A stretch of DNA of 64,000 nucleotides from Endomicrobiales bacterium (GTDB taxonomy: Bacteria > Elusimicrobiota > Endomicrobiia > Endomicrobiales > CAWCFT01), in contig CAWCFT010000018.1 of assembly GCA_963794945.1 (NCBI GenBank), forward strand, positions 3,479 through 67,478, given 5' to 3'. The notes under the pieces were generated by a model. That model was not told where the DNA came from, searched no databases, and saw only the letters and a list, made by a program, of their open reading frames with translations. Positions 1-64,000 of the stretch are shown here, one piece after another. Within the stretch, counting starts at the first letter, position 1; each line of letters opens with the position of its first letter. The position numbers and the translations under genes were made by a program.

Positions 1-773
1 GCGCTGGCGGCAGGCTTATAAACTACGGATTCAATATAGGCTCCAACCACATTCCTGAACTCGGCGCTCACGCGTTTTATGGTAACAGGCTGCAGTCCGG
101 TGTAAGTTGCTATGCCGTTTTCTATATTTAACCGTATTCCGGGGATCGAATTCTGAATATCGTCCGCTGTTGCTAAATAGAACTCCTTACAATTACTTTT
201 AACGGTAAATTTGTCGCCATTTTTAACTGTTATGGGTTTATTCAAGTCATACCAGATCGCATGCCATCCGGCGCCGCTGGCTTCACCGAGAAACGAATTG
301 CTTGTCAGGTCAGTTTCTCTTGAAACTTGGGGTGCCGTTGTCGTTACAGTTGGTTTATTTACATTTCCCTGCTGAGCCTGATCACTTTTTTTCTGCGTGT
401 CTTCTGATGAAATGATCGATGCGCCTTTCACCCAGCTAACCGCAACATCATCTATCTTGTACGTTGAAGGCATGAAAAGCCTGAAAGGGTTGGTGAACGG
501 ATAGTTTTTGAACAGATATAACAGCTGGTCCCAGGCCGTGCTTGCAAGCGCGGAGAATGTTTTCGGCATTGCCCACCAGCCCCATTCGGTATTGGTCTTT
601 ATGGTAGTTTTTGAAGTTGAATACGGGCTTAAACCATCCGGAAAACGTTGTTTGTCAAGGGATGCCTGCATTGAACCGGCATATTTTTTAAGCTCCGCGC
701 TCTGCTGGCTTTTACCAATGCTGTTGAGGTAATCCGCGGTTTTTATCAGTCCGCTACCCAGAACCTGCTCCAC
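1..773 (-). CDS. Giant gene A, last visible segment. The frame is open to the left window edge. Covers the end of a six-hairpin-like domain plus a beta-rich C-terminal region.
   Basis: My own minus-strand translation has no stop from 773 down to 1 (..QVLGSGLIKTADYLNSIGKSQQSAELKKYAG..TEWGWWAMPKTFSALASTAWDQLLYLFKNYPF..GWHAIWYDLNKPITVKNGDKFTVKSN..). It is missing from the ORF track because it has no in-window start or end. It continues 746..1252 after a frame change near 750-773. Confidence 0.6.
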   Translation of the reverse strand, partial: MEQVLGSGLIKTADYLNSIGKSQQSAELKKYAGSMQASLDKQRFPDGLSPYSTSKTTIKTNTEWGWWAMPKTFSALASTAWDQLLYLFKNYPFTNPFRLFMPSTYKIDDVAVSWVKGASIISSEDTQKKSDQAQQGNVNKPTVTTTAPQVSRETDLTSNSFLGEASGAGWHAIWYDLNKPITVKNGDKFTVKSNCKEFYLATADDIQNSIPGIRLNIENGIATYTGLQPVTIKRVSAEFRNVVGAYIESVVYKPAAS

Positions 774-1252
774 TCAAAACTGCCTACTCCTCTTTGAGCG
801 GATTCCTGGCTGAAACTCATCTCAACGATGTTCTTCTGGCTGTCAAAAACGCCGAAATTATCAATAGAATTCTTTACAAGGTTATATATGAAACCTTCGC
901 CGTACATTTCGTCCAGGGTTTGAAGGTTCGAATAATTGCCATCGCCGCGGTCGGTGCCTAGTATAAGCCAAGCAATAACATCAGAAGCCGAGGCTTTGCC
1001 CATCTGCCACTGGCTTCCGGTGAATTCATACCCCTGAACTATGACCGGTTTTGTCTTGTCGCCGTTCTGAAACGTGACTGTTTTATTGAACAGGAACTTC
1101 TCCGCCGCAATAGCTGCGGCTTTATACCTTGCGTCACCCGTAATGCTGTACAGGTTCCACATACGCGTGGCAAACTCCACGTTCTCAACCGAAACCACAG
1201 TATAATAATAAGCCGCATTCCCGCCAGGATGCCACTGCCCTTTAGGCCCCAT
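746..1252 (-). CDS. Giant gene A segment (six-hairpin glycosidase-like region, middle part)
   Basis: 168-aa ORF (..GGNAAYYYTVVSVENVEFATRMWNLYSITGDARYKAAAIAAEKFL..ASDVIAWLILG..). It overlaps 1242..1703 by 11 nt. The shifted frame upstream reads ..LQMKDGPAKGAFRMGPKGQWHPGG.., continuous with the previous piece. Confidence 0.75.
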   Translation of the reverse strand: MGPKGQWHPGGNAAYYYTVVSVENVEFATRMWNLYSITGDARYKAAAIAAEKFLFNKTVTFQNGDKTKPVIVQGYEFTGSQWQMGKASASDVIAWLILGTDRGDGNYSNLQTLDEMYGEGFIYNLVKNSIDNFGVFDSQKNIVEMSFSQESAQRGVGSFEWSRFWVAD

Positions 1253-1703
1253 GCGGAACGCTCCTTTTGCGGGGCCGTCCTTTCATCTGCAGGTACAGCA
1301 TAGCGTCAGCTATCTGTCGGGCCATCTTAAGCGCTTCATCAGCAAGAGCTTTGTCAGCGGAATAGTTCTTATTGAGGTATTGGTAGGCATCCATGAAGAA
1401 GCCCATAAGCCAGGCATTCTCACCGGTTATTGCGTGCCATTGGCGCCAGTTTCTTGGCTCTCCCGTAAGGGGGTCAATTACGTTCCAGGGCCCAAGGAAC
1501 TTGAAGAAGTAGCCGTTTGAGTTATCTATTGCGGTATTCGCGGCCGCCGAGCCATAATCGAACGGATGCTCCGCGCTGCCCGGGATGTAATACGCGCGAG
1601 GCTGGCTCTGCATCTGCTGAACATAATAAACCACAGCGTCGTGGACGCGTTTATCTTTGTTATCTGAGCGCATAAGCGCTATAAGCGCAGCCAGCGGCGT
1701 CAT
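1242..1703 (-). CDS. Giant gene A segment (six-hairpin glycosidase-like region, first part)
   Basis: 153-aa ORF (..PLAALIALMRSDNKDKRVHDAVVYY..WHAITGENAWLMGFFMDAYQYL..). It overlaps the end of 1660..9153 by 44 nt, where ..GSLTYD joins ..PLAALIAL.. after a 1-nt shift. Confidence 0.75.
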   Translation of the reverse strand: MTPLAALIALMRSDNKDKRVHDAVVYYVQQMQSQPRAYYIPGSAEHPFDYGSAAANTAIDNSNGYFFKFLGPWNVIDPLTGEPRNWRQWHAITGENAWLMGFFMDAYQYLNKNYSADKALADEALKMARQIADAMLYLQMKGRPRKRSVPHGA

Positions 1704-4700
1704 AAGTTAGCGAGCCGTATTTGGCTATCACCCTCATTTCAGCGTCTGTATCATTTCTGGCGCTGAAACCAGCAAAGGCTTCAGGCTTTATACTGCCGTC
1801 AGAATTAACATACTCGGGCCTGGGAACAAAGCTTGAGGGAAGCGAACCGTTCTTTTGCGCGTCTTTCATTACGCCAAGCAGAGCTTCGTACACTTTTGAC
1901 TGCTGAGCGTCTATCTTGGGCGCATACTGGGCCTGGCCAGGCTGAACCGGCAGAGTCGCCTGAGCTGAACCCGGCCTTACTCCCAACGTAAACATTGAAA
2001 GCATGGTAAATACCAGCGCTAATACGGTTATCTTCGCTCCGGTAATAAACCTTCTCTTTTTGGCGCTTGAGTTATTTACTTCTATCTCCTGCGCGTTGCG
2101 CTGGTATACTACCATTGAAGAACCATATTTGAGATCATTGTGTTTTAACAGCTCTTCGCGGGCATCTTGGAGGCTTCTATTGTTTACTTTTGTATATTGC
2201 CGGCCTAATACAGGGTCAAAATTATAGCCTATACGGCTATCTCTAGAGTTGTCATTAAGCAGCATAAAACCACCGGTTTTAACCCAGGGCTGGACAGTGT
2301 TCAAATAACGGAAATCTTTGTCCTGGACTTCCATGGTAGCTTTTTGAATAAAAACATCCAGTTTCCCGGCCATCTCGCTGTTTAGTTCATCTCCGATATT
2401 TGTCATATCCTGGTTTACAAATATGACAAACCGTTCAACATCATCTCCGCTCAACCGGAAGGTTAACTGCGGCCTGCCTTTCTCGTCATAACCCGTGCGC
2501 ACATCTTCCTTGCGCACGCCTAGAAGCCTGAGCTGTTGTATTATATAGAGTTCAGTTAGATCTTCGAACTCGGAGAAAAAATAAAACCCGTTAGAATAAT
2601 AGTTTTGTAAATCTAAAACCTCGATCCTATGGTTCCAGGTTCTAAGTTGAACATCTAGTATTTCTTTGGACACTTTTTGCTTGTCATAAAAATAGGCCGT
2701 CTTGAAATTGGTTTCAAAATACGCGGTTAAAATATCGGGACCAGCGAACGCATAGCCAATTGTCTTGTCAGGTTTGCCCTGAGGATTAACTGTTTGGAGA
2801 AATGATCTGAAATAACTTGTCAGGTAAGGAGACATTATCTTTTTATCCGCGACCGCAAACGCCACTGAATCCATTAATTGTTTCTGCGTATAGTAGAAGG
2901 CATTGGCAGGTTTTGCTTCTAAATTAGGCGCGTTTACAGCGGGTAAATACTTTTCTGTAATTTCTTGAAGCAGGCCGCGCACATCACTGACAAGATAAAC
3001 GCCGTTTGGGTGGCGCCATGCGTGTGAAATTAAATACTGCTGCATTAAGCTCGCCAGAGCGCTGTCTTTTTTAAATGTTATAAATTGCCCTGCTGACGCG
3101 CTATTTTTATTGCCCTGGGCAATAACAATAGCGTTTTCCGGTGCGTGAAAATCCTTGGGAAATTGCGCGGCCGCCATGCCGCGGGAGCTGTAAAATACAC
3201 CGTTATCAGAAAGCAATGATATTATTTTTTCAAAAACCGGGTTAACTGTATTTTCATCAGTATAGTAAAGGGGCCCGCAGTCTTCATGAATGTAATCATA
3301 CTTGTGGTGAATAAGCGCGCGTGGGTCTTCAAAAAAGCCTAAATATTGGTTGCGTACTGCTGGTTTTGATAACACATCAAATATTTGGCAGCCCTGTTTC
3401 TGCATGCTGAAAATGAGCTTAAGCGGCATTTGGGAATCATCTCTGACAAAAAAACCGAGTAAATGCGATACGGGCGTGGCGTCAAAATTAATTCTGTTCA
3501 GTTCTCTGTTAGCTGCTGCCCCGACATATTCTCTCATACCGGGTAGAGCGGCTTTTGGATTGGCCGCGGCGAATTGTTTTAGCCAATCTATTATTTCCGA
3601 AGCTTTCATCCGCAATAAATAGCTTGGCGCGAACGGCGACAGCCCTACGGTATCTATTTCAGGGGTGTACCCAGCCGCTCTGCTTAATATGAACATATCG
3701 CTTACCGCATGCCCCGCTCCATGGCCGAGTTCGAGGATCTGCGGCTTTTGCGTATGCCCGCTATTCAACGCAAGATAGAACGCGTCTCTGGCTGTTATAT
3801 CCAGCGATCTGGTATTGTCACCGGCCAATCCGTTTAAAACGCTAAATTTATCATCTTGCGCTTGAATCGGGAAATTAATAATTATACCATCTCTACGTGC
3901 CTGGTCTATGTCAGCTTTGTAACCCGCTTCGCTTAATTCTTTAGGGCTTATCAAAGGATTTGTCGTTTTAAATGAGTTATTATCTTTGATAAACAGCGCC
4001 AGCTCGGCTATTGGCATCATTTTCCGCGTAAGGTTTATTCCGGGAATAAGCGCTGTTAACTCGGAGGTGATTTCTATCTGCGTGTTCAGTACCGCGGCTT
4101 TAATGAGGTTCTCGGCGTTTTCGATAAGGGCAAGCTCATCCGCAAGCGACGGATCGGTTTTTGTTTTTTCTTTCACGAATGAATGGTAGGTTTCTATCGG
4201 GTTTGTTATCTTGGGGTGTTGAGCTTTATAGGCATTGAATTCCTTGTTGTTTCCTTTCAATGCATCCATTTCATTTTGCTCGTGCCTGATCATCGCCCCG
4301 TGTTCGGCATCTGTCTTGAAATTTTCCCAGAAACCTTCAGAAACAAATATCTCGCCCGCGTCAGTTATAGAAGCGTAACCATAAACCCCGGGCGAAATAT
4401 ACATGCTTCCGGCTGGGTAGTTGCCCTGGTATGTTGTTACCTTTACCCCGTTGATAGTTGTTGCCGGATATTTGATGGAAGGTACTCTAACTGTTGAGAA
4501 TATTACGTTAAGCATAATTGTTTGGCATATCGCATCGGCAAGTTTTTCAGCACTTTTGATACCGGCAGCCGCCAGCGCTTCAGTGACAGCTGTGTTTATA
4601 ACCACACCCAGAGCCGGTTTCTCAAATTCTCCATTACCAGCTGTAATATTGCGCGTATTTTTCATGTCTTTAAGCTTTTCCAGCCCTTCCCTGGCAGTGT

Positions 4701-7700
4701 TTATATGCAGTTTATCTTTTAGGGTTTTTAGATCCAAAAGAAGTTTTTGCTTATATAAAACAGCGTCATCAATAGTCTCATATAACCTGTTAACTGGCAG
4801 CAAACCAAAAAATTCCAACCCATATTTAACCACCTCGTCCGGAGTTTGATTTAGAATTCCGCTTTGAGGGTATATTTTGTTATCAGCGCATAATTCCAGG
4901 GTTATAAGCACTTTACTTATCTTCTCAGCGCTGTCCAATTCATCCAAGTTTTTTGGCTCATAATGAGGATCCCTCAAGGATTTATACGCGAACTCAAACT
5001 CAGGCCTTGTAATGCCAGCTGGATCTATGCCGGAATCCTTGAGCGTTTTGTAGGCGCGTTCAAAAACTGACGGCGTCGCGCCGCTTATAAAGGCTATTCT
5101 CATTGCCTTTAAGAACGCAATTTTTGCTTCTTGCGGTATGTTAGAGTATTCAAGCGCCATAACCGCGTTGAATTTGTCGGATTTACGCGTCACTTCATAT
5201 AGCGTGGAATTATTATCATGCATCGCAGCGAAATCCCGTTCATTTATACCTGCGAATATACCCTGGTCCTTAACATAGTCCATTACCAGCTCTTTAAGCC
5301 CGATATATCCATCATTAATGTACTGCTTACCGGCCAGGACCAGGTATGCCGCACGGGCGTCTTCTCTAGGCAAAACTTCATTTAATTCGAATAAACTGAG
5401 GAATTTCCAAAATGGCGAGTCCGGGCCGTAGGCCTTTTTCTCAGGAACGCTTTCCAGGGCGCTGAGTATTACTTCCCGCGCCTCACGTGAATAAGGAAAA
5501 AGCCGATTGGATATATCGATCTGCAAACTTGTAACTATTTCCTGTTCTTCTTCACTAAGGTGGGGTTTTTTTGCAGTTTCTTTGTATATAATCTCCCGCT
5601 CGACAGTATTGCCCTCAGTTTCATCCGGCTTTGAAATTTCACGCTGCATTCCGTTCCCAGGCACAAACTTGGGAAGACTCTGCCATGAATCTTCAGGCTG
5701 TATGTCGGACTTCTCTGCAAGGTGCCGATGTAAAGTTGATTTAGGTATTGGTGTTAGTGTTTGATATTGGCTAATCCTTGCTTTCAGAACGTCTATTTTG
5801 CTCTTATGTAAAAGGTTGCCGTAAATAGTATCGATCAAAACAATAATCGTAATGGTTGTAATAAATGCAACCGCTGTCACTTTGGAAATTTGATCATCAG
5901 CCATTAGCTGTATCTGAGCTTGTTGGGAGAGCACCTCGCCGACCGCGTTAGCGCCGGTCAATGTCAACAGTGCGGCTGTCATGCCGGCCCTGAACCAGCC
6001 AGCCTGCGGCGCTGTTCCTTCTTCACCTTGGGCGGGTATAGAAGCCTCATCTTCATCATGAACTGCGGCTATTTGAGGCACATTTTCATCTTGGTTTTCC
6101 TTTAGAAACGATCCTTCATCCTGCATCGCTTTGAGGCTTTTATCATATAATTTCAATATAAAATCATTGCGCGCTTTCACCAGCTCTTCTGTGAAAGCTT
6201 TTGTAACTTCCATGGTGCCAGGCGTGAATACACCCGCGTAGGCTCTGCCTTCAAGCCCTGTGCCGGAAGGCCTTATAAGCACCCAGTACTCCGCACCGCT
6301 TTGTTTCTCTTCAAAGTAGATTTTAACGCCGTCAAGCCGGTCTACCCGCAGTATTTTACGGCCGAATATCTCGCCCGTACCTATTTGAGCTTCCAGGCCT
6401 TTCATTACTCTGCCCCAGAATTCATCCTTTTTCTTCTTAGTAATTTCTTTGGGGAAATAGATGCTTTCTGTGTCCGGTTGATAGTAGTTACCATATTTCT
6501 TGTATAAGTTCTCCAGCATCTGGCTGATAGTCAGCCCGTTCATCTTACCCCAGGCCGCCATTTCCATGAAAAGCGCCTGAGCTATCAGGCCGTCTTTATC
6601 CAGCTCCCATCCTATTCCCTTTTTATCCAGCGCCTTGCCGGCTGTTAAACCGCCGCTGCCCATTTCGAAAGCTATGGAGATATTTTCGTTCTTTAATAGT
6701 TCCTGAAACTCTTTGAAGCCTATCTTGGTGCGCTCGGCAACGGGCCCTATTTTTTCGCACATATCAGTTCCATCTGTGCAGGTGGCCAAAATGCCGCCCG
6801 TTTTCCTGATATTCTGCGTGTACCAATGCAATAGCACGCACGCTTCATAGAATTTCAGCCGGCTGCCGTGTTCATCTACAAAATACAGCCGGTCGCCGTC
6901 CCCATCCGTGGCACCGCCGCCGTCTTGTTTTTTCTTCACCACTTCATCAGAAAGATACTGTAATTGTAAGTATTTTTCTGTATTTGGCCCGCTCTCCAGC
7001 CCGCCAAAATCCGATAGCGGCTCCTCTTTCATTATATCAACAATCCCCGGAAGAATGGCATCAAATATGCCTTTTGCCCAGGGGCCCGCGGCGCCGTTTT
7101 GTGTTGTAAACGACCACGAAAACCCTTTTTCTTTGGCGGCTCTTTTTATCATATCTACATCTATGAAATCTTTCATGCGGTTGGCGGTGTACTCAATTAC
7201 TTTTGCCGTGTCCACAAATTGGAAGTTCTTGTCTTTGCTGAAATCACCTGCAAAGCGTTTGACGCCTGTACCGGTATTAATGATCTCGTTCGCGCGTTCC
7301 TGCAGGGGGACGGAGAGTTCCGTGGAGATCAGGGCTCCCTGGTACTTCCCGCCCGGGTTAAATTTGATGCCGTCATCAGACTGCGGGTTGTGCGAAGGTG
7401 TGTTGTTGAAAACACCGACTATAACGCCGTTTTCCCCAAGATCAAATATATCTTTGCCGAACCGCACCATAAGCGCGCCTATGCCCGTTGGCATGACTCC
7501 TTTGAAGAATATTACTTTAAAGCCGTTCGCCAATGCTATACGCGCCTCTTCTTCCTTGTACATCTCATTGTTAGGCCGCGGGTCGCCGCCTATGATAATG
7601 TATTTATCTTTTCCTTTGAACTCCTCCATATTACCCAATAGCTCATAGCCGCTCTGTGCCATAGCCGCCGCAACCCAGGCGCCTACCTGCTCATCGCGCC

Positions 7701-9153
7701 TGCCGCGCTGGCCTGAGGTTCCCAACTTAATAACGTCGAATTTTTTAGATACTTCGTACACCGTGCCGTCATCCGCAACCACCTTCTTATTTGGGTTAGC
7801 GTCCGCAACTTTATATGTTTTTTTTGCGATATCGGCGTAAGGCTGTTCCCATGACATCTTTTCAGTTACAGCCCTTGCCTTAAGCAATAATGTACTTAGG
7901 TCTTTTTCATTATTATTAGCCTTGATGTCATTTTCCAGAGTTGCAAGAAGTTTTTTGCGTTCCTTAAGACTATTTTTAAGTATCTCTTCCCCTTTCATTT
8001 TTGTGAAATCTTCGCTGTTGAGAGCGGTCAAATCAAGAAGAAGCTTGATCTCAAGCTCCTTGAAACGCTCATAGTAAGCGGAAAGATACCCGGCCTGTGC
8101 AGCGTTACTATTGAAACGTACTGTTTGTTTTAATTGATAAAAACATTCAAAATAACTGTTGAAATATTCATTGCACAGCTTATAGATGTCACGAACTTCT
8201 GGATATGCGAATTTTAGTACTTTATACTCCAATTTACTGCGTTCAAATTCTCCAAGAATGGTTTCGTTATTCGCTTTTTCCCAGTTGCGCAATATTCGCT
8301 CGTAGGGGGTTCCCTGGTAGATCCTCATAGTATTGAGAGGCGCAACCATTGTGGGAAGTATACCTGATTTCTGTATGAACAGAGCGTTCTCGCGCAGTTC
8401 CTGTTTGGTAACCAATGGATCGAACATTATAAAGCCAGATTGTATCTGAAGGTTATGCTTACGTAATATTTGAATAGCTTTCTGGGCTGTTTCCGGAGGT
8501 GCCCCCTTTCCAAAACGTTTCAGCTGTGATTTTGACCCCGACTCTACTCCCAAAAATACCGTTCTCAATCCGATGTCATATAACATATCCAACTCTTGTT
8601 CGATGAGCGCCTGCAATTGTGGATCCTCAACTGAAATAGCGTCTACGCGCGCATTACAGTAAAATCCAATGTCTTTCAGGTTTTCTTTTTTTAGCAGTTG
8701 TGTAAATTTTATAATGCGTTCCACATTTTCCCGGTCATTGCCTAAAAACTCTTCATCTGAAAAAATAATAGACCTTGCACCAAGGCCATAGAGCTGCCTG
8801 ATATCCGTTATCACATTTTCCACTGGCCGCTGTGTCCAGTAGCCCTTTGGATTGCCCCAGAATTGATGTACTGAGCAGAAAGTACATCTTCCCCAGGGAC
8901 ATGCCCTTCCATTTTCCACATAAACATTACCGCCAAGCTTGATGACCTTATCAATACCCGAGTAATCAGGCCGTACGTATTCTCCAAGGTCAGAAATTCT
9001 TTCCCTTTTCGTATAGATTGTCTTCCCATTTTCCAAATAGGCGATATTCCTTACATCCTGCAAGCTTCTGGTACCATTGACATATTCTACAAGGTCATGA
9101 GCGGCAAGCTCCCCTTCTCCAACTACACAAATAGCTTTGGGGTATTTTGCCAA
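1660..9153 (-). CDS. Giant gene A, main segment (2497 codons). Holds the radical-SAM core, coiled coil, phosphohexomutase, a TM pair, a methyltransferase-like region and a late TM helix.
   Basis: Uninterrupted 7.5 kb ORF. The called TTG start sits inside an open shifted frame that continues the upstream ORF. Domain motifs are listed as separate features. Confidence 0.9.
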   Translation of the reverse strand: MAKYPKAICVVGEGELAAHDLVEYVNGTRSLQDVRNIAYLENGKTIYTKRERISDLGEYVRPDYSGIDKVIKLGGNVYVENGRACPWGRCTFCSVHQFWGNPKGYWTQRPVENVITDIRQLYGLGARSIIFSDEEFLGNDRENVERIIKFTQLLKKENLKDIGFYCNARVDAISVEDPQLQALIEQELDMLYDIGLRTVFLGVESGSKSQLKRFGKGAPPETAQKAIQILRKHNLQIQSGFIMFDPLVTKQELRENALFIQKSGILPTMVAPLNTMRIYQGTPYERILRNWEKANNETILGEFERSKLEYKVLKFAYPEVRDIYKLCNEYFNSYFECFYQLKQTVRFNSNAAQAGYLSAYYERFKELEIKLLLDLTALNSEDFTKMKGEEILKNSLKERKKLLATLENDIKANNNEKDLSTLLLKARAVTEKMSWEQPYADIAKKTYKVADANPNKKVVADDGTVYEVSKKFDVIKLGTSGQRGRRDEQVGAWVAAAMAQSGYELLGNMEEFKGKDKYIIIGGDPRPNNEMYKEEEARIALANGFKVIFFKGVMPTGIGALMVRFGKDIFDLGENGVIVGVFNNTPSHNPQSDDGIKFNPGGKYQGALISTELSVPLQERANEIINTGTGVKRFAGDFSKDKNFQFVDTAKVIEYTANRMKDFIDVDMIKRAAKEKGFSWSFTTQNGAAGPWAKGIFDAILPGIVDIMKEEPLSDFGGLESGPNTEKYLQLQYLSDEVVKKKQDGGGATDGDGDRLYFVDEHGSRLKFYEACVLLHWYTQNIRKTGGILATCTDGTDMCEKIGPVAERTKIGFKEFQELLKNENISIAFEMGSGGLTAGKALDKKGIGWELDKDGLIAQALFMEMAAWGKMNGLTISQMLENLYKKYGNYYQPDTESIYFPKEITKKKKDEFWGRVMKGLEAQIGTGEIFGRKILRVDRLDGVKIYFEEKQSGAEYWVLIRPSGTGLEGRAYAGVFTPGTMEVTKAFTEELVKARNDFILKLYDKSLKAMQDEGSFLKENQDENVPQIAAVHDEDEASIPAQGEEGTAPQAGWFRAGMTAALLTLTGANAVGEVLSQQAQIQLMADDQISKVTAVAFITTITIIVLIDTIYGNLLHKSKIDVLKARISQYQTLTPIPKSTLHRHLAEKSDIQPEDSWQSLPKFVPGNGMQREISKPDETEGNTVEREIIYKETAKKPHLSEEEQEIVTSLQIDISNRLFPYSREAREVILSALESVPEKKAYGPDSPFWKFLSLFELNEVLPREDARAAYLVLAGKQYINDGYIGLKELVMDYVKDQGIFAGINERDFAAMHDNNSTLYEVTRKSDKFNAVMALEYSNIPQEAKIAFLKAMRIAFISGATPSVFERAYKTLKDSGIDPAGITRPEFEFAYKSLRDPHYEPKNLDELDSAEKISKVLITLELCADNKIYPQSGILNQTPDEVVKYGLEFFGLLPVNRLYETIDDAVLYKQKLLLDLKTLKDKLHINTAREGLEKLKDMKNTRNITAGNGEFEKPALGVVINTAVTEALAAAGIKSAEKLADAICQTIMLNVIFSTVRVPSIKYPATTINGVKVTTYQGNYPAGSMYISPGVYGYASITDAGEIFVSEGFWENFKTDAEHGAMIRHEQNEMDALKGNNKEFNAYKAQHPKITNPIETYHSFVKEKTKTDPSLADELALIENAENLIKAAVLNTQIEITSELTALIPGINLTRKMMPIAELALFIKDNNSFKTTNPLISPKELSEAGYKADIDQARRDGIIINFPIQAQDDKFSVLNGLAGDNTRSLDITARDAFYLALNSGHTQKPQILELGHGAGHAVSDMFILSRAAGYTPEIDTVGLSPFAPSYLLRMKASEIIDWLKQFAAANPKAALPGMREYVGAAANRELNRINFDATPVSHLLGFFVRDDSQMPLKLIFSMQKQGCQIFDVLSKPAVRNQYLGFFEDPRALIHHKYDYIHEDCGPLYYTDENTVNPVFEKIISLLSDNGVFYSSRGMAAAQFPKDFHAPENAIVIAQGNKNSASAGQFITFKKDSALASLMQQYLISHAWRHPNGVYLVSDVRGLLQEITEKYLPAVNAPNLEAKPANAFYYTQKQLMDSVAFAVADKKIMSPYLTSYFRSFLQTVNPQGKPDKTIGYAFAGPDILTAYFETNFKTAYFYDKQKVSKEILDVQLRTWNHRIEVLDLQNYYSNGFYFFSEFEDLTELYIIQQLRLLGVRKEDVRTGYDEKGRPQLTFRLSGDDVERFVIFVNQDMTNIGDELNSEMAGKLDVFIQKATMEVQDKDFRYLNTVQPWVKTGGFMLLNDNSRDSRIGYNFDPVLGRQYTKVNNRSLQDAREELLKHNDLKYGSSMVVYQRNAQEIEVNNSSAKKRRFITGAKITVLALVFTMLSMFTLGVRPGSAQATLPVQPGQAQYAPKIDAQQSKVYEALLGVMKDAQKNGSLPSSFVPRPEYVNSDGSIKPEAFAGFSARNDTDAEMRVIAKYGSLTYDAAGCAYSAYALR
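1984..2050 (-). other. Predicted transmembrane helix separating the enzyme-domain part of A from the glycosidase-like C-terminus
   Basis: KKRRFITGAKITVLALVFTMLSMFTLGV: a basic flank followed by about 22 hydrophobic residues. Confidence 0.6.
3180..3800 (-). other. Class I SAM-methyltransferase-like domain in A
   Basis: ILELGHGAGHAVSD (glycine-rich motif I-like), EIDTVGLSP, YDYIHEDCGPLYY, LLSDNGVFY, in the usual order for a Rossmann-fold methyltransferase. Confidence 0.45.
5815..6005 (-). other. Pair of hydrophobic (TM-like) helices in A
   Basis: GWFRAGMTAALLTLTGANAVGEVL and VTAVAFITTITIIVLIDTIYGNLL, about 20 residues apart. Confidence 0.55.
6240..7740 (-). other. alpha-D-phosphohexomutase (PGM/PMM-type) domain embedded in A
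   Basis: All four family signatures occur in order. KLGTSGQRG; active-site loop TPSHNP (7384-7401); Mg loop DGDGDR (6889-6906); EMGSGG; phosphate-binding loop RPSGTG (6256-6273). Confidence 0.85.
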
Positions 9154-9450
9154 AAGGCCATCAGTATCGAACGTAGGTATATTTTTCCCCCAGAACTAGA
9201 AGCGGCATCTCTTCCGCAAACAGGCGCTCAAACAATTGCAGAATTAACTCGTCTAAAGACTGTGTTGCCCCAATCGGAACGGAAAAGCCCAATATCTTGG
9301 GCCTTATTTCTGCGATCCGGTCAGCTAACTGTGCGTATTCTCCCGCGTTCATTGTTTGAGTATCAAAAAGATGCGGTGCAACTGAAGGGAAAGCGTGTTT
9401 AAGATATCCAACAAGAGAATATAGGCCTGATGGGGAATGGATAATATCCG
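8160..9450 (-). other. B12-binding-like domain plus radical-SAM core in A (split by the 9153/9161 frame break)
   Basis: ..PKILGFSVPIGATQSLDELI..MPLLVLG | (shifted frame) GKNIPTFDTDGLLAKYPKAICVVGEGE.. This is followed by the Cys cluster ACPWGRCTFCS (8875-8901; CX4CX2C rather than the canonical CX3CX2C) and ..VFLGVESGS..GFIMFDP. Confidence 0.6.
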
Positions 9451-11875
9451 TATATCTGGATGAAGTTAAATTGACGAATACAAAATTTATAACCTGTTCT
9501 ATATTCGAAATAGCCTTGAGCGAGTTCGACATCTTTGTTGACAGGAAATTATCGTTGGCACTCGCTTCTGGTTTATCAGTCTGGGGAGAAAGCCCTGTCA
9601 GCTCAAGAAGGATAATGGCCAATACTTTTTTTACAATATTTGATTCATTTTTAAGCGTGTTTATAGCATTTAAGCGTGCAAGTATCATGTTTTGAGCGGA
9701 ATCAGGCAGGCTGGCTATGTCTTCAAGGGGTATCCCTTCAATATCATTTCGAAGTTCGGGATTGTTCTTAATGATCTCATCTATCCCATGTATTAAACCA
9801 TAACCTGTTACATAATTCTCTCTTTCTGCAAACATGAACAGGTTTTTTAAAATAGAATATGTGTTAGGGCACAATGTGCCAAAATCGGCAGTATCTAAAG
9901 CGCCGGTTAGCAAGCTGTTTAGAACATTAAGAGCTACATTAACGGAAACAGCCGCTTGCGCTTTCATCTCACCTGTAAATGTTATCTCTTTTACTGTGCC
10001 TCCGGTTTCTTCTCTGGTTATATTTATAGTTCTATTATTAGCAAGTTCTATCGTTCCATTTGCAAAAGACGCTGATTTTACATTATTTTCTCCCAGAGCG
10101 TCTTTGATGGCTTTAACCAGCGCATCGAACTTATCCTGTGTTAGCGCCGACCCTGACAACTGATGCCTTGCTGCTTCCGACATTAACCTGACAAGCGCGT
10201 CCGTTTTCAATTCCGAAGCTATAGCCAGCGCTAGGCTGTTGGTTCTGAATTGCGCATTCTCTTCTAAAATTTTTGCCTGTTCCTTGGCGGATTCCGCGTA
10301 TAACAGGCTTGAACTTTTCGTACTCTGGCTGATATTAGGAGTTATCGTTATATATGACAACCCTTTGTCTTCCGCTATTTTCTTTAATCCTTGAGTGTGG
10401 AACCCTCCGGTTACTATAACCACTATTTCGGAATTTTTAAGCAGCCCTGAAATTGTAGTATTCTTAGCTGACGGTTCTGGTACACTTTTCCCCGAAACCT
10501 GAAACTCGGAACTCGGAACTGTTTTTAATTCTGTTATATTTTTAACAAAACATTCATTCCTTTTACAATTTGTGTCATAAAATTCATTAAGCAAAGTAAA
10601 ATCTTCACTGAGCTCTGAGACCCTGTCCCTGAAAGCGTATTTTGACCAGATGTCCTTGAATTTCCCGAAACGCTCAACAAAATACCCGTAATCATCCGCT
10701 GATATCTTATTGGATACATAATCTTTGAAATACCCGAAGAAATCGTTTAAGAACGATACTTCCAGCTCGCCTATATCGTTTGCAAATCCCACCCGTATCT
10801 CTTCGACAAGGCGCCTCTGTTCTTCAATCAGTTTTATCGGGTTGACGCCTCTGCTTTTTTCGTTATAATCGAAGAACTGCTTAAGGTCAGGATAACTGCT
10901 CCCAATATCAAGCCTGTACTCGCCGGCTATCTTTGAAAGGCAAACGTAAAGCTCGTCAAGTTTTGAAAAGTTATCGGTCTTTTCGGCCATATCGTTGTAA
11001 ACACCGTAGGGCACATCTCTCTTTACGGCTTGAACGAAATTCGACAGTTCTCCGGATATTTTTGGGTACTTTAAAGACCTGCCAAGCTCCATAAGCTCCA
11101 GGTAACCGCTTATGTTTGGATAATTGTTCATGTCGATGCTTAGCAGGTTGTTGTATTCCCCGGGGCTGGAATTTATATTACGCGCGTATTTGCACAACAG
11201 CCTGTAGAATTTTTCGGCTGGCATCTTGCCGCTCTTATATTCCTCTATCGAGCGGTTAAACCTCTTGTTCCGTGAGTTAAAATATTTGGCCTCCATTACC
11301 TGCAGGTCTTTTTCCAGGCCCTTGATCTTGTTGTTAAAGAATTCCTGTTTGTCCAGTATTTTACCGAGCCTGACAATGTTGGCTTCATGTACGTTCCGGT
11401 CTTCTATGCCTTTCAGCAAGCCCGGCCTGTTTGATTTGACAGAATAATATTCCGAGCCGGTCAGCTTGCCTTCATTAATAAGGTTCTCAATTATTGTTTC
11501 CTTTAATTCTTTATCTTTTATATTGCAAAGCCATGACGTGTCTACGTCCCCATAAGCGCCTTCCACATACACTTTCTTTAATCCGTATTTCGCATCAAGT
11601 TCGCTTAGTATCTTTGCTATGTTCCTCTGCACCTCGGCATGGCAGTGGAGGTCCTGAATGTTAACTATAACCCGATTGGACCGAGTGCCCGCAGGCGCGG
11701 CGGAGAAATCAGTAACCCTGCCAATGCTCTGCCCGATAACCTGTTCTTCCGCCAAAGGCTTAACTTTACCGGATTCCCCGGACATGTCGACAGCGGCGTG
11801 GACAGCCTGCCCAAATACGAACGACACTAGAAAACATGCCGTTGTAATGACCGCGATTAGTTTTTTGTAGTTCAT
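9161..11875 (-). CDS. Giant gene A, N-terminal segment. Holds the signal peptide, the N-terminal region shared with giant gene B, and the first half of a B12-binding domain.
   Basis: ORF track gives 9161..11989. I place the start at the ATG at 11875 (MNYKKLIAVITTACFLVSFVFGQAVHA). GGAGG lies 6 nt upstream and the alignment with the start of paralog B begins here. The segment ends 7 nt before the next ORF, at a GGGGGAAAAA run. Confidence 0.85.
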   Translation of the reverse strand: MNYKKLIAVITTACFLVSFVFGQAVHAAVDMSGESGKVKPLAEEQVIGQSIGRVTDFSAAPAGTRSNRVIVNIQDLHCHAEVQRNIAKILSELDAKYGLKKVYVEGAYGDVDTSWLCNIKDKELKETIIENLINEGKLTGSEYYSVKSNRPGLLKGIEDRNVHEANIVRLGKILDKQEFFNNKIKGLEKDLQVMEAKYFNSRNKRFNRSIEEYKSGKMPAEKFYRLLCKYARNINSSPGEYNNLLSIDMNNYPNISGYLELMELGRSLKYPKISGELSNFVQAVKRDVPYGVYNDMAEKTDNFSKLDELYVCLSKIAGEYRLDIGSSYPDLKQFFDYNEKSRGVNPIKLIEEQRRLVEEIRVGFANDIGELEVSFLNDFFGYFKDYVSNKISADDYGYFVERFGKFKDIWSKYAFRDRVSELSEDFTLLNEFYDTNCKRNECFVKNITELKTVPSSEFQVSGKSVPEPSAKNTTISGLLKNSEIVVIVTGGFHTQGLKKIAEDKGLSYITITPNISQSTKSSSLLYAESAKEQAKILEENAQFRTNSLALAIASELKTDALVRLMSEAARHQLSGSALTQDKFDALVKAIKDALGENNVKSASFANGTIELANNRTINITREETGGTVKEITFTGEMKAQAAVSVNVALNVLNSLLTGALDTADFGTLCPNTYSILKNLFMFAERENYVTGYGLIHGIDEIIKNNPELRNDIEGIPLEDIASLPDSAQNMILARLNAINTLKNESNIVKKVLAIILLELTGLSPQTDKPEASANDNFLSTKMSNSLKAISNIEQVINFVFVNLTSSRYTDIIHSPSGLYSLVGYLKHAFPSVAPHLFDTQTMNAGEYAQLADRIAEIRPKILGFSVPIGATQSLDELILQLFERLFAEEMPLLVLGEKYTYVRY
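10385..11675 (-). other. Conserved N-terminal domain shared by A and B (unassigned)
   Basis: VIVNIQDLHCHAEVQRNI..KKVYVEGAYGDVDTSW..LTGSEYY..(helical region)..IVVIVTGGFHTQGL. It aligns by eye along its length with B 21022..22300. It loosely resembles ChaN/TraB/Tiki-type GxxH...E...GxxH folds, which is speculative. Confidence 0.4.
11795..11875 (-). other. Sec-type signal peptide (or signal anchor) of A
   Basis: MNYKKLIAVITTACFLVSFVFGQAVHA|AVD: a basic n-region, a hydrophobic core and a VHA-A cleavage-like site. Confidence 0.6.
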
Positions 11876-11994
11876 TACAACCTCCACAGATATTAAGTCT
11901 TGTATTTTGATATATCCGCCTTTTCGGCGGGTTATTTCCCGCGATGCGATCACGGGAAATAAAAAAACCCGATCGCGCTTTATGCGCAACCGGG
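11876..11994 (-). promoter_or_regulatory. Structured leader upstream of giant gene A: a terminator-like hairpin with a U-run, then two further hairpins. Homologous to the leader of B.
   Basis: Read on the minus strand. H1 is cccggttgcgc/gcgcgatcggg (11968-11994) followed by T7 (11961-11967). H2 is atttcccg/cgggaaat (11934-11960). H3 is cccgcc-gaaaa-ggcgg (11916-11931). GGAGG and the ATG follow. Confidence 0.55.
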
Positions 11995-12480
11995 CGTGCA
12001 GATCCTGATAATAGCTATCTCTGCAGGAAGATTGCCCCTGGACAGCAACACGAAATACATAAGTAAGAATATACTTATAAACCCGCCATAGTGCTCATTC
12101 TGTTTCTCACCCGGCGGGCTGCCGTTTGAAACTTGAGCCCTGAAATTCTCTAACAATTTGCCATTATCCTTACTTAGGTTTTTGCTTATGTATTTGGCCA
12201 TACTCTTAGAAACAGCGTAAACACATGAGGTATTGTTACTATCAGTCCCCTGGGTGTCTTTATTGTGCCTATATTCGGGCTTCAGCGGCTCTCCGTTCTT
12301 TACCATATCCGCTACTGCCCGGCACGGCAAACCTATATTCCCAATGAAGTTAAATACCGGTGACTGTATATCGCCGCAATTAGGCAAAAAGCCGCCAGGT
12401 TCGGCCAAAACAGCGCCTAAACCCGCGAGACCGTTCACCAGCAGGCACAATACAATTAATAAAACAATTCGTTTTTTCAT
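11980..12480 (-). CDS. Small exported Cys-containing protein with a C-terminal hydrophobic helix, upstream of giant gene A
   Basis: ORF track gives 11980..12495. The likely start is MKKRIVLLIVLCLLVNGLAGLGAVLA at 12480. The protein has a signal peptide, scattered Cys residues, and the tail ..SPPGEKQNEHYGGFISIFLLMYFVLLSRGNLPAE... It has the same architecture and position as 20272..20763. Confidence 0.6.
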   Translation of the reverse strand: MKKRIVLLIVLCLLVNGLAGLGAVLAEPGGFLPNCGDIQSPVFNFIGNIGLPCRAVADMVKNGEPLKPEYRHNKDTQGTDSNNTSCVYAVSKSMAKYISKNLSKDNGKLLENFRAQVSNGSPPGEKQNEHYGGFISIFLLMYFVLLSRGNLPAEIAIIRICTPGCA

Positions 12481-12581
12481 TCTTAGTTCCGGCATAAGTA
12501 TACTGTTTGGTGATATTACCCTAAATTGATGAAAAAAATGAAAATATCTTGTGATATTATTGTAAAAAACGTTTGCGAAAT

Positions 12582-12610
12582 ATTATAGGGCTATTCCGCT
12601 GGAAATACAA
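12582..12610 (-). promoter_or_regulatory. Sigma70-like promoter for the small ORF / giant gene A unit
   Basis: The minus strand reads TTGTAT - 17 nt - TATAAT (-35 at 12605-12610, -10 at 12582-12587), about 100 nt upstream of the 12480 start. Confidence 0.4.
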
Positions 12611-12642
12611 GGGCTGTATATTGTTTTAAAAAATTGGGGGCT

Positions 12643-13164
12643 TTATTTAGACTGCTCGGCTTCCAGCTTATTAAAAGCTTTTTCAGCGTTTTCTTTAATG
12701 TATTTTTTTACGCTTTCGCTCAGTTCACTTACCTGTCCGGCCATGTTTTTCAGGTCTTCAATATTAAGCGCCGCAAGGGAATAGGCTGTTTTGCCGTTAT
12801 CCCAGCGGTCCGTTATCTTTATGCCTGAAACGGTGTTTGAGGCGAATGTTTTGACTGTATTTTCAATGTATTGTTCACCACTTGTTTTCTCGGGGTCAGT
12901 GGCTGAAGTTGAGGCCATATAATCACGCATCAGAGAAGTTGACATAACCGATATTTGCTTAGACACCTCGGCTATCGCGCGGTTGTCAGCGGTAGTACGC
13001 CTTAGGGCCGCGGAATTCACTCCTTCAACTATGCCAACACCGTAAAGCACCTTTTTCTCTTTAGGGAATGCGCCCGCGCCCTTAGTTACCCAAGCGGGCT
13101 TACCGCCGCCAGTCGCACAACCAAAAAGAAAAAATGCACTCATAATCAAAAGCGTTTTCTTCAT
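12643..13164 (-). CDS. LPP20-family lipoprotein
   Basis: Signal peptide with lipobox FLFGC, then ..PAWVTKG..VLYGVGIVEG..AALRRTTADNRAIAEVSKQISV.., the pattern typical of LPP20-like lipoproteins. Confidence 0.6.
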   Translation of the reverse strand: MKKTLLIMSAFFLFGCATGGGKPAWVTKGAGAFPKEKKVLYGVGIVEGVNSAALRRTTADNRAIAEVSKQISVMSTSLMRDYMASTSATDPEKTSGEQYIENTVKTFASNTVSGIKITDRWDNGKTAYSLAALNIEDLKNMAGQVSELSESVKKYIKENAEKAFNKLEAEQSK

Positions 13165-13233
13165 GATATCCTCCCTTTAATGGCCTTTCCAGACAGCGGC
13201 TAGTATTGAAAAACCGGACTATCGTTAACTTGT

Positions 13234-14646
13234 TTATTGAGCTGAACGGACTACGACAAAAGTTTTTTTGCCAGGCTTTATCATTACATCTCCAATCAGG
13301 CGCGACGAAACTTCCATGCCTGCCTTATCGAAATATTTTATGTTAACCGGATGCTGCCCCTGGGGCAGGATCAGGCGGGTAACTATGATCTTATCAGGCA
13401 GAGAACGCCATGAGCGTTTATCCGCAAGCTCTGTCGCTGTCGAGGCAGCCGTTAAAAGCTTTTTCGCGAGCCACCCGGACAACTCCCCGCTTGACTGCTC
13501 CACTTTCTGGCTTATGTTCCTGGCCAGCGCGAACTTTATAACAGACCTTACAATGGCCTTTATGCGGATCCTTGCTATCCTGTCATCAAGGCTTTTCTCG
13601 GCTATCCTGCCTATATCTTCGGCTATCTCGCCTTTTGCTGTCGCGATACCCGCCACAGATGCCTCAAGCCCCGTTATCTGATATTTTACCGGAACATACT
13701 TGGGGAAAGCCATCCTCACTTGCTCATCTGAGGCTATTGACCTCGCTATCGCCCCTGCCTGCTGCACCTGCTCCTGTTCGTCACCCTTCGCGTCAACCTG
13801 GCCTACATACGCCCATCCCCAGCCAAAACTGAATTCGAAGAAACTGTCTATCTTTTCAGGTGAAAAACCGTTATAGTCAAGCAGGACAAGCTCGCCGTAA
13901 CCAGCCGGGATTTTCACCGGTTCCACGTTCTTATAATTGTTCCTTATTTCTTGTATTTCATCGCTGAACCCCAGTATATCGGCTGTCCTGATGGCATCGC
14001 TGATAAGCTCTTTGGGAGTCGTCACGCCGTAATCTTTAACATACTGCTTGTAAGCTTCCAGAGCCTGCCTGTACGATATATATGCGTCGTTTGTCTCGCC
14101 CTCATTTTCGTAGAGCATGCCCATCAGGTAGCGGACGAACGCGTCTTCTTTGTAGACACTTTTATGGCCGTAGTTGGTCTGAAGTGTTTTAAGCAGCTGG
14201 TCAGCCTGCCTTGCCTCGACAAGGGCTTCCTGCTCCTGGCCAAGCATGATATAATTCAAAGATGAAAAAACATTTACCATAGCCCGTTCAAAATCTTCGC
14301 CGTAATACGGGCGCATGTTGTCGCTTATAAGGAAAGTTGAAGCTTCTGTAGTGACGCTTTTAGTAAAAAGGCTGAGCGAGAGCTTTTTTGCCCGTTCAAA
14401 AGCCTGGTTGCTTTCGGTGTAGTTGCCCGCAAGCTGGAGAAGCATGCCGCGGTCAAGATAATACATCAGCGCGTTTTTCTGGCCGTAGATGTCTTCCTTA
14501 GATTTTTCAGTTAGTGCGGCCGCGTCAGCGTATTTTTCTCTTGAAACAAGGCCGTTAAGCTCAGTGTAATACGCCGACCTTGTCGCGCAGGAGGCAATAA
14601 AGACAAGCGACACCAGCGAACATTTCAATATCTTTGAATATAACAT
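13234..14646 (-). CDS. Lipoprotein with N-terminal TPR-like repeats (family unassigned)
   Basis: 470-aa ORF with lipobox FIASC. It has TPR-like helical pairs (..YYLDRGMLLQLAGNYTESNQAFERA.., ..YLMGMLYENEGETNDAYISYRQALEAY..). It sits between two other lipoprotein genes on the same strand. Confidence 0.55.
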   Translation of the reverse strand: MLYSKILKCSLVSLVFIASCATRSAYYTELNGLVSREKYADAAALTEKSKEDIYGQKNALMYYLDRGMLLQLAGNYTESNQAFERAKKLSLSLFTKSVTTEASTFLISDNMRPYYGEDFERAMVNVFSSLNYIMLGQEQEALVEARQADQLLKTLQTNYGHKSVYKEDAFVRYLMGMLYENEGETNDAYISYRQALEAYKQYVKDYGVTTPKELISDAIRTADILGFSDEIQEIRNNYKNVEPVKIPAGYGELVLLDYNGFSPEKIDSFFEFSFGWGWAYVGQVDAKGDEQEQVQQAGAIARSIASDEQVRMAFPKYVPVKYQITGLEASVAGIATAKGEIAEDIGRIAEKSLDDRIARIRIKAIVRSVIKFALARNISQKVEQSSGELSGWLAKKLLTAASTATELADKRSWRSLPDKIIVTRLILPQGQHPVNIKYFDKAGMEVSSRLIGDVMIKPGKKTFVVVRSAQ

Positions 14647-14671
14647 TGATACCTCAAAACAAGAGAAAGCT

Positions 14672-14768
14672 CAAAGGTTCAAAAGTTCAAGGGTTAAAAT
14701 GTAGATTTCAAAACCAGTACTTGATCTTGAAATTTTACCAGCGGTTATCCTTGAACCTTTGAACTTTG
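14672..14768. repeat. Long imperfect inverted repeat (about 20-nt arms) in the intergenic gap between two lipoprotein genes
   Basis: caaaggttcaaaagttcaagg (14672-14692) pairs with ccttgaacctttgaactttg (14749-14768). A smaller inner hairpin is atttcaa..ttgaaat. Confidence 0.7.
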
Positions 14769-14791
14769 AATTTTTTATCTGTATTATATGT

Positions 14792-15394
14792 TTAGAATTT
14801 TGATCCCGGCCGTTTAATGAATTTCTTTATTTTTTTCTGGCCGATCCAGACTTTTTCGTTCGTTAGCATATCAATAAGCTCGAGGTCGACCTGATAATAC
14901 TTGACCTCTTTGTTGCCGGCTTCGTCTTCTATTGAATTGATCTGTCCTTTGAGCATGAAGTCAGCGCCATATTCATGGCCATTGGCTTTAGCGGTCGCAG
15001 GTTCGGCGTTTACAGCCTGTTCGGCGCGTTCATCGCGCACTTCGCCGCGCTGCTCTTTCGACGCCACAAAACCTATACGGCCAGAATTGATCAGTTCCCT
15101 CTCAAGGTCTTTAATGAAAGGTTCGGTGTTGATGTGTTCCATGCTCTTGTTGGCCACGGTCCCGACTATAACGCGCGGTTTCGTGTTCTTGGCTGTCTGG
15201 AAATCGCTTACCCACGGTCTTGAAAGGACGTCCGCAATCATCTCTTTCGAGACAAGCTGCGAATCGGTGTCGTTCCAGTTCCCCGAAAGGTCGATCTGCG
15301 CCGAGACATCTTCCCTCGTAACTTTAGGCGTAGAAGCGCACGACGCCAGAGAAAATACCACTGCTGCTGCAGTAAAACAAAAAAATTTACGCAT
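14792..15394 (-). CDS. LpoB-like (penicillin-binding protein activator family) lipoprotein
   Basis: Lipobox SLASC. ..DLSGNWNDTDSQLVSKEMIADVL..PRVIVGTVANKS..FIKDLERELINSGR..ADFMLKGQINSI..YYQVDLELIDMLTNEKVW matches the LpoB/COG3417-type pattern by eye. Confidence 0.55.
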   Translation of the reverse strand: MRKFFCFTAAAVVFSLASCASTPKVTREDVSAQIDLSGNWNDTDSQLVSKEMIADVLSRPWVSDFQTAKNTKPRVIVGTVANKSMEHINTEPFIKDLERELINSGRIGFVASKEQRGEVRDERAEQAVNAEPATAKANGHEYGADFMLKGQINSIEDEAGNKEVKYYQVDLELIDMLTNEKVWIGQKKIKKFIKRPGSKF

Positions 15395-15457
15395 TTTATT
15401 CCTCCTTGTATTATATTGAAAATATTTCCATAAGTTTCATCGCCAGTTGAAAATACA

Positions 15458-15664
15458 TTATATCCTGTTCTTTCCGGTAACGGATTTTTCCCTGTTGACA
15501 CTAAAGGGGCCAAAAACTTTTTGGATACCTGTTAAGAATTTTATATATTCGTCCAATGAATGTGAGCATTTAACATTTATGTCCCTTGCTTTAGCAAACA
15601 TCTTTTTTCTGTAGGGGCTATAAGCATCTTCGATCATTTCCTTTTTTTCTTCGTTACTTAACAT
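15458..15664 (-). CDS. Small hypothetical protein overlapping the end of the nucleotidyltransferase gene
   Basis: 68-aa ORF whose start overlaps the upstream ORF by 11 nt. No motif recognised. Confidence 0.35.
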   Translation of the reverse strand: MLSNEEKKEMIEDAYSPYRKKMFAKARDINVKCSHSLDEYIKFLTGIQKVFGPFSVNREKSVTGKNRI

Positions 15665-16207
15665 CTTCTACCGCCTTCAGAATTTTATCCAACTCATCTG
15701 CCTTCTTGAACAAATCGAAATACTCTATTACTATCTTCATGTTCAAAGTCTTGCGGTTTACTTTGATAAGGGTTTCAATATCCGACATATCCTTAGCGTA
15801 TCTTCTCGGATCGTTTATACTCGACTGCAGTTTTAGCCCAATAATATCTTCAGGAATAATGATTTTTGTTTTAAACTTGCCTCCAAGGACTTTTTTATCT
15901 TTCGCTCTTAAAAGCATTGCTCTAGAATATTTCCGATGCGCGTGCAAAAAATCAACCTTTCCAAGATCTTCCATTTTTCCCAGATAATTCGATATATCTT
16001 CGTTCTCATTAAGAGCTCATACCCGTAAGACAGCATGATTTTCTTAACTTTTTGCATATCATCTTTTTCCACCAGAAAATCTATATCTGTAGTTGCCCTC
16101 GTATAACCCGCCGAATGGAGAGCAAAACCTCGGATTAATGCAAAAGTTATTTTTTCCTTATTGAATTTTTCAAGAATCAATCTAAAAACTGATTCGAAAT
16201 CCATCAA
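15654..16207 (-). CDS. Nucleotidyltransferase-fold protein (one frame break near 16000)
   Basis: N-terminal piece 15908..16207 reads ..FALIRGFALHSAGYTRATTDIDFLV.. (a G-x-A...D-x-D minimal nucleotidyltransferase-like motif). The shifted frame reads ..YELLNENEDISNYLGKMEDLGKVDFLHAHR.. straight into 15654..15974. Confidence 0.55.
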
Positions 16208-16215
16208 CTAAACCT

Positions 16216-17373
16216 CTAATTATGTATGATCTTCTTAAATTTCCTTTTTCCGGCCTGAAGCACGCATTCTTTCTGGACCACCAGCACCTGGTCATTTGTC
16301 ATTTTTTTGCCATCCAGCTTTATCCCGCCCTGTTCAATGAGCCGCCTTGCTTCATTCTTGCTCTCCACGAGCCCGGAAGCTACCAGGATATCAACAAGCT
16401 TTAGCTCCTGCGAACCGCAAACATACGTTTCCATATCTTCAGGAATATCTTTTTTCCTAAATACTTTATCGAATTCAACCCGTTCATGTATTGCCGCCTC
16501 GCACCCATGATACAGGCTTGTTATCTCTTCGGCAAGGCTTGCCTTGGCCTCGCGCGGGTGCATCTGTTTTACTTCATTGAGGTCTCTCTGGGTCAGCAGC
16601 TCGAAATATTTTATCATGAGCGTGTCGGATATTGACATGACCTTTCCGAACATATCTTTCGGCGTATCGTTCAGCGCGATATAATTACCGTAGGATTTCG
16701 ACATCTTCTTTACGCCGTCCGTCCCTTCAAGGAGCGGCATAGTGATGACCACCTGGGGCTCCTGGCCGAAATCTCTCTGCAGCTCGCGCCCTACAAGAAG
16801 GTTGAATTTTTGGTCGTTTCCGCCGAGCTCGACGTCCGCCTTGATCGCCACTGAATCGTACCCCTGCATCAGCGGGTAGAGGAATTCCACTATGGATATC
16901 GGGCTCTCCGCTTCGTATCTCTTGTGAAAGTCGTCGCGTTCAAGCATCTGTGACACGGTATATTTTCCGGCCAACTTCAACAGCCCTTCTATGCCCATGG
17001 GATAAAGCCAGTGGCTGTTAAAAACAACTTCCGTCTTGGCCCTGTCGAGTATTTTAAAGACCTGGTCCTGGTAAGTTTTTGAGTTCTTGAGTATCTCTTC
17101 TTCGCTCATCATCTTTCTGGTTTCAGAGCGGCCGGACGGGTCGCCTATGCGGGCCGTAAAATCGCCTATCAAAAACACTATCTGGTGGCCAAGCTCCTGG
17201 AACGTGCGGAGCTTATTAAGCAGCACCGTGTGTCCGAGGTGGAGGTCGGGGGCGGTCGGGTCCACGCCGAGCTTTATCCTCAAAGGCCTGCCGGTCGAAA
17301 GTTTTTTCTTCAGTTCTTCGAAAGAGATGATCTCATTGGTTCCGCGTTTTATCTTTTCAATTATGTTATCCAT
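16216..17373 (-). CDS. tyrS: Tyrosine--tRNA ligase
   Basis: HIGH motif ([10 protein letters not shown]), KMSKS motif (KKMSKSYGN), and a C-terminal S4-like [15 protein letters not shown]. The length and order fit TyrRS. Confidence 0.93.
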
Positions 17374-17374
17374 T

Positions 17375-17830
17375 TTACTCCGGTTTTTTCTCCGTTGCTT
17401 TTTGCGTTTCCAGTCGTTCTTTTATCTTATTGTTCAGGGTTTCCTGAAGTGCCGGGTTATCTTTTGCCAGCCTTTGCACCACTTCGCCTGGCAGGAACAA
17501 TATTACGCTGTCGGACTCGGCCTTGATAGTGGCGGTCGCGGCGCGTGGCGTAAGCAGCGATATTTCGCCAAAATAACTGTTGGGCCCAAGCTCGGCCACC
17601 TTAACTTTATCTTTGCCTTTCCTTACCATAACCGCGACCGTCCCTTCTTCAACCAGGCACAGCCTTGAAGAGATCTCGCCCTGAAAAAGAACCGTTGCCC
17701 CCTGCCTGTAATTTTGTTTTTCAAGCCCCGCCAGCAGCTGGCCTATCTCGGCTTCAGTACAGACTGAAAAAAGCCCGGTTTTTATTATCGTTTCTTTTGC
17801 GAACCGCAAGTCCTGTTCGGTTATTTCCAT
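17375..17830 (-). CDS. Cyclic-nucleotide-binding domain protein (effector domain only)
   Basis: ..[45 protein letters not shown].. matches the cNMP-binding beta-barrel signature. No helix-turn-helix follows. Confidence 0.7.
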
Positions 17831-17924
17831 TTTTTGTCCCCGCTTTACCGGAGCGCCGTTTAAAAAGCGGCGCCAACTGTGAACTTATGACGCTAATTCT
17901 ATAGCCATCTTGTAAAGCGACATA

Positions 17925-18847
17925 TCAATATGCTTTTTTTTCTTCATCGCCGTTCTGAATAGGTATATCGGTTATTTTGCCTTGTGTTTTTACTACAAGC
18001 CGGTTCTTTTTACCCGATAAAAGCAGGTCAACGGCCCTTGTGCCGAACTGGCTGGCAAGAATCCTTGACCTTCCTGAGGGACTGCCGCCCCTTTGGATAT
18101 ACCCAAGCGAGCTGACCCTTGTTTCGTAACCGGTGCTCTTTAGTATTTTTTCCGCGAATTCGTGTGAACTGCCTGCGCCCTCGGCAAAAACCATGACGAG
18201 CGAAGTCTTTCCCTTGTGCCTGGCCTTGCGGAGCTGGCTCGCTATTTTCCCGATGTCGTTTTTACCTCGGGAATAAGTATGAACTCGGCGCCTGACGCAA
18301 CACCTATTGAAAGAGCGAGAAAACCGTGTTCTCTTCCCATCACTTCAACTATGAAAACACGTTCGTGGCTTGTCGCTGTGTCGCGGATCTTGTCTATAGC
18401 GTAAATGGCGGTGTCGAGCGCGGTGTCAAAACCGATGGTCTCGTCGGTTCCGTAAATGTCGTTGTCGATCGAGGCGGGGATGTTGATCACCGGAACGCCG
18501 TGCTTGGAAAAAGTGTTGCCCGCGGCAAGCGAACCGTCGCCGCCGATTATAACGAGCCCGTCTATTTTCATGTTTTTGAGATTCTTTAATGCTTTATTGA
18601 GCCCAGATGCAGTGCGCACTTCCGGGCACCTGACGGTTTTAAGTATCGTCCCTCCGCGGTTGATTATGCCGCTGACGGAGCGAAGGCTCATGTGTGAATA
18701 CTCGTTATCGATCAACCCGCAAAAACCTCGCTGTATACCAATGACTTCCAAGCCGCTGTAAATGGCCTTGCGCACAACCGCGCAAATTGCCGCGTTCATG
18801 CCTGGAGCGTCACCGCCTGAAGTTATTACAGCTATCTTTTTCATCAT
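17925..18847 (-). CDS. pfkA: ATP-dependent 6-phosphofructokinase (one frame break near 18240)
   Basis: KKIAVITSGGDAPGMNAAI..RGGTIL..IGGDGS..GIPASIDNDI..VEVMGR.. (18242..18847), then ..VFAEGAG..LGYIQRGG.. (17925..18194). The shifted frame bridges them (IPEVKNDIGKIASQLRKARHKGKTSLVMVFAEG) at an A5 run. Confidence 0.9.
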
Positions 18848-18898
18848 CGCAGAAATACCTTGTATTGATGTTTCAATTATTTTGGATTTATCACCGGA

Positions 18899-19856
18899 TT
18901 ATTGCTGAAGTGTTACAAGTCCCCTGAACTCGTCTAGTATATCCGGGTCCCACCAGCCTTTTCGCGATTCCTCTTCCATTATGGAGAGAGCGACATCCGG
19001 AGTAAGCGCCGTCCTGTATGAGCGGTTTGTTGTTAGCGCGTCATAAACATCTACTATTGCCATGACCCTCGCCACGACCGGCACCTGGCTGCCCTTGAGC
19101 CCGTCAGGGTAGCCGGAACCGTCAAGTTTTTCATGGTGGTATCTTATTATGCTTAACGCCGCTTTCATGGAATTGAGCGGCTTACAGATCTTTTCACCGC
19201 GGTCCGGATGGGTGCGGATGGTAGTGAACTCTTCCGGCGTGAGCCGTCCCGGTTTGTTAAGAATAGCGTCGGGAATGGCTATCTTTCCTATATCGTGGAG
19301 AATGCCGCCCTTGTATAATGCGTTCTGTTCGTCTTCCGGCAGGTTCATCTTGTGCGCCAAAATAACAGCGAACTGGCTGACCCGTTCCGTGTGGCCCTGA
19401 GTATAAGTATCTTTCGCTTCTATGGCGCGGGCAAGCGCGAATATAACGCTCTCGGCGGAGTCTAGCTGGTCGTAAAGTGTTTTTACTTTGAGAAGGGATT
19501 TTATGCGGGTGATGAGCTCGATAGATTTATAAGGCTTGTTGACGAAATCGTCCGCGCCGGACTCTATGGCCTCGATCTTGTCAGGTGTCTCGGTAAACCC
19601 CGTCAGCATTATCACAGGAATGAAACGCGTGGAGGTGTTGGCTTTTACCTGCCGGCAAATGTCGCTGCCCGATATCCCGGGCATGTGGTTGTCCAGTATT
19701 ATCAGGTCTCGGCCGCTCCGAAAATATCTTTTCGCGCGCCGCGTGGCCCTCGCCGGCAGTTATAACTTCGTAACCATTGCCGATCATTATCTGCTCGAGC
19801 ACGCCCAGCGCCTGCGGGTCGTCGTCGGCAATAAGTATTATGGGTTTTTTGTCCAT
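18899..19856 (-). CDS. Response regulator with an HD-GYP (c-di-GMP phosphodiesterase-type) output domain (one frame break near 19709)
   Basis: Receiver MDKKPIILIADDD.. | ..DLIILDNHMPGISG..VIMLTG..DDFVNKP. HD-GYP domain HTERV..ILHDIGK..HHEKLDGSGYPDGL. The two ORFs (19581..19874 and 18899..19684) join after removing 1 nt. Confidence 0.85.
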
Positions 19857-20113
19857 TAGTTGAGATTCTACCAAAGTCGGCGGGTTATGTCAACGTTGGC
19901 GCGCTCGGGATCAATTTATTCCCTAAAGGGTATTTCCAAATTAATACTTTGGGGTTGGTCATAAAAAGATCCGCCCCTACGGCTCTGCGGACAAGCTCCA
20001 GACATCGCAGCCTTCTTTGGATTTGAGCCTTCCACTAAGGAAAGGTTCCGCCAAGGCGGATAAACTCCACTCAAAACACTTTTTATCAAGTTAATCGCTC
20101 GCTCCTATATAGA

Positions 20114-20154
20114 AACCCCCAAAGTTATTTTTAAGTGAAAACTTTGGCGGGGTT
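20114..20154. repeat. Imperfect hairpin/palindrome upstream of the giant gene B promoter. One arm recurs at 19946-19956.
   Basis: aacccccaaagt (20114-20125) and actttggcggggtt (20141-20154) are near reverse complements. actttggggtt occurs again at 19946-19956. Confidence 0.5.
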
Positions 20155-20171
20155 AACTACATATCCATCTA

Positions 20172-20194
20172 TGTGATTTTTCAGAAATTTCACA
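20172..20194. promoter_or_regulatory. 23-bp imperfect palindrome (operator-like) just upstream of the -35 box
   Basis: tgtgatttttcagaaatttcaca: the TGTGA and TCACA ends are separated by 13 nt, with an AT-rich self-complementary interior. Confidence 0.35.
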
Positions 20195-20202
20195 GTTTTT
20201 CC

Positions 20203-20231
20203 TTGACTAGTACCTGTATAAAACTTATAAT
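20203..20231 (+). promoter_or_regulatory. Near-consensus sigma70 promoter for the small ORF / giant gene B unit
   Basis: TTGACT (20203-20208) - 17 nt - TATAAT (20226-20231), about 40-60 nt upstream of the candidate starts of the next ORF. Confidence 0.6.
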
Positions 20232-20271
20232 TTATCAGATAATATTATAAATATCAGGTAATTACTGTGTA

Positions 20272-20763
20272 TTGCCTGAAAGGAACTATTTTTTGACCTT
20301 GAAATTCCTCAATTTATTCGTTTGCCTTATAACAATTCTGCAGATCACCGCCGCGGGGGTCAGTATATCTCCCGCGCGAGCCGGTTCGTGTGCTCTTTTG
20401 GGCACATACACGGCCGATTGCGAGCGCGTCAACGATTTTGTCGTTTCAACCTCTCCTCTTGGCGAACAATTCAAATGCGCGGCACCTGTAAAACCAAACG
20501 CTGATATTTTCTTTGCCATGCCTGAAATACGTAAGGCAAATGAACAGGCCCTGAAACAGTTCAGGCTTCCTTGCGTTGAGGCAAATTCATTCACCTGCAG
20601 TGAGGGTTTCGTGCTGCTGGACAAAAAATGGTCAGGCCCGCCGGGCCGGTCTTCTCCTCCTATTGCATATTTCATTTTGTTCGCTATAATACTCGCGCTG
20701 AGCAATTTGCCTGCGCCTGTTTCTTGCTTTGCTCGTTCGGTAAACCGCCCGGCTAGACGTTGA
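20272..20763 (+). CDS. Small exported Cys-containing protein with a C-terminal hydrophobic helix, upstream of giant gene B
   Basis: The start is uncertain: TTG at 20272, or TTG at 20293 preceded by AAAGGA. The protein has a hydrophobic N-terminus (LKFLNLFVCLITILQITAAG), 7 Cys, and the tail ..GPPGRSSPPIAYFILFAIILALSNLPAP..RR. It has the same architecture and position as 11980..12480. Confidence 0.55.
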   Translation: MPERNYFLTLKFLNLFVCLITILQITAAGVSISPARAGSCALLGTYTADCERVNDFVVSTSPLGEQFKCAAPVKPNADIFFAMPEIRKANEQALKQFRLPCVEANSFTCSEGFVLLDKKWSGPPGRSSPPIAYFILFAIILALSNLPAPVSCFARSVNRPARR

Positions 20764-20831
20764 AGCCGGGTTTTTTATTTGCTGAGGCAAATAACCCGCC
20801 GATGAGGCGGGTATACTGGTACAAGGGCTTT
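20748..20831 (+). promoter_or_regulatory. Structured leader upstream of giant gene B (homologous to the A leader)
   Basis: H1 is cccggct/agccggg (20748-20770) followed by T6 (20771-20776). H2 is atttgc-tgag-gcaaat (20777-20792). H3 is cccgcc-gatga-ggcggg (20795-20811). The strings cgggtttttt(t)attt, aaataacccgccga..aggcgg.tata and tacaag are shared with A. Confidence 0.55.
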
Positions 20832-20912
20832 ATGAACTTCAACAAATTCATTTCCATTATCACAACGGCCTGCTTCCTGGTGTCGTTTATAGCGTCGCCT
20901 GCTGTGCAGGCG
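20832..20912 (+). other. Sec-type signal peptide (or signal anchor) of B
   Basis: MNFNKFISIITTACFLVSFIASPAVQA|MQA; the core ITTACFLVSF is identical in A. Confidence 0.6.
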
Positions 20913-22238
20913 ATGCAGGCGCCAGTTCCCGGACAGCTGGATTTCAATAAAGCAGCGGAAGGGCTTAACCTACCCGGAACCGTTGGCAGAGTAACCGGCG
21001 GCAAGATTTTTGGAGACGGCCTTCTGGTAATAAATATTCAGGACTTGCACTGCCATGCGGAAGTGCAGAAAAATATAAGCCGCATACTCGAAATGATAGA
21101 AGCGCAGTACGGGCTAAAGAATGTCCTGGTGGAAGGCGCGGCAGGAGATGTGGACACTTCCTGGCTTACCAGCCTTAAAGATAACGCTCTGAAAAAAAAG
21201 ATAGCCGAAACACTGCTTAACCAAGGCAGGCTTACCGGCGCCGAGTATTATTCCGTTCTAAACAATAAGCCCCGCCTGCTAAAGGGGCTTGAAGATGAAA
21301 AGCTCCATACAGAGAACATCGCGCGCCTGGGCAAGATCCTTGAGCGCAGGCCGGTGTACGATCAAAAGATCAAAAAACTCACTGAAGACCTTAACTTTTT
21401 AGAAGCTAAATATTTCAGCTCACGAAACAGGAAGTTCAACAAAGCTCTCGAAAGCTATAAAGAGGGCGGAATGACTCCTGAAAAGTATTACACGCTTCTT
21501 GTCAAATACGCTGAAAAAATAAACAACGGTTCCAACCCTTTCAACCCAGTATTGGCTATAAGGGTAAAGGACTATCCAAATATAGCCGGCTATCTAAATA
21601 TGATTGAAGCTGGCAAGCGTATAAGATACAACCGGGTAGGATACCAACTGCAGGGTTTTGTACAACAACTGAAAGCCAAACTACCCTACAATGAATATAC
21701 TAAACTGATAGAAAAAACAAACAATTTTGCGAAGCTTGACCAGGCCTACCTATCGCTGGCCCAGATATCAGAACAGTACCACATGCATCTTGAAGGCGAA
21801 TATCCAGACCTTGCCGCTTTCTTTGAGTACCTTGAAAAGGGGCGGAAGGTCAACCCGATGGCTTTGATAGATGAGGAGAGGCGGCTTACTGAAGCCGTGC
21901 GCATAGGCCTTGCGCGAAATGTTGCGGAATTAGAAGTGTCATTTGCCGCTGATTTCTTCGTGTGTTTTAAAGATTACCTGCTCAACAGGCTTTCCGCGGA
22001 TGATTACGAGTATTTCACCCAGCGGTTCGATAAGTTCAAAACTATCTGGGGCAAGTACGTTTACGCGAACCGCCTTAATGATATGTCTGCCGATTTCGCC
22101 CTTCTTGATGAGTTCTACCGCGTTAACAACGAACGCAGCCGCAGCTTTTACAGAGCATGGCAAATTGCATTAAGTGCCCTTCAGCAGGGGAAGAAAACCC
22201 CAGCTGCACGGATGTTACAGCTTCCCTCCCCCGGCTGA
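20832..22238 (+). CDS. Giant gene B, segment 1 (signal peptide plus the N-terminal domain shared with A)
   Basis: ORF track gives 20760..22238. I place the start at the ATG at 20832 (MNFNKFISIITTACFLVSFIASPAVQA), where the alignment with the A start begins. The segment is alignable to A along its whole length. Confidence 0.85.
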   Translation: MNFNKFISIITTACFLVSFIASPAVQAMQAPVPGQLDFNKAAEGLNLPGTVGRVTGGKIFGDGLLVINIQDLHCHAEVQKNISRILEMIEAQYGLKNVLVEGAAGDVDTSWLTSLKDNALKKKIAETLLNQGRLTGAEYYSVLNNKPRLLKGLEDEKLHTENIARLGKILERRPVYDQKIKKLTEDLNFLEAKYFSSRNRKFNKALESYKEGGMTPEKYYTLLVKYAEKINNGSNPFNPVLAIRVKDYPNIAGYLNMIEAGKRIRYNRVGYQLQGFVQQLKAKLPYNEYTKLIEKTNNFAKLDQAYLSLAQISEQYHMHLEGEYPDLAAFFEYLEKGRKVNPMALIDEERRLTEAVRIGLARNVAELEVSFAADFFVCFKDYLLNRLSADDYEYFTQRFDKFKTIWGKYVYANRLNDMSADFALLDEFYRVNNERSRSFYRAWQIALSALQQGKKTPAARMLQLPSPG

Positions 22239-22300
22239 ACCCTAAGGAAATAATCGTTACAATTACAGGCGGTTTTCACACCAGGGAGCTCCAGCGCCTG
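21022..22300 (+). other. Conserved N-terminal domain shared with A (unassigned)
   Basis: LVINIQDLHCHAEVQKNI..KNVLVEGAAGDVDTSW..LTGAEYY..IIVTITGGFHTRELQ, collinear with A 10385..11675. Confidence 0.4.
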
Positions 22301-25300
22301 CTCCAGGAAAAAAAGGTTTCCTGCCTTACCGTAACCCCGAATGTCAGCAAAGGAACGGAAGAATCTAACGCTATTTATATGCATTTGGCCAGCCAGCAGG
22401 CGGCTGTTTTGAATAATCCTCAACTTAGGCCCAGTAGCGCGGCGGCAAAAACCATCAATTCAAATGCCTTACAGCTAGCCATAGAAAGCGTTCAGTCCGG
22501 TAACGCCAAGCTGGAAGCAGTCGCTAACGCGCTTTGGTCTTACGCGTTAACCACTGCTGATTTAAACGCTGTCAAAGATGAAATAGAACTGTATTTACAA
22601 TCAAATTCTATTAGCGGAAGTGCCAGCATTGACGCCAAGGCAGAAGCCATTGTTGTAACTTGGAAAGACGTTTCCGGCCAGAGCCGCACCATAACCATAA
22701 GTAAAAACGCGGAGTTCGGCAGCCTGACTCTATCCAGCCGGGCTCACAGCCTGTTAAATGACATACTCCCCAGCCTAAAAGCAGGCGAACAAGCAGAAAA
22801 AACCGCAGTTGGCTCTTTCGTTCTGCCGGTTGAATCAATGGTGGCTATGGGAAGCCTGATAGTTGAGGTACTGGCATCCTTAGAGCTGTCGCTTGCGGCT
22901 GACAGCCTTGTTACCGGGGACGGCCTGATATACGAAATATCTCATAATGAAGAACTGCAGAAACTGCTTGAAAAACAGATCAATATTGATATGCAGAAAT
23001 TAGGCCAGCTGCCCGACTGGCTTCAAAGGGCCCTTGCTGTAAGGGGCAAAGCCAGACAAGGCATTGCCGCAGAGCTTTCCAAAGAAGACCAAAGTGCGCT
23101 TATGAAAGCGCTTCTTTCAATACAGCCGGTATATGACCTTCTTGTTTCGTTAAATGCGACAAGGGTGATCGACAGCCGGCAAGCCAAGCCTGATACCGGT
23201 TTAAAAAATGGAAATGTTAAGAAAAGCAATTTCTATAATTACATTAGAGGCGGGTTTGTCGAAGAAAAAGATCTTCCAATTACAGACTTGCAAAAAGATA
23301 CTATAAACATGCTCGCGAAACAAGCGGGTATAACTATAAATGGTTTAGAGAATATCAGCTGGAAAGAAGCGCACAGAGTTGAAACTCTTCTAAAGATACT
23401 GCCCCAGAACCATTTAAACCGCGTAAAGAAAGTTAACTATATCGTGAAAATTTTAAACCCACTTGTGTCGGGCTGGACCGATTTTGCAAGTAAGACCATT
23501 AATATAGTTGCAAAGAAAAGATTTAATCATGATTATGGCGAAGTGTTCGTGCACGAGCTTGGGCATAAAGTTGACACCTCTCCTTATGCCATAAAAATAA
23601 TTCAAAGTCTAATGGATTTTTTGCTTACCTGCGCTTTATACTGGGTTGTTATGCGTGTAATTTTCACTGGCGATCAAATGAGTTTTCATAATGCGGCGTT
23701 TGACATTGTTTCGGTCTTTGTTATAACTGCAATTTCCTATATAAAATCAAAGATAAAGGCGTCGATCGGCAGAAAAATGGTAAATACAAATTCTCGTATT
23801 AGCGAATACGCGGCTACTAACGATAGGGAAAACTTTGCTGAAAATTACGCGTATTATGTTATTTTTGGCGGTGAATTCAGGCGCCTAGCTGGAACTTCGG
23901 CCAAGCTTGCGAAACAATATCAAAAAATGAAAAAAATATTTAATGGTATTGAATATACAAGGAATGAAAATGATGATATTGTTATTCTAGAAAAAAATAG
24001 TGAAAATACAGTATTGCCAGCTGAAGACAAAGGCATGGGGCTGCAAGAACTAACGAAAGCATCTGATTTGGCAGTCTCGGCACAGCCTGACGCAAGCCAG
24101 GCACCCGCCGCCAAAGGAAGGCCCCGCAGTGCGCCTGCCGGCTCACAACGGTATTTACACAGGCTTATAGATGTTCTTAAACTGCTTCAGGATGAAAAGC
24201 TGACTAAAGATCGTTTTTTAGAGGCATACTATAATTTTGAGAATCTCTGCTCCAGCGCCCGTAAAGATTACAGTGAAAATATGTTCCTTTACAGGCGCGC
24301 AGAAGTCTTTAAGACCTTCCGTGTATTCACAAATCCGGAAACACTATGGGATAATACCGTCGCGGCTTCAATTCGCGCCAGCGCTGAAAACAGCATTCAA
24401 AGCCTGCAAAAAGAACTTTCGGCAATGGAAGCTGACACCGGCACTGCCATGCCGAGAGAAAGTATCTTCGATGGGCTGGAAGAAACACCCAATATCAGGC
24501 CGGTTTTAGCCGCCAACAAACCCGTTATAGCAATAATGGATGTGCACGGAACACTGATACAGTCAAGCTGGAAAGTGGCATATGAACAGGTATATTTCAA
24601 ATTAACGGGAAAGCGCCCTCCCGCTCAATGGATATTAGAAAAAGTTTGGAACAAGCCTGACAATGAGGTCGCGGCTATGCTGTCAACTCAAACGGGCAGG
24701 CCCGCTTCAGAAATACTGGATTTAATTAATAAAAACAAAAGCCTCGTAAAATCCAAAAGTGTCCCGCCTGCCCTTCCGGGAACCCTGGAATTGGTAAAAG
24801 CATTAAAGGAGCAGGGGGTTACAGTAAAAATTGTGAGCAACACCCCTGGTAAAATTGTTATCAATCAGCTGGAAAAAGCCGGATTCTTAAATTATATAAG
24901 CAGGGATGACATTTTTTATAACGACCAGCCCGCTTCAAAATATTTCCATAGGGCGAAAATAATCCAGAATATAATTACGCAAAACCCAGGTTTCAATATC
25001 GTTTACTTCGATGACAGCTTCAGAGAAATTTCAGAAATTTCAAAGCAATTTGGGAAACGGATGACAATTTTTGGCGTTCCTGATGGAAAAGGTATAGAAT
25101 CAGAGAACAACCGCGTGGAATTAATTAAGTCGGGCGCTCATTACATTGTGCTCCGTAAACAGGGGTTCCCGGTTGAAGATATACTTCGTTGGTTAGATAA
25201 AGCTCCGAAAACCATTAGCCCGGCAGACAATAACATAATTGAAAGCCAGCCTGGCCAGGAAATTGAACAGCATACAACTGCAACCCAAATTTTGACACAA

Positions 25301-26515
25301 AAACAATCCATACTGAGCAGTACCGGGCAAGCGCTTAAAGCCATAGCCCGCGAAGTTGTGCTCTGGTACGGAAAATTCTATCAGTTGTCTATGCCGAAAC
25401 AGTTCCAGGGCTTGCTGCCCAAGCCCTATAAGCCGCTGTACATCATGCAGGAAACAACCGGCAAACAATACGAACCACAGAAAGATTTGCTTAAACAATT
25501 TATCGAAAATAATGCGGAAAATCTCGCATTGCCGCTGCGAAAACTGAAATATTTCAGGACGGAATTCAGCATTTCTGGTGATGGGGTAGTCAGCGATGTT
25601 CCGGAAAGAATATCTTCCTCAACAAGACGGCCTAACACAAAAATATTAATCCGCTGGCAGGAATTCAGCGGTGGAAAAAACTTCTGGATGCCGGCGCCTG
25701 ACGACCGCGAAATGGCCGCTATGGCCACCGCGAATAATGGCGAAAGCTATACCGGCGTGCTATGGCAGGGAAGCTCACAAGATGAGCTGTATCTTGTCCT
25801 AGTTCCGGTCTCTGAATATTTTAAAGCGGGTTATAGCCTGTCTACCGCGACATTAAGATTGATCTATGAAACTATACTCAGCTTGGAACGCCGCAGAAAG
25901 GACGGTAATCAAATTGAGATCTCAAATAAGGAAAAAGAAGGGTTCGCCCACGCACTAGACTCATTGGACAGGCTTGGAACGCGCTGCTACACAGTCAATT
26001 TCAACGAAGAAAAGAAAGCAATTATCAAACAAATTGACAATGAAACCCTTTCGCATGTAATCTACGAAACAATTATCAAACCTACTAATGATAAAGAGAT
26101 GGAAAGATTATCCGAATTGAGTTCTGACCCTGCTATTCTACAACTGCGCGGCCCCGGCAGTGATGAGGGAGACGTGCTGGGAACTATTTTAGAACCCCTG
26201 CTAAACAGCAAACTGACAGCCGGCCAATTTAAACGTACATTCGATAATATTCACAGGGCAATGTTCCGTAATTTCATAATAATGGAGCGAAAAGAAAATT
26301 ATACTATAGCTATTATTATGATTAAAGAAATCTGCAATTCGTTAGATATGCCAGTTGAATTGCGCAAAAAACTGTCTAACCTGATGATGGGGATATTCTT
26401 CGATCAGAACGGTAAAAGCCGTGATGTTATAGTGCAGACCGCTGCTATGAAATATGCAGCAAAGAAGCTACAGCAGAGACAATCCATATCGTGGCGCATA
26501 AAACAGAACGCTTAA
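22157..26515 (+). CDS. Giant gene B, segment 2 (rest of the shared N-terminal region, HExxH peptidase-like domain, HAD-like domain, repeat X1)
   Basis: 1452-codon ORF overlapping segment 1 by 82 nt. ..KEIIVTITGGFHTRELQ.. matches A ..SEIVVIVTGGFHTQGLK.., which is uninterrupted in A. Confidence 0.9.
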   Translation: MANCIKCPSAGEENPSCTDVTASLPRLNPKEIIVTITGGFHTRELQRLLQEKKVSCLTVTPNVSKGTEESNAIYMHLASQQAAVLNNPQLRPSSAAAKTINSNALQLAIESVQSGNAKLEAVANALWSYALTTADLNAVKDEIELYLQSNSISGSASIDAKAEAIVVTWKDVSGQSRTITISKNAEFGSLTLSSRAHSLLNDILPSLKAGEQAEKTAVGSFVLPVESMVAMGSLIVEVLASLELSLAADSLVTGDGLIYEISHNEELQKLLEKQINIDMQKLGQLPDWLQRALAVRGKARQGIAAELSKEDQSALMKALLSIQPVYDLLVSLNATRVIDSRQAKPDTGLKNGNVKKSNFYNYIRGGFVEEKDLPITDLQKDTINMLAKQAGITINGLENISWKEAHRVETLLKILPQNHLNRVKKVNYIVKILNPLVSGWTDFASKTINIVAKKRFNHDYGEVFVHELGHKVDTSPYAIKIIQSLMDFLLTCALYWVVMRVIFTGDQMSFHNAAFDIVSVFVITAISYIKSKIKASIGRKMVNTNSRISEYAATNDRENFAENYAYYVIFGGEFRRLAGTSAKLAKQYQKMKKIFNGIEYTRNENDDIVILEKNSENTVLPAEDKGMGLQELTKASDLAVSAQPDASQAPAAKGRPRSAPAGSQRYLHRLIDVLKLLQDEKLTKDRFLEAYYNFENLCSSARKDYSENMFLYRRAEVFKTFRVFTNPETLWDNTVAASIRASAENSIQSLQKELSAMEADTGTAMPRESIFDGLEETPNIRPVLAANKPVIAIMDVHGTLIQSSWKVAYEQVYFKLTGKRPPAQWILEKVWNKPDNEVAAMLSTQTGRPASEILDLINKNKSLVKSKSVPPALPGTLELVKALKEQGVTVKIVSNTPGKIVINQLEKAGFLNYISRDDIFYNDQPASKYFHRAKIIQNIITQNPGFNIVYFDDSFREISEISKQFGKRMTIFGVPDGKGIESENNRVELIKSGAHYIVLRKQGFPVEDILRWLDKAPKTISPADNNIIESQPGQEIEQHTTATQILTQKQSILSSTGQALKAIAREVVLWYGKFYQLSMPKQFQGLLPKPYKPLYIMQETTGKQYEPQKDLLKQFIENNAENLALPLRKLKYFRTEFSISGDGVVSDVPERISSSTRRPNTKILIRWQEFSGGKNFWMPAPDDREMAAMATANNGESYTGVLWQGSSQDELYLVLVPVSEYFKAGYSLSTATLRLIYETILSLERRRKDGNQIEISNKEKEGFAHALDSLDRLGTRCYTVNFNEEKKAIIKQIDNETLSHVIYETIIKPTNDKEMERLSELSSDPAILQLRGPGSDEGDVLGTILEPLLNSKLTAGQFKRTFDNIHRAMFRNFIIMERKENYTIAIIMIKEICNSLDMPVELRKKLSNLMMGIFFDQNGKSRDVIVQTAAMKYAAKKLQQRQSISWRIKQNA
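23280..23960 (+). other. HExxH zinc-metallopeptidase-like domain with two hydrophobic segments inserted
   Basis: GEVFVHELGHKVD (HELGH at 23552-23566), then the hydrophobic segments IIQSLMDFLLTCALYWVVMRVIF and AAFDIVSVFVITAISYI (about 23596-23745), then SEYAATNDRENFAENYAYYV. The HExxH...E-x-F-A-E order resembles MtfA/M90-type zincins. Confidence 0.5.
24518..25159 (+). other. HAD-superfamily hydrolase-like domain with a variant motif I
   Basis: Motif I is VIAIMDVHGTL (DVHGT at 24539-24553; the canonical form is DxDGT). Motif II is KIVSNTPG. Motif IV is IVYFDDSF. Confidence 0.55.
25487..26510 (+). repeat. Protein-level repeat X, copy 1 (shorter than X2/X3)
   Basis: LLKQFIENNAENLALPLRKLKYFRTEFSISGDGVVSDVPE..YTGVLWQGSSQDELYLVLVPVSE..LGTRCYTVNF..LRGPGSDEGDVLG.. 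aligns with X2 and X3. Confidence 0.8.
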
Positions 26516-26534
26516 AACCGTTGCCCGCGAAATT

Positions 26535-28259
26535 GTGCTTGGCTATGAGAAATTTTACGAATCCCTGCCGGGATCTTTCCGGGATATGCTGCCCAAGCCG
26601 TACAAGCCGCTTCATATAGTCCCGGAAGAACGCGAAATATTCCCAGTTTCATATAATACGCAGGCGGTAGGTTATGTACCGGTAATCCCTCCAAACGCGT
26701 ACAACGCTCTTTCTGATTCTGTCTTTAAAAGAACAATTGACGGCCTGATGCGGGAGATCAATGACCCGTTCAGTGAACTTGGAAGAGAAAGGCAAAGTAT
26801 AATCACTAAAAGCGGCTTATCTCTGGAAGAATACAAAAGATTCATGCTGTGGCAGGGAAGGCAAAAGGGTATCCGCGGAACCAAGACTTTTTCGTATGTT
26901 GGCGGGTTTAATTCATTCAGGCCGTTCGCTGAATCCGAAGCTATTACCGATGTATATTCAATGGGGCTTGAATATTTTGGAAATGCAACAGATTTAATTG
27001 GAGCTTGCAAATCAAATTATACCGGAAAGGCCTATGTATTGTCAGGAATGCAGTATGAAACATATGATCCAGTAAATCAATACCGTTATCATAAGGCGCC
27101 GGGAATCATGGCGATCGCTAAGATCATTTCGTGGCTGGGTGGGAGTATAGAGGGCCTGTATTATTTTGACATAAATGAGAAAGGAGAGTTCGGTTTCCTT
27201 AACAAAGACGAAGCCATATCCGGCGACAAGCACAACGCGGTAATTGAATTTACCGTTGGCGGCACAACAAAACGTTTCTGGTACACACAGCAAGACATTT
27301 ATACAATGACAGATAATTTTAAGCGCTATATGGGCAGAGTCGAGTTCGATAATTTTCTGATAACCGGACTAAACGGCCTTTTTATTTACATACTTCTAAA
27401 GTCTATGGGTGAACATTCAAAAGCGACTATAGAGGAACAGATGGCTCCCGCGGTCAGGAATAACGCGCTTGTAACAACAAACGCTTCCCGACCCTATGGC
27501 CGCGAACCTAATCCAATATGGCAAAAGGGGTATCCGGTACAGGTAATACCTCTTGAGCCCGGGCAGAAGTACGGTTACAGTGATGGAAATGCAGAACATG
27601 AAAATGCAGAACGTGGAGGAAATATATTTTTCGGCAATGCCGAAGGCCTGGTCGGCTCATCCTGGCGGCCGGCTGGTAACGATGGCAACATTTTCAGCGC
27701 CTTAAGCATAGCGGCAGAAGAGGCGCTCAACCTGACCGGCACCGCACTGGAACAGCAACTGCAAAACATATCCGTTGAACTGGGAATGCTTGCAACCGAA
27801 CATTTTACCCCAAACGCATATATAGGAGCGCTCAAACAAACATTTATTGAAAAAGGCCGGGCATTCGGTATAAACTCCGGTAATATTATTGTCAAGCCCA
27901 TCACGAAGTTTGAGCAGTTCAGGGACGCTGACGGCGGCATCCGGCTTTCAGTTTCGCGCCTTGCGCTGGAAAATGGAAAATACGTGCTTTATATACATCA
28001 GGGTTTTTTAAATGCCTTGTTTTCAATGAGTGATGAACAACAAAAGACAATATGGGAGCAGTACAAATGCGGCCCTCCGGAAGCCTTCGCGGTAGAAGAA
28101 CTTCAGGAATTAGCTGAGATACAGAAATTGGTCCAGCAAGGCACGCCCTTCGATAAAGCCTACGAGCAGTACCACGCATTTAACCCGCATAATGATATTT
28201 TCACTATTCTTAGCCGCGCGTCTCGCGAAAAAAGAAACGCTAATATTAAAAAACCATAA
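26535..28259 (+). CDS. Giant gene B, segment 3 (repeats Z1 and Y1)
   Basis: 574-codon ORF. Its frame is already open upstream of the called GTG start (LKTVAREIVLGYEKFYESLP). That stretch matches LKAIAREVVLWYGKFYQLSMP, which precedes X1 inside segment 2. Confidence 0.9.
   Translation: MLGYEKFYESLPGSFRDMLPKPYKPLHIVPEEREIFPVSYNTQAVGYVPVIPPNAYNALSDSVFKRTIDGLMREINDPFSELGRERQSIITKSGLSLEEYKRFMLWQGRQKGIRGTKTFSYVGGFNSFRPFAESEAITDVYSMGLEYFGNATDLIGACKSNYTGKAYVLSGMQYETYDPVNQYRYHKAPGIMAIAKIISWLGGSIEGLYYFDINEKGEFGFLNKDEAISGDKHNAVIEFTVGGTTKRFWYTQQDIYTMTDNFKRYMGRVEFDNFLITGLNGLFIYILLKSMGEHSKATIEEQMAPAVRNNALVTTNASRPYGREPNPIWQKGYPVQVIPLEPGQKYGYSDGNAEHENAERGGNIFFGNAEGLVGSSWRPAGNDGNIFSALSIAAEEALNLTGTALEQQLQNISVELGMLATEHFTPNAYIGALKQTFIEKGRAFGINSGNIIVKPITKFEQFRDADGGIRLSVSRLALENGKYVLYIHQGFLNALFSMSDEQQKTIWEQYKCGPPEAFAVEELQELAEIQKLVQQGTPFDKAYEQYHAFNPHNDIFTILSRASREKRNANIKKP
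26680..27689 (+). repeat. Protein-level repeat Z, copy 1
   Basis: VIPPNAYNALSDSVFKRTIDGLMREINDPFS..FMLWQGRQKGIRG..FNSFRPFAESEAITDVYS..APGIMAIAKIISWLGGSIEGLYYFD..HNAVIEFTVGGTTKRFWYTQ..FDNFLITGLNG.. Confidence 0.85.
27690..28205 (+). repeat. Protein-level repeat Y, copy 1
   Basis: IFSALSIAAEEALNLTGTALEQQLQ..IVKPITKFEQFRDADGGIRLSVSR..KYVLYIHQGFLNALFSMSDEQQ..CGPPEAFAVEELQELAEIQKLVQQG..AYEQYHAFNPH. It shares an identical 27-nt run (gcagaagaggcgctcaacctgaccggc) with Y2. Confidence 0.9.
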
Positions 28260-31200
28260 CACCGGAAACAATATGGGGCTAATAACTGGCGGACAAAATG
28301 ATGACATTTTAAGCCGTTGCATAGAAAATAACGGAGAAAACCTCTCGTTTCCTTTTTTAAAGAAATTGCTTTATTACATGACAGGTTTTTCTATCGCGGG
28401 AACGGGCGCCGTCAGCGATGTCCCCGAAACAATTAACAACATTCCTTCACAGATAAAAAAAGAGGATGCAAGAATAGCCCTGTTTTGTCAAACACTGGAC
28501 GGTAAAAACACATACGGCATGCCGACGCTTCAGAATATGGCAACTGCCGGTGAAATCCTTAACAGCAAAGAGCAGTGTTACGCTGGAGTTGTTTGGCAGG
28601 GAGAAGAACGGAATGAATTATATATCGTTGCGGTTCCTGTTTCTGAAACAAATATCTACAACTTACAGCTGGGGATTCTTGGCCAGTACTTGATAACTAT
28701 TGCAAAATTTGAGAGAACGCAGAAAAATATGAGCTCAACTGAAATTTCAGCCGTCAAACAGAATATATTCGCGGCTGCTTCAAGCGTATTGTCACAAATG
28801 GGCACCCGCGCTTACTCTCTTACAATTGACCCGCAAAACGGCACGGCTATAAAACCTTTTCCGCTGGAAAGCCTCGTTAGTGTTATTTACGAGTCAAGCG
28901 TAAGGCAGTCTCTCATGGGAATGTTCAAAAAGATGCAAGAAAGCACTTCCGAACAAGCGCTTTCAAAACTCCAGGGCCCTACCGCGGATGAAGGCGATGT
29001 GCTGAGCGTGATGCTGATTAATTTTACCAGAAACAAAGATCGTTTATTGGAACAATCGTGCTATCGTACATACAAGGAAATCGTGGATGACATGTTCAAG
29101 CAATATCAGTATTTTGAAATTCATGCGTATTACGCTTACATTGCGCAAATTGTAGCCAAGCACTGTGAAAAATCTGATCTGCCCGCGAATTTAAAAAAGC
29201 AATTTAAAGATATTATCCTGTCAACGTTCTTTGATAAGAACGGCAAAGCATTGAAGCCTTATCTCGCGGTAGCTCCAGAGTATTATGTTCTTAACAAATT
29301 GGCCGAGGCGGATATACTGGTTTTAAGAGAACGTGTTAAAACGCTTAAAGGGCCCACTCTCAGGTCAGGCCAAATATTAAATGTTCTTGAGATACTTGAC
29401 GAGATGGATAGCAAGGACCTGCAAAAAGTCATTATAGTATTAGAAGACGCAATGATATGGATAGATTTTCTGAGCATTGCAGGAGACAGTTTTAATGTCA
29501 ACATGGATGTGATGCTCCCAAACTGGTGCCTGCAGTATTTTATAAAAAACGGCACGGACATAAACAGTAACAACCTGCAGACTTATGAATATGCCATATA
29601 TGCAACAGCAAGACTTATTGCTGCCGTGCGGTATGATGAAAATAACCACAAACGCAGCCCTGAAGGCCTGGAAACAATACTCAGCTATATAAAGCTAAAA
29701 GCCAGATACCAATTAATAGCACAGCAACAAAAGCAAAACAGCGGCAATTCAGATAATTTATTCAGCGCCTTAAGCGTAGTAGCAGAAGAGGCGCTCAACC
29801 TGACCGGCGGCGCGCTGGAACAGGAACTTCAGAAAATATCTGTCAAAATAGGCAGGCTTTTTTCCTGGCATTTTGCCGTAAATTCACACGCGGAAGCCCT
29901 CAAACAGATGTTTATTGACAAAGGCCGGGCATACGGTATAAATGCTGATAATATTATTATCAAGCCCATCACAAAATTTGAACAATTCACTGACGCTAAA
30001 GGCAAAACCAGGCTTTCTGTTTCACGCTTTGTGCCGGAGGACGGCAAGTATGTGCTTTACATACACCAGCGCTTTCTGGATGCCCTGTTTTCAATGACTG
30101 AAGAACAGAAGAATGATATTTATGAGCAATACCACTGCGGCCCTCCGGAAACCTTCGCGATAGAAGAGGTTCAGGAATTCGCGGAAATACAGAAATTAGT
30201 CCAACTGGGCGTGTCCTTCGATAAAGCCTACGAGCAGTACCACACAGCTAACCCCCACCACAATGTTTTTACCGAAACCGCTTTGCAAACAGCGGCAAAG
30301 CAGATAGACGTATTGAAGCGGTGCATAGAAAATAATAAAAATAACCTGGCTCTTCCATTAAGAAAACTGCGGTATTATTCAACCGGTTTTTCTATTTCTG
30401 ATTCAGGCGAAGTCAGCGATGTACCCGAAACAGTTAACGGCATACCCTGGCAGATTGATATACCTGACGCAAGGGTAGCCCTGTTTTGGCAAAAACTGGA
30501 CGGCAAAGATAAATTCGGCATGCCGACACCCGCTGATATTTTAACTGCCGCTGGAAGCCTTGCGGGCAAAGAGCCGCGTTATGCGGGAGTTGTTTGGCAA
30601 AAGGAAGCTCAGGGTAATTTATATATCGTTGTAGTTCCTGTTTCCGCAAACAATAACTACGAAAGCGCGCTGAGAACGCTTAGCAAATACCTGTCAGATA
30701 TCGCAGCTTTTGAAGGACAAGAGAAAGTAATTAATTCAGCCGATCCCTTCCCTGAAGAGCAAGATGCATATATGCTTGCCAGTATGCTACTGTCGCAAAT
30801 GGGCGCCCGGGCCTACTCTGTTACGATTGACCCGGAAAACGGCGCGGCTATAACCCCCATGTCACAAGAAAGCCTGGTGCGCGCTTTTTACAAACCAAGC
30901 GAGGAACAGACTGACTCAGAACAACCCGATAAGAGGCAAACAAATATTTCGGAAAAAACTCTCTTTAACCTTCGGGGCCCGCACACTGACGAAGGCGATT
31001 TACTGGGTGTCCTGCTGCTTAGTTTTACTAAGAATACAGGCCTATTGCTGGAGGAACCGTGCTTTGTAATTTACAAAGATATCTTGACGGACACGATAAA
31101 ACAAAAAATATATATTGACATCCACGAAGACTATTCGTCCGTCGAAAAAATTGTAGACAGGCGCTGTGATGAATCCGTCCTGCCGGCAAATTTAAAAAGG

Positions 31201-34200
31201 CTGTTGAAAGAGATTATTCTGTCAACATTGTTTGATAAGAACGCCAAGGCATTAGAGCCTAAAGTTCGCGCAAACGCGTGGGTTTATGTTCAAAACAAAT
31301 TGGCCGAAGCCGACTTGCGTATTTTAAGGGAACGCATAAAAATACTTAAAGGGCCGTCGGTCAAATCAGGTAAAATGCTAAATGTTCTTAATGCGCTTGA
31401 TGCTATGGACAACTTTGACATTCAAAAAACCAACGTAATCTTATCTCAAGCTAAGGATTTATTAGACATATTGCAGAATAAATATGGAAATACTTTTAAT
31501 AATAGCGTAGAAGATACGTTGAAATTATGGTGCATACAAAACAGCAAGATAAGCTCTGCGGCAGGCATCGATAATAACTTTGAAGCGCATTTTGATGCGG
31601 CAATTATATTTGCAAAACTGATTATAGCGGTGTGGTATGACGAAAACAACACCAAACGCAGCCCTGAAGATATGCAAACAATACTCAGCTACTTACAGAT
31701 TAAGGGCAGGCTGCAATTAATATCACAGCAGCATAGCAAGGAACAAGTCAAAGAAAACGAGCAGGGACAGGACACATCCAATCATCTGGGTATCGGCCTT
31801 GAAGCAATTATCTGGGCCGCTCAAGGTATATTAACTATAATGCCCGGTGTAGAGCAGTCGGCGCTGACAGCTGTTGAACTCGCAAAGTCTATTATCAGAG
31901 GAGCAGTGATCGTTTCGAACAGCGGCGGCTTCGCCCGCGAATCAACCTATACGCTTGATCAGATTGTCCCTGAGCTGGCGCGCGACATAGAGTATTACAA
32001 CACACTCTGCCCAGTCAACGGTTTAAGGCTTTCAAAAGTGAAAGTTCTTGAATCGAAGTCTGACTATATAGCCACCAATGACAGCCTTGGTTTCGCCAGC
32101 ATGGAAACTCTGGCTTTTGACGAAGAGACAATGACAGTAAAAACAGCCGACAATAAGGGTAATCTCAAGACACTTACGGACCGCCTGCGCCACGAGTTTA
32201 ACGAGAATATGGCCATGAATATTGAAGGTTCGGTTCAATTCGCGGCTTTGAACTATTTCCTGGTCAAATCCCATGTAGCCAAACCCCACATGCCGAGGGG
32301 CAACTTGAGCGGGGAAGAGCTGATAAACTGCTGGCACGCGTGTGAAAGCGACATTGCCGGGAACCAGGACGAGTACAGGGAACTGTTTAAAAACGATAAA
32401 GACCTGGAAGCAATTGAGAGGCTAATCGCTTTCGCGAACGAAGACTCTACAAAGCTGTTAAAAGTTTATAAGTCACTTTCCGAAATTATCGCTGGGCTGG
32501 CAAAATCAGTCCTCGCAAAACCAGTCGTTGTTGACAAAGTTGAAAAGCAGCCGCAAGTCTTCTCCAAATATATTCCAACAATCCCCCCAGGCGCGTTTAA
32601 CGCTCTTACCAGCCCGGAATTCAAAAAGACAATCGACAGCCTGACGCAGGAGGTCAATGACCCGTATAGTAAAGTTGGGATAAAAAGGCAAAGCATCATA
32701 AAACAAAGCGGCCAGCCTCTGGAAAAGTATAAAAAATTTATGCTGTGGCAGGGAGAGCAAAAAGGCGTCCGCGGAAAAGGGATGTTTTCGTGCGCCGGCA
32801 GGTTTAATTCGTTCAGGCCGTTCGCTGAGTCCGAAAATATCACCGATGTTTATTCCAACGGCCCTGAATATTTTGGGAATACAAACGATATTATAGAAGA
32901 ATACAGCGCAAAATACGATGATAGATCCTATATACTTTCAGGGATCCAATATGAAACATATGATGAAGGAAAGGCGGCCTGGCCTAAAAAGGCGCCGGGT
33001 ATAATAGCTATCGCCAAAATCATATCTTGGCTGGGCGGCGCTATAGACGGCGTGTATTATTTTGACGTAGATGAAACGGGCAGATTTAGTTTTGTCAATA
33101 AAAATGAAACCATTTCCGGCAGCAGGCACAACGCGGTAATTGAATTTACAGTAAACGGCGTGAAAAAGCGATTCTGGTATACGCAGCTGGATGCCAAAGC
33201 GTTGACAGATAATAATAAACGCTATATAGACAGAATCGGGTTCGACAATTTCCTGGTAACCGGCCTCAACGGGTCTATAATGTATGCTGACGATAATGGA
33301 GTGCGGGATTATGACGACCTGTTAAAAATCCGGTCAAAAAACACTGGTGAACAAGAGAGATCAAAGACAATAATAGAGCTGCAAATGGCTGCAGCGGTCA
33401 GAAACGGAGCGCTTGTAACAATAGATGTTTATAAGTTCGAAGGCGAAACGGCTTATCGTCTATGCTACAGAGGCTATCCGGTAAAAACGATATTGCTTAA
33501 ACCCGGTCAAAATTACGGCTATAACACCGGAAAGGCTGGAGGGAAAATATATTTCCTCCGCAATGCCGAAGGCTTGATAGGCTCACAATGGCGGCGCAAC
33601 GACATCAACCTCAATGACAAGCCTAATATATTAAGACAAACACTGATGTTTTTATTGATACCTTTTTTCGCTTTTAACTCATACTTCCCGCAGCTAAAAG
33701 CAGCTCCGCATGATACCGCAGTAACGAGCAAGCTGTCTGCGGCATATCTGTACAGGGCAAGCGCCGGAAAGGCTATTGACTGGCTTGCGCGTGGTTCGGA
33801 ATACGCGCGTATGAAAGGATTCCTGCAAAGGTATTTTGATATCGAGAACCCTGCCGCTGATATGCAGGCATTGATCAAACGCGCATCGCGCGGGTTTGAC
33901 AGCGACATGGAAACCCGGGCGGTTGACCTTATCAACAAAATGAGAAAAGCCGTACCTGACGGTTTTGTTTTTTCGAAGCTTGGCGCGGGCGATTTTTCGC
34001 TATTGATGCACATTCTCAGGAACCCTGAACTTGAAATTCTACTATTTGATAGGGAAACGCTTGAAGTGTATTTATCAGAGAATATTATAGGAGGCGTCCC
34101 CGCCGCGCAATTGTCTAATTTGCAGATGCTTCGTATATATCTGATCTCCGAAGCACTAAGCGATTATGCCCCGGTCTCAACACAGGACTCGCTCGCAAGA

Positions 34201-37200
34201 ATCATCTACAAAAATATGCAGGAAACTGACAAAGGCAATAAGAACGGCATATCGGGCAGGGCTGTTTTTGAGCAGGGAAATATAGGTTTTCATGAGGGAA
34301 ACCTCAACTTTGGTGAACAAGGGGAAATATTTTCACCTGATATTTTGTGCGCTTTAGATATAGATGTTCCTGATTCGGCAGCAGCAGGAATAAGCGAGCT
34401 TCCACGCCTGGTTATTAAAACTCTCGGGCATCCCTACGGTTATGACGAAGTTATTGATGTCAACAGCCTAAAGGCCGCCGTTATCATAAGCGGCAAGGAT
34501 GAATCGGGACAGCCTTACAGCATAAATCTGGGAGAGCGTATTTTGTCATGCGATGAGAACAGATCTGCTCCTGCAGAGCAGCCGGAGCCTGAAGAAGATA
34601 CAACTTACCCTGCAATAGATCATATCGCTGCAACCGGCAACCATCTGGGTATCGGCGGCGAAGTTGTTCTCGGGGCCGTTAATATCATAACCGATTCGAT
34701 TTTGGAAATTTTTATGCAGCTGCCCGGAGCGGCCGAGGCGCAGTTAACCGCCGCCCAGCTGGTTCAGGAATTAACGGATTCGTTCATAAAAAGAACGAGC
34801 CATGAGGAATTTTATCCCGCTAAATACTACTTGCCCGAAGAACTTGATACCAAACTTGCCCGAGATATAGAATACTATAACTCGTTCCGCCCGGACGGCG
34901 GTGAAAAACTTGAGAAAATATCGGTTGTCGAATCGAAAACGGGATATATCGCAGCTGAAAATGGGCTCGGTTTTGCCAGCATGGAAAACCTTGCTTTCGA
35001 TAAGAATACAGTTATTATTAAAACGGCTTACAATAACGACCGCGCAAAAACACTGGCCATGCGGATAAGGCATGAGATCAATGAGAATATGGCAAGGAAC
35101 GTCGCGGGCTCCGTGCAGTTTACAGCGCTGGACCATTTCCTTGCCAAAGCCCACCGAGCCCGGGACAGCCTGAGTAATGACGAGCTGACAAATCACTGGC
35201 ACGAGTGTGAAAAGGATATTGCTGGTAACCAGGATGAATACAAAGCGCTTTTCAAAACTGCGCAGGATACAATAGCTATTGACCGGCTTATCAGTTTTAC
35301 CCTGAAAGACCTCAAACAGCTCAAAAAGTCCGGCAAATCCATACCTAAAATCTTCGCAAAATTTATCCGGTTTTTCCTTGAGAGCAGGCGGATAGAGCTC
35401 CCCGATGAAATATCCGCGGCTATAACATCCAAAATTATTGATTACTTCGATAGCTTAAAACCATCTGTAAAACCGCCCGCCGAGATGAAGCTTGGTGAAT
35501 TTGCCGATCCCGCCGATCTTTATTCAGCGATGAAAGCGGCAATCGCGAAAAACGCTGCAATAAAAGGAAAATCATTCGATTTTGCTTTGCTTGACAAGGC
35601 ATACAAGCTTGTGATCGATGAGCATGGAACCCCGGACCAGCGCCGCGGTGACGGGCGGCCGTATTATTTCCATCCCCTTGAAATAGCATACTACATATCG
35701 GTTGACCTGGAAAAAACCAATCAAAACCTTATTCTAGCGGCTCTTTTGCATGATATAGTAGAAGATGATACATCTATTTCATATGATGACATACCAAAAT
35801 TGTTTAATAAAGATGTCGCTGATATCGTAGATGACCTGACACATAATGACAACCTCAGCAAAAACAAGGGACGGCTGTACAAGCGCCTTGAACACATAAA
35901 TCGTATATTGACGAAAAGCAACAAAGACAGCATCTTGATAAAGGCTGCCGACCGCCTGCACAACCTGTTAACCGATGCAAGGGCTCCTCATCCAAAAGCC
36001 GGATATATGGACCTTATTGAAACACAACAGTGGATGAAATTTGTCATGCGGCCTGAGGTTCCCGGGCCATTAAGAAGACAACTTCTGTTATTGTTAGAGT
36101 CAAAACTCAATGACCAGATAATCAATGAGCCTCTGTCTCCGGAAGCCGCTGCGGCCACCGGAAGTACGGTAACAAACCTTTTGCCGGGAGAAACAGCTGA
36201 TTACTTACAAAAGTTAACCGCTTTCGCTGACGAATACCAGCTCCTTCGCACACTGATCCCTGTAAAATCCAATGAGAATAACGAAATACAGCTGGCGAGT
36301 GCTGGCGGCATGCAGTGGCCTGAGCTTACTAAAAAGCTAAACCATTTTAGTTGTCAGGCAACCATTATAGACCGGAATGTTATCGCGCCATATGAACAGC
36401 CCGGCCTGATAGACGCTCATTCCGCTTTATCAAGATTGATCGGCTACGGAGTTGAGAGTTTCGATAAATACCGCGCGGTTTACTACGCGGCGCAAAACAC
36501 CGACTTTTTAAATGCTCTTAAGGGTTACACGTTTGAAACATTCCCCTGGCAAAAGCTCTGGGGCCCTTATTTTAAAGAGGCATCAATAGCCTGGGCAGTC
36601 AGAAACCTTATCGGCACCTCGGCGGCATTTGAAGAGTTTAAAGTGTTAGCAAGAGACTCGGCTCTCATTCGGCTTATCAATTCTGAGTCAAGAAACAGGA
36701 GGCTCTATTTTGATTCCGAGATCCTCTATGTGGACGGTGTTTATACGATACCCGTCGCGTCGATTAAACCACTCCCCGCTGAAAAAATAGTTATCTTAAC
36801 ACCTCTGGGCCCTTCTTCCCGCCAGGTTTGTATTGAGCCTGTACTGCTGCGGCTGGGTAAATTTCTACGGGAACGCGGCTGGAATCTACATGTCAACTGG
36901 GGCTCGATGCCGGCAGGCTACGATGGTTTCAGCATTGCAGGTGCCCAGGGTATTTTCGATAATAACGCAAATATTCCGGCCGGTAATATTACTCCAGCCC
37001 ATTTGGAGGAAATAAACCGGCTCAAGAACGTTTCAGAAGAATCAAAGGGAACTCCTTATACATTTCAGCCGGATTTTTTCTACCCAAGTTACTTCGCCAA
37101 TGAAATGCCGCGGGCGATACTTGCCAACTTTGCCGAGCTTATGGACCATGTCCAGTTCGCCTTCGCGGACAGCTCAAGGCTTCCAGCCGCAGGATTCACC

Positions 37201-40200
37201 ATTAAAGATCACGAACCCGTTGAGATAGATGGTTCCATAATTGAAGTGCCGGGCAAAGCCCGCGCTAAGATAACAGTCACAACTACTATAACAATTTCCC
37301 AAGATATATCGTTCGTTCAGATGTTGAGTCTTGTAACCGCGCTTTATCAGGATATGCTCGACAACAGCCGGGAGAAGAGCGCACACTACAGAGAGCTGCT
37401 GCGCGGAAAGATCAAAGACGTTGAAAACATAGCGAAAAATATTATTTACGCTGCAAATTATCTTGAAACTTTGAAATCCGTATGGCCGGAAACACTCGGG
37501 CTTGATACCGGTAAGTCAGCTGAATTCACAGGGTATCTAGACCAAATGATAAGTGGTTTCCGTAAGCTTACTAAAGGATACAAAATACGATCGGCAGATC
37601 CTTTGCAAGCGCAGAAGGAGATAGCCGAGAACTGGCTTGGCGTTGACCAGGCCTGGCTAGATTCCATTATAAAACGTTTCCCCAAAGAAAATCGGCTGGG
37701 AGCTGTTAAAACTCTGTTTGCCGCGAATCAGAGCCGATGGGAGCGCAGCATCGCTTACGAAATGGCCGCGCCAGCCCGTGAACTTGATGCCGCTGTATTG
37801 GAAAAAGGCGGCAGGCTGCTTGATACGATAAAAAGCAAGCCGTCACTAACACGGAGCATAATAGCATTGATTTACGGTTTATTTAAGCCGGGATATAAAA
37901 TGCCTGAAACCTTGCTCGAGGAGATCGATGAAGCGGTTGCCGATAAAACCAGAGGTATGGATAAAACCAGCCCTGCGTTCGCAAAAACACTGATGTCTAT
38001 TGTTGAGAACAGGGTGCACAAATATTATGATATGTTGCTTTTTAGCGGCAGCGCATTCAATAGTTCTAGTTTGCGCCTGTTTGCGGCAGAGCTTGGCGTT
38101 AACCCGCAAGTCCTTGCAAAGGTGTATGAAATATCCCCGTCACGCATTGTTGAAACGCGGCATATGGCATGTATTATGCAAAACTACCTGTGCGGCAGGA
38201 TACTTCAGCAAAAAGGATTTCAGGTGTACTGGGCTAATGTACACGAAGACGCAAACAGTGAACAAATTGTTCATTCCGTTATACTTGCAAAGCTTCCAAG
38301 CGGTCTTTACAGGATCATCGACGCTACCGCTATTAAAGGTTCGGGCGAAATTTCAGCGAATTATCTCGCACCCGGTGAAGTTGAGCAGAGGCTTAAAGAA
38401 TCCCCGGTATTTTCTAAAACACTTAACATCAACAGCCGGTCTCTGCATCACTTAATAAGTGTATTTGCTTTTGAGGAAGGCGCGCGTACAACTATTTATA
38501 ATAACCTTGGGCTGGTAATCAAGGCTCAGAATAAATTCTCGGAAGCCGAAGCGATATTCAAAAATACCAGGATAAATAACGATAATTTCGAGGCTTCTTA
38601 TAACCTCGGGAATTTATATTTCAACCGGGCGCGCTTCGATGAGGCTGAAACTGCCTACAAAAATTCGTTAACAGTGTATCCCAAATTTGTTGGAACATGG
38701 AACAACCTGGCTGCTGCGCTGGACGAACAAGGCCAGCCCGATGCAGCTTATATTGCAAACAGTTACAAGTATCGCTGTATAAACGGAGAACTAATTGATA
38801 TTAAGAAGGCCTTTGCCGAGATCGATAATGCAAAGGAGAAAACTCTCCCCGAATTTTCTGCGCCGGATAGTGACGATAATTCACGGACTGGCAAGACCAG
38901 CTCATTTTTTGGCGTTGCCAAGAAGGCACTAATGTACATCTCATCCGTGTTCGCTATGCTGGCGTTTACGGTGCATATATCTAACAACCACATTTTCGAA
39001 ACGACAGTGCCAAACAAAACAATGCCTGCGCTGATAAAAAACACTGCATCTAAACAAACTGCTGCCGTTTCCACAATTAACGAAAGAATTAATTCGATCA
39101 ATGCCACTTCTTCAAGCGCAGGCCGGTCACATATAAATCAGCTGTTTTTACACCCAGCCCCGCCCCAATATTTCGCGGACACCTTACCTCGCCAAATGCT
39201 TGCATATTTTGCCGAGCTTATGGACCATGTTCAGTTCATCTTCGCTGAAAACAATGAGCTTCCAGCCTGCGGTTTCATCATTGAAGAACACTCGCCGATC
39301 GAAATAGACGGAACTATAATCGATATGCCTGGAAAAGCCCGCAGAAAGGTCACCGTTAACACCACGATCACAATATCTGATGATATATCATTTGTTCAGA
39401 TGCTGGGCCTTATTACAACGCTTTACCAGCAAATGCTTGACAATAGCCAGGGCAAGCCAGAACAATATAAACAGCTTCTGCATGACAAATTAAATAATAT
39501 CGATAACATCGCAAAGAATTTTATCTATGCCGCTGAATATCTTGACACTGTTAAAAGTTCCTGGCCAGAAAAACTGGGCCTTAACACAACTGAAACCATC
39601 CGGTTTGATAATTACATTGAATATGTTATAAACGGCCTGCGCAAACTGGCTGGAGGTTACGAAATTGCACACCAGGATTCGCTTGCTGTTAAAAAGGCAG
39701 CCGCTGAGGCCTGGCTGAGCATTGACCAGAACTGGCTTGACAGCATACAGAACCGTTTCCCCGAAGATCCGGCTAAACGCTTGGAATTTATTATGTCCCA
39801 GCTCAACGCAAAACAAGACGCCTGGGCCCGCGAAGCCGCGGACGGGCTGGCCTCCCCAGCCCGTGAGCTCAATGCCGCGGTTATGCAAAGAGGCGGGAAC
39901 CTGCTGTTAGACAGCCTTAAGAGTAAAGCCGACCCGGCCAGAACGCTTATACAAGAGATCGATATTAAGATCAAAGAGTTCCAGCCAACGGATCCGGAAT
40001 ATACAAATAAGCTTATATCTATCGTTCAGGACAATGTCAAGCCTTACTTCGACAAGACTCTTTATGATAACAATCCCAAAGCATTCAGCGAAAGTTTACA
40101 AAAGTTATCAACGGATCTCGGTATTAGCCCTCAAACGCTCGCGCTTTTGGGTGAAATATCCCCCACGGAAATTACCGAAACAAACCACATGGTATGTGTG

Positions 40201-41355
40201 ATGAAATCGTATTTATGTGGCCTTATATTGGAGCAATATGGTGTGCCTGTTTACTGGCTGGATGTAGTGAAAACGGTAACAGATGCAGAGGAAGTTCATG
40301 TTAGTATACTCGCCAGGCTTCCAAACGGCCTTTACCGCATAGTGGACGCCGCTTTCCCGAAAGGGTCGGGAGAAGTGCCTGAGCAGTATTTAACGGCAGG
40401 AGAAGTCGAAAAACTACTTACAAAATCACCCACAGTAACTAAAACGCTCGATATTAACAGTAAATCGCTCCATCACGTAATAAAGATCTTTCGGTCTTTT
40501 GAAGCCGGCGCGCGCGGAAGCGTTTATAAAAATCTCGGTATCATTTTTAATTCGCTTAACAGGTATGCCGAGGCAGAGAAAGCCTTCAGAAAAGCCTTGG
40601 ATACCGATTCCCAGGATTTCTTGTCTTGGAGCAGGCTCGGTTCCTCGCTTTTACGGCAGAATAAATTTGCCCAAGCAGAGGACGCATTCAAAAATTCTCT
40701 GAAAAACAATCCTGGAAATATTAATGCCTGGAACAGGGTTGCGATCGCTCTATTAAATCAAAATCAATCCGTTGCAGCGCAGATAGCGCGCGATTGTTGT
40801 GACCGTTTATTGAAAGGCGAACAAATTGATATCAATAAGGCTTTTGCCGAGATCGACGCGGCAAAAAAGAAAGTATTTATTTCCGGACTTGGCTTTAACT
40901 TTGACCTTGAAGGTTATCAGGCCTTCCTAGGCGCCCTGGGCATCGGCCTTGACGTTACCGCGGCTGGCTTTGCGCAAGCCGTCATCAAACAATTCACAGG
41001 TGATAACGGCGCCGATATCGTTACTCCCGAAAATGCTTCGCCTGAAGGAAAGCAGGCTCTTGATAACGCTGGCAGGCTTTCTGTTGAACTATCCGGATAC
41101 CTAAAGTCAAAGAATATCTCTTCCACCGCGCGCGTCGTTGTTACAAAAGGCGATAATACCTTCGTTAAATTCGGTAACCGCGTCTGCGGTATGCCGACAT
41201 TCCTTCGTAAAGCTGATGACGGCTCTTTAACGCTATATATACACCAGGAATTCCTTAATGCCCTGTACGCTGAGCAGGCGAGACACGCTAAAGAAAGGGC
41301 TGCCGCTTCTTCCAAGAGGCGATATCATCGCCCAGTTCGTTGGCGAAGAAGTTGA
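28192..41355 (+). CDS. Giant gene B, segment 4 (4387 codons). Holds repeats X2, Y2, X3, W1, Z2, W2, the SpoT-type HD domain, V1, V2 and a degenerate Y3.
   Basis: Uninterrupted 13.2 kb ORF overlapping segment 3 by 68 nt. The Y1-to-X2 junction repeats the in-frame Y2-to-X3 junction found inside this ORF. Confidence 0.92.
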   Translation: MIFSLFLAARLAKKETLILKNHNTGNNMGLITGGQNDDILSRCIENNGENLSFPFLKKLLYYMTGFSIAGTGAVSDVPETINNIPSQIKKEDARIALFCQTLDGKNTYGMPTLQNMATAGEILNSKEQCYAGVVWQGEERNELYIVAVPVSETNIYNLQLGILGQYLITIAKFERTQKNMSSTEISAVKQNIFAAASSVLSQMGTRAYSLTIDPQNGTAIKPFPLESLVSVIYESSVRQSLMGMFKKMQESTSEQALSKLQGPTADEGDVLSVMLINFTRNKDRLLEQSCYRTYKEIVDDMFKQYQYFEIHAYYAYIAQIVAKHCEKSDLPANLKKQFKDIILSTFFDKNGKALKPYLAVAPEYYVLNKLAEADILVLRERVKTLKGPTLRSGQILNVLEILDEMDSKDLQKVIIVLEDAMIWIDFLSIAGDSFNVNMDVMLPNWCLQYFIKNGTDINSNNLQTYEYAIYATARLIAAVRYDENNHKRSPEGLETILSYIKLKARYQLIAQQQKQNSGNSDNLFSALSVVAEEALNLTGGALEQELQKISVKIGRLFSWHFAVNSHAEALKQMFIDKGRAYGINADNIIIKPITKFEQFTDAKGKTRLSVSRFVPEDGKYVLYIHQRFLDALFSMTEEQKNDIYEQYHCGPPETFAIEEVQEFAEIQKLVQLGVSFDKAYEQYHTANPHHNVFTETALQTAAKQIDVLKRCIENNKNNLALPLRKLRYYSTGFSISDSGEVSDVPETVNGIPWQIDIPDARVALFWQKLDGKDKFGMPTPADILTAAGSLAGKEPRYAGVVWQKEAQGNLYIVVVPVSANNNYESALRTLSKYLSDIAAFEGQEKVINSADPFPEEQDAYMLASMLLSQMGARAYSVTIDPENGAAITPMSQESLVRAFYKPSEEQTDSEQPDKRQTNISEKTLFNLRGPHTDEGDLLGVLLLSFTKNTGLLLEEPCFVIYKDILTDTIKQKIYIDIHEDYSSVEKIVDRRCDESVLPANLKRLLKEIILSTLFDKNAKALEPKVRANAWVYVQNKLAEADLRILRERIKILKGPSVKSGKMLNVLNALDAMDNFDIQKTNVILSQAKDLLDILQNKYGNTFNNSVEDTLKLWCIQNSKISSAAGIDNNFEAHFDAAIIFAKLIIAVWYDENNTKRSPEDMQTILSYLQIKGRLQLISQQHSKEQVKENEQGQDTSNHLGIGLEAIIWAAQGILTIMPGVEQSALTAVELAKSIIRGAVIVSNSGGFARESTYTLDQIVPELARDIEYYNTLCPVNGLRLSKVKVLESKSDYIATNDSLGFASMETLAFDEETMTVKTADNKGNLKTLTDRLRHEFNENMAMNIEGSVQFAALNYFLVKSHVAKPHMPRGNLSGEELINCWHACESDIAGNQDEYRELFKNDKDLEAIERLIAFANEDSTKLLKVYKSLSEIIAGLAKSVLAKPVVVDKVEKQPQVFSKYIPTIPPGAFNALTSPEFKKTIDSLTQEVNDPYSKVGIKRQSIIKQSGQPLEKYKKFMLWQGEQKGVRGKGMFSCAGRFNSFRPFAESENITDVYSNGPEYFGNTNDIIEEYSAKYDDRSYILSGIQYETYDEGKAAWPKKAPGIIAIAKIISWLGGAIDGVYYFDVDETGRFSFVNKNETISGSRHNAVIEFTVNGVKKRFWYTQLDAKALTDNNKRYIDRIGFDNFLVTGLNGSIMYADDNGVRDYDDLLKIRSKNTGEQERSKTIIELQMAAAVRNGALVTIDVYKFEGETAYRLCYRGYPVKTILLKPGQNYGYNTGKAGGKIYFLRNAEGLIGSQWRRNDINLNDKPNILRQTLMFLLIPFFAFNSYFPQLKAAPHDTAVTSKLSAAYLYRASAGKAIDWLARGSEYARMKGFLQRYFDIENPAADMQALIKRASRGFDSDMETRAVDLINKMRKAVPDGFVFSKLGAGDFSLLMHILRNPELEILLFDRETLEVYLSENIIGGVPAAQLSNLQMLRIYLISEALSDYAPVSTQDSLARIIYKNMQETDKGNKNGISGRAVFEQGNIGFHEGNLNFGEQGEIFSPDILCALDIDVPDSAAAGISELPRLVIKTLGHPYGYDEVIDVNSLKAAVIISGKDESGQPYSINLGERILSCDENRSAPAEQPEPEEDTTYPAIDHIAATGNHLGIGGEVVLGAVNIITDSILEIFMQLPGAAEAQLTAAQLVQELTDSFIKRTSHEEFYPAKYYLPEELDTKLARDIEYYNSFRPDGGEKLEKISVVESKTGYIAAENGLGFASMENLAFDKNTVIIKTAYNNDRAKTLAMRIRHEINENMARNVAGSVQFTALDHFLAKAHRARDSLSNDELTNHWHECEKDIAGNQDEYKALFKTAQDTIAIDRLISFTLKDLKQLKKSGKSIPKIFAKFIRFFLESRRIELPDEISAAITSKIIDYFDSLKPSVKPPAEMKLGEFADPADLYSAMKAAIAKNAAIKGKSFDFALLDKAYKLVIDEHGTPDQRRGDGRPYYFHPLEIAYYISVDLEKTNQNLILAALLHDIVEDDTSISYDDIPKLFNKDVADIVDDLTHNDNLSKNKGRLYKRLEHINRILTKSNKDSILIKAADRLHNLLTDARAPHPKAGYMDLIETQQWMKFVMRPEVPGPLRRQLLLLLESKLNDQIINEPLSPEAAAATGSTVTNLLPGETADYLQKLTAFADEYQLLRTLIPVKSNENNEIQLASAGGMQWPELTKKLNHFSCQATIIDRNVIAPYEQPGLIDAHSALSRLIGYGVESFDKYRAVYYAAQNTDFLNALKGYTFETFPWQKLWGPYFKEASIAWAVRNLIGTSAAFEEFKVLARDSALIRLINSESRNRRLYFDSEILYVDGVYTIPVASIKPLPAEKIVILTPLGPSSRQVCIEPVLLRLGKFLRERGWNLHVNWGSMPAGYDGFSIAGAQGIFDNNANIPAGNITPAHLEEINRLKNVSEESKGTPYTFQPDFFYPSYFANEMPRAILANFAELMDHVQFAFADSSRLPAAGFTIKDHEPVEIDGSIIEVPGKARAKITVTTTITISQDISFVQMLSLVTALYQDMLDNSREKSAHYRELLRGKIKDVENIAKNIIYAANYLETLKSVWPETLGLDTGKSAEFTGYLDQMISGFRKLTKGYKIRSADPLQAQKEIAENWLGVDQAWLDSIIKRFPKENRLGAVKTLFAANQSRWERSIAYEMAAPARELDAAVLEKGGRLLDTIKSKPSLTRSIIALIYGLFKPGYKMPETLLEEIDEAVADKTRGMDKTSPAFAKTLMSIVENRVHKYYDMLLFSGSAFNSSSLRLFAAELGVNPQVLAKVYEISPSRIVETRHMACIMQNYLCGRILQQKGFQVYWANVHEDANSEQIVHSVILAKLPSGLYRIIDATAIKGSGEISANYLAPGEVEQRLKESPVFSKTLNINSRSLHHLISVFAFEEGARTTIYNNLGLVIKAQNKFSEAEAIFKNTRINNDNFEASYNLGNLYFNRARFDEAETAYKNSLTVYPKFVGTWNNLAAALDEQGQPDAAYIANSYKYRCINGELIDIKKAFAEIDNAKEKTLPEFSAPDSDDNSRTGKTSSFFGVAKKALMYISSVFAMLAFTVHISNNHIFETTVPNKTMPALIKNTASKQTAAVSTINERINSINATSSSAGRSHINQLFLHPAPPQYFADTLPRQMLAYFAELMDHVQFIFAENNELPACGFIIEEHSPIEIDGTIIDMPGKARRKVTVNTTITISDDISFVQMLGLITTLYQQMLDNSQGKPEQYKQLLHDKLNNIDNIAKNFIYAAEYLDTVKSSWPEKLGLNTTETIRFDNYIEYVINGLRKLAGGYEIAHQDSLAVKKAAAEAWLSIDQNWLDSIQNRFPEDPAKRLEFIMSQLNAKQDAWAREAADGLASPARELNAAVMQRGGNLLLDSLKSKADPARTLIQEIDIKIKEFQPTDPEYTNKLISIVQDNVKPYFDKTLYDNNPKAFSESLQKLSTDLGISPQTLALLGEISPTEITETNHMVCVMKSYLCGLILEQYGVPVYWLDVVKTVTDAEEVHVSILARLPNGLYRIVDAAFPKGSGEVPEQYLTAGEVEKLLTKSPTVTKTLDINSKSLHHVIKIFRSFEAGARGSVYKNLGIIFNSLNRYAEAEKAFRKALDTDSQDFLSWSRLGSSLLRQNKFAQAEDAFKNSLKNNPGNINAWNRVAIALLNQNQSVAAQIARDCCDRLLKGEQIDINKAFAEIDAAKKKVFISGLGFNFDLEGYQAFLGALGIGLDVTAAGFAQAVIKQFTGDNGADIVTPENASPEGKQALDNAGRLSVELSGYLKSKNISSTARVVVTKGDNTFVKFGNRVCGMPTFLRKADDGSLTLYIHQEFLNALYAEQARHAKERAAASSKRRYHRPVRWRRS
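28306..29757 (+). repeat. Protein-level repeat X, copy 2
   Basis: ILSRCIENNGENLSFPFLKKLLYYMTGFSIAGTGAVSDVPE..YAGVVWQGEERNELYIVAVPVSE..MGTRAYSLTIDP..LQGPTADEGDVLS..LPANLKKQFKDIILSTFFDKNGKAL.. Confidence 0.85.
29758..30280 (+). repeat. Protein-level repeat Y, copy 2
   Basis: LFSALSVVAEEALNLTGGALEQELQ..IIKPITKFEQFTDAKGKTRLSVSR..KYVLYIHQRFLDALFSMTEEQK..CGPPETFAIEEVQEFAEIQKLVQLG..AYEQYHTANPH. Confidence 0.9.
30307..31779 (+). repeat. Protein-level repeat X, copy 3
   Basis: DVLKRCIENNKNNLALPLRKLRYYSTGFSISDSGEVSDVPE..YAGVVWQKEAQGNLYIVVVPVS..MGARAYSVTIDP..LRGPHTDEGDLLG..LPANLKRLLKEIILSTLFDKNAKAL.. Confidence 0.85.
31780..32520 (+). repeat. Protein-level repeat W, copy 1
   Basis: NHLGIGLEAI..LARDIEYYNTLCPVNGLRLSKVKVLESKSDYIATNDSLGFASMETLAFD..LTDRLRHEFNENMA..NCWHACESDIAGNQDEYRELFK.. 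Confidence 0.85.
32572..33620 (+). repeat. Protein-level repeat Z, copy 2
   Basis: IPTIPPGAFNALTSPEFKKTIDSLTQEVNDPYS..FMLWQGEQKGVRG..FNSFRPFAESENITDVYS..APGIIAIAKIISWLGGAIDGVYYFD..HNAVIEFTVNGVKKRFWYTQ..FDNFLVTGLNG.. Confidence 0.85.
33640..33687 (+). other. Hydrophobic (TM-like) segment after Z2
   Basis: TLMFLLIPFFAFNSYF. Confidence 0.45.
34639..35450 (+). repeat. Protein-level repeat W, copy 2
   Basis: NHLGIGGEVV..LARDIEYYNSFRPDGGEKLEKISVVESKTGYIAAENGLGFASMENLAFD..LAMRIRHEINENMA..NHWHECEKDIAGNQDEYKALFK.. Confidence 0.85.
35578..35990 (+). other. RelA/SpoT-type HD ((p)ppGpp hydrolase-like) domain embedded in B
   Basis: ..RRGDGRPYYFHPLEIAYYI..LILAALLHDIVEDD..SYDDIPKLFNKDVADIVDDLTH..ILIKAADRLHNLLT. 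The H...HD...D order and the ADRLHN motif are characteristic of the SpoT/Mesh1-type hydrolase domain. No synthetase domain follows. Confidence 0.8.
37075..38841 (+). repeat. Repeat V, copy 1 (unassigned N-part, then transglutaminase-like Cys-His-Asp core, then TPR)
   Basis: FFYPSYFANEMPRAILANFAELMDHVQFAFADSS..DGSIIEVPGKARAKITVTTTITIS.. The candidate triad is ETRHMACIMQNYLCGRIL (Cys 38170-38172) .. IVHSVILAKLPSGLYRIIDAT. TPR-like repeats lie at about 38480-38760. The copy ends at KKAFAEIDNAKEK. Confidence 0.85.
38896..38988 (+). other. Internal signal-peptide-like / signal-anchor-like segment preceding V2
   Basis: TSSFFGVAKKALMYISSVFAMLAFTVHISNN: a KK n-region, a hydrophobic core and a small-residue c-region, in frame inside the 4387-codon ORF. 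Confidence 0.55.
39142..40872 (+). repeat. Repeat V, copy 2
   Basis: LFLHPAPPQYFADTLPRQMLAYFAELMDHVQFIFAENN..DGTIIDMPGKARRKVTVNTTITIS..ETNHMVCVMKSYLCGLIL..VHVSILARLPNGLYRIVDAA.. TPR-like repeats lie at about 40520-40790. The copy ends at NKAFAEIDAAKKK. Confidence 0.85.
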
Positions 41356-41400
41356 CGAGCTGTTTGACATCGAGAACCTCTTATCAAACCAACATCTTTC
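41000..41400 (+). repeat. Degenerate repeat Y, copy 3 (crosses the segment 4/5 frame break)
   Basis: ..RLSVELSG..GSLTLYIHQEFLNALY.. then, in the next frame, ..AQFVGEEVDELFDIENLL.., collinear with the Y1/Y2 elements LSVSR / LYIHQxFLxALF / AxEExQExAEIQKL. Confidence 0.5.
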
Positions 41401-44400
41401 TTCTGTTCAGGCTTATTTCCAACACCACAATCAGCGGGAAAACTTTCCTCAAGCCCATAACGGTATCATAACATCTATCGCGGAACAGACCGGCCTTACT
41501 GTCCTGGGTGTTGAAGATAACATCAATAACCAGCCAGGTGGATTCATTAGCGCTGCCAAGAAGGCGCTAATGTACGTCGCCTGCTGCTTCGCAGCGCTGG
41601 TGTTCATGATCAGAATTTCAAACGCTCAAACAAATACAATAACCTTGCCTTATAACAATAATATTGCGCTAAGTAAAGACTCCTTGGTGAAACCGGGCCC
41701 TGCCAATCTTTTCAACTATGAAAATCGGTTGTTCTTGCATCCTATCCCGCCTGGATATTTCGCGGATACAATACAACGCAAGATGCTCTCCTATTTTGCC
41801 GAACTTATGGACCATATCCAGTTTGTCTTCGCCGACAGTTCCGAGCTCCCGGCTTCGGGATTTACAATAAAAGACCATGCCCCTATTATAGTTGACGGTA
41901 CTATTATAGATGTTCCGGGTAAAGCTCACAGGAAGGTCACTGTGACCACTACTATCACCTTATCAAAAGATATATCGTTCGTTCAGATGCTGAACCTCGT
42001 TAGAACGCTTTACCAGCAAATGCTTGACAACAACCAGGGCAAGACTGAACAGTACAAGCAATACATTCAGCAGAAATTAAATAATATCGATAATATCGCG
42101 AAGAAGTTTATATATTCTGCCGATTATCTTGACACTGTTAAAAATTCCTGGCCGAAAGAACTGGGCCTTAATTCGAACGAAACGCTGCAGTTCATAAATT
42201 ACATTGATTTTGTCATAAACGGCCTGCGCAATATGGCTGGAGATTACGAAATTGTTCACCAGGACCAACCGGAAACCAGAACAACAACCGCTGAAAATTG
42301 GCTTGGCGTAAACCAAGATTGGATCAATAGTATTGTGAACCAATTTCCAGGGGATTCTTCAAAGCGTATGCAATTCATTATTCAGCAATTCAATGCAAAA
42401 CAAGATTTCTGGGCCCGCAATGCCGCAGACGGACTTGCCGCCCCCGCGCTGGAGCTTGACGCCGCGGTAATGGAAACTGGCGGGAGGCTGCTGGACGGCA
42501 TTAAAATTTTTGGCGATACATCCGTGATGCTAAGCAATGTAGTAGCCAAAAAAATGAAAGGTATATCTCCATCGGACCCGAAATACACGGATAAAATTAC
42601 GGAGCTGGTGCAGAAAAAAGTCGGGGAATACATAGATACAACCCTGATGAGCAGCCATCCTGAAAAATTCACTGAATTATATAAACAGGCCGCTGAAACT
42701 CTAGGAGTTAACCCGGCCGTAATGGCAATTCTGGGAGAGATATCTCCGGCCAATATAGTCGAAACACAGCATATGGTTTGTGTTATGCGAGCCTGCCTGT
42801 GCGGCAGGATACTGCAGCAGTATGGCATCAGGGTTTACTGGCTGGATGTTCAAGAAAGGGTAACCGGTGAAGAAGACGACCATGTCGCTTTACTTGCGCA
42901 GCTACCGAACGGGCTGTACCGGATAGTAGATGCCGCTGTCCCGCAAGGCGCCGGGAATGTGCCAAAGCAATATATCGCGGCAGGAGAAATAGAAAAACTG
43001 CTTGCAAACACGCCTGTCATTACAAAAACACTTGATACCACCAGCAGCCGGCTTCATCATATCATAAGGATAACCGATTTTGATGCCGGCTTACGGTCCA
43101 GCGTGTTTAACAATCTTGGCATTGCCCTTTCCAAAATGGGGCATCACAGTGAAGCCGAGCTGGCTTATAAAAAATCTTTGGAGATTAACTCCATTAACGC
43201 TTCCGCGTTGGCAAATTTGGGGCTAGCATATTTTCATATGGGGAGGCTCACAGATTGTGAAAATTGTGTTAAAAAAGCGGTTGAGATAAACCCGCGGTTT
43301 TATATGGCGTGGTATAAACTGGCTGTCGCGCTTTTCGGCCAGCAGCGATATGCCGAATCCGACCAGGCACTTAGAAAGTGCCTGGAAATAAACCCTCAAT
43401 TTACCTCATCCTGGAGTAAAATGGTATCGACTCTTAGCGCCCAGCAACAACCCGCCGCAGCAAAAATTGCGGGTAAATATTGCGTTCGATCCATGGCGGG
43501 TGATCATATTAACCCGAAATCAGCCTTTGAAGAGATAGATGGGGCAACAAGCCACACGACGCTGGCAAATATTAATAAACTTGGCATCAATCGGCAGGAT
43601 ATCGATGTTATCGCCATCGCGGCCATGGAAATATTAAACCAGCTGCCGGCAACCGCAAAACTGCAGTTAACCGCTGGTCAATTGGCTCAGGAATTACTTG
43701 AACTGGGAGCTGACATAGCAACAGTAAAGGAGTTTAATTCACAAACCGTTTACAACCTTGAAGACCTTGACCAGGAGCTTGCACGGGATATCGATTATTA
43801 TAACGCTTTTTGCCCGGTAGGCGGGATAAAGCTGACAAAATTATCTGTCACTGAATCATCAGCCGGCTACATAACATTAAAGGACAGCTTTGGATTAGCG
43901 AGCATGGACAGCATTTCTTTCAATAATGATACAGCGAACATAAAAACAGCCAACAACAAGAATAATCCTAAAATACTGACAAACCGCCTCAGGCACGAAT
44001 TCAACGAGAATATGGCCGAGAATATAATTGATTCTATTCAGTATAAGGCGCTTAACCATTTCCTCGGCAAAATACACGCGGCCCGTAACAATTTAAGTAA
44101 TGCTGAACTGACAAATTACTGGCATGAGTGTGAAGTCGACATCGCGCGGCATCAAGGTGAATATAGGGCGCTGGCCAAAACGGGCCAGGAACAGCCCGCG
44201 GCCGAACGGCTTATCGCTTTTGCTAAAATTGATTCAAGGCAGATAAAACTTGCTTACAGGTTTATCGCTAAGATCTTTGTTGATCTGCTCAAGACACTGC
44301 TGCAAAACAAACAGATAGAGCTTCCCGCCGAAACATCAGCGGGCATTGTCCTGATAATTCAAGGATTGTTTACGCAGCATTGGAATAGGTCAAAAACAGA

Positions 44401-47400
44401 TCAGCCAACCGGCTCAACTGAGGCTGACTCCGGACTACCAGGCAGTGATGAAACGGTGCCGGAACAAAACACCGGCGATGGCCGTATCCCAGCGTCAAAT
44501 GTTACGGAGTTCGCCGCTAATCGTCCTACCGCAGAAGAATACGCTAGAAAACTTGTCGCTGACAAACAACTAACGCTCACAGCGGACGATGGCAAGCAGT
44601 TCCGCTTTGTCTATGAAAACATGCCTTCCAATGAATTTAAGCTTATAACCTATGACAATATGACTAATGAACAAGTTGGATTTATAGATGTCCGCGGCAA
44701 TCGCATAGATTCTGCTTTTAATGAAATATTTATTGGTGAACCGGCCATAGTAGTGGACAATAGGTATAATGAGCGATACCGCGGTATCGGCTCAGCTCTT
44801 TTGCGGCTTTCAATGTCGGTGACAAAGAATAATGGGTATAAAGAGTTTGATGTCTTATACGGCAGTAAGGCGGCAAAGTTTTATAGAAGCGCTGGTTTTG
44901 AAGAGATAAATCATGAAACGGGCAAATTTTCTTTCGATTTTACAAAGAAAAAAATAGGCGGAATTCTGCTCGAATACTTTCCTAAACCCGAATTTCTGGT
45001 AAATGAGATCGCTAAATTAAGGAAAATAGACTCAGCGGCCGCGGACATCCTTCTGAAGCGTTTGGGGATGACTTCCAGGGCTGACAAAGATGGTTTGCGG
45101 TATTTAAACGAAGATATTCAGTGGTTCAGAACACATAGAAAAACTAAAGACGGTGTGTATTTTGACCCTATCGATAAAAACAACCCTAAAGTGTCCGTTA
45201 TTTTACTTCATTATGGGAATTCAGTTAAAGATACATTACAGGCCCTCAACAACCTTTCACTGAATACCTATCCTGATCTTGATGTTATTCTCGTAGACAA
45301 CAATTCTCCCGTTCCGATCGAACAGAAAGATATCTCCGCCAAAATAGCGGATAAGTTAAAGATAAAGCTTATTAAGAGCCCCGTGAATCTCGGTTACTGC
45401 GGGGGCAATAATATGGCCGCGCGCGCAGCTCTAAACAACGGCGCGGACTATGTTTTCCTGTTTAATAATGACGGCTTGATAGAAAAAGACGGGATACAGA
45501 AAATGATAGATAAGCTCAAGGGCCATCCTGAAATCGGGGCCATACAGCCAAGCCTTTATACAACCAATGAGCTCAAAGAAATAAATGAAAAGGGTGTTCT
45601 GCCGGAAGAACAGGGCACGGATGCATTAAACAGGACTCTTGAATTCACTTACGGCTTGGAAAAAACCAATACCGCTTCAAAATTATCCGACAACTTGTAT
45701 CAAAAAGAAATATCCCTGCTGGGCACCGCGCAAATGGTCCGGTCGGACATGATCCGTTTGAGCGGCATGTTCGATACAAGGTTGTTTATGTACGCGGATG
45801 AGGCTTACCTGGGTTATCGCTATAGCATGACCGGCCTGAAAATGGGAATGGTAACCGATGTGTTTTTTGCTCATCCGCCTTTTGCGGCCATTGAAACCCC
45901 GAAAGTATACAGTGAATACCTCATCTGGCGCAATTATATGTTTGATGCGGAATATCTTTACAATATTGACGATATGGGAAAAAGGGCGGTTAAAAACCTC
46001 TTTGGGCCGCGTAACTTGTTCATATCAAATGATGATGCAGTTTGGAGAATGGTGGAAGAAAGCGCCAATGAAAACGACATATTGCTTATTGCGGTAGTAA
46101 AGGGCATGTTTGACGGAGTTATGGGACAGTATTCGCCAACTGTAGAAGGGCAAAACATGGACGAGAAAAAGCAGATCGCGACGTATTCAAAAGAGTTCGA
46201 GAAAATGATCGATGTTAACGGGATTTTGCTTAGATTGATAAATGAAACCGATCCATATCAATCAAGGCTTATGATCTGGGGGCTGAATGCCGCCGACAGC
46301 AAGATACATAATATCGGCCAATTGGACGGTATACAAAGGCAAAAACTAATCGACACACTGAAATATTATGTGTCAGAATGGAGAGATTGGGTAAAAACAA
46401 AACATAGAGACCAATCGGCAATAACAAAAATAAGAAACGAATTTAAAAATGAACTTCTGGGTAAGATTAATGTATTCACACCGTCAGAAACCCTCGGGCA
46501 TGAGCAATATTTAGACAGGTATTCCGATAAATCTAATATTAACGATGAAGCTTATATGCAGGTGGCCCTTAACGAGTCGCGCAAAGCCGGCATCGAACGC
46601 TGGTTGTTTACAGCTTGTGTCGGCGCGGTTGTGGTAAGCGGCAAAGGCATTATTGTGGGCAGAGGGTATAACCGCATGTTCTCGCAGTTCCATGCGGAAC
46701 ACTATGCCATACTTGACGCGCTGTTTGCGCGCGTGGAGTCGCTTGCCGAAGGAAAACAGAAAGGTATAATGCGTAGCCGCATTAATGAAATACTGCGCAC
46801 TGCGAACATGCCCCGAGCGCCCGATTATTATGATAATCTCGATGCGGCTATCACAGCGTTAAACAGGGATTTGGGCGGTGTTTTGCAAAATTCTCCAATT
46901 TATGTGACTATGCACCCCTGCGATAAGTGCACAAATCTCATAATGTCTTTGGGTATGAAGCGTTTGGTTTATGGCGCCGAAATGCCGGGAGGCTCATTAG
47001 ATAACGGGAAAAAGTTACGAAACGCGGGGATGGAAACTACCGGCGGTGTTTTGGCGCGGGAGTCACGCACTGTAATGACCGGATACTTTCTGCTCAAAAC
47101 CTATTTTTCATATATTCACGAGCTTATCCAGCGCCTTGAGCGTCAGATTATATCGCGCCGGCACTCCGTTTTAACTGCCAATGAAATGGCCTCTCTCAAT
47201 AAGCCTGTTGAGCTGTCAAAAACCACCGGATTAAATGTAACAGATGAGAACGAAAAAAAACCATCCACCCCGATTATAACTACCGAACCTGAAGAAGTCC
47301 TTCCAATAGTGCGAGGCCGGTCATGGCAGGATAGAATTTCTTTTATCAGCAAAATTGAACAAGAGGGGTTAGTGAACAATAGTTTGCGTATGGAATACGC

Positions 47401-55100: not shown

Positions 55101-56334
55101 GGCCGGGCACAGCCCGGTATTTTTCAGCCAGGAAAACAGCGTGGTATATCTTTATATTGACGCCGAAGGCGCTGATTTCGCGGTGGGAGCAAGCCAGATT
55201 ATGGCCACATTGAGGGGTTATGGCAACCTTGAAGCGGATCCCCGCGCTTTAAAGATGCTTGGTATAAGAGAAACGGCAAAAGATAATGCTGTAGTATTTG
55301 ATTATACTGGCGGGGCCTTAGATAGAAATATGCTTTCTGATACCCCAGTGGTGCCTGGTGAGAACGTGAATATCGGCTTTGGCGCGATAAGAGAACTGGA
55401 TCGTGCGCATAAGAACGCACGAGCGCCTGCCGAGGTAGGCATTGAACGCGGCTGGAGTGATGAGCTCTTAGACCGAAGCAATATAGAAAGCTTTAATAAT
55501 TCAATCATTATTCCATCTGGAGACATCTTTAAACTAACCTTAGAAAAGGTTCGTCAGCTACAGAGCGAAGGCGCAAGGGTGCACGCGATATACGAAGGGT
55601 CAGATATTGAACAAGCAAGAGCTTTCGAGCGAACAGCCATAGGCTTGGGCCTCAACGGCATATTCTGCCCTGCTCTGAGCCCCGAAGCAATGGTCTCACT
55701 GACCAAATTAGATAATTCCGAACCTGCAGGTTTTATTGTATCCGGCCAGCTAGTTGGAGGCAGTGCCGAAAAGAGAAAATTTTATAGTTTAGAACTTTCT
55801 GCCGCTGACTATGCCGCGCGGATAGCCGCAATACGCGATACGGAGTTCCCTGTCGTAAGTATCAAGCTGGGCCAATTATCCACCGCGGACGCCGCTAAGC
55901 GCGTAGAAGCCCTAAAAGACCTGCCCTCTTCAGCAATTATTATCTTTACGGCTGATGATATAAAAAACAACGGAATGTTCAGAGATATTTCAGAAATTAA
56001 CATATTCGGCGCAAACCTCCTTAAATTCCTGCGGCTGACCCCGAGGACTATTTCCGAGAAGGAAGCTTTCCAGAGGCGTGTGGCGTTCGAGCTTGATTTT
56101 GGAACGTTTGAAGTGCCCCAGGACGCCGCGGCTTACATGGAGAACATCAGGAGTGAAAGGTTCGACCTGACCTCTTTCCCCGAAAATACTGAAGTTCTCG
56201 CAGCGGCTAAACTTCACTTAAGCGAAGAATCAGAACGTTCGGCTCAAAGACGTTTTCAAACAATCACTTGTCAGCCGCATAAGGGCCCGTATCGAGCTTG
56301 CCGGGAAAAGAAAAATGCTGGGGTTAGAAAATAG
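52030..56334 (+). CDS. Giant gene B, segment 8 (1434 codons; TM pair, GHKL ATPase-like domain, unassigned C-terminal regions)
   Basis: GTG-initiated ORF overlapping segment 7 by 127 nt. The frame change is plausible at the G4/C4 runs in gcaggggtgggagtccccggc (about 52034-52054). Confidence 0.9.
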   Translation: MRRGGSPRLLNPTGIHREMPLLHACEANVAFIQIFSKNNVQIANAVVVFAKNGAYVYGGYNNSSYNMDGVYGEAIKELTKYVPRVYLTKNSAGYSDLVNYGSNVEGEVIVQKPSVYFTGQYYDAGTVTSDGDLSVNLVNPLEVTYEGIRKNGGFEKKEEAKAPERVEIKSNIEWEKLQEMLDVQGLKKFSRIMSNFKKKVAEQGAFAVDNDYYDWVANDIRSWHRGDVSDAQIEEIADILVDFLESQQWPVEVLTGPDRTGILQVGGLGVVIGMALASWGLPVLGGVVLTLGVASLFVGPDAGKFKNFGGYFWQYISSFIPRLGKELSSALRHESSKQVAVSIARTTANNSGRTKKIVTESSADSSQSSIPNRTDAISPIILTENVVDFKFANTEEILRGLFVKWKNRVNTQTLSNENLRLIEEFLRAYGKPMDRDRLVNYDIVSTALRELLKNAFDAYISAAAEGKIRFRMMVEGNFLVFEVSDNGIGIEEQYYDNTGRLHVVPNDVLPYAYISTRYGGAGLGMLHTQILAQVHGGSLKYLTGQNDGYKTTARLTIPMTTVSIKFRNKDGRVMSAKTYLRIINKDKIEAQNKAEEDLIIQQYGIDRTTAEQAVRNGWTVERMKDIENINDNFCNIFEKRFGFTVRPKIIFKPSPNLPYNIATISRYNDPQINSWVFIAVTRFNYKTAVNTINNWYLEEFAHALQNNLFGERFASFPEMKPTDYAAFCAELKKGFTAKDSRLSVPPFNITSVTGRGSQYGSFYMLDEEILRQLFEVHAAALAWILSLTWLPQESLDSDRRFAYWDAAARIEEAEFPSHLFSGILPYLIGVRTPPNSSIRIPSLASHAAMWEAVLELNGKYGFIPAEKLKKIEEFVKIRQKAMQVTDLEGKNIYLALKESYKAYFLSVTQSFINSDKSIQELVQNNRINIKSNFFVQISLAITSYLSNLKYSSNIVAEWADKFMRERTNGLYGTELPMGVFIAENIGQLSGVQFEVKKYLPVVITSTKGNEKEIENTTTKNLGVTAGHSPVFFSQENSVVYLYIDAEGADFAVGASQIMATLRGYGNLEADPRALKMLGIRETAKDNAVVFDYTGGALDRNMLSDTPVVPGENVNIGFGAIRELDRAHKNARAPAEVGIERGWSDELLDRSNIESFNNSIIIPSGDIFKLTLEKVRQLQSEGARVHAIYEGSDIEQARAFERTAIGLGLNGIFCPALSPEAMVSLTKLDNSEPAGFIVSGQLVGGSAEKRKFYSLELSAADYAARIAAIRDTEFPVVSIKLGQLSTADAAKRVEALKDLPSSAIIIFTADDIKNNGMFRDISEINIFGANLLKFLRLTPRTISEKEAFQRRVAFELDFGTFEVPQDAAAYMENIRSERFDLTSFPENTEVLAAAKLHLSEESERSAQRRFQTITCQPHKGPYRACREKKNAGVRK
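52825..52930 (+). other. Pair of glycine-rich hydrophobic (TM-like) helices in B
   Basis: GGLGVVIGMALASWGLPVLGGVVLTLGVASLFVG. Confidence 0.55.
53356..53703 (+). other. GHKL (histidine-kinase-like) ATPase domain
   Basis: N box RELLKNAFDA, G1 box SDNGIGI (53482-53499), G2 box YGGAGLGM (53584-53604), then ..GGSLKY..TTARLTIP. I could not see a HisKA dimerisation/phospho-acceptor helix directly upstream. Confidence 0.65.
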
Positions 56335-56620
56335 CGGGCTTGAAGAAACGCTAGCCGTAGCACTTGACATGTCGGAAGGAAGGTTTGTCAAGAACGATAA
56401 CTTCGCCGGAGAAAAATCGGTTGCGGATGCTGGCAAAGCCTTAGACGACAAGGTCTTGTCATGGAAGTCGATCCAAGACCAAAAGATAAAAACGGCACAG
56501 GCCGCAGAGATCGCCGGCCTCATCATTCAATACGCCGATCCTCGCGTGAAAAAACTTGACAGAAATCGGCTCCGTGCGAGCGACCTGAAAAACACAAAGG
56601 CGATACTCGAAGCCGCATAA
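56315..56620 (+). CDS. Giant gene B, segment 9 (C-terminal tail)
   Basis: 101-codon ORF overlapping segment 8 by 20 nt. Its frame is open upstream (..DVFKQSLVSRIRARIELAGKRKMLGLENSG..). The stop at 56618-56620 is the proposed end of the giant gene. Confidence 0.7.
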   Translation: MLGLENSGLEETLAVALDMSEGRFVKNDNFAGEKSVADAGKALDDKVLSWKSIQDQKIKTAQAAEIAGLIIQYADPRVKKLDRNRLRASDLKNTKAILEAA

Positions 56621-56699
56621 TGTTTTACGAGCAAATCCCCTCGCCGACGATACTGTGACATTCGACATCTTATTTTGCTCCATTTTTTCGGCCGCACAC

Positions 56700-56728
56700 T
56701 TGATTTAATCCCATTTCTTTACTATCAT
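56700..56728 (+). promoter_or_regulatory. Possible sigma70-like promoter for the efflux genes
   Basis: TTGATT (56700-56705) - 17 nt - TATCAT (56723-56728), in the 142-nt gap after the giant gene. Confidence 0.35.
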
Positions 56729-56762
56729 TAGAAACGTTGTTGAAACTTTACGTGAACAGAAA

Positions 56763-58091
56763 ATGTCTAAATTTCAATGCTTTAATACCAAAAGGAAATA
56801 CATAAATTTACTTATGAAAATTAAGACGATTTTGTTGGTTGGTTTAGCCGTTTTGTTTTGCAGGTCTTTCGGTTTTACACAGGACACCATCCCATCCTCT
56901 CCCTTAAGCTGGGCCGAATGCGTTTCTATAGCATCCCGCAATAACCCCGCGCTTGCTGCGGCGTGGCATGCTTTAGAGACGAGCAAGGCAACATACTCCG
57001 GAAGTTACAACAGCATTTACCCTAATTTATCTTTGTCTCACACCTACTCAAATTCCGAGAACACGAACGGCGTGGGAAACACCATAGTCTGGCAAACCGA
57101 AGGCAGCGTGAACTGGAATATATTTAACATGTCGCAGATCAATACTATAAAGATCTCGCAGGCTCAGGAAATACAAGCTGAAGCGACCCTTCGGCAGGCT
57201 TCCGCCTCCCTGCGTTACAGCCTCTCCGCAGCGTTTTATCAAGTGCTTTACGACCAGGAAAACATAGAAGTTTCAAAAAACGTTCTAGAGATGCGCGACA
57301 AATCGTCCCAATTGGTGACACTGCGATACGAATCCGGCACCGGATATAAGGGTGATATGCTGACAGCAAAAGCAGAGCTTTTTTCGGCCAAGGCAGACCT
57401 TGCCCAGGCAAACAGAAGTCTTCGTGCCGACCAGCGGGTTTTAAACCAGCAGCTTGGCTTTGACGAGTTTACGGTTATTAGCGTTACAAGCACGTTTACC
57501 GTGCACAACCCCGGAGACCTGCCTAAAGATTTCGAGTCACTATTAGCTAAGCGTCCGGACATAATTGCTCAATACGCGATATTAAAAATAGCTCAACTGA
57601 ACTTGGACCAGGCCAAAAGCTCGCTTTGGCCCATTTTATCGGCAAGCTATTTGCTGTACAACTCAGGCCCAAATGAATTTCAGGAACCTCATTCCGGCTG
57701 GGGTTTAGGCCTCAGCTACCCGATATTCGGCGGCGGCCCGACAGCTACTTACTACGCAATAACCGCTGCAAAAAGCAGCCTTGAACAAGCCACACAGAAC
57801 ATGCGCACTATCCGCGAACAGGCTCTTTCTAACATTGAAGCTGCCTGGTCAAATTTTGAAGGCGCGATAGACCAGACAAAAGTCCAAGCTGCGATGCTGG
57901 AGTCCGCAAGGGTGCGCAACGACGAAGCCGATATCCGTTACAGCAGCGGCCTCATGACATATGACAACTGGGAGATAATCGCTTCTGCCCGCATTAGCCA
58001 GGAACATACGGCTATTCAGTCTCAATTAACCGCTTTAAATGCTGAAGCGGCATGGGCTCAATCTTTGGGCAAACAATTAGAAGAACAATAA
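56763..58091 (+). CDS. TolC-family outer-membrane efflux protein
   Basis: Signal peptide (alternative start MKIKTILLVGLAVLF at 56814). Two repeated halves show outer-membrane-factor features (..LSWAECVSIASRNNPAL..AQLNLDQAKSSLWPILSASY..). About 440 aa. Confidence 0.8.
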   Translation: MSKFQCFNTKRKYINLLMKIKTILLVGLAVLFCRSFGFTQDTIPSSPLSWAECVSIASRNNPALAAAWHALETSKATYSGSYNSIYPNLSLSHTYSNSENTNGVGNTIVWQTEGSVNWNIFNMSQINTIKISQAQEIQAEATLRQASASLRYSLSAAFYQVLYDQENIEVSKNVLEMRDKSSQLVTLRYESGTGYKGDMLTAKAELFSAKADLAQANRSLRADQRVLNQQLGFDEFTVISVTSTFTVHNPGDLPKDFESLLAKRPDIIAQYAILKIAQLNLDQAKSSLWPILSASYLLYNSGPNEFQEPHSGWGLGLSYPIFGGGPTATYYAITAAKSSLEQATQNMRTIREQALSNIEAAWSNFEGAIDQTKVQAAMLESARVRNDEADIRYSSGLMTYDNWEIIASARISQEHTAIQSQLTALNAEAAWAQSLGKQLEEQ

Positions 58092-58173
58092 ACAACGATT
58101 TCGGACCGAAAGGTTAATTTCGAAACAATGCCTGATTAATATTATGTTCCCGAATACCCAGGAGGAGCAGTAA

Positions 58174-59166
58174 ATGAAGAAATTACTTGTAATCTTTATC
58201 GTGGTCGCGGCGCTTGCCGGCGGCGGATGGTGGCTGTTTTCAGGCAAATCGAAAAAACACCAGTTTTCGGGGACTCAAACTATTACCGTCACACAAGGAA
58301 CGATCAAACAAACCGTTGAAGCTACAGGCGCCATAACGCCTCTCAACAGGGTGGAGATAAAACCGCCCATAGGCGGCCGTATAGAACAACTTCTTGTACA
58401 CGAAGGCGACAAGGTAAAAGAGGGCCAGATACTCGCATGGATGAGTTCAAGCGACAGGGCTGCTATCCTAGACGCGGCGCGCAGCCAGGGCCCGGATGAA
58501 CTCAAAAAATGGGAAGACGATTATAAAGCAACGCCTATTGTAGCTCCCTTATCCGGCGTTATAATACTAGAAAATGTTGTCGTGGGTCAGACAGTTGACG
58601 CGACTACGGTAATTTACGCTATGTCCGATTACCTTATAGTCCTGGGCCAGGTTGACGAGTCGGATATCGGCAAGGTGCACGTTGGTATGCCGTCCATGAT
58701 AACGCTCGACGCCTATCCCACCAAGGCCGTAGAAGGCAAAGTATTCGATATTCTTTATGAAGGCAAAAACGTTTCGAACGTTATTACATACGGTGTCAAA
58801 GTGAAAGTAGCGCATGTACCTGACTTTTTCCGCTCCCAGATGACCGCGAACATAAGCTTTATAGTTAAAAGTAAGGATAACGCGGTGCTTGTGCCGGTTA
58901 GTGTGGTAAAAGACATGCCCAACGGCACCAAAACCGTAACAGTTCCAGGTCCCAAAGGCAAACCGGAAATGAAGGTGGTAACCACCGGTATAGAAAGCAA
59001 CGATAAAATTGAGATCACTTCTGGCCTTGAACCGGGCGATAAAATCCTCTTGTCCCGCGGCAAATATACGCCGCAACAGCCCCCTCAGTCTAGTCCTCTC
59101 GCGTTGGGAGGCTCCAGCAGGCCAGGCGGCAACAGCGGAGGACAGAACCGCTCATCGTCTCGCTAA
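58174..59166 (+). CDS. Periplasmic adaptor (membrane-fusion protein, HlyD/MacA family)
   Basis: N-terminal anchor MKKLLVIFIVVAALAGGGWW. Lipoyl-like halves ..GRIEQLLVHEGDKVKEGQILAWM.. / ..APLSGVIILENVVVGQTV.., then beta-barrel segments. Gly/Ser/Pro-rich tail. Confidence 0.8.
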   Translation: MKKLLVIFIVVAALAGGGWWLFSGKSKKHQFSGTQTITVTQGTIKQTVEATGAITPLNRVEIKPPIGGRIEQLLVHEGDKVKEGQILAWMSSSDRAAILDAARSQGPDELKKWEDDYKATPIVAPLSGVIILENVVVGQTVDATTVIYAMSDYLIVLGQVDESDIGKVHVGMPSMITLDAYPTKAVEGKVFDILYEGKNVSNVITYGVKVKVAHVPDFFRSQMTANISFIVKSKDNAVLVPVSVVKDMPNGTKTVTVPGPKGKPEMKVVTTGIESNDKIEITSGLEPGDKILLSRGKYTPQQPPQSSPLALGGSSRPGGNSGGQNRSSSR

Positions 59167-59179
59167 GCTACAGGCACAT

Positions 59180-61159
59180 ATGTCAATAATCGAGTTAAAC
59201 AATATCACGAAATCCTATTGGATTGACGGCGAAGAGCTGAAGATCCTTAAAGGCATAAGCATAAAGATAGAACCGGGTGAGTTCGTAGCTATCATGGGTC
59301 CGTCGGGTTCGGGCAAATCCACCATCATGCAAATTATGGGCCTGTTGGACAGGCCTACATCCGGGTCATACCACCTACTCGGACTTGATGTATCCAAACT
59401 TTCCGACGACGAAGGCGCGGCAATCCGCTCAAAGACCATTGGATTTATTTTCCAGATGTTCAACCTCCTTGCGCGCACCAGCGCTGAAGATAACGTGATG
59501 CTTCCCATGATCTATTCAGGATGCCCCGACCGTGTGGAGCGTTCGCGGGAACTTCTGACAACCGTTGGGCTTAAAGACAGGATGGACCACAAGCCCAACG
59601 AACTTTCTGGCGGACAACAGCAGCGTGTGGCCATTGCCCGCGCGCTCGTTAACAGTCCCATGATAATTTTTGCCGACGAACCCACCGGTAATCTTGCCTC
59701 GGACCAATCCGAAGAAATACTGCAAAGGCTTAAAGACCTCAATGCCAGCGGTATCACCATAATTCTTGTAACTCATGAACCTGATATTGCCGCGCATGCA
59801 AAAAGGATATTACATTTAAAAGACGGAATGATAGTTTCAGATGAATTTACAAAAAATAACGTGCAAAATGATAAACGGTCTGATAAACCGGGGCTTGGTT
59901 CAGAATCACTTAAACATATAGAACCGTCATTCGCATTGAGAATGGCCCAGTATAAGGAATACGGCGCTTCAGCCTTGAGAGCTATGGCATCGAACAAAGT
60001 GCGTAGTGGGCTTTCTATGCTAGGCATACTAATTGGAGTTGCCGCGGTTATCGCTATGCTCGCCGTCGGCAAAGGCGCCCAAAAAGCGGTTGAAGCGCGG
60101 CTGGCAAGCCTCGGCTCTAACCTGCTTATGATGCGGCCGGCAGGCGGCATGTTCGGCGGTGTGCGGGCCGCCGGGGGTTCCGTAAGCCGTCTCAGGCTTG
60201 AAGATGTGAAGGCCATTTCAAGCATACCTCATGTTAAACACGCCGAGGGCAATGTTCAGGGAAACGTTCAAGTAGTTTACAAAGACCAGAACACCAATAC
60301 CAGGGCAACAGGCGCACCTTACGTATACGAACAAATACACAACGCTACCCCTTATTACGGGCGTTTCTTCACAGAAAATGAAGACTTAAACCTTTCACGC
60401 GTCTGCTTGCTGGGACAGACAGTCATAAATAACCTTTTCGTCGGCAAGGAAGACCCCGTAGATAAAATTATAAAGGTCAACCACGATAATTACAGAGTCA
60501 TAGGCGTCCTTCCGATGAAAGGCTCTACCGGCTTTCAGGACCAGGACGACATGATATTGATACCTCTAAATACTGCAATGAAAAGAACTCTCGGCATGGT
60601 TTATCTAAATACCATAAATGTAGAGTGCGAAACAAGCGACAGCATACCGCAAGTAATGACTGATATCGCTGCCCTCATGCGGAAACGCCATCATTTACCG
60701 GATTATAAAGATGATGACGTGGATATAAGGAACATGGCTGATATCCAGGCAGCTCTTTCGGGGACCACACAGACATTCACACTGCTGTTGGGAATTGTTG
60801 CTACGATCTCTTTGCTGGTCGGCGGTATAGGGATTATGAATATCATGCTTGTTTCCGTAAGCGAACGCACTAGAGAAATAGGGCTAAGGAAGGCCGTAGG
60901 GGCACCCAGGCGTGCGATACTTATACAGTTCCTTATTGAATCAGCTGTACTTTCTACCCTCGGCGGGGTCATCGGCATCATGCTTGGAGTCGCCATATCA
61001 TTGTCATTGTCGTACTTTGCGGGCTGGGCCGCCATAGTGGCGCCACAGTCTATCGCCCTGGCGTTTACCTTTTCGGCAACAGTAGGCATAATCTTCGGCT
61101 TCTGGCCAGCGAGAAAAGCCTCAATGCTTTCCCCCATCGAAGCTCTCCGCTACGAATAA
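59180..61159 (+). CDS. macB: MacB-type ABC transporter (fused ATPase plus FtsX-like permease), intact copy
   Basis: The start is at the ATG at 59180 ([13 protein letters not shown]); the track ORF start at 59009 overlaps the adaptor gene. Walker [10 protein letters not shown], signature [15 protein letters not shown], Walker [13 protein letters not shown] large periplasmic loop and an FtsX-type C-terminus follow (..[36 protein letters not shown]). Confidence 0.9.
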
Positions 61160-61193
61160 ACTGTCTTTAGATAGTTTAATTTCTCTTCAGCCT

Positions 61194-63167
61194 ATGCCAC
61201 TTATAAAACTCGAAAACATAACCCGTTCCTACAAGATGGGCAACACAGAGCTCCAAGTACTCAAGGGCATTTCTCTTGAGATCGAAGAGGGCGAGTTTCT
61301 GGCAATAATGGGGCCTTCGGGATCTGGAAAGTCCACGCTGATGCAAATACTAGGCCTCCTTGACCGGCCTACCTCCGGAAGTTATCGTATACTAGGCCAG
61401 GACGTTTTGCAGTTTTCCGACGATGAATGTGCGACGCTACGCTCAAGAACCATCGGCTTCATCTTCCAAATGTTCAACCTTCTTCCCAAGACCTCAGCTT
61501 TAGATAATGTGATACTCCCAATGCTATATGCAGGAAATCCTGACCGCCAATCACGCGGCATGGAGCTTCTCAGGGACGTGGGTATGGGAGACCGCTTGTT
61601 ACATCACCCAAACCAGCTTTCTGGAGGCCAGCAGCAAAGAGTTGCGGTTGCCCGCGCTCTAGTTAATCAACCAAAAATACTGTTCGCCGATGAACCCACG
61701 GGCAACCTCGCCACCGCACAGTCAGAAGAAATACTCGGGCGGCTTAAGGCTTTGAACAGAAGCGGCATCACGGTAATTATGGTTACGCATGAGCCCGATA
61801 TCGCGGCTCACGCGAAAAGGATTATTCACATTAAAGACGGGCTGGTGATCTCGGACGAACATAATAAGGATTATTCTTATAATATCACAGAAGACCCGGG
61901 CCTGCAAAACGAAATAGCCAGGGAACATACCTTACATGTAAAACCACCGGAACTGAGCATGGCGGAATTTAAAGAGTACAGTTTGTCGGCCCTTCGTGGC
62001 ATGGCCGCGAACAAGGTGCGCAGCGCCCTTTCGATGCTGGGCATTCTTATAGGTGTTTCCGCTGTTATAGCTATGCTTGCTATTGGTACTGTGCCCAGAA
62101 AGCGATTGAAGCGCGGCTAGCGGCCATGGGGTCAAATGTAATAATGCTGTTCGCCGGCGCGCCCAGCACCCGCGGTGTACGTCTGGCGGCAGGCAGTGTT
62201 AGCAGGCTGACACTGGAAGACGCAAAGGCCGTCCAAACGGCAAACCCTAATGTCGCGAGAATATATCCTGAAGCCGAAGGGAACGTGCAGGTAGTTTACG
62301 GTAACCAGAATGCCAATACCGAAATGCAGGGAGTCACGACGAGCTACGAAGCCATACGCCGCGCGACACCTGTTTATGGACGTTTCTTTACCGAAACGGA
62401 GAACGCATCACTGGCGCGGGTTGTACTTCTTGGCCCCACCGTGGTAAAGGAATTGTTCGATATGGATGACCCTGTCGGTAAAATGGTCAAGATCAACCGC
62501 ATATATTTCAAAGTTATCGGTATACTACCAACCAAAGGAACCGCGGAACAGGACGATATGATAGTTGTCCCCATCACCACTTCGATGAGGCGGGTTCTAG
62601 GTGTAGAATATCTTCACGAAATGGCGGTAGAGTGCGCGACCCCAGATTCAATACCGGACGTTATCGCGGATATCGAACGCCTGATGAGGCATAGGCACGG
62701 TTCTGCCTGCTTACAAGGAAGATGATTTTACGATTAGAAATAATGCCGACATGCAAGTGGCAATGAGTAATACTACACAGACTTTTTCATCTCTTCTCGC
62801 GATAGTGGCGGCGATCTCACTTCTCGTCGGCGGTGTGGGCATAATGAACATAATGCTTGTCTCGGTAAATGAAAGGACCCGCGAGATAGGCCTGAGAAAA
62901 GCCGTAGGCGCCACCAGCCGGGCGATATTGATACAGTTCCTGATAGAGTTCTGCGCTCCTTTCAATTATCGGCGGTATTATCGGAATAGTGTTGGGCGTC
63001 GGAATCGCTTTTACGGTTTCCAACATGGCGGGATGGGTAGTTGTTGTCAATTACCAGTTGGTCGCTATTTCATTCTTTTTTTCGGCAACCGTTGGCATAG
63101 TGTTCGGTTTCTGGCCCGCAAGAAAAGCTTCTCTTCTCTCCCCCATTGAAGCTCTCCGCTACGAATA
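61194..63167 (+). pseudogene. macB: Second MacB-type ABC transporter paralog, with the reading frame broken at least 3 times (decay or assembly indels)
   Basis: Pieces 61194..62120, 62126..62725 and 62751..63149, plus a final shifted stretch ending ..[21 protein letters not shown] at 63167. Shifted frames restore collinearity with the intact copy at about 62092, 62700 and 62948. Confidence 0.75.
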
Positions 63168-63195
63168 GCCTGCCCTGACAGCCAGAACCGTCGGG

Positions 63196-63224
63196 TTGAC
63201 TACTTACACTTTTTCTTTTATAAT
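63196..63224 (+). promoter_or_regulatory. Near-consensus sigma70 promoter
   Basis: TTGACT (63196-63201) - 17 nt - TATAAT (63219-63224). AGGAGG at 63279-63284 precedes the ATG at 63298. Confidence 0.55.
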
Positions 63225-63297
63225 CTAGCGTACAAGGTGAATTTCGGCTATAGAGTCTTTTTCTTGAGACATTTCTTAGGAGGCGCCGCTAATTAAA

Positions 63298-64000
63298 ATG
63301 ACCAAACTTCATTTTGCGACTATTTTAACCATATTTCTTTCTATATACTTTGGCATGCATTACTTCGTTTTCACTAGTATAGCGAACGGCCTTGCTGTTT
63401 TTGGAACCGCGAGATCGGCTTTGAAACTATTCTTCCTCATTGCGGCTTGCTCTTTCATTTTAACAGAATTTCTTACACACAAATGGTCGGCCGCTTGGCT
63501 AAGGCCGATCGCAAATTTCGGATATATATGGCTTGGAACTCTTTCCATAGCATTGTCGTTGTTTCTGGTTGCTGATATCGCCCATATTATTATGCCTGGG
63601 CTTGTTTTGCGATATAATATTACCGTTGTAACCCTTATTTTGATAGCAGTCGCAAGTGCCTATTCTCTTATCAATGTCGCGTCTGGTCCGGTCCTCAAAG
63701 AAATTGAGATCGGTACTAAGAAATTGCCGGCAGGAACCAACCAGTTAATCATTGTTCAACTTTCCGACATGCATATTGATATGCTTACGCGGCCGGAATG
63801 GCTAAGAGGCCTGGTAACCAGAACAAATGAGATTAAACCGGATATTATTCTTATCACAGGAGACTTGATTGATGCAGCGATCTATAATGGCCCTGTCTAT
63901 TGTGAAATTCTCAGGAGCCTCAAAAGCAAGTACGGAGTGTTCGCCGTATCGGGCAACCATGAATTTTACGTAGGGATGGACATTTTTATCAGGACCGCTA
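63298..64000 (+). CDS. Membrane-anchored calcineurin-like metallophosphoesterase (3' end outside the window)
   Basis: My own translation gives MTKLHFATILTIFLSIYFGMHYFVF.. with several N-terminal TM helices. Phosphoesterase motifs follow: QLSDMHID (DxH), ITGDLID (GD), SGNHEF (GNHE). It is absent from the ORF track because it runs off the right edge. Confidence 0.8.
   Translation, partial: MTKLHFATILTIFLSIYFGMHYFVFTSIANGLAVFGTARSALKLFFLIAACSFILTEFLTHKWSAAWLRPIANFGYIWLGTLSIALSLFLVADIAHIIMPGLVLRYNITVVTLILIAVASAYSLINVASGPVLKEIEIGTKKLPAGTNQLIIVQLSDMHIDMLTRPEWLRGLVTRTNEIKPDIILITGDLIDAAIYNGPVYCEILRSLKSKYGVFAVSGNHEFYVGMDIFIRTA

Follow-up and report, generated by a model that had tools for sequence, protein, structure and literature searches.

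Five reading frames of an Elusimicrobiota contig form one giant gene, probably broken by residual assembly indels

We analysed a 64,000-nucleotide stretch of DNA (the window) in which five minus-strand frames, running from position 11875 to position 1, make up one bacterial gene of more than 14,000 bases, here called gene A. It is probable that gene A is a single intact Elusimicrobiota gene, 4,675 codons long or longer, and that its four breaks (J1 to J4) are residual single-base indels of a long-read (nanopore-type) consensus. The open reading frames, and the pieces of gene A that were delimited from them, are as follows:

9161–11989, minus strand: ORF 1, 942 aa
1660–9153, minus strand: ORF 2, 2497 aa
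1242–1703, minus strand: ORF 3, 153 aa
746–1252, minus strand: ORF 4, 168 aa
9164–11875, minus strand: piece 1, 904 codons from the ATG at 11875 to a premature stop at 9161–9163
1663–9189, minus strand: piece 2, 2509 in-frame codons, 2497 of them within the listed ORF
3–773, minus strand: piece 5, frame not yet closed where the window ends; corresponds to codons 1–257 of P0125, a 973-aa database protein

As originally predicted, the 942- and 2497-codon ORFs lie 7 nt apart, measured between the stop of one and the earliest start codon of the next, and position 11875, which had been given as the end coordinate, is the likely ATG start, with a GGAGG ribosome-binding site upstream. A length beyond 11.9 kb had also been proposed and was borne out by leftward extension through P0125, which carries gene A 716 codons beyond position 1 and brings the product to at least 4,675 aa. 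Past the window edge, P0125 goes on with β-rich modules that repeat, two hydrophobic segments and a stretch also present in P0054 and P0001. A C-terminal module conserved in many members of the protein family described below is absent from the end of P0125, and a search for a further piece of gene A found none. The exact 904-aa product of piece 1 has been recorded for two contigs, the 81.7 kb source contig and one from Logan.

That the breaks interrupt one gene agrees with the homologues, which give single HSPs over each junction, and with piece 1, which bears the N-terminal module shared by a family of giant proteins. Because single alignments to intact homologues span every break, the continuity of gene A is not due to chance. 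The breaks were placed as follows:

9182–9191, minus strand: J1, a GGGGGAAAAA run that is one base too long or two bases too short in the window
1691–1693, minus strand: J2, probably one surplus G in GCCGCT[G]GCTGCG
1279–1281, minus strand: J3, one extra base in CTGCAGATGAAAGGACGG
755–780, minus strand: J4 (near 758), one base missing between ..FEWSRFW and GSGLIKTADY

The G5A5 run of J1 had been put at about 9165–9180; it sits at 9182–9191. ORF 1 does end in ..MPLLVLGEKYTYVRY followed by a stop, and the same bases in the +1 frame read GKNIPTFDTDGLLAKYPKAICVVGEGE. The proposed LLVLGGKN, by contrast, requires two added bases, since a one-base skip yields LLVLGKN; a reading with GG agrees with six of seven homologues. 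P0103 and P0104 each align over J1 as a single HSP. A Logan contig, L002 (ERR11523656, 6,243 bp), matches window positions 14317 to 8075 with zero indels, and shares with it both the G5A5 run and the truncation of the product to 904 aa. Because L002 carries the identical run, J1 cannot be put down to a single slip in the deposited consensus; either a true change or a systematic error would account for it, and if ERR11523656 represents short-read data, then J1 is real. Within gene A a second assembly covers J1, through L002, and J2 to J4 are seen in the window assembly alone.

J2 to J4 are spanned by alignments to P0039, P0134 (46% identity) and P0135 (42%). With the extra base removed, J2 reads GCTGCTGCG, which contains two GCTGC motifs, and the homologues are one residue shorter than a two-base repair. 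At J3 the P0134 and P0135 alignments pass straight through, with any gaps falling away from the junction, and at J4 both align gaplessly. The three further breaks foreseen in the six-hairpin domain exist, at about 1691–1693, 1279–1281 and 758; the interval suggested for the second of them, 1242–1260, misses J3, which lies just outside it at about 1279–1281.

Repair of the four breaks gives a protein with the following features:

11789–11875, minus strand: putative signal peptide or membrane anchor (MNYKKLIAVITTACFLVSFVFGQAVHAAV), Kyte-Doolittle peak at residues 7–25
9566–11875, minus strand: N-terminal module that defines the family (~770 aa, with a ~540-aa core), by homology to giant-protein N-termini
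7921–9502, minus strand: B12-binding plus radical-SAM core (OxsB-like), across J1, by Pfam, NCBIfam and OxsB alignment
8875–8901, minus strand: Cys triad CPWGRCTFC, within the radical-SAM core
6493–7728, minus strand: phosphoglucomutase/phosphomannomutase domains I–III (PF02878, PF02879 and PF02880, all above cut-offs)
7384–7401, minus strand: catalytic (serine) loop motif TPSHNP of the phosphohexomutase domain
6889–6906, minus strand: metal loop DGDGDR of the phosphohexomutase domain
5824–5985, minus strand: hydrophobic pair, putative transmembrane hairpin by hydropathy scan, preceded by a GWFRAGMTAALLTLTG segment
4066–4485, minus strand: conserved segment (..SEGFWENFKTDAEHGAMIRHEQNE..), matching the family members P0032 (46%), P0002 (54%) and P0012 (33%) by blastp and without a Pfam match
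1993–2049, minus strand: putative transmembrane helix by hydropathy scan, directly before the six-hairpin domain
456–1929, minus strand: (α/α)6 six-hairpin glycosidase-like domain, over four reading frames, by intact homologues, AlphaFold and Foldseek

Each domain is continuous across its break. A B12-binding domain split at G5A5 had been predicted, and OxsB (5ul2) indeed aligns through the junction into the Cys triad (E 2.4e-32; residues 57–392 of the 472-aa repaired segment). Likewise, on repair the Pfam B12-binding match extends from profile positions 12–64 (E 0.12) to 12–120/121 (E 6.7e-6), although the repaired PF02310 score of 26.4 bits stays below the 32.1-bit cut-off. The radical-SAM match (PF04055) reaches 54.6 bits against a cut-off of 29.5 bits. 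NCBIfam B12-radical-SAM models also cross J1, with all matches far below their cut-offs (the best were TIGR04014, 102.7 bits against 360, and BchE, 93.7 against 481), and the domain could be assigned to no named subfamily from these models. OxsB, a cobalamin-dependent enzyme of oxetanocin biosynthesis, has the same order of B12-binding and then radical-SAM domain over 336 aligned residues, and its C-x4-C-x2-C triad, CDYSRCTFC, corresponds to CPWGRCTFC. Whereas OxsB is free-standing, its gene A counterpart, a predicted cobalamin/SAM enzyme, lies inside a giant protein.

The next enzyme domain shares domains I–III and both loops with the α-D-phosphohexomutases (PGM/PMM/GlmM). It differs from these in being fused into a giant membrane protein and in having no detected domain IV (no PF00408 match at E ≤ 0.01). 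NCBIfam GlmM/PGM models match gene A below their (equivalog) cut-offs.

P0134 (46%) and P0135 (42%) are intact homologues that align over the whole six-hairpin domain, and residues invariant in 21 homologues are kept in all four of its pieces, with D77, E170, E248, D316 and E385 as invariant or near-invariant acidic residues. The repaired domain was modelled by AlphaFold with a pLDDT of 91.1 and a pTM of 0.92. In agreement with the six-hairpin glycosidase-like fold suggested originally, the top Foldseek matches to this model were (α/α)6 enzymes, namely GH88 (unsaturated glucuronyl hydrolase), cellobiose 2-epimerase (AGE), GH76, GH15-like and GH47 (probability 1.00, E down to 8e-7, target-normalised TM 0.5–0.63); nearly all of the best 50 PDB matches were (α/α)6 or related α/α-toroid enzymes. 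The fold is that of the six-hairpin superfamily, but sequence identity to it is only 9–14%. Neither the domain nor its 21-sequence profile had a significant Pfam or PDB sequence match (the best, GH47 at E 0.023, came from one member only), and these searches placed it in no defined GH/CAZy sequence family. It forms a sequence family of its own with ~78 representatives, found in giant proteins and as stand-alone proteins of ~500 aa.

By homology, gene A is a member of a family of more than 120 Elusimicrobiota and Omnitrophota giant proteins with a common N-terminal module of ~540–770 aa and variable enzyme cargo. The module is 21–53% identical to ~116 proteins (31–53% for the Elusimicrobiota majority, 23–25% for some Omnitrophota proteins), with E down to 1e-200, and is always N-terminal. 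Its motifs QD-H (11639–11656) and GG-H (10394–10408) are invariant and conserved in position in the family, and the hydrophobic N-terminal segment is conserved among members. No sequence match to the module was found in Pfam, NCBIfam or PDB. Glycolytic enzymes, kinases, PEP-utilisers and others form the cargo in relatives; in gene A the cargo is radical SAM, PGM and six-hairpin. The same window holds gene B, a gene A paralogue of ~35 kb, which has the conserved C-terminal module.

The contig carries indels that are lacking in a second assembly of the same population. Compared with the window, L003 (ENA contig_96815, 11.7 kb) shows 99.33% identity and 41 gap openings, and it restores the frame at the exact site in all four of the other broken genes that it covers:

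16014: break in NTP_transf_5, frame restored by L003 and also by the Logan contig L001
18258: break in PFK, frame restored by L003
near 19710: break in the response regulator, frame restored by L003
T run with its first T at 22146: break in gene B, T5 in L003 against T4 in the window

One T added at the last of these gives gene B a 1,894-codon read-through. In the part covered by L003, breaks occur at ~1 per 3 kb, the density found in gene A. Differences between the assemblies concentrate at GCWGC, CTGCAG and CAGAC (11 of 42 events against 2.4 expected, for a motif set picked after viewing the data); J2 lies inside GCTGC and J3 is 6 nt from CTGCAG. All inspected breaks are frame changes, with no nonsense codons among them. 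It counts against assembly error that three of the four gene A breaks are insertion-like, when deletions make up three of the four errors verified elsewhere. Even so, the evidence points to assembly error, a cause on which the original observation had taken no position. The contig has the character of a long-read assembly in which some indels were left, and West-Roberts et al. (10.1101/2023.11.21.568195) report giant genes truncated by this artefact in long-read assemblies before Illumina correction. In those cases single-base indels shift the frame, as we propose for gene A; the described cases were Illumina-corrected, whereas gene A is uncorrected and its J1 recurs in a second assembly.

We considered whether real mutations underlie the frameshifts, or J1 at the least, by which gene A was freshly inactivated or split. 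Gene A would then encode a 904-aa protein that carries the N-module and stops halfway through the B12 domain, and would leave remnants that are either untranslated or translated on their own; two assemblies do share both G5A5 and the truncated 904-aa product. However, ~11 kb downstream lack any nonsense codon and keep all family-invariant residues and catalytic-type motifs. The break density of gene A equals the demonstrated error rate of the contig, and the housekeeping PFK is broken likewise, yet the other assembly restores its frame there. Additionally, ORF 2 downstream has only a TTG start, and the 20 nt before it hold nothing that resembles a GGAGG ribosome-binding site. Real mutation is, in our view, unlikely. 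Even less can be said for the ORFs being separate neighbouring genes whose continuity is coincidental. Gene callers entered them as separate products, but the B12-binding and six-hairpin domains are each divided between adjacent ORFs in different frames, and intact homologues and a confident single-domain model span the junctions, which contradicts this reading and leaves it with next to no probability.

It is also very improbable that J1 is a functional recoding site or switch setting the ratio of N-module alone to full-length protein, either by +1 slippage of tRNA-Gly on GGG_G or by slipped-strand phase variation of the G/A run. GGG_G would permit perfect re-pairing in the +1 frame, which is the correct one, and the run is identical in two assemblies. 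Against a functional site, the domain-bearing homologues found (OxsB, P0103, P0104 and P0108) all use one frame, GAA, an ordinary codon, occupies the A site in the 0 frame, and the stop comes seven codons later; the same observations speak against a prfB-type programmed +1 frameshift. Runs of five are short for phase variation. J1 consists of runs of 5+5 nt with no long homopolymer, and no length polymorphism was seen between the window and L002, which speaks against a phase-variable contingency locus. Three more breaks, in unrelated contexts, interrupt gene A and also count against a special role for J1.

If the breaks are residual indels, as we favour, the errors may have arisen from methylation motifs and short homopolymers. 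The protein would begin with a signal or anchor helix and the ~770-aa family-defining module, followed by enzyme domains parted by hydrophobic segments (OxsB-like B12 radical-SAM, phosphohexomutase, conserved segments and (α/α)6 glycosidase-like) and lastly by β-rich modules. Such an architecture suggests a chain of enzymes that is tethered to the membrane and has sugar or envelope substrates. More tentatively, and less likely than not, genes A and B may belong to a 'head-cargo-tail' giant family not previously described as such, centred on Elusimicrobiota and extending to Omnitrophota, in which a conserved head and tail flank freely exchanged enzyme cassettes; it would represent a distinct means of anchoring whole pathways at the membrane. 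The head (~550–770 aa), with invariant D75, H77, E105, E142 and H493, may serve as an enzyme or assembly domain that is yet to be characterised. The cassettes would range from near-complete glycolytic sets in some relatives to the B12-radical-SAM, phosphohexomutase and new six-hairpin family of gene A, and adjacent TolC/HlyD/MacB genes could export or service these proteins.

Nielsen & Lui 2026 (10.64898/2026.06.07.730766) and West-Roberts et al. 2023 describe 'multi-enzyme metabolic cluster' giants of Omnitrophota that, like gene A, are very long, bear a signal peptide or TM segments and combine unrelated enzyme Pfams. In this literature, sugar-metabolism domains are reported in giant genes, and PGM/PMM and radical SAM fall into one co-occurrence module of Omnitrophota giants. 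Gene A differs in belonging to Elusimicrobiota (the TyrRS is 74% identical to that of an Elusimicrobiales MAG), in its smaller size (4.7 kaa or more, compared with 10 kaa or more in those giants) and in being defined by a conserved N-terminal module, of which no mention was found in the searched passages of Nielsen & Lui 2026 and West-Roberts et al. 2023.

Five 'genes' of the public record and at least seven pieces of gene B are fragments of two giant genes, and the housekeeping PFK and the response regulator on the contig are also falsely broken. Counts of pseudogenes, protein lengths and 'split domains' from such long-read MAGs will be wrong without indel correction, and the motifs at which the discrepancies gather (GCWGC, CTGCAG and CAGAC) suggest places to check. 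Repaired, gene A adds a combination of B12-radical-SAM, phosphohexomutase and six-hairpin domains to the recently described, little-studied giant multi-enzyme proteins, together with an N-terminal module without known relatives that is common to more than 120 giant proteins.

Gene A, the giant gene on the minus strand, lies in the window in five pieces, and these are one gene. The minus-strand ORFs of 942 and 2497 codons named in the original prediction were both recovered by ORF listing, and frame translation extends the series to the window edge:

9161..11989, minus strand, ORF of 942 aa
1660..9153, minus strand, ORF of 2497 aa
1242..1703, minus strand, ORF of 153 aa
746..1252, minus strand, ORF of 168 aa
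773 down to 3, minus strand, frame open up to the window edge

The gene likely starts at ATG 11875, which has GGAGG upstream, and the N-terminus of its product, MNYKKLIAVITTACFLVSFVFGQAVHAAV, looks by hydropathy like a putative signal or anchor helix. On translation, the first ORF ends in ..MPLLVLGEKYTYVRY and a stop, and the same bases shifted by one position read GKNIPTFDTDGLLAKYPKAICVVGEGE. The GGGGGAAAAA run held responsible for this break (J1) does exist, but its true site is 9182-9191, about ten bases from where it had been placed. At the other end, the database protein P0125, a 973-aa product from the same 81,703-bp contig, starts at the last break (J4) and adds 716 codons past the window edge. 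Repaired gene A therefore has at least 4,675 codons and is, as predicted, longer than 11.9 kb. Because P0125 lacks the conserved C-terminal module of the family, the true end of gene A may lie further on, with another frame break expected beyond P0125; a word-indexed protein search did not find this module from the source contig. Protein cluster look-ups returned no other copies of the gene A pieces at ≥90% identity.

The original prediction also held that a B12-binding domain is split at J1, and searches with the repaired segment gave matches that span the junction. The Pfam B12-binding model covered profile positions 12-120 of 121 in this segment (E 6.7e-6, under the cut-off), compared with 12-64 only in the unrepaired first ORF (E 0.12), and Radical_SAM scored above its Pfam cut-off. 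Additionally, the cobalamin-dependent radical SAM enzyme OxsB (5ul2) gave a single alignment over query residues 57-392 (E 2.4e-32), running through J1 and the Cys triad. Two giant proteins, P0103 and P0104, matched in single HSPs across J1, and NCBIfam B12-radical-SAM models span it as well, none at its cut-off. GG occupies the J1 position in 6 of the 7 homologous domains of a small alignment; judged by these homologues, a loss of two bases (G6A6 read as G5A5) would fit J1 at least as well as a gain of one. Exact-pattern scans of GTDB genomes and JGI metagenomes with the J1 flanks gave no match, a protein-guided scan of the JGI metagenomes found only relatives at 30-32%, and an LPP20 neighbour look-up returned a Logan contig overlapping the window (L002) again and nothing else.

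The other three breaks lie within a six-hairpin (α/α)6 glycosidase-like domain. A word-indexed protein search with the C-terminal domain of gene A found P0125 only and missed close relatives, while an exhaustive HMMER search with the six-hairpin domain gave 78 hits. Among these, P0134 (46% identity) and the 505-aa stand-alone protein P0135 (42%) are intact relatives, whose alignments run across all three breaks and, with the reading frames, place them as follows:

~1692, minus strand, J2, one extra base
~1280, minus strand, J3, one extra base
~758, minus strand, J4, one missing base

Residues invariant in 21 homologues are present in every piece of the domain. AlphaFold was useless on the single sequence (pLDDT 38.8) and succeeded only with the 21-sequence alignment, giving the repaired domain a pLDDT of 91.1 and a pTM of 0.92. 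The top Foldseek matches of this model (GH88, cellobiose 2-epimerase, GH76, GH15-like and GH47) are all α/α-toroid enzymes, in agreement with the fold originally proposed. Pfam, NCBIfam, PDB sequence and profile searches assigned the domain to no known family. About 78 representatives (P0134-P0207) make up the sequence family of this six-hairpin-like domain, which has no Pfam model; some are giant proteins, the largest of 7,464 aa, and others are stand-alone proteins of about 500 aa. P0134 carries two copies. Following the domain in gene A are repeated β-rich modules (window 3-455 and P0125 residues 107-400; ..GWHAIWYDLNKPITVKNGDKFTV.. and ..GGWKTASFSLGSPISVKPGDVVTIQF..), which are similar to repeats found around the corresponding domain of P0004 and P0039; they may represent carbohydrate-binding modules.

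Evidence on the origin of the breaks comes from other assemblies of the same population that overlap the window. L003 (ENA ERZ25039472, contig_96815) aligned to 26024..14250 with 99.33% identity and 41 gap openings. For every other frame break of the window within its span, including one in the paralogue gene B, the L003 base call at the exact site restores the frame:

15654-16207, minus strand, NTP_transf_5 split by one indel (break 16014), in frame in L003 and in the Logan contig L001
17925-18847, minus strand, phosphofructokinase (PFK) split by one indel (break 18258), in frame in L003
18899-19874, minus strand, response-regulator/HD protein split by one indel (break near 19710), in frame in L003
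starting at 22146, plus strand, T run at the gene B break, with one extra T in L003

Addition of one T to the 22146 run yields a 1,894-codon read-through of gene B that matches the gene A N-module, the conserved N-terminal region of the family, in a single HSP. L003 has broken genes of its own, TyrRS for example, which differ from those of the window. Assembly-specific breaks occur about once per 3 kb, a density equal to that in gene A, and all inspected breaks are frame changes, with no nonsense codons. West-Roberts et al. (10.1101/2023.11.21.568195) describe exactly such an indel artefact in giant genes of long-read assemblies. That G6+ runs are scarce in the window was also considered as a sign of homopolymer compression, an argument dropped as too weak.

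It is quite likely that all gene A breaks are artefacts, and the "domain cut in two" probably does not exist in the organism. Counter-evidence at J1 comes from L002 (ERR11523656), which differs from 14317..8075 by seven substitutions, shows no indel against it and carries the same G5A5; that some breaks, chiefly J1, are real is nevertheless rather unlikely. Several of the seven substitutions lie at GCTGC or are CAGAC/CAAAC swaps, and L001 ends beside a CAGAC site on one side and a discrepant base near GCAGC on the other, which leads us to suspect that ERR11523656 is also long-read data. GCWGC, CTGCAG and CAGAC, motifs picked post hoc, account for 11 of 42 assembly-difference events (2.4 expected); J2 lies within GCTGC and J3 adjoins CTGCAG. 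The concentration of disagreements at these motifs, CAGAC/CAAAC swaps included, in 14250-26024 against L003 and 8075-14317 against L002 suggests that they are DNA methylation motifs of the organism that upset base calling.

Gene B lies on the opposite strand and is followed directly by transport genes:

20832-56334, plus strand, gene B, another giant gene, ~35.5 kb (~11,800 codons if its pieces are joined), N-module at its start and family C-terminal module at its end
56763-62725, plus strand, genes for a TolC-like outer-membrane protein, an HlyD-type adaptor and a MacB-type ABC transporter

The N-modules of genes A and B share 49.7% identity. Gene B has at least 7 frame breaks, and its cargo includes HD, TPR, GNAT, GT2, cytidine deaminase, HAD and HATPase_c domains. 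The transport genes could serve to export the giant proteins. An overlap of 157 nt between the HlyD and MacB ORFs may mark a further frame break.

The first ~770 aa of gene A have counterparts at the N-termini of about 116 proteins, which are 2,200-6,900 aa long, with identities of up to 53%; the carriers belong to Elusimicrobiota/Endomicrobia, with weaker matches in Omnitrophota. Q74, D75, H77, E105, E142, R439, G490, G491 and H493 are invariant in the alignment. Sequence and profile searches found no relative of the N-module in Pfam, NCBIfam or PDB, and a full-text search found no description of the shared module in the portions of the literature it reached. Its H…E…GG-H pattern may recall the Tiki/TraB/ChaN-type hydrolase superfamily, a likeness that we do not claim. 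The middles of these proteins differ widely (PGM, PGI, PFK, PGK, enolase, aldolase, PEP-utilisers, kinases, radical SAM). P0048, P0049, P0074 and others carry many glycolytic enzymes between the N- and C-terminal modules of one 3,500-5,500 aa polypeptide, with PGM, PGI, PFK, PGK, adenylate kinase, TPI, GAPDH, enolase, aldolase and PGAM found in relatives of this type. HExxH occurs in 51 of 120 family proteins, against 8 after shuffling, and not in the part of gene A seen; as a sequence pattern, this excess hints at embedded metalloprotease-like segments.

By its TyrRS, the host belongs to Elusimicrobiota, a phylum noted in the literature as enriched in uncharacterised huge proteins. The cargo of gene A comprises the B12-radical-SAM enzyme, a phosphohexomutase whose domains I-III include the motifs TPSHNP and DGDGDR, conserved unknown segments, hydrophobic segments and the six-hairpin domain; its middle ~1,340 aa and P0125 had no match in Pfam, NCBIfam, PDB sequence or profile searches. 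The giants described for Omnitrophota (10.64898/2026.06.07.730766; 10.1101/2023.11.21.568195) are "multi-enzyme metabolic cluster" proteins that carry signal peptides and TM helices, and PGM belongs to the same domain module as radical SAM there. Gene A likewise pairs PGM with radical SAM, and is a further member of this kind of giant multi-enzyme protein. Its product would be a membrane-tethered polypeptide, a single chain that would hold sugar-phosphate, radical-SAM and glycoside-processing activities together.

Follow-up and report, generated by a model that had tools for sequence, protein, structure and literature searches.

Two giant genes of an Endomicrobiales bacterium as old, divergent copies of a partner-terminator-head cassette with variable cargo

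The giant genes A and B, which lie in inverted orientation in the 64,000-nucleotide stretch of DNA analysed here (the window), are two old and divergent copies of one cassette that is both abundant in and specific to Endomicrobiales (Elusimicrobiota). They do not represent a local, recent or functional inverted duplication. The proposed order of the cassette is a promoter, the gene of a small, putatively exported single-pass membrane protein, an overlapping intrinsic terminator and a giant open reading frame (ORF). The latter would comprise a signal-peptide-like helix, a head of ~545 aa (~755 aa in the subfamily of A and B) and unrelated, freely exchanged enzyme domains. An earlier note on this DNA had interpreted the pair as a conserved head, with upstream partner and leader, that is combined with variable cargo, and this modular interpretation is supported in the window as well as across 178 related loci. 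Although giant genes have been described in bacteria, little about them is understood, and a conserved, alignable handle on them is rarely available. Here there are three such handles: thousands of giant proteins in one lineage are recognisable by a head of 545-755 aa, a small membrane partner is dedicated to them, and terminator and stop codon show a conserved overlap that predicts control of RNA polymerase entry into a gene of 10-30 kb. Head and partner merit family models, which would end the annotation of such giant genes as hypothetical fragments.

The homology between A and B is confined to the head. In a protein comparison with frameshifts repaired, residues 1-754 of A and 1-762 of B form a single alignment with 39% identity (E 3.6e-155), and no further similarity was found outside the head at E<=1e-3, in accordance with the earlier claim that the two proteins carry different domain sets downstream. 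Similarly, BLASTP aligned residues 39-483 of the A head ORF with residues 25-465 of the first B ORF (50% identity, E 1e-159) and residues 506-792 of A with the second B ORF (27% identity, E 2e-19). Four collinear features had been ascribed to the pair (a small exported ORF, a three-hairpin leader, a signal-peptide core and an N-terminal region of more than 800 residues), and all of them were found where they had been placed, with corrections to details. The alignable head is real but measures ~755 residues, and its limits lie at ~9614 in A and ~23122 in B instead of roughly 9700 and 23200. By contrast, the signal-peptide core ITTACFLVSF, previously described as near-identical, has the same letters in both genes. 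The head core of A (Table 1) holds a signal-peptide-like helix (K..A..T..CFL), the invariant motifs QDLH, E81, EG105-106, LTGxE and GGFH493, and a helical insert of ~290 aa. B likewise possesses every motif of the head family (the K..A..T..CFL helix, QDLH, E, EG, LTGxE and GGFH). The head extension (residues 546-754 of A) is common to A, B and only part of the family.

Table 1. Coordinates of the cassette components of A and B and of the intervening island in the window.
Feature	Position	Strand	Remarks
Giant gene A	start ATG 11875	-	~3,400 codons, 10.2 kb
A promoter of partner, sigma-70-like	12582..12610	-	TTGTAT, 17 nt, TATAAT; read directly from sequence
A partner ORF	11980..12480/12495	-	166-171 aa; profile E 1.2e-20
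A hairpin H1	11967..11995	-	intrinsic-terminator-like stem, then T7 run
A hairpins H2 and H3	11916..11962	-	H2 11962-11932, H3 11930-11916; from folding
A head core	10241..11875	-	aa 1-545
A head extension	9614..10240	-	aa 546-754; 27% identity to B
A cargo	1660..9613	-	B12-binding/radical-SAM, PGM/PMM I-III, further unannotated parts, two hydrophobic segments
Island of ordinary genes between the cassettes	12643..19684	-	not part of the cassette
Giant gene B	start ATG 20832	+	probably one gene, ~9,950 codons, ~29.9 kb
B promoter of partner, sigma-70-like	20203..20231	+	TTGACT, 17 nt, TATAAT; 11/12 matches
B partner ORF	20272..20763	+	163 aa; profile E 0.0036
B leader	20747..20812	+	H1 20747-20771, then T6 run; H2 20776-20793; H3 20794-20812
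B head	20832..23122	+	aa 1-762; frameshift between ~22154 and 22199
B cargo	23123..50692	+	HAD, HD_4, TPRs, two GNATs, GT2, cytidine deaminase, large internal repeats

The head defines a large family. All 35 close relatives derive from Endomicrobiales or Elusimicrobiota MAGs, and a search for further copies yielded the 178 head loci in GTDB representative genomes, with a maximum of 10 in one MAG and with most head ORFs uninterrupted for more than 2,500 aa. Among 1.84 billion representative proteins, 8,597 matched the head at E<=1e-3, 7,297 at E<=1e-10 and 3,388 at E<=1e-30, the last figure being a number of protein clusters. The head was N-terminal in all 150 of the 150 best library matches, whose lengths reach 7,833 aa. 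It has no match in Pfam, NCBIfam or PDB sequences, and literature searches found no paper describing giant genes in Endomicrobia.

Both giant genes are preceded by a small partner ORF, as the earlier note had proposed, and the two belong to one family, but their relatedness is evident at the profile level only (BLASTP E 0.55, not significant). A hidden Markov model trained only on 47 upstream small ORFs from other genomes ranked the A partner first and the B partner second among the 655 ORFs of the window (E-values in Table 1), and the next-best ORF scored E 0.69. The A partner consists of a signal peptide, a Cys-containing exported part, a PPG motif, a hydrophobic helix and an LSRGNLP tail; the B partner is a divergent member of the same family with PPG, helix and LSNLP. 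Among the ~70 loci with sufficient upstream sequence, 47 have a small ORF of this type (signal peptide and C-terminal helix, then an L-x-R-G/S motif) ahead of the head, and in about one third no small ORF was found. Conversely, when a partner homologue (P0166) served as an independent point of departure, a head gene was encountered directly 3' of it. Neither partner matches Pfam or NCBIfam, including the curated models of C-terminal sorting signals (PEP-CTERM etc.), and the partner helix is trailed by some 10-30 residues (a sorting signal has its signature motif, transmembrane helix and basic cluster at the extreme C-terminus). The putative promoter of the A partner was not flagged by a promoter scan, since its first hexamer has only 3 of 6 matches.

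The leaders between partner and giant gene had been regarded as homologous, and both indeed fold into three hairpins (-60 kcal/mol and z -6.7 in A, -43.4 kcal/mol and z -3.05 in B) with shared sequence blocks. They have GGGTTTTTTATTT in common, together with the near-identical block AAATAACCCGCCGAnnAGGCGGrTATA, and H3 of A is 87% identical to H3 of B over 30 nt. H1 has the features of an intrinsic (Rho-independent) terminator, i.e. a GC-rich stem-loop with a T-tract immediately after it, and the stop codon of the partner sits in its loop in both copies (TAA at 11982-11980 in A, TGA at 20761-20763 in B). This arrangement recurs across the family. In 39 of 73 loci, the 300 nt preceding the head start contain a strict terminator-like hairpin, as against 62 of 2,000 control windows (p 5e-35), and looser criteria detect a hairpin in 45 of the 46 loci with a small ORF. 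The small ORF ends inside this hairpin in 22 loci and reads through it in 17 (39/45 in total), compared with 2 and 11, respectively, of the 56 control genes that have a hairpin (13/56; p 1e-10). Such an enriched overlap of stop codon and hairpin is new, and it suggests a coupling between partner translation and giant-gene transcription. The distance from the end of the hairpin to the ATG of the giant gene is just 16-36 nt in several loci, which leaves no room for a separate promoter there; in A the corresponding distance from H1 is 92 nt.

We rejected H3 as a family-wide motif, because its sequence is missing from the other 80 head loci. H2, which A and B also have in common, is likewise absent from those loci. 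A metagenome scan with the H3 sequence returned 7 contigs, and the three-hairpin module was found on only two of them (L082 and L084), the remainder resembling generic terminators. The variable stems of the four copies of the three-hairpin leader were not aligned by MAFFT. Rfam produced no match at gathering thresholds across the whole window, and E-value searches of each leader reached at best 12-22 bits against thresholds of 39-100.

Downstream of the heads, hardly any similarity exists between the cargo of A and that of B, or between either of them and the first ~2,500 aa of the other 80 loci, and the C-terminal Pfam domains of the 35 close relatives differ as well. A HELGH motif at residue 906 of B marks a metallopeptidase-like module right after the head, with sub-threshold matches to peptidase-type profiles (E 0.025-0.95), and the cytidine deaminase of the cargo matches a MafB19-like toxin deaminase model. 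No strong hydrophobic segment separates the head of A from its first cargo domains.

The AlphaFold model of head residues 45-545 (pLDDT 88, pTM 0.82) has EreC (6xcs, 6xcq), HopBA1, 2rad/3b55 and ChaN as top Foldseek matches. Members of the erythromycin esterase/ChaN/TraB-PrgY/Tiki superfamily lead both Foldseek searches with the head, but weakly (E 0.11-4, probability <=0.44, TM <=0.29), and the fold matches are not significant (best E 0.11-0.19). At the sequence level, the head profile had only chance matches among PDB sequences, no significant sequence or profile match to PF05139, PF04187, PF01963 or solved members was found in Pfam, NCBIfam or PDB, and core-only head sequences retrieved nothing Ere-, TraB- or ChaN-like from Pfam at E<=10. 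H77, E105 and H493 are invariant or nearly so across the head family. The succession of elements in the head model is compatible with Ere, ChaN, TraB-PrgY and Tiki proteins: one strand ends in H77 and another, 28 residues further on, in E105, followed by the helical insert, a strand and GGFH493; the His-Glu spacing of EreB is similar. The head differs from these proteins in its first motif (QDLH, not GxxH), in its much larger helical insert and in its fusion to giant proteins. Possibly, the head contains a hydrolase core of the erythromycin-esterase/ChaN/TraB type that uses H77, E105 and H493.

Regarding the origin of the pair, the earlier note had proposed a phylogeny of the heads to distinguish duplication from independent acquisition. 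In this tree A and B are sisters in just 1 of 100 bootstraps, i.e. they are not sister copies, and the distance between them is as great as that from either of them to copies in other genomes. The heads do point away from each other across ordinary genes, as had been described (the distance is ~8.3 kb, close to the ~8 kb given), and homologous heads in divergent orientation could be the product of a recent inverted duplication serving as a recombination switch, which inverts the island or swaps cargo. This is extremely improbable in view of the tree, of a protein identity of only 39%, and of the longest inverted DNA matches, which cover 112 nt at 71%, 50 nt at 80% and 30 nt at 87%. In addition, the island is not conserved beside other copies, and an invertible switch was rejected on the tree and the DNA identity (short arms that are 71-87% alike). 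The island encodes LPP20, a TPR lipoprotein, LpoB, TyrRS, a cNMP-binding protein, pfkA (PFK) and an HD-GYP response regulator. No homologue of any island gene occurs in the 6 kb that precede other head loci, and membership of the island in the system was rejected for this reason. A replication origin at the strand and skew switch at ~20 kb was likewise rejected, as DnaA-box-like sites are not enriched (10 versus 14.4 expected). Neither giant gene forms one open frame in this assembly. The B12-binding domain of A is split by the single frameshift of this gene, which falls in a G5A5 run at ~9181-9190, and B has four (at ~22.15, 26.51, 28.2 and 41.3 kb). That the breaks reflect an alternative genetic code was rejected, since each continuation lies in another frame. 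One might regard A and B as decaying pseudogenes, in which the similarity is real, the frameshifts are genuine and the cassettes no longer function: in addition to these five frameshifts, breaks affect pfkA (at ~18240), the response regulator (at ~19700) and the gene at 51-56 kb, and the frameshift of A recurs when run ERR11523656 is assembled independently (Logan), so that the read consensus, at least, contains it. However, a core glycolytic gene broken within the same 64 kb points to sequencing or assembly error and not to selective decay. Moreover, the junctions coincide with, or are close to, short homopolymer runs (4-6 bases long in B), neither the homology nor the long open stretches diminish past any junction, and the head genes of other genomes are intact for more than 2,500 aa. 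We consider decay quite improbable, and the frameshifts of the window most likely are assembly errors.

The overall explanation that we favour, and consider probable, is that of old copies of an Endomicrobiales cassette of promoter, partner, terminator, head and cargo, with export of the giant protein and coupling of its transcription to partner translation. The head would be a constant module that directs variable cargo via the Sec pathway, either through the cell envelope or onto it, and the small protein may act together with it in the membrane. The terminator would be suppressed by the ribosome as it completes the small ORF or reads through it; entry of RNA polymerase into the 10-30 kb gene would thereby be restricted to transcripts under translation, with excess production of the partner. 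The terminator could also simply end the transcript of the small gene. The H1-type hairpins might indeed be ordinary terminators of small genes, the giant gene having its own promoter and the overlap having no regulatory role. Their shape is canonical (A-tract, GC-rich stem and T-tract), the same three-hairpin module stands before an unrelated methyltransferase-like ORF on contig L082, and in A the 92 nt between H1 and ATG are compatible with this. Many loci, however, leave only the 16-36 nt mentioned above, and the strong enrichment of the stop/hairpin overlap over control genes argues against it as well; we consider it unlikely. With respect to export, a cleaved Sec signal would put radical-SAM, GNAT, GT2, helicase and other cofactor-dependent cargo outside the cytoplasm. 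Alternatively, the giant proteins could be membrane-tethered mega-enzymes whose N-terminal helix is an uncleaved anchor, so that head and cargo stay in the cytoplasm. The biochemistry of the cargo is cytoplasmic, the helix is more conserved than is usual in signal peptides (of 74 sequences, 64 have C14 and 70 have F15), and the homologues P0026 and P0027 seem by eye to have a hydrophobic helix pair after the head, which would keep the cargo on the head's side of the membrane. Against this, the helix is flanked by positive residues on its N-terminal side and by an A-x-A-like site on the other (family consensus GQAVAA, positions 22-27), a succession typical of cleaved Sec signals that leave the C-terminus outside; we regard a tethered cytoplasmic enzyme as doubtful.

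Sec-type signals on cofactor-dependent cargo bear on whether Elusimicrobiota deliver enzymes into other cells. Somewhat less unlikely than the two foregoing alternatives, yet still tentative, is a secreted multi-effector toxin in the style of MARTX or polymorphic toxins, with cargo that acts in a protist host, prey or competitor, a head that serves as trafficking module and a small ORF that encodes a chaperone, dock or immunity factor. Such a toxin would refine rather than exclude the favoured cassette. It would account for cargo that needs cytosolic cofactors (radical SAM, GNAT, GT2, HD_4 of RelA/SpoT type, SecA-DEAD and other helicases), and polymorphic toxins are likewise built from a constant N-terminus and exchanged cargo. 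Further points in its favour are the MafB19-like deaminase and the HELGH module of B, an RHS-repeat gene directly upstream of the small ORF in a rumen/gut clade, and the TolC, HlyD and MacB genes at 56.7-62.7 kb of the window. On the other hand, no RTX, CPD, PAAR, TPS or other known trafficking, pore-forming or autoprocessing domain was detected, an immunity-like gene was not identified downstream, the RHS neighbour is limited to that one clade and absent from the window, and the peptidase matches lie below threshold. More specifically, and slightly more speculatively than the last three alternatives, the cassette might be an Endomicrobiales-specific delivery system for giant multi-enzyme effectors, with a Tiki/TraB/Ere-like hydrolase as head and cargo that is cytosolic in a protist host, prey or neighbour. 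Translation of the partner would in that case license transcription of the giant gene, head and partner would jointly export, anchor or process the chain, and the cargo would diversify by domain exchange and internal duplication.

Several known systems resemble the cassette in part. Giant genes of Omnitrophota, another uncultivated lineage, have ORFs of tens of kilobases, and the accessible text of their description mentions an N-terminal region without identifiable domains beside a predicted signal peptide, scattered transmembrane segments, and cargo with Radical_SAM, HAD_2, TPR and HATPase_c, all of which recall A and B (West-Roberts et al. 2023, bioRxiv 10.1101/2023.11.21.568195). An upstream small partner with overlapping terminator was not found described for them in that text (bioRxiv 10.1101/2023.11.21.568195). 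Like the Omnitrophota genes as portrayed there, A (10.2 kb) and B (~29.9 kb) exceed 10 kb and combine an N-terminal signal or transmembrane segment with mixed enzyme, TPR and HATPase domains. They differ in phylum and, as far as the accessible text allows comparison, in having a defined, alignable head family of 545-755 aa, in the absence of a C39 or S8 peptidase from the N-terminus of A and B, and in their neighbours, among which no pilZ or type II/IV secretion genes were seen. The window contains no pilZ genes and no type II/IV-like secretion locus, and the genes that follow A (746..1703) and B (51017 onwards) show no informative domains except HATPase_c in ORF 52030..56334. MARTX and polymorphic toxins have a constant N-terminal module with exchangeable enzymatic cargo, several copies per genome, and deaminase- and GNAT-type domains. 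The head genes similarly combine a constant N-terminus with variable C-terminal enzyme domains and occur in several copies per genome with different cargo, deaminase- and GNAT-type domains included. Unlike in these toxins, the cargo of A and B amounts to many kilobases of mostly metabolic-type enzymes, the partner gene lies upstream of the head gene, whereas an immunity gene of a polymorphic toxin lies downstream, and Pfam scans of A, B and the 35 relatives found no RTX repeats and no CPD, PAAR, RHS or TPS domain. Suppression of intrinsic terminators by ribosome-dependent attenuation or translational coupling follows the logic known from pyrBI and trp. The cassette likewise places a terminator hairpin where a ribosome finishing the upstream ORF would cover it, and termination should consequently depend on how closely translation trails transcription. 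Here, however, the upstream ORF encodes a full membrane protein of 160-210 aa and not a short leader peptide, and the coupling is deduced from sequence, with no demonstrated alternative antiterminator pairing. Finally, a partner gene ahead of a very large, predictedly exported protein with a conserved N-terminal module is reminiscent of two-partner secretion (TpsB/TpsA). Pfam and NCBIfam detected no TPS domain in A or B, and the partner, instead of an Omp85 barrel, is a protein of ~170 aa with one C-terminal helix.

The two giant genes, A and B, encode proteins that share a common N-terminal module (the head). BLASTP of head against head gave 50% identity across 445 aa (E 1e-159) and then 27% across ~320 aa (E 2e-19), and the frame-repaired proteins gave one alignment, of A 1-754 with B 1-762 (39% identity, E 3.6e-155), with no second match outside it. 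The N-terminal likeness proposed in an earlier note is thus significant over the whole head and not confined to the signal peptide, although it falls short of the more than 800 residues claimed; the signal-peptide core ITTACFLVSF, described there as near-identical, is in fact identical, and the different domain sets asserted for the regions past the head agree with the single alignment.

Both genes are broken into ORFs of differing frame (see table). The break in A falls inside a B12-binding/radical-SAM domain, at a G5A5 run, and across each junction in B the same repeated modules resume in the next frame. Given these continuations, and like breaks in pfkA and a response regulator, we read A (~3,404 codons, 11875 to 1660) and B (~9,949 codons, 20832 to 50692) each as a single gene interrupted by single-base indels. 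In pfkA the Pfam match ends at position 196 of 277, with the remainder in another frame, and in the HD-GYP response regulator the front part of the receiver domain is missing for the same reason. Altogether the 64 kb contain at least eight frame breaks, giant genes included, which would reflect either an error-prone assembly or a decaying genome. The indels of A and B are probably assembly errors, with the caveat that the frameshift in A recurs in an independent Logan assembly (run ERR11523656).

Features of the window and of related loci (window positions unless stated otherwise)
Feature	Position	Strand	Remarks
A ORF 1	9161..11989	minus	942 aa; upstream piece of A
A ORF 2	1660..9153	minus	2,497 aa; frame differs from A ORF 1
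B ORFs, in turn	20760..22238, 22157..26515, 26535..28259, 28192..41355, 41258..50692	plus	frame changing
Small ORF of A	11980..12495	minus	
Small ORF of B	20272..20763	plus	
Island genes	between A and B		LPP20 lipoprotein, TPR lipoprotein, LpoB, TyrRS, cNMP-binding protein, PFK, response regulator
pfkA; HD-GYP response regulator	17830-18847; 18899-19900		one frameshift each
Internal repeats of B	23123-50692	plus	aa 1480-9240
HELGH motif of B	~23400-23900	plus	aa ~880-1000
LYIHQxFLxAL elements			B aa 2385, 3073, 6799; A aa 2509
Large gene directly after B	51017-56334		
Transporter genes	56763-62725		~6 kb downstream of B
Three-hairpin module			T-run, variable H2 flanked by ATTT...AAAT, then AACCCGCCGAnnAGGCGGG
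Clade operon (other genomes)	~0.7-3.4 kb upstream of head start		700-1,000-aa unknown protein (6 loci); ~260-aa protein; ~545-aa protein with RHS repeats

Large segmental repeats (modules of 60-440 aa, 27-68% identity, several in three copies) occur within B, which appears from its sequence to have grown by internal duplication. Immediately past its head stands a HELGH motif, for which zinc-peptidase models gave sub-threshold matches only (Peptidase_Mx1, E 0.025; also M90 and ATLF). The recurring ...LYIHQxFLxAL... elements look like degenerate copies of it, and two homologous proteins (P0026, P0027) carry I-x-(I/M)-N-P...HELRH at the equivalent position; these HELGH/HELRH elements could be processing proteases.

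The head is not peculiar to this contig. A set of 5.8 billion proteins held 35 close relatives, all named ones from Endomicrobiales or Elusimicrobiota, with C-terminal domains that vary among radical SAM, methyltransferases, HD_4/RelA-SpoT, SecA-DEAD, helicases and PHP. Only two copies lie in the window; the GTDB representative genomes, when scanned, yielded 178 head loci, up to 10 per MAG, most of their ORFs still open at the end of the fetched DNA (>2,500 aa). The head profile, in an exhaustive search, matched 8,597 of 1.84 billion representative proteins (E<=1e-3); as it includes some cargo columns, cargo-only matches may be among the weaker ones. Of the total, 3,388 reached E<=1e-30, and in all of the best 150 (up to 7,833 aa) the head is N-terminal. 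Invariant residues are Q74, D75, L76, H77, E81, E105, G106, the LTGxE motif and GGFH493, and the hydrophobic helix at the N-terminus shows unusual conservation as well (of 74 sequences, 64 have C14 and 70 have F15). At two loci (L019, 83-5599; L021, 37-5994) another giant ORF ends directly upstream of the head gene without an intervening small ORF; that of L019 starts with a head of its own, so head genes can stand in tandem. One head locus (L002, JBDRNO010000048.1), its ORF cut at 302 aa, lies in a MAG labelled Bacteroidota and is probably mis-binned or a degraded copy.

AlphaFold models of the head are confident for aa 45-545 (pLDDT 88, pTM 0.82) and predict an alpha/beta core interrupted by a helical insert of ~290 aa. 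Both Foldseek searches against the PDB placed EreC (erythromycin esterase) on top, with the Ere-family structures 2rad and 3b55, HopBA1 and ChaN among other matches, none significant. All five belong to, or are structurally related to, a single superfamily of hydrolases and heme-binding proteins; no sequence search supported an Ere/ChaN-type link, and we regard the modelled resemblance as a lead rather than as membership.

A constant head with variable cargo is also the logic of MARTX and polymorphic toxins, which A and B resemble in this respect; Pfam scans found none of the defining toxin domains in A, B or the 35 relatives. Giant genes of Omnitrophota carry similar cargo types and likewise begin with an unannotated N-terminus (bioRxiv 10.1101/2023.11.21.568195). 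These are the nearest described systems, and our literature search found no description of the head, its partner or the overlapping terminator.

This partner is a same-strand ORF of 160-210 aa, picked out upstream of 47 of ~70 head loci with enough flank. It combines a signal peptide with a hydrophobic helix and a juxtamembrane motif, which reads LPRGAID, LTRRNI or, in the clade of the window, LSRGNLP; it also has a polar middle of low complexity, a stretch LP-x-K-I-V-N of weak conservation and, often, PPG. Neither Pfam nor NCBIfam has a match to it. The small ORFs had been counted among the features shared by A and B: their direct comparison is not significant (BLASTP E 0.55), but against a profile derived solely from the ORFs upstream of heads in other genomes they take the top two places among the window's 655 ORFs (E 1.2e-20 and 0.0036). 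Conversely, a partner homologue looked up from its own side (P0166) has a head gene directly downstream. At L017 (5374-6000) and L065 small ORF and giant gene share one frame that no stop codon interrupts, so that the two may form a fusion of partner and head. In a rumen/gut Endomicrobiaceae clade (L043, L045, L049-L051, L055-L058, L060, L061, L064, L066) a conserved operon precedes the small ORF; none of its genes occurs in the window.

At the junction of small ORF and giant gene, the homologous leader postulated earlier was recovered: in both A and B it folds as three hairpins with energies far below shuffled controls. The first, H1, has the canonical shape of an intrinsic terminator, and its loop holds the stop codon of the small ORF (TAA in A, TGA in B). 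A strict hairpin of the H1 type lies no more than 300 nt before the head start at 39 of 73 loci, as compared with 3% of control windows. Among small-ORF loci 45 of 46 have a hairpin under looser criteria; 22 of the 45 have the stop codon within it and 17 have an ORF that continues through it, whereas 43 of 56 control genes with a hairpin stop >7 nt upstream (p 1e-10). At several loci only 16-36 nt separate hairpin and giant-gene ATG, and strong promoter-like sites precede both window small ORFs. On this evidence small ORF and giant gene would be transcribed as one unit. A ribosome completing the small ORF would keep H1 from forming, which would tie transcription of the giant gene to the partner being translated. 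H2 and H3 are common to A and B, and the whole module recurs on two metagenome contigs, L082 (Ga0265342_10000013) and L084 (Ga0118677_10241932); the H2 stem varies in sequence yet pairs in all four copies. On L084 the module follows a partner-family ORF. On L082 no head lies nearby, and the ORF that comes after the module is unrelated and SAM-methyltransferase-like; the module may therefore be a more general element.

The inverted arrangement of A and B around a housekeeping island is real, yet looks incidental: in the 6 kb upstream of head loci elsewhere, no homologue of any island gene turned up. When the first 445 residues were placed in a neighbour-joining tree, A and B came out as sisters in only 1 of 100 bootstraps, which speaks against a recent duplication of the pair, and each is no farther from copies in other genomes than from the other. 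At the DNA level, inverted similarity between A and B runs to at most 112 nt (71% identity), followed by stretches of 50 nt (80%) and 30 nt (87%), of which the 30-nt one is the non-coding hairpin H3.

The N-terminus of A and B resembles a cleavable Sec signal and sits oddly with a cargo of cofactor-dependent enzymes that are normally cytoplasmic. Export into the cytosol of another cell may reconcile the two; alternatively, the protein may be cytoplasmic and membrane-tethered, or the giant chain may be extensively processed. In A, no strong hydrophobic segment was found from the head to the radical-SAM and PGM domains.

GC and AT skew switch sign at ~19800-20300, where the coding strand flips; DnaA-box-like sites are not enriched, so that nothing points to a replication origin there. 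Downstream of B lie genes for a TolC-like OEP, an HlyD-like adaptor and two MacB-type ABC transporters, the second frameshifted. Before them, the large gene following B (~1,770 aa in total, frameshift-split) lacks a head and carries a HATPase_c domain.

Follow-up and report, generated by a model that had tools for sequence, protein, structure and literature searches.

A terminator-like hairpin built around the stop codon of a small ORF, a candidate attenuator at the entrance of giant genes in Endomicrobiales

How bacteria express genes of at least 10,000 codons is an open practical question. Internal partial terminators are common in operons after a highly expressed first gene, and in fimbrial and pilin operons one of them follows the gene of the major subunit. 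Together with these terminators, pyrBI-type attenuation and the leaders of processive antitermination (PMC12691694) appear to be the mechanisms closest to the arrangement described here. In Escherichia coli, the translating ribosome represses a terminator that lies a few bp past a stop codon or towards the end of a coding region (PMC4824070), and a coupled ribosome prevents the formation of the terminator hairpin (PMC5021804). In both the pyrBI attenuator of E. coli and the position series engineered with tR2 (Li et al., 2016; PMC4824070), a translated ORF runs into a Rho-independent terminator, and read-through to the downstream gene is allowed when a ribosome follows the polymerase closely and blocks the hairpin. 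The processive antitermination leaders, such as those of LoaP in Bacillus velezensis (PMC12691694), RfaH/ops and EAR, present an intrinsic terminator at the entrance to a very long transcription unit, and riboswitches and T-box-type attenuators place a terminator hairpin ahead of the gene that they regulate. With respect to huge proteins, Elusimicrobiota rank with the richest phyla (PMC11573180). Literature searches found nothing on the element studied here.

The window, that is, the whole stretch of 64 kb analysed in this work, comes from an Elusimicrobiota (Endomicrobiales) bacterium and contains two giant genes, A and B, each located downstream of a small ORF. Gene B was recovered as a chain of overlapping ORFs in different frames (20760-22238, 22157-26515, 26535-28259, 28192-41355, 41258-50692, 50665-51060, 51017-52156, 52030-56334 and 56315-56620), and the chain of gene A extends from 11875 down to at most 746 on the minus strand. 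These chains are probably single genes of ~36 kb (B) and >11 kb (A) interrupted by frameshift errors of long-read assembly. Contig L081, which is identical, has its PFK and TyrRS genes split as well, and the relative L345 carries an intact giant ORF of 10,327 aa. L081, which contains the 96%-identical protein match, has the same sequence as the window and so provided no comparative signal.

Both giant genes start with an N-terminal module of 445 aa (20832-22166 on the plus strand and 10541-11875 on the minus strand) comprising a signal anchor (..T..CF..) and an invariant NIQDLHCHAEVQ motif, and this module had no match in Pfam, NCBIfam or PDB sequences. Relatives confirmed by tblastn numbered 230 in species-representative genomes, nearly all of them from Elusimicrobiota (Endomicrobiales / Endomicrobiaceae), and a further 355 in metagenomes, where they were gathered with a 141-aa core alignment of the module. 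It is often present in several copies per Endomicrobiales genome, for example in at least nine contigs of the SPRUCE 9 MAG. The rest of the giant genes encodes Radical SAM, PGM/PMM, HAD, HD and TPR domains. For the comparison, ~160 related loci were assembled; giant-gene starts were located and the upstream DNA was inspected in 154 of them, and the non-redundant giant-gene starts numbered 126.

The original prediction had placed three hairpins (H1, H2 and H3) between the small ORF and the giant gene in both copies, the first of them terminator-like and overlapping the small-ORF stop codon, within a duplication that is otherwise diverged. Reading and folding of the sequence located all three in each leader (Table 1). 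H1 combines a GC-rich stem with a U-tract immediately after it, the two diagnostic features of an intrinsic terminator, and H1-A and H1-B are the sole compact canonical terminators of the window. The small-ORF stop falls in the H1 loop in both copies: the TGA of small ORF B constitutes the last 3 nt of the loop, with the last five codons of the ORF forming the 5' arm and loop, and the TAA of small ORF A lies within the loop ATAAA. Compared with dinucleotide shuffles, the MFE z-scores were -3.6 for leader B and -7.0 for leader A. The two leaders have in common the block AAATAACCCGCCGAnnAGGCGG, which is found nowhere else in the window (0 expected). The divergence of the flanks was borne out as well, as the two small ORFs gave no significant BLASTP similarity to each other and the giant-gene N-termini share 50% protein identity over 445 aa.

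Table 1. Position of the promoters, small ORFs, leader hairpins and giant-gene starts in the 64-kb window.
Feature	Position	Strand	Description
Operon B promoter region	20185..20231	+	AAATTTCACAG box at 20185-20195; TTGACT-17-TATAAT at 20203-20231, 11/12 sigma70-type match
Small ORF B	20293..20763	+	~156-163 aa; signal peptide; C-terminal TM helix then SNLPA; stop TGA at 20761-20763
H1-B hairpin and U-tract	20747..20780	+	GCCCGGCT-AGACGTTGA-AGCCGGGT, 8 bp, -13.9 kcal/mol; hairpin 20747-20771, loop of 9 nt; then U-tract TTTTTTATTT at 20771-20780 (T6-A-T3)
H2-B	20777..20792	+	ATTTGC-TGAG-GCAAAT; distal H1 U-tract serves as its 5' arm
H3-B	20794..20812	+	ACCCGCC-GATGA-GGCGGGT; loop holds an ATG at 20802
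Giant gene B start	20823..20834	+	AAGGG, putative SD; ATG at 20832; gene runs via overlapping ORFs to ~56620
Operon A promoter	12582..12610	-	sigma70-like TTGTAT-17-TATAAT, read from the sequence
Small ORF A	11980..12495	-	171 aa; signal peptide; TM helix then RGNLPA; stop TAA at 11982-11980, in H1 loop
H1-A hairpin and U-tract	11957..11995	-	GCCCGGTTGCGC-ATAAA-GCGCGATCGGGT, 12 bp, -21.6 kcal/mol; hairpin 11995-11967; then TTTTTTTATTT, T-run 11967-11957 (T7-A-T3)
H2-A	11934..11960	-	ATTTCCCGTGAT-CGC-ATCGCGGGAAAT, 12-bp stem
H3-A	11916..11931	-	CCCGCC-GAAAA-GGCGG
Giant gene A start	11873..11885	-	GGAGG, SD; ATG at 11875; ORFs 9161-11989, 1660-9153 and further towards the window edge

Most of the inspected loci showed a single hairpin with a T-run immediately ahead of the RBS. 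A terminator-like hairpin within 130 nt upstream was detected at 86 of the 126 giant-gene starts, whereas among the other ORFs of these loci (150 aa or longer) only 5 of 153 had one; once duplicates were removed, 80 distinct H1 hairpins were available. Their tails follow the consensus TTTTT[TA][AT]TTG and their stems differ widely between loci (e.g., ACCCGG.., GGCATATAGC.., AAAGCTCTGCC.., ACCTCTGTT..). When 30 H1 sequences were aligned, 95.3% of the cells were paired and sliding of the register lowered pairing to 55% or less, although the hairpins had been found by folding, which makes pairing partly true by construction, and the enrichment and slide controls compensate for this only partly. 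Eight of the ten pairs had changed on both sides, and the covariation score was 0.706 as compared with 0.228 for shuffles, none of 500 shuffles reaching 0.706. This covariation points to selection on the structure of H1. Besides, the C-terminal peptides coded by the H1 5' arm are not conserved, which argues that selection acts on the nucleic-acid structure of H1. Across homologs, the unit under selection is H1 alone, and no conserved multi-helix core was recognized.

The distance from the end of the T-run to the giant-gene ATG had a median of 18 nt (IQR 13-30; 80 distinct H1 sites), so typical leaders have room neither for a promoter downstream of H1 nor for H2 and H3. The gaps of the window copies (55 and 85 nt) belong to roughly the top eighth of this distribution. 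About 30% of the giant-gene starts lack H1, and many of those lack the small ORF altogether. Among the closer relatives, L342, L344 and L346 have no small ORF, and L343 and L345 have H1 alone.

An ORF of at least 80 codons ends near 66 of the 80 H1 sites. One homologous cluster contains 49 of these 66 small ORFs, small ORF A and 48 from related loci, so that the small ORF and the giant gene are an ancestral module. Small ORF B is a diverged singleton that shares the architecture of the cluster (signal peptide and C-terminal TM helix). Members of the family have a median of 166 aa, several Cys and a TM helix followed by (R/K)(S/G)(N/S)LP(A/W) or LPRGAID. Searches of the small ORFs against Pfam, NCBIfam and PDB sequences gave no match. 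The family is unannotated, and further examples are found in L004, L006, L011 and L084. Since it is always paired with a giant gene, the small-ORF protein may be a partner or an anchor of the giant protein.

The position of the small-ORF stop relative to H1 was then recorded at the 66 sites. It lies in the H1 loop in 29 loci, in the 5' arm in 9, in the 3' arm in 1, between H1 and the ATG in 5 and ahead of H1 in 7, and in the remaining 15 it overlaps the giant-gene ATG, mostly as ATGA. The stop is consequently within or past H1 at 59 of the 66 sites, and at 20 of them the hairpin and its T-run are wholly inside the small ORF. An ATGA stop/start overlap is the classical arrangement of translational coupling; it was seen across the terminator in L343 (769-772), L024, L096, L019 and L029, among others. 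A small and noisy control set was provided by 32 other terminator-like hairpins of the same loci, 21 of which come after the stop.

The best explanation of H1, and one that we hold to be somewhat probable, is an intra-operon terminator or attenuator with ribosome-gated read-through; the original prediction had listed an attenuator among several options, and on sequence grounds this seems to describe H1 best. The small ORF and the giant gene would form one operon, transcribed from a sigma70-type promoter upstream of the small ORF, and H1 would be an intrinsic (Rho-independent) terminator embedded in the final codons of the small ORF. Because H1 lies directly 5' of the giant-gene RBS, every giant-gene transcript would have to read through it, so that H1 would act as an intra-operon attenuator and the giant gene would be transcribed by read-through. 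Attenuation at H1 would leave the small protein in excess and restrict the entry of RNA polymerase into a gene of ~11 to 36 kb, and H1 probably limits transcription into the giant gene in this way. A ribosome close behind the polymerase would occlude the H1 stem and cause read-through, and a polymerase ahead of translation would terminate at H1. In expressome structures the ribosome P site is ~24 nt or more from the RNA 3' end; with the polymerase at the U-tract, the small ORF would therefore have to extend into the hairpin for a coupled ribosome to be still inside it, and this is the arrangement observed. No gating would result from the stop-in-hairpin arrangement if the polymerase outruns the ribosomes, as it does in Bacillus. 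The building of the small-ORF stop into H1 points to control of giant-gene entry by transcription-translation coupling, and a conserved, covarying and position-fixed terminator at this entrance offers a testable handle on the expression of genes of at least 10,000 codons.

The proposed attenuator differs in several aspects from each of the systems that it resembles. In contrast to pyrBI and tR2, the ORF running into the terminator is not a short leader peptide but a conserved, predicted secreted or membrane protein of ~166 aa; compared with pyrBI, neither a UTP-sensitive pause nor regulatory codons can be recognized, the function is deduced from sequence alone, and the downstream gene is a giant one that is often translationally coupled via the ATGA overlap. 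As in operons with internal partial terminators, a terminator stands between a small first gene and the downstream genes of what would be one transcription unit with differential expression, but the known cases follow the stop codon in an intergenic spacer, whereas here the stop is within the terminator or beyond it, and the next RBS follows directly. With respect to LoaP, RfaH and EAR leaders, neither an ops-like conserved element nor an EAR-like Rfam match was found, and the stems vary freely between loci. No conserved leader sequence was seen besides the U-tract tail, and no NusG paralog was found among the window ORFs scanned with Pfam. Unlike riboswitches and T-box-type attenuators, the leader is coding sequence and shows no aptamer-like core, no alternative antiterminator and no Rfam match. 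H1 belongs to no leader-peptide, riboswitch or Rfam family, the features tested for these being absent.

The main rival of ribosome gating is that H1 is a constitutive, partly leaky terminator which also stabilises the 3' end of the small-ORF mRNA. It would set a fixed ratio of many small to few giant proteins with no role for the ribosome, and the overlap with the stop codon would be due to genome compaction. This is distinctly possible, if not probable. The covariation of H1 and its enrichment ahead of giant genes apply equally to such a terminator, and the loci in which the stop overlaps the ATG suggest simple translational coupling. However, compaction alone does not predict the stop-in-hairpin arrangement, given that the stop precedes the hairpin in most of the other terminators and in few H1 sites, and the placement of hairpin and T-run wholly inside the small ORF would be odd for a terminator of this kind.

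A more specific version of ribosome-gated attenuation is tentative and, in our judgement, rather unlikely: H1 could be a coupling checkpoint of the giant gene, which only polymerases trailed by a ribosome would pass, the ribosome being handed on through the short gap or the ATGA overlap. If so, a message of 10-36 kb would never be started untranslated and would not be exposed to Rho, R-loops or decay. The promoter with its TTTCACA box (see below), the small membrane protein, H1 and the 445-aa module would then represent a previously undescribed expression cassette of Endomicrobia.

The idea of a conserved three-hairpin functional RNA held in part, since a structure-conserved element does lie between small ORF and giant gene, but only H1 is found family-wide. 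Homologs with covariation exist for H1, whereas H2 and H3 are found in 3 or 4 of ~150 leaders: copy A, copy B and the metagenomic relative L099, plus a nested variant in L087. For the family at large the similarity is thus mostly that of a simple shared terminator, yet one that overlaps the small-ORF stop. Additional hairpins would fit only in approximately 17 of the 80 leaders, and most of the ones present there have unrelated sequences. Copies A and B, L099 and, nested in a longer stem, L087 have a CCCGCC-loop-GGCGG hairpin downstream of H1 and ahead of the start (with a looser form in L066); these 4 leaders compare with ~0.1-0.2 expected from the locus-wide rate. L099 shows the full layout, with H1 and its U-tract, H2 (ATTGTCAGCGA / TCGTTGGCAAT), a GAA linker, H3 (CCCGCC-GCATT-GGCGG) and a TTAT tail.

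The difference between the two H2 stems had been interpreted as compensatory. Both are indeed paired, but copies A and B differ in length and not by paired substitutions: A carries a palindrome larger by 12 nt on a common ATTT/AAAT base, and its paired stem extends over 12 bp instead of the 8 bp originally listed (atttcccg/cgggaaat). Genuine double changes appear only once L099 is added, the ATT/AAT base being kept in the three sequences and the inner pairs changed on both sides; H2 and H3 were searched by fuzzy patterns, MAFFT mis-registers the three H2 stems and three sequences are too few for statistics. H3 is conserved in sequence among A, B and L099, with no covariation in the stem and with variable loops (GATGA, GAAAA and GCATT).

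These data make it improbable that H1, H2 and H3 together constitute a structured leader, riboswitch-like or protein-binding, which switches between termination and read-through. Recurrence of the layout in the independent locus L099, with an H2 stem that is different yet paired, conservation there of the box AACCCGCCG....GGCGGnTAT, the nested variant of L087 and the excess of the CCCGCC-loop-GGCGG hairpin over expectation would all agree with such a switch. Nevertheless, H2 and H3 are missing from ~95% of homologous leaders, including those of the close relatives L083, L084, L343 and L345, the H3 loops are not conserved, its stem lacks covariation and only three sequences are concerned. In addition, H2 and H3 cannot influence termination at H1 because they are transcribed after its U-tract. 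The original prediction had recognized no known riboswitch class, and Rfam 15 agreed, with 0 matches at the gathering threshold in the window and, near the leaders, just a chance-level hit to NsiR1 (E = 2.3) over H1-A. Neither was an antiterminator signal obtained, as the energy gained by pairing of the upstream 50 nt with the H1 5' arm was that of shuffles (mean z +0.15, p = 0.18, n = 80). A riboswitch-like, ligand-sensing switch is consequently not supported, H1 alone being conserved and Rfam match, antiterminator and multi-helix core all being absent.

In another rival, H3 and the conserved A-rich tract ahead of it would function as DNA or on the opposite strand, as an intrinsic terminator of antisense transcription that leaves the giant gene, a palindromic operator or an overlapping sigma54-like promoter. 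TTATTT (A and B) or TTCATT (L099) comes after H3 when the antisense strand is read, and two opposed U-tracts would automatically generate the ATTT/AAAT base of H2. The H3 motif also matches generic terminator-like hairpins of many phyla in genome contigs, and sequence conservation with variable loops and no covariation would suit a DNA site. For the sigma54-like option, A, B and L099 share a GG-N10-GC spacing in the form GG[CG]AA[AT][TG]AACCCGCC. This spacing and the antisense T-tract may be taken as weak leads. Against them, no antisense gene or promoter is evident and no sigma70-type promoter was detected in the leader, where neither TATACT nor TATATC has an acceptable -35 at 16-18 nt. The sigma54 -12 element, usually TGC, would here be CGC, and the conserved H3 3' arm would be left unexplained. 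Altogether, a DNA-level or antisense function of H3 is the most improbable of the readings considered.

The three-hairpin leader as such is, as judged from the loci compared, a peculiarity of a subclade, and H2 and H3 are subclade-specific extras (copy A, copy B and L099) outside the conserved mechanism centred on H1. They may act as a 5'-proximal stabiliser or spacer, as an antisense terminator or as a DNA palindrome. Attenuation at H1 does not account for an H3 that is nearly identical in two paralogs of 50% divergence. A dispersed palindromic repeat of the REP or MITE type was considered, and H2/H3 has only two copies in the window, both at the equivalent position. Two pattern scans of genome contigs with the H3 box retrieved generic terminator-like hairpins of unrelated phyla and no Elusimicrobiota, so that H3 is not a sequence motif of the whole phylum. 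Sequestration of the SD by H2 or H3 was discarded, since no complementarity to the AAGGG or GGAGG sites was found on reading the sequence.

L084 contains ATTTCGCTGAGGCAGGCATG, and its GAGG, common to the H2 loop of copy B, is the SD, which suggests an insertion of the H3 segment that separated the SD from the ATG. TGAGGC occurs twice in leader B, at 20783-20788 (H2 loop and 3' arm) and at 20803-20808 (H3 loop and 3' arm). In copy A (GCGGGAAAT / GGCGGATAT) and in L099 (TTGGCAATG / TTGGCGGTT) a similar resemblance to the H3 3' arm is seen in the sequence ahead of the A-rich linker. The TGAGGC repeat could be the trace of a short duplication or insertion that made H3.

The public gene call (P0001, L081) starts giant gene B at the ATG of the H3 loop (20802-20804). 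We favour the ATG at 20832, on the basis of the N-terminus consensus of the family (M-N-x-K-K-x-I..T..CF) and of the H3 loop of copy A, which has no ATG. Annotators should be aware of start calls inside the H3 loop and of the frequent ATGA overlap of small ORF and giant gene across the terminator.

Finally, a recurrent box, A(A/T)TTCAC(A/T)(A/G), was observed just upstream of the sigma70-like promoter of giant-gene operons. Boxes of this TTTCACA type were present in 38 of the 154 loci, with ~43 matches in the -900..0 region as compared with ~4 expected, and they may be considered a candidate regulator-binding or UP-like site. Relative to the signal anchor of the giant gene they are located at -624 in L024, -171 in L105 and -655 in L104. 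The box is weaker in operon A, at about 12560-12540 on the minus strand, and it is often found in tandem with an 11-nt period, e.g., TTCACAAGAATTTCACAAATAA.

Follow-up and report, generated by a model that had tools for sequence, protein, structure and literature searches.

Nine consecutive plus-strand open reading frames (ORFs) on a contig of an uncultivated Elusimicrobiota bacterium are very probably a single gene encoding a protein of 11,922 residues. The window analyzed here comprises 64,000 nt from an Endomicrobiales bacterium (GCA_963794945.1, contig CAWCFT010000018.1, positions 3,479-67,478 of the forward strand), and the conceptual giant gene occupies 20832-56620 on the plus strand (35.8 kb, after eight frame switches). 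We read the nine ORFs as one gene because the N-terminal domain of a protein family lies in ORF1/2 and the C-terminal module of the same family in ORF8/9, and because six of the eight junctions between the ORFs have homology evidence for continuity. Taken as a whole, we hold it to be highly likely that the locus is a single giant gene of a lineage-specific family, interrupted by eight single-base indel errors in the consensus and by no true gene boundaries.

The nine ORFs lie at 20760-22238, 22157-26515, 26535-28259, 28192-41355, 41258-50692, 50665-51060, 51017-52156, 52030-56334 and 56315-56620, all on the plus strand. Neighbouring ORFs overlap by 82, 68, 98, 28, 44, 127 and 20 nt, with one 19-nt gap at junction 2. 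This layout confirms the coordinates of a preliminary description of this DNA, which had taken the ORFs for fragments of one gene of ~11,900 codons, a proposal now backed by the family ends, the homology at six of eight junctions and a stop-free reading frame. The frame changes at all 8 boundaries (0-based frames 2, 1, 2, 0, 1, 0, 1, 0 and 1 for ORF1-9), by +1 five times and by -1 three times. At 8/8 boundaries the downstream frame is open already before the upstream stop, in agreement with the earlier remark that the shifted frames are open upstream of the called starts. In-silico indel correction, one of the checks proposed at the time, indeed yields one ORF: eight frame switches produce a single frame of 11,922 codons plus stop, with no internal stops. 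The longest ORF as deposited is 4,387 aa, and the figure of 11,922 codons applies only after these inferred corrections. In alignments, the first residue of the homologues falls on the ATG at 20832, and the in-frame ATG at 20802 is the called start on an independent Logan contig (L081). No properly spaced Shine-Dalgarno (SD) motif was found at the candidate internal starts; several real genes of the window have one.

The giant protein is a member of a very large Elusimicrobiota family without Pfam annotation; the domain combination, which the preliminary description did not recognize, corresponds to no named family. The N-terminal domain (20832-23150, plus strand) spans junction 1 and has a core of ~540 aa, in which the motifs QDLH, EG and GGxH are invariant, and an extension up to about residue 730. 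Translations of 20832-22154 and from 22232 onward share 40-50% identity with residues 1 to ~510-730 of six homologues (P0001-P0006) and of paralog A. A profile of this domain matches 8,182 cluster representatives, with proteins of up to 7,833 aa. Among the best 150, the domain starts at most ~55 residues from the N-terminus in all but about a dozen, and at about residue 95-212 in the remaining dozen or so. Across 79 GTDB loci, most ORFs carrying it run uninterrupted to the end of the locus (at least 3,800-4,089 aa). The C-terminal module (~580 aa, 54868-56617, plus strand) ends in NTKAILEAA and holds junction 8. Residues 11340-11922 of the giant protein can be aligned over their full length with the C-terminal ends of P0059 (37%), P0053, P0001, P0047 and P0029, and of 151 family proteins compared, about 45 carry the module at their extreme C-terminus. 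Each of the two family ends occurs just once within the locus, the N-terminal domain at 20832 and the C-terminal module at 54868-56617.

Homology supports continuity at junctions 1, 3, 4, 5 and 8 through uninterrupted homologues and at junction 2 through an internal repeat that precedes any start codon. Comparison with related genomes, suggested in the preliminary description, showed that family members are single ORFs, without breaks at those five junctions in the homologues compared there. Junction 1 (frameshift zone 22154-22199, frame 2 to 1; this and all following zones on the plus strand) is continuous in paralog A and six homologues; as noticed earlier, the equivalent stretch of paralog A (minus strand, 11875 to 9605) has no break. 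At junction 2 (26502-26512, frame 1 to 2), LKTVAREIVLGYEKFY begins at 26511, before the earliest possible start at 26535, and matches LKAIAREVVLWYGKFY in ORF2 (57% over 42 aa), as had been proposed. Junction 3 (28205-28252, frame 2 to 0) lies within the first copy of a ~2.06-kb tandem duplication (27672-31738, plus strand). This copy (27672-29734) was correctly described as repeating an in-frame junction: it is collinear with the in-frame copy (29740-31738), relative to which a DNA alignment places one extra base near 28212, and the junction is also bridged by the external homologue P0049. Junction 4 (41272-41355, frame 0 to 1, coding potential crossing near 41295) is located in a 580-nt spacer between the second and third copies of another module. 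A Y-type module was said to cross this break, and it does so via a repeat of P0049; the internal copy alone gives a significant match only upstream. Junction 5 (50560-50692, frame 1 to 0, crossing near 50635) falls within an array of helical repeat units of roughly 58 aa each, and P0034 carries this array without a break. Finally, the zone of junction 8 (56235-56243, frame 0 to 1) precedes the earliest possible start, at 56315, by 72 nt, and P0059 and P0053 are continuous over it through their last residue.

The breaks look technical because housekeeping genes of the same window are frameshifted at similar or higher density with no in-frame stops, and because one frameshift is missing from an otherwise identical independent assembly. 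The giant gene is preceded by genes for a response regulator, a phosphofructokinase (PFK) and TyrS and followed by genes for TolC, a membrane-fusion protein and MacB, and these flanks, about 28 kb in all, carry 10 or more apparent frameshifts, versus 8 in the giant gene with its 35.8 kb. Both PFK (broken into Pfam positions 1-196 and 218-277) and the response regulator are split; MacB2 is in at least three pieces, and paralog A has three apparent breaks, for which no bridging homologue is shown. Such lesions would also be possible in a degrading genome, and some Endomicrobia are endosymbionts with many pseudogenes. The frameshifts could then be real mutations, and the giant gene and many others pseudogenes of a decaying, e.g. 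host-dependent, Elusimicrobiota lineage. We regard this as unlikely. Contig L001 of the Logan collection is identical to window positions 15198-17543 at 2346/2347 positions, and with its single additional base a 183-aa gene, split in the window, becomes intact again. The disruptions number at least 18 and are frame changes without exception; no nonsense codon occurs among 11,922, and coding potential, which changes frame within each of the overlap zones, is fully kept on either side of every break. The truncated 201-aa PFK was found on the window's own contig only, while among its 119 closest relatives nearly all reach full length (mostly 319-320 aa, within a range of about 304-337) and two are short or partial. 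The eight breaks are most likely single-base indel errors in the assembly consensus, probably originating from uncorrected long-read data, which agrees with the cause implied in the preliminary description. A point that counts against this is that the verified error at the L001 site and several junction zones lie outside homopolymers; for the eight junction sites themselves, we infer errors of the same kind.

At junctions 6 (51005-51060, frame 0 to 1, crossing near 51030) and 7 (52027-52156, frame 1 to 0, crossing near 52070), the basis for continuity is twofold: the switch in coding potential and the missing usable SD motif. No homologue bridging either junction was found, and no relatives of the 50-52.5 kb stretch, where three breaks occur within 1.5 kb, were detectable. 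Together with start codons in the overlap zones (ATG 51017 and GTG 52030), this leaves a little room for one or both of these junctions being true boundaries, with errors at the others and two or three large genes as a result. We give this somewhat less credence than real mutation. A gene ending at either junction would be without the family C-terminus, and one starting there without signal peptide and N-terminal domain; moreover, the upstream frame loses its coding potential 30-90 nt ahead of its stop, a properly spaced SD motif is absent, and real gene pairs do not typically overlap by 44 or 127 nt. Nine separate translationally coupled genes, which the same-strand overlaps superficially resemble, or programmed ribosomal frameshifting are most improbable and already contradicted by the tests run, as homology runs upstream of the earliest possible start at junctions 2 and 8, conserved domains are cut midway at junctions 1 and 8, the shift directions are mixed, an in-frame X XXY YYZ heptamer is present in none of the three -1 zones, and the same kind of breaks occurs in housekeeping genes.

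Read as one gene, the locus encodes a protein with a diverse domain content (all features on the plus strand). It begins with a signal peptide, MNFNKFISIITTACFLVSFIASPAVQA, followed by M (20832-20912); in an AF2 model of the paralog A domain, the corresponding part forms a helix that leads into a disordered linker. An HExxH motif (VFVHELGHKVD, 23552-23566) precedes a hydrophobic segment and is embedded in a segment common to P0018 and P0037. Further along are a HAD-type hydrolase domain (24533-25024), an HD domain of the RelA/SpoT/Mesh1 (p)ppGpp-hydrolase type (35602-35991) and three copies of a ~2-kb module ending in TPR repeats (37006-43589; copies at 37006-38845, 38830-40897 and 41480-43589). 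These are followed by a first GNAT acetyltransferase domain (44651-44905), a family 2 glycosyltransferase (GT2) domain (45218-45583), a cytidine/deoxycytidylate-type deaminase domain (46541-46987), a second GNAT domain (48338-48490) and a GHKL (HATPase_c) ATPase domain (53359-53709). Pfam and PDB recognize the HAD, HD, GNAT, GT2, deaminase and GHKL domains, and the HExxH motif occurs once; about 8 enzyme-type domains are recognizable by profile, and a previous count of at least 14 was not reproduced. The signal peptide reported earlier stands, but the more than 10 hydrophobic segments reduce to about nine distinct ones, represented by 11 windows that reach the hydrophobicity threshold. Internal repeats are modules of 0.8-2 kb in 2-3 copies.

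The family has a fixed chassis, in which a Sec-type signal peptide, the ~540-aa N-terminal domain and the ~580-aa C-terminal module ending in K-A-I-L-E-A-A enclose a variable, duplicated centre, which in this member contains hydrophobic segments, TPR blocks and the HAD, HD, two GNAT, GT2, deaminase, GHKL and HExxH elements. Judging from its signal peptide and hydrophobic segments, the protein may be exported or anchored in the envelope. The conserved ends might serve targeting, anchoring or processing, with the C-terminal KAILEAA motif suggestive of a putative secretion signal, and the centre might be exchangeable enzymatic cargo. This functional proposal is a tentative one.

Elusimicrobiota genes of at least 10,000 aa, which are frequently detected, and giant genes split by long-read indels that terminate them prematurely are already in the literature (West-Roberts et al. 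2023, bioRxiv 10.1101/2023.11.21.568195). The present gene resembles the giants of the PVC group described there in being, once the inferred corrections are made, a single ORF of at least 10,000 aa from an uncultivated PVC-related phylum, in its N-terminal signal and several transmembrane segments, in long unannotated stretches among enzyme domains including acetyltransferases, and in its probable breakage by long-read indels. The affiliation of the host is consistent with this, as both the named close PFK relatives and the records of the family loci are, all but one in each case, Elusimicrobiota, Endomicrobiales or Elusimicrobiales. The exceptions by label are one PFK match from Christensenellaceae and one locus (L003) from Bacteroidota. 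Unlike the Omnitrophota giants of the Archaeovorin and Dockerin types, the gene has no SecA DEAD helicase, C39 or S8 peptidase, dockerin or carbohydrate-binding domains (Pfam, E ≤ 0.01), no T2SS-like locus upstream and no pilZ downstream. The conserved N- and C-terminal modules of the present family are not described in that work.

Several traits are shared with MARTX and polymorphic toxins: both family ends are conserved while the centre differs among paralogues, the enzyme domains include types that need cytoplasmic cofactors (deaminase, GNAT, GT2 and HD), many divergent copies occur per genome, and a TolC/membrane-fusion/ABC gene set lies directly downstream in the window. No TolC, membrane-fusion or MacB-type genes were found in the flanks of the 79 other family loci. 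In contrast to these toxins, there are no RTX or glycine-rich repeats and no HemolysinCabind or related Pfam match, and the ABC transporters of the window are MacB-type, not HlyB-type. Neither CPD, HINT nor any other recognized processing protease is present. RHS and filamentous haemagglutinin repeats are missing too, as is an immunity gene, and the toxin-type domain is internal rather than C-terminal. In line with the preliminary description, which saw no adhesin-type or NRPS/PKS motifs, Pfam gave no matches to NRPS/PKS condensation, adenylation, KS, AT or carrier domains or to arrays as in giant adhesins, Bap/Lap type included (Ig-like, cadherin and similar beta-repeats).

The N-terminal domain itself has no sequence match in Pfam or PDB, and fold searches with both terminal modules returned no significant match. 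For the paralog A domain, AF2 gives a confident model (pLDDT 85, pTM 0.80); its top Foldseek match, EreC, is not significant (E = 0.22, TM ≤ 0.17), nor are those to the Bacillus Ere-like structures 3b55 and 2rad, HopBA1 and ChaN (all TM-scores ≤ 0.28). The domain has a split alpha/beta core, and its invariant residues, a His in QDLH, a Glu in EG and a His in GGxH, recall the His/Glu/His pattern of the erythromycin esterase/ChaN/TIKI/TraB-PrgY superfamily, a possible relative. A difference from that superfamily is the helical insertion of about 280 aa by which the core is split.

Upstream of the giant gene is a small ORF, p163 (20272-20763, plus strand), with hydrophobic N- and C-terminal segments and the sequence ..LSNLPAP. 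It is identical on the independent contig L081. Paralog A clearly has a small membrane-protein gene (p171-like) right before it in the same orientation, and so do at least 20 of the 79 loci. Matching the p171-like profile weakly (6.6 bits), p163 may be the counterpart of this gene, which accompanies many family members.

The preliminary description had read nine consecutive plus-strand ORFs (ORF1-ORF9) at 20832-56620 as one giant gene, and the positions it gave for them were borne out exactly, with overlaps of 82, 68, 98, 28, 44, 127 and 20 nt and one 19-nt gap. All eight boundaries (J1-J8) are frame changes (0-based frames 2,1,2,0,1,0,1,0,1), and at every one of them the downstream frame is open ahead of the upstream stop. 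A single frame switch in each of the eight zones yields 11,922 stop-free codons from 20832 to 56617. The one-gene reading is very probably right: the family start is found in ORF1, the family end in ORF8/9, and homologues or a repeat are found at six of the eight junctions. The nine-ORF appearance is most likely an assembly artefact.

The start and the end were placed in ORF1 and ORF8/9 on the basis of family matches at both termini. With a chimeric query of junction peptides, six Elusimicrobiota proteins (1,489-3,498 aa) were recovered, all of them relatives of the N-terminal domain, and no near-identical fragments. Residues 1 to 510-730 of the six homologues align to 20832-22154 and then, from about 22193-22250, to another frame, in which the alignment extends to 22426 (P0001) or about 23155 (the others). 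Paralog A, a second family member on the minus strand (11875 to 9605), matches these residues with no break. A profile search with the N-terminal domain matched 8,182 cluster representatives. Among the best 150 of these, the domain begins no more than about 55 residues into the protein in all except a dozen or so, where it begins at about residue 95-212, and the longest protein is 7,833 aa. Over its full length, the C-terminal stretch of the corrected protein (residues 11340-11922) matches the C-termini of family members P0059 (37%), P0053, P0001, P0047 and P0029, which finish in ..K-A-I-L-E/Q-A-A (or ..R-K-I-L-E-A-A, ..K-A-L-L-E-A-G), like ORF9. In an iterated search, about 45 of 151 family proteins proved to carry this C-terminal module at their very end.

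The frame changes were narrowed to 22154-22199 (J1), 26502-26512 (J2), 28205-28252 (J3), 41272-41355 (J4), 50560-50692 (J5), 51005-51060 (J6), 52027-52156 (J7) and 56235-56243 (J8). If they are errors, the window would lack one base at each of J1, J5 and J7 and have one too many at each of J2, J3, J4, J6 and J8. The individual junctions were supported in different ways. J1 interrupts the N-terminal family domain. J8 does the same to the C-terminal module, and the earliest possible start codon lies 72 nt further downstream. At J2, the sequence LKTVAREIVLGYEKFYESLP...PKPYKPL starts at 26511, 24 nt ahead of the first possible start codon, and repeats a stretch within ORF2. J3 falls inside copy 1 of a 2.06-kb tandem duplication of which copy 2 is in frame, and DNA alignment of the copies points to one extra base near 28212. 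For J4, the internal Y module gave a significant match on the upstream side only, and P0049, a 6,680-aa family member with a repeated module that spans both J3 and J4, was needed as a bridge. J5 lies within an array of ~58-aa units, and in P0034 this array runs on without a break. A word-indexed search found no homologues over the J5-J7 region, and a local phmmer search of this region found the P0034 repeats across J5 only, leaving J6 (51005-51060) and J7 (52027-52156) without a homologue; their support is the switch of coding potential within the overlap. At all eight junctions, coding potential leaves the upstream frame for the downstream one in this way. No close relatives of ORF4 were found among GTDB genomes or JGI metagenomes.

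Programmed frameshifting was rejected, as none of the three -1 junctions has an in-frame slippery heptamer. Separate translation of the pieces is very improbable. A properly spaced Shine-Dalgarno motif is absent at all candidate internal starts of the giant gene and present for paralog A, LpoB, the membrane-fusion gene and other genes of the window. Signal-peptide-like segments recur in frame where 2-kb modules begin, and we therefore regard them as internal hydrophobic segments, not gene starts.

Similar disruption extends to the flanks, where at least 10 apparent frameshifts were counted in ~28 kb compared with 8 in the 35.8 kb of the giant gene; throughout the window the disruptions are all frame changes, with no in-frame stops. 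On the minus strand, 6-phosphofructokinase (PFK; within 17925-18847) is in two pieces (Pfam positions 1-196 and 218-277) and an HD-GYP-type response regulator (18899-19874) is cut by a frameshift; on the plus strand, a second MacB-type ABC transporter (61194-63149) is in at least three pieces. Among the flank breaks are ones near 16013, 18200-18260, 19690, 62120 and 62740. The truncated PFK was found on no contig other than the 81.7-kb one to which the window belongs, and almost all of the 119 relatives closest to it have the full length (~304-337 aa, mostly 319-320), with two short or partial. Most directly, an NTP_transf_5 nucleotidyltransferase (15654-16207, minus strand, 183 aa) is split into two ORFs by one base missing near 16013. 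A Logan contig from ERR11523656 (L001) equals window 15198-17543 at 2346/2347 positions, and its single extra base restores the 183-aa gene, which makes the missing base a directly demonstrated consensus indel, and one outside a homopolymer. With this deletion and several junction zones lying outside homopolymers, a homopolymer-only error model was not supported. A second contig, from ERR10755936 (L081), matches 19715-21141 perfectly, including the start of the giant gene. The two contigs add up to 3.8 kb of independent sequence with one indel, in keeping with the frameshift density of the window. They were the only independent contigs recovered, and neither reaches a junction; searches starting from TolC (two starts), p171 (the small gene upstream of paralog A), a 470-aa gene, the membrane-fusion protein, ORF6 and ORF9 returned no independent sequence over the junctions. 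The eight breaks in the giant gene are most likely technical errors, a status that we infer at the junctions themselves. West-Roberts et al. (bioRxiv 10.1101/2023.11.21.568195) described exactly such an artefact in giant genes of long-read assemblies. With about one frameshift per 3-4 kb, the assembly breaks up every long gene. Until it is polished, its gene calls, pseudogene counts and protein-length statistics are unreliable, and all gene calls on this contig should be regarded as unpolished.

Together, the giant gene (35.8 kb) and paralog A (746-11989, minus strand) cover ~47 kb of the 64-kb window. In paralog A the N-terminal domain (11875 to 9605) is intact and precedes radical SAM and phosphoglucomutase domains. 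Three apparent breaks in it (9153/9161, 1660/1703 and 1242/1252) were deduced from ORF geometry, with no homologue shown to bridge them. Inside the window no C-terminal family module turned up for paralog A, which may therefore extend beyond the left edge. Directly upstream on the same strand, a small gene (11980-12495) encodes a product of ~170 aa that has an R-G-N-L-P-A motif and a hydrophobic segment at either terminus. A homologue occupies the same position at no fewer than 20 of 79 family loci (L007:9398, L006:9440, L012:9411, L068:9439, L002:606 and others), and the ORF upstream of the giant gene (20272-20763, plus strand) weakly resembles it. The small gene and the family gene may thus form a conserved two-gene cassette. 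Immediately downstream of the giant gene, TolC-family, membrane-fusion (MacA/HlyD-like) and MacB-type ABC transporter genes (56814-61159, plus strand) are arranged in a way that resembles an export system. Their role as a dedicated exporter was rejected, as no such genes flank the 79 other family loci.

From its N-terminus, the giant protein comprises a signal peptide, the N-terminal family domain, an HExxH adjoining a hydrophobic segment, a HAD hydrolase, duplicated 0.8-2 kb modules (three ending in TPR blocks), an HD domain of the (p)ppGpp-hydrolase type, GNAT, GT2, a cytidine-type deaminase, a second GNAT, a cluster of hydrophobic segments, a GHKL ATPase and the C-terminal module. The duplicated modules of 2 kb lie at 27672-31738 and 37006-43589. 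Pfam gave nothing consistent on 28 N-terminal domains and three C-terminal modules, and sequence and profile searches of the PDB with the terminal modules gave no match. The AlphaFold model of the N-terminal domain (paralog A copy) was confident (pLDDT 85) and predicts an alpha/beta core that is split by ~280 aa of inserted helices; its best Foldseek matches were erythromycin esterase, ChaN and HopBA1, none significant (E >= 0.22). The C-terminal module, modeled on P0059, has a predicted TIM-barrel-like center and a helical tail, and its TIM-barrel-like Foldseek matches were likewise not significant. The function of the giant protein is therefore still one that we infer.

A tentative and, in our estimate, rather improbable reading takes the giant gene as the largest member seen so far of an undescribed chassis-and-cargo system spread across Elusimicrobiota, with an N-terminal domain that defines more than 8,000 sequence clusters and with up to about 10 copies in one genome; its targets would be other cells or the envelope of the cell itself. 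The chassis would consist of the signal peptide, the Ere/ChaN-like N-terminal domain and the conserved C-terminal module with KAILEAA at its end, in many cases accompanied by a small membrane protein encoded upstream. The cargo would be exchangeable sets of enzymes that modify nucleotides, sugars and acyl groups. The putative target, other cells or own envelope, is suggested by analogy with MARTX and polymorphic toxins, which the family resembles in its conserved ends and variable enzymatic center; the giant gene, however, does not have their defining repeats and processing domains, and the downstream TolC, membrane-fusion and MacB genes are not kept beside other family members. The giant gene fits the "very large genes" of PVC-group phyla, reported to be frequent in Elusimicrobiota and other phyla of that group (bioRxiv 10.1101/2023.11.21.568195), but is without the hallmarks of Omnitrophota giants. 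Genes for at least 10,000 aa are already known in Elusimicrobiota and are not new; if confirmed, the 11.9k-residue protein would be ~1.5 times the longest (7,833 aa) of the best 150 family representatives. The remaining interest is the family itself, which is large, with neither conserved end annotated in Pfam or the PDB, and is therefore a defined and tractable target that opens the question of the role of very large multi-enzyme proteins in Elusimicrobiota.

At the 79 GTDB loci, most family ORFs run uninterrupted to the end of the fetched DNA (at least 3,800-4,089 aa). Two single Endomicrobiales MAGs, JBELAT01 'SPRUCE 9' (loci L009-L035) and JAFGIL01 'Zod_Metabat.202' (loci L023-L068), carry 9-11 separate N-terminal-domain loci each, counting only the 79 best hits, and the centers of these genes have few modules in common. 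This represents a strong lineage-specific expansion. All but one of the 79 loci carry an Elusimicrobiota label. One family locus (L003, JBDRNO010000048.1) is in a MAG labeled Bacteroidota; its ORF ends after 276 aa, and it may reflect mis-binning or another broken copy.

Follow-up and report, generated by a model that had tools for sequence, protein, structure and literature searches.

Three paralogous Cys-His-Asp/TPR modules, two preceded by hydrophobic segments, in a giant multi-domain gene of an Elusimicrobiota bacterium

The stretch of DNA analysed here (the window; 64,000 nucleotides) comes from an uncultured Elusimicrobiota bacterium and contains a giant multi-domain open reading frame (D+E; 28192..50692, + strand) that hosts three paralogous modules of ~600 aa (V1, V2, and V3) between coordinates 37063 and 43555. 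The host gene is described here from Pfam, internal repeats, hydrophobic peaks, overlapping open frames, and homolog bridging, and it is present in the window as two overlapping ORFs, referred to here as p1 (28192-41355) and p2 (41258-50692). Pfam identifies HD_4, two GNAT, GT2, and dCMP/cytidine deaminase domains, and the gene also encodes repeated N/Y/X/Z modules and a C-terminal transmembrane (TM) cluster at p2 2499-2601. Further upstream, ORFs C, B, and A are probably part of it as well. A neighbouring giant ORF bears PGM/PMM domains, as reported for archaeovorins.

The p1 and p2 frames are split at an indel-prone site (41296..41308, + strand) within a Y' module and linker (40873..41554, + strand) that lead from V2 to the second hydrophobic segment described below; this Y' module has homologs in p1 517-694 and ORF C. 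A41296 and T41307 are both missing from L001, an independent assembly with 99.3% identity, and the homolog P0001 aligns continuously through the junction, in frame 1 to 41307 and in frame 2 from 41309. Because P0001 is uninterrupted and L001 has one T fewer exactly at this position, the loss of frame at 41307/41308 appears to reflect an indel error. The repaired protein on which the earlier note relied is therefore supported, and the sequence comparisons support V1-V3 sharing one giant gene rather than two ORFs. Dropping one T at 41307 gives a single ORF of ~7,470-7,500 aa in which the junction reads ..AAALPRGDII..; the giant protein is at least this long, and possibly ~9,900 aa.

Each V module is composed of an N-domain of ~330 aa, an alpha+beta core of ~120-165 aa, and 3-5 TPRs followed by a conserved capping helix. 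V1 (37063..38841; p1 aa 2958-3550), V2 (39139..40872; p1 aa 3650-4227), and V3 (41726..43555; p2 aa 157-766) are all on the + strand, and are 42-56% identical to each other over ~600 aa (BLASTP E-values down to 0). The N-domain and core correspond to ~37063-38466 in V1, 39139-40491 in V2, and 41726-43075 in V3, with the TPRs and capping helix occupying 38467-38841, 40492-40872, and 43076-43555, respectively. Pfam places TPRs at p1 3445-3519 (V1), p1 4111-4197 (V2), and p2 617-714 (V3), and TPR_1 matches after the cores score 78.7 and 72.9 bits against a gathering cut-off of 27.8. BLASTP, alignment, and the Pfam TPRs all confirm the three-fold arrangement of unknown domain, Cys-His-Asp core, and TPRs that had been noted previously, and for V2 this is complemented by a structural model of the core. 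The N-domain has no database match and is lineage-restricted.

The V module is very rare and its family tiny, with 14 representatives among 1.84 billion, every named one from Elusimicrobiota, and overall identity among members drops to 30-40%. The clearest stand-alone relatives are P0009 and P0016 (405 aa), the latter having normal gene neighbours. Neither has an N-terminal hydrophobic leader, and nor does P0007 (433 aa), whose ORF call may be truncated.

Alignment shows the motif HM-x-C-x-M ... LCG ... VH ... LP-GLYRI-DA to be identical in V1, V2, and V3. The candidate triads (all + strand) are Cys3327 (38170-38172), His3361 (38272-38274), and Asp3377 (38320-38322) in V1 (38170..38322); Cys4002 (40195-40197), His4036 (40297-40299), and Asp4052 (40345-40347) in V2 (40195..40347); and Cys508 (42779-42781), His542 (42881-42883), and Asp558 (42929-42931) in V3 (42779..42931). 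His follows Cys by 34 residues and Asp follows His by 16. Among 13 family sequences, counting those that cover each position, the Cys (12/12), His (11/11), and Asp (10/10) are all conserved, and there is an additional invariant His three residues before the core Cys. The order and conservation reported in the earlier note thus hold, with one correction concerning the Cys: since the LCG Cys varies among relatives, the first Cys (HMxC) is the preferred catalytic candidate.

This pattern of conservation bears on whether the modules are enzymes at all. They could be non-catalytic binding scaffolds in which a transglutaminase-like fold is joined to TPRs, as in Rad4/XPC and many SirB1-type proteins, with the hydrophobic segments being buried helices. 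Pseudo-enzymes are common in the transglutaminase-like superfamily, and the architecture is like that of YchA/SirB1 (checked for E. coli YchA). However, the Cys, His, and Asp are present in every covering sequence, and retention of a triad while overall identity falls to 30-40% is a signature of catalytic constraint. Moreover, the 16-mers of the segments carry no charge in either of the diverged copies, and the sequence on both sides of them is low-complexity linker, not globular; we consider scaffolding improbable.

An AlphaFold (AF2) model of the core was built from a 13-sequence alignment and is numbered such that C132/H166/D182 correspond to V2 Cys4002/His4036/Asp4052. It has a pLDDT of 72.7 and a pTM of 0.71, with block-mean pLDDT values of 78-95 over residues 131-240. 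C132 is at the start of a helix (128-145), H166 is in strand 163-172, the second after the Cys helix, and D182 is just after the third strand (178-181), a predicted layout that is the one seen in papain/transglutaminase/arylamine-N-acetyltransferase-type thiol enzymes. Searching the PDB with Foldseek, ~22 of the top 50 matches to the core model are clan-CA-type thiol enzymes, including GdmF amide synthase (NAT fold, probability 0.93), arylamine N-acetyltransferases (NATs), the Rad4 transglutaminase domain, USP28, Josephin clippases, and the putative cysteine protease 3isr; 3kd4 is also among the neighbours. The best E-value is 4e-3 and TM-scores are ~0.3, and a low-confidence model of the whole module returned none of these thiol-enzyme neighbours. 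The Pfam 'Transglutaminase-like domain' DUF553 is weakly matched by three of the 13 members (best E = 4.2e-4), with the P0005 core scoring 18.1 bits across the Cys-to-Asp stretch relative to a gathering score of 20.5. A comparison with E. coli NhoA using hhalign is not significant (probability 2.7%), although in it the family Cys falls on C69 and the family His on H107, the NAT catalytic residues. No core match, by sequence or structure, is strong enough to pass a curated or conventional cut-off, and the papain/transglutaminase-like fold proposed earlier is supported but not proven; the AF2 topology, Foldseek neighbours, weak DUF553 matches, and conserved triad together argue for it with moderate strength.

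These same comparisons raise the question of whether the core is instead an acyl- or acetyl-transferase of the arylamine-N-acetyltransferase/amide-synthase type, and not a peptidase or transglutaminase. The top Foldseek probabilities belong to GdmF amide synthases and NATs, over ~215 columns that include helices before the Cys helix, one member matches Pfam Acetyltransf_2 (E = 0.19), and the NhoA alignment superimposes Cys and His. None of these matches is significant, though, only DUF553, a transglutaminase-like Pfam family, matches several members, and fusion to TPRs suggests protein or peptide substrates; an acyltransferase core is thus an alternative that we regard as unlikely.

V2 and V3 are each preceded by a hydrophobic segment on the + strand. 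The first (AKKALMYISSVFAMLAFTVHISNN; 38917..38988) reads AKK-ALMYISSVFAMLAFTV-HISNN with an uncharged 16-mer at 38926-38973, and the second (AKKALMYVACCFAALVFMIRISNA; 41555..41626) reads AKK-ALMYVACCFAALVFMI-RISNA with its uncharged 16-mer at 41564-41611. Both are outside the conserved V module, in a linker unit common only to V2 and V3 that consists of KK, the hydrophobic 16-mer, and an S/T/N-rich tether; V1 and every relative are without this unit. Their Kyte-Doolittle 19-residue means are 1.69 (V2) and 2.11 (V3), and their Hessa-type sums of +2.4 and +0.5 rank first in p1 and second in p2, respectively, making the V2 segment the most hydrophobic 19-mer of p1. The protein has four runs of at least 16 residues free of D, E, K, R, N, Q, H, and P, compared with 1.0 expected from shuffles (P ~0.02), and two of the four are this segment pair, at equivalent positions. 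The homologous segments described in the earlier note are therefore real and, judging from these sequence comparisons, their hydrophobicity appears to be kept by selection. No hydrophobic peak is present in the 150 aa upstream of V1, P0001, P0003, and P0005 have no such segment before their V modules, and there is no further TM-like segment between the V2 and V3 segments. At 16 residues, the segment cores are on the short side for crossing a membrane.

One of two readings in the earlier note was that the segments mark once-separate secreted proteins that became fused. V2 and V3 would derive from Sec-secreted or signal-anchored proteins, or the precursor would still be cut or re-initiated for separate export. 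The segments do have a tripartite n-h-c appearance (KK, the 16-residue uncharged core, and ISNA/ISNN), followed by a tether typical of exported or anchored proteins, and true N-terminal leaders within the window also have 16-residue h-regions. Each segment includes an in-frame ATG with AAGAAGG 5 nt before it, but this Shine-Dalgarno-like match is weak relative to the real ribosome binding sites of the genome, and in neither segment is the KK preceded by a start codon. Position -1 in the V2 segment is Asn, and not an AXA-type site. Stand-alone V relatives do occur, but P0009 and P0016 are leaderless, as is P0007. Because V1 and three relatives are segment-free and the clearest stand-alone relatives lack signal peptides, the fusion of secreted proteins is unsupported; descent of the segments from N-termini of independent secreted proteins is unlikely, and internal signal peptides of any kind seem to us quite improbable.

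By eye, basic residues are biased to the N-side of both segments (+4 vs 0 and +2 vs +1), so both should insert N-in/C-out, which suits independent export better than a hairpin. This also bears on a second interpretation, in which both segments are true single passes of an uncleaved chain, such that the membrane separates V2 and Y' from V1, V3, and the domains that depend on cofactors. With two passes, the chain would be back on the side of the GNAT, GT2, and deaminase domains, which need cytoplasmic cofactors; the Kyte-Doolittle values meet the classical threshold of 1.6, and further TM clusters occur in giant proteins of this genome and its relatives. However, a hairpin requires opposite orientations, and the shared charge bias of homologous segments conflicts with a simple two-pass arrangement; a consistent topology for the uncleaved chain is not obvious. 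Given also the short cores, the V2 Hessa-type sum of +2.4, and the need for homologous V and Y modules to work in two different compartments, we find this arrangement conceivable but doubtful.

Other giant ORFs here bear isolated segments with the same basic, hydrophobic, and polar-linker composition, and the V2 and V3 segments are most likely membrane-inserting or membrane-tethering helices, as may be the other isolated hydrophobic helices in this genome's giant proteins. On balance, we somewhat favour the explanation that V1-V3 are three paralogous thiol-enzyme/TPR modules in a giant multi-enzyme protein, with segments that insert into or tether it to the membrane. The core Cys would form an acyl-thioester intermediate, helped by His and Asp, on a protein or peptide held by the adjacent TPRs, and the outcome may be either hydrolysis (peptidase/amidase) or acyl transfer. 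The likeliest role would be to process or modify partner proteins, perhaps the giant protein included, which would parallel the cysteine proteases that MARTX and polymorphic toxins carry internally; self-processing is purely conjectural and is proposed by analogy, and no motif for cleavage was identified.

Among known systems, the V core can be compared with transglutaminase-/papain-like enzymes (Pfam clan Peptidase_CA; nearest Pfam model DUF553, PF04473), with which it shares the Cys...His...Asp order and, in the predicted model, a Cys at a helix N-terminus, His on a strand, and Asp after the next strand. It differs in the extra invariant His ahead of the Cys, in the unrelated ~330-aa domain in front, and in being present three times in a giant protein. 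NATs and GdmF-type amide synthases (PF00797 fold) resemble it by Foldseek, but the third NAT domain is not recognised in the V core and NATs are not TPR-fused. SirB1/YchA proteins (Transglut_core2 PF13369 + TPR_9 PF13371) have the same order of transglutaminase-like domain then TPRs, as in E. coli YchA, but no sequence kinship to the V core was detected (no PF13369 match in Pfam; hhalign probability 0.7%), and they are small, stand-alone, and cytoplasmic. BTLCP/LapG-type proteinases, to which the earlier note likened the modules, are also Cys-His-Asp thiol enzymes tied to giant proteins, and the giant adhesin LapA is cut by LapG. Whereas BTLCPs are periplasmic, of small size, and made with an N-terminal signal peptide, stand-alone V relatives have no such peptide, and no BTLCP match was found in Pfam, PDB sequences, or the top 50 Foldseek matches.

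At the level of the whole protein, no SecA-like, C39, S8, or CPD domains were detected here by Pfam, and the archaeovorins of Omnitrophota belong to another phylum and have a different domain set. Nonetheless, the giant gene resembles archaeovorins, MARTX, and polymorphic toxins in being a very large ORF with many unrelated enzyme domains, isolated hydrophobic helices, and, by analogy, internal cysteine-enzyme modules that may be able to process it. Uncharacterised huge proteins are enriched in Elusimicrobiota (PMC11573180), and the giant proteins of Omnitrophota have numerous TM helices together with peptidase domains that 'might cleave the giant proteins' (bioRxiv 10.1101/2023.11.21.568195).

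The three V modules are paralogous units of ~600 residues, each made up of an N-terminal domain of ~330 residues (the N-domain), a Cys-His-Asp core, and a run of TPRs, and they are encoded within two open frames, p1 (28192-41355, + strand; 4387 aa) and p2 (41258-50692, + strand; 3144 aa). Self-comparison of p1 and p2 places V1 at p1 residues 2958-3550 (nt 37063-38841, +), V2 at p1 residues 3650-4227 (nt 39139-40872, +), and V3 at p2 residues 157-766 (nt 41726-43555, +), with pairwise identities of 42-56% and E-values down to 0. Alignment of the three copies bears out the core motif proposed in an earlier note made from the sequence alone, ET-x-HM-x-C-x-M ... LCG-x-IL ... VYW ... H ... LA-x-LP-x-GLYRI-x-DA, and each of the three copies has a testable candidate catalytic Cys. 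The TPRs that the same note had placed behind each core are readily recognized, Pfam TPR_1 reaching 78.7 and 72.9 bits where the cut-off is 27.8, and TPR_1, TPR_2, TPR_17, and others exceed their gathering thresholds behind every V core. The core itself ends in ..HHxIxI, with the first TPR following within ~15 residues. The N-terminal ~330 residues and the core of the window copies match nothing significant in Pfam, NCBIfam, or a PDB sequence search; NCBIfam matches to the V modules are driven by the TPRs only (the 'C39_PA2778' match lies wholly inside the TPR part), and the module profiles, run against PDB sequences, return nothing meaningful.

The V relative P0001 (MEI8218330.1, from an Elusimicrobiota MAG) is continuous across the p1/p2 junction (..ALYAEQATRLQQQSSALPRGDLLDQFVTEEVDELF..), and by tblastn its alignment runs in frame 1 as far as residue 410 (coordinate 41307) and resumes with residue 411 in frame 2 at 41309. 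A noisy but independent assembly of the window organism (L001; ENA ERZ25039472; 99.3% identical) has one T missing exactly at 41307, and deletion of T41307 yields a single protein of 7,472-7,499 aa. Judged from these alignments, p1 and p2 are one gene, and an indel error is the likeliest cause of the break, since other genes in the window (PFK, MacB, and a response regulator) are also split. A programmed +1 frameshift at 41307 was considered and rejected, as no slippery site is recognisable by eye, other genes are similarly split, and L001 differs by one T at this very position. The PFK match covers positions 1-196 of a 277-position profile, the response regulator match only profile positions 52-111, and the MacB-type gene is divided into two ORFs, with the split or truncated genes located at 17375-19684 (-) and 61194-62725 (+); such interruptions of ordinary genes suggest an indel-prone (long-read) assembly.

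The frames p1 and p2 are D and E of five overlapping open frames, A-E, spanning 20757-50692 (+), with junctions at 22127-22238, 26502-26515, 28114-28259, and 41231-41355; frame A occupies 20757-22238 (+). The A/B junction is bridged by two giant V relatives, P0003 and P0005, and the D/E junction by P0001, and the C/D junction repeats an internal p1 junction between two other repeated modules of the giant protein (Y to N). With the overlap of A-D, the bridged A/B junction, and the module junction at C/D, the gene may start at 20832 with a classical leader (MNFNKFISIITTACFLVSFIASPAVQA), such that A-E may represent a single gene of ~9,900 aa interrupted by indel errors. In the giant ORF Pfam further recognises HD_4, two GNAT domains, GT2, and a dCMP/cytidine deaminase, and a cluster of multiple hydrophobic helices at p2 residues 2499-2601 has counterparts in V relatives. 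Also present in p2 are two HxT motifs ~86 residues apart, HTHFTIVN (47498-47521, +) and VHMTIGN (47756-47776, +), which have no Pfam match and which we take to be reminiscent of 2H phosphoesterases.

A family-specific Sec-type leader, MNFNKFISIITTACFLVSFIASPAVQA, is encoded at 20832-20912 (+), and another, MNYKKLIAVITTACFLVSFVFGQAVHA, at 11795-11875 (-). Both nearly match the N-termini of the giants P0003 and P0005, and both are followed by a domain of ~500 residues with a conserved HCHPEVQ motif and no Pfam match. The minus-strand leader belongs to a second giant gene (1660-12094, -), split into ORFs 9161-11989 and 1660-9153 in overlapping open frames, in which leader and N-terminal domain are accompanied by a radical SAM domain and three PGM/PMM domains, a set that recalls the metabolic-enzyme domains reported in giant proteins of Omnitrophota (bioRxiv 10.1101/2023.11.21.568195). 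The C-terminal part (54946-56220, +) of ORF 52030-56334 (HATPase_c) is homologous to the segment behind the V-TPR part in P0003 and P0010 (another V relative), showing that modules are shuffled among these giant proteins. Just downstream of the giant genes is a MacAB-TolC-like system (56763-62725, +) comprising a TolC-like OEP, an adaptor of HlyD type, and an ABC transporter; a link to a T1SS through the OEP and HlyD components was rejected, since the transporter is of MacB type, with an FtsX permease, rather than a T1SS exporter. The company of this system and of TyrRS, PFK, and LpoB indicates that the locus is chromosomal. The TyrRS is 74% identical to that of an Elusimicrobiales MAG and 66-71% identical to those of Endomicrobiia, and the region has no megablast match in collections of plasmids and phages.

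Among 1.84 billion representative proteins, searched exhaustively with an HMM, only 14 V relatives were identified. Three of these are fragments of the window organism's own protein, and the named ones are all assigned to Elusimicrobiota, Endomicrobiales, or Ca. Liberimonas magnetica. GTDB genomes and JGI metagenomes, scanned with a V-module pattern, yielded no relatives, a word-index homolog search gave no match with V2 and its leader as query and, with the N-domain alignment, nothing beyond a fragment of the window's own protein, and exact-sequence look-ups for the window's giant ORFs returned no record. Full V modules are present in the further giants P0003 (4110 aa) and P0005 (2784 aa) and in P0001, itself a partial sequence, and P0006 (3878 aa) starts inside a module and has its C-terminal part only. 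A reduced form, with ~40 residues ahead of the core and TPRs, is encoded by a stand-alone 405-aa gene (P0009 and P0016) among ordinary neighbours, showing that core and TPRs form an evolutionary unit in themselves, with the N-domain as an accessory confined to the giants. Downstream of P0016 and P0009 there is a conserved neighbour of ~200 aa (4513-5100 in contig L002 and 1502-2122 in contig L003), 88% identical between the two contigs, with one hydrophobic stretch and no Pfam match.

In an alignment of 13 family members (30-55% overall identity) the first Cys (HMxC) is conserved in 12/12, the His in 11/11, and the Asp in 10/10 of the sequences that cover them, and the Cys of LCG is variable. 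The Cys-His and His-Asp spacings are 34 and 16 residues, as is typical of transglutaminase-like and NAT enzymes. The AF2 model from this alignment (pLDDT 72.7, pTM 0.71; block-mean pLDDT 78-95 at residues 131-240) has a predicted helix at 128-145 with C132 near its start, a strand at 163-172 that includes H166, and a strand at 178-181 followed by D182, corresponding to the clan Peptidase_CA layout in which a Cys at a helix N-terminus is followed by His and Asp (or Asn) on or after successive strands. Foldseek comparison of the core model with the PDB, which like the AF2 prediction followed a suggestion of the earlier note, returned clan-CA-type thiol enzymes as ~22 of the best 50 matches, none with E <= 1e-3 and with TM-scores of ~0.3. 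The top probability (0.93) is for GdmF amide synthase, an enzyme of NAT fold, and the other clan-CA-type matches include arylamine NATs, the Rad4 transglutaminase domain, USP28, USP36, Josephin clippases, and the putative cysteine proteases 3isr and 3kd4. None of these thiol-enzyme matches arises from the poor AF2 model of the whole module built on a 3-copy alignment (pLDDT 54, unusable for the core), which thus provides an internal control; Foldseek gave no informative match for the N-domain of that model. Comparison with the viral structures of BFVD was likewise uninformative. Pfam DUF553 ('Transglutaminase-like domain') is matched by three of the 13 members over the Cys-to-Asp span, with a best E-value of 4.2e-4 and below the gathering score (18.1 bits for the P0005 core against a cut-off of 20.5), and has no Pfam match in the three window copies. 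The V core is thus probably of papain/transglutaminase/NAT-like thiol-enzyme fold, as predicted by modelling and with weak but consistent sequence support. The earlier proposal of a papain/transglutaminase-like core holds as regards the order of Cys, His, and Asp, the helix and strand layout, and triad conservation, but no family or PDB match passes threshold.

Two homologous, signal-anchor-like hydrophobic segments precede V2 and V3, AKK-ALMYISSVFAMLAFTV-HISNN (38917-38988, +; Kyte-Doolittle mean 1.69) and AKK-ALMYVACCFAALVFMI-RISNA (41555-41626, +; mean 2.11), each with an unbroken uncharged core of 16 residues behind the KK. By a Hessa-type sum (on the scale of Hessa et al. 2005) the V2 segment ranks first in p1 and the V3 segment second in p2, and four uncharged runs of this kind are observed against 1.0 expected in shuffles. 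Most positions of the 16-residue cores differ between the copies, yet both remain uncharged and hydrophobic and the AKKALMY and ISN flanks are identical, a pattern that points to selection for hydrophobicity. Bona fide N-terminal leaders in the window likewise have 16-residue h-regions but have clear AXA sites; at -3 to -1 the S-N-A of the V3 segment is acceptable and the S-N-N of the V2 segment is atypical at -1. Unlike a Sec-type signal peptide the segments are not N-terminal, lying ~3,580 and ~4,490 residues from the start of the D+E ORF, and neither has a start codon ahead of the KK. The only in-frame ATG (Met of ALMY) falls within each segment, with AAGAAGG 5 nt before it (38914-38934 and 41552-41572, +), a weak Shine-Dalgarno-like string that is also fully accounted for by the conserved AKKALMY residues.

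The suggestion that the modules were once separate secreted proteins is not borne out, as the stand-alone relatives are hydrophilic at their N-termini and V1 and the V modules of P0001, P0003, and P0005 have no such segment; stand-alone genes do exist, in the reduced form, and none of those identified bears a leader. Conservation of the V module does not extend to the hydrophobic segments. The unit consisting of ~15 residues, KK, the 16-mer, an S/T/N-rich tether, and V is common to V2 and V3 only, which fits an origin of the segment in the linker prior to duplication of the unit. The linker of P0001 that joins V to Y' (the repeated module standing between V2 and V3 in the window) is otherwise homologous to that of V3, and loss of the segment in P0001 is also conceivable. 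Isolated segments of the same basic, hydrophobic, and polar-linker type are also found in the window's other giant ORF; one of these (1978-2061, -), which reads KKRR-FITGAKITVLALVFTMLSMFTLGV and has a P/Q-rich stretch behind it, is similar to those that precede V2 and V3.

The most likely function of the hydrophobic segments would be to tether this part of the chain to the membrane or insert it there. Both have basic residues on the N-side and there is no TM-like stretch between them, making a simple hairpin uncomfortable; two membrane passes would bring the chain back to the GNAT/GT2 side. The Cys of the V core may form an acyl-thioester with protein or peptide substrates that the TPRs present, with hydrolysis or acyl transfer as the presumed outcome. 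The enzyme-array context of the giant protein resembles MARTX and polymorphic toxins. Given this likeness and the peptidase domains noted in Omnitrophota giant proteins (bioRxiv 10.1101/2023.11.21.568195), the most attractive putative role, by analogy, is to process the giant protein or its partners. A more elaborate scheme would have internal signal-anchors thread the giant ORF in flavivirus fashion, placing alternate segments across the membrane, with the V modules, and possibly signal peptidase acting after ISNA/ISNN, cutting the chain to release effector enzymes (HD, GNAT, GT2, and deaminase) and exported V modules on both membrane sides; we regard this combination as very improbable.

Elusimicrobiota are among the phyla most enriched in huge proteins, none of which has an assigned function (PMC11573180), and the V module is a recognisable unit, by prediction probably catalytic, that is found in several of these giants and also as a reduced stand-alone gene. 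Should it prove to be an active cysteine peptidase or transamidase, it would offer a handle on whether the giants are processed into smaller working parts; if the module is inactive or the segments are not in the membrane, the finding shrinks to an ordinary domain triplication. The paired hydrophobic segments provide a simple experimental entry to the topology of giant multi-domain membrane proteins, a problem also noted for the Omnitrophota giants (bioRxiv 10.1101/2023.11.21.568195).

Among known families, SirB1/YchA (E. coli YchA has PF13369 and PF13371) shares with the V module a transglutaminase-like domain directly ahead of TPRs. Membership of that family by homology was rejected, with no PF13369 match up to E 10 and an hhalign probability of 0.7% against E. 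coli YchA. The LapG-like BTLCP family (Peptidase_C93) is not supported either, having no Pfam or PDB sequence match and being absent from the best 50 Foldseek matches; BTLCPs are small stand-alone proteins with an N-terminal Sec signal peptide, whereas the window copies are within a giant ORF and the stand-alone relatives P0009, P0016, and P0007 have charged, non-hydrophobic N-termini. Comparison with E. coli NhoA by hhalign (probability 2.7%, not significant) places the family Cys on C69 and the His on H107, and Pfam arylamine N-acetyltransferase (PF00797) is matched by one of 13 members with E = 0.19. Membership of SirB1, BTLCP, or NAT is thus not supported by the sequence comparisons. Neither the fold class nor the combination of a transglutaminase-like domain with TPRs, as in SirB1/YchA, is new in itself; what is new is a V family that neither Pfam nor NCBIfam describes, that is extremely rare and confined to Elusimicrobiota, and that has a novel N-domain and is triplicated within a giant gene.
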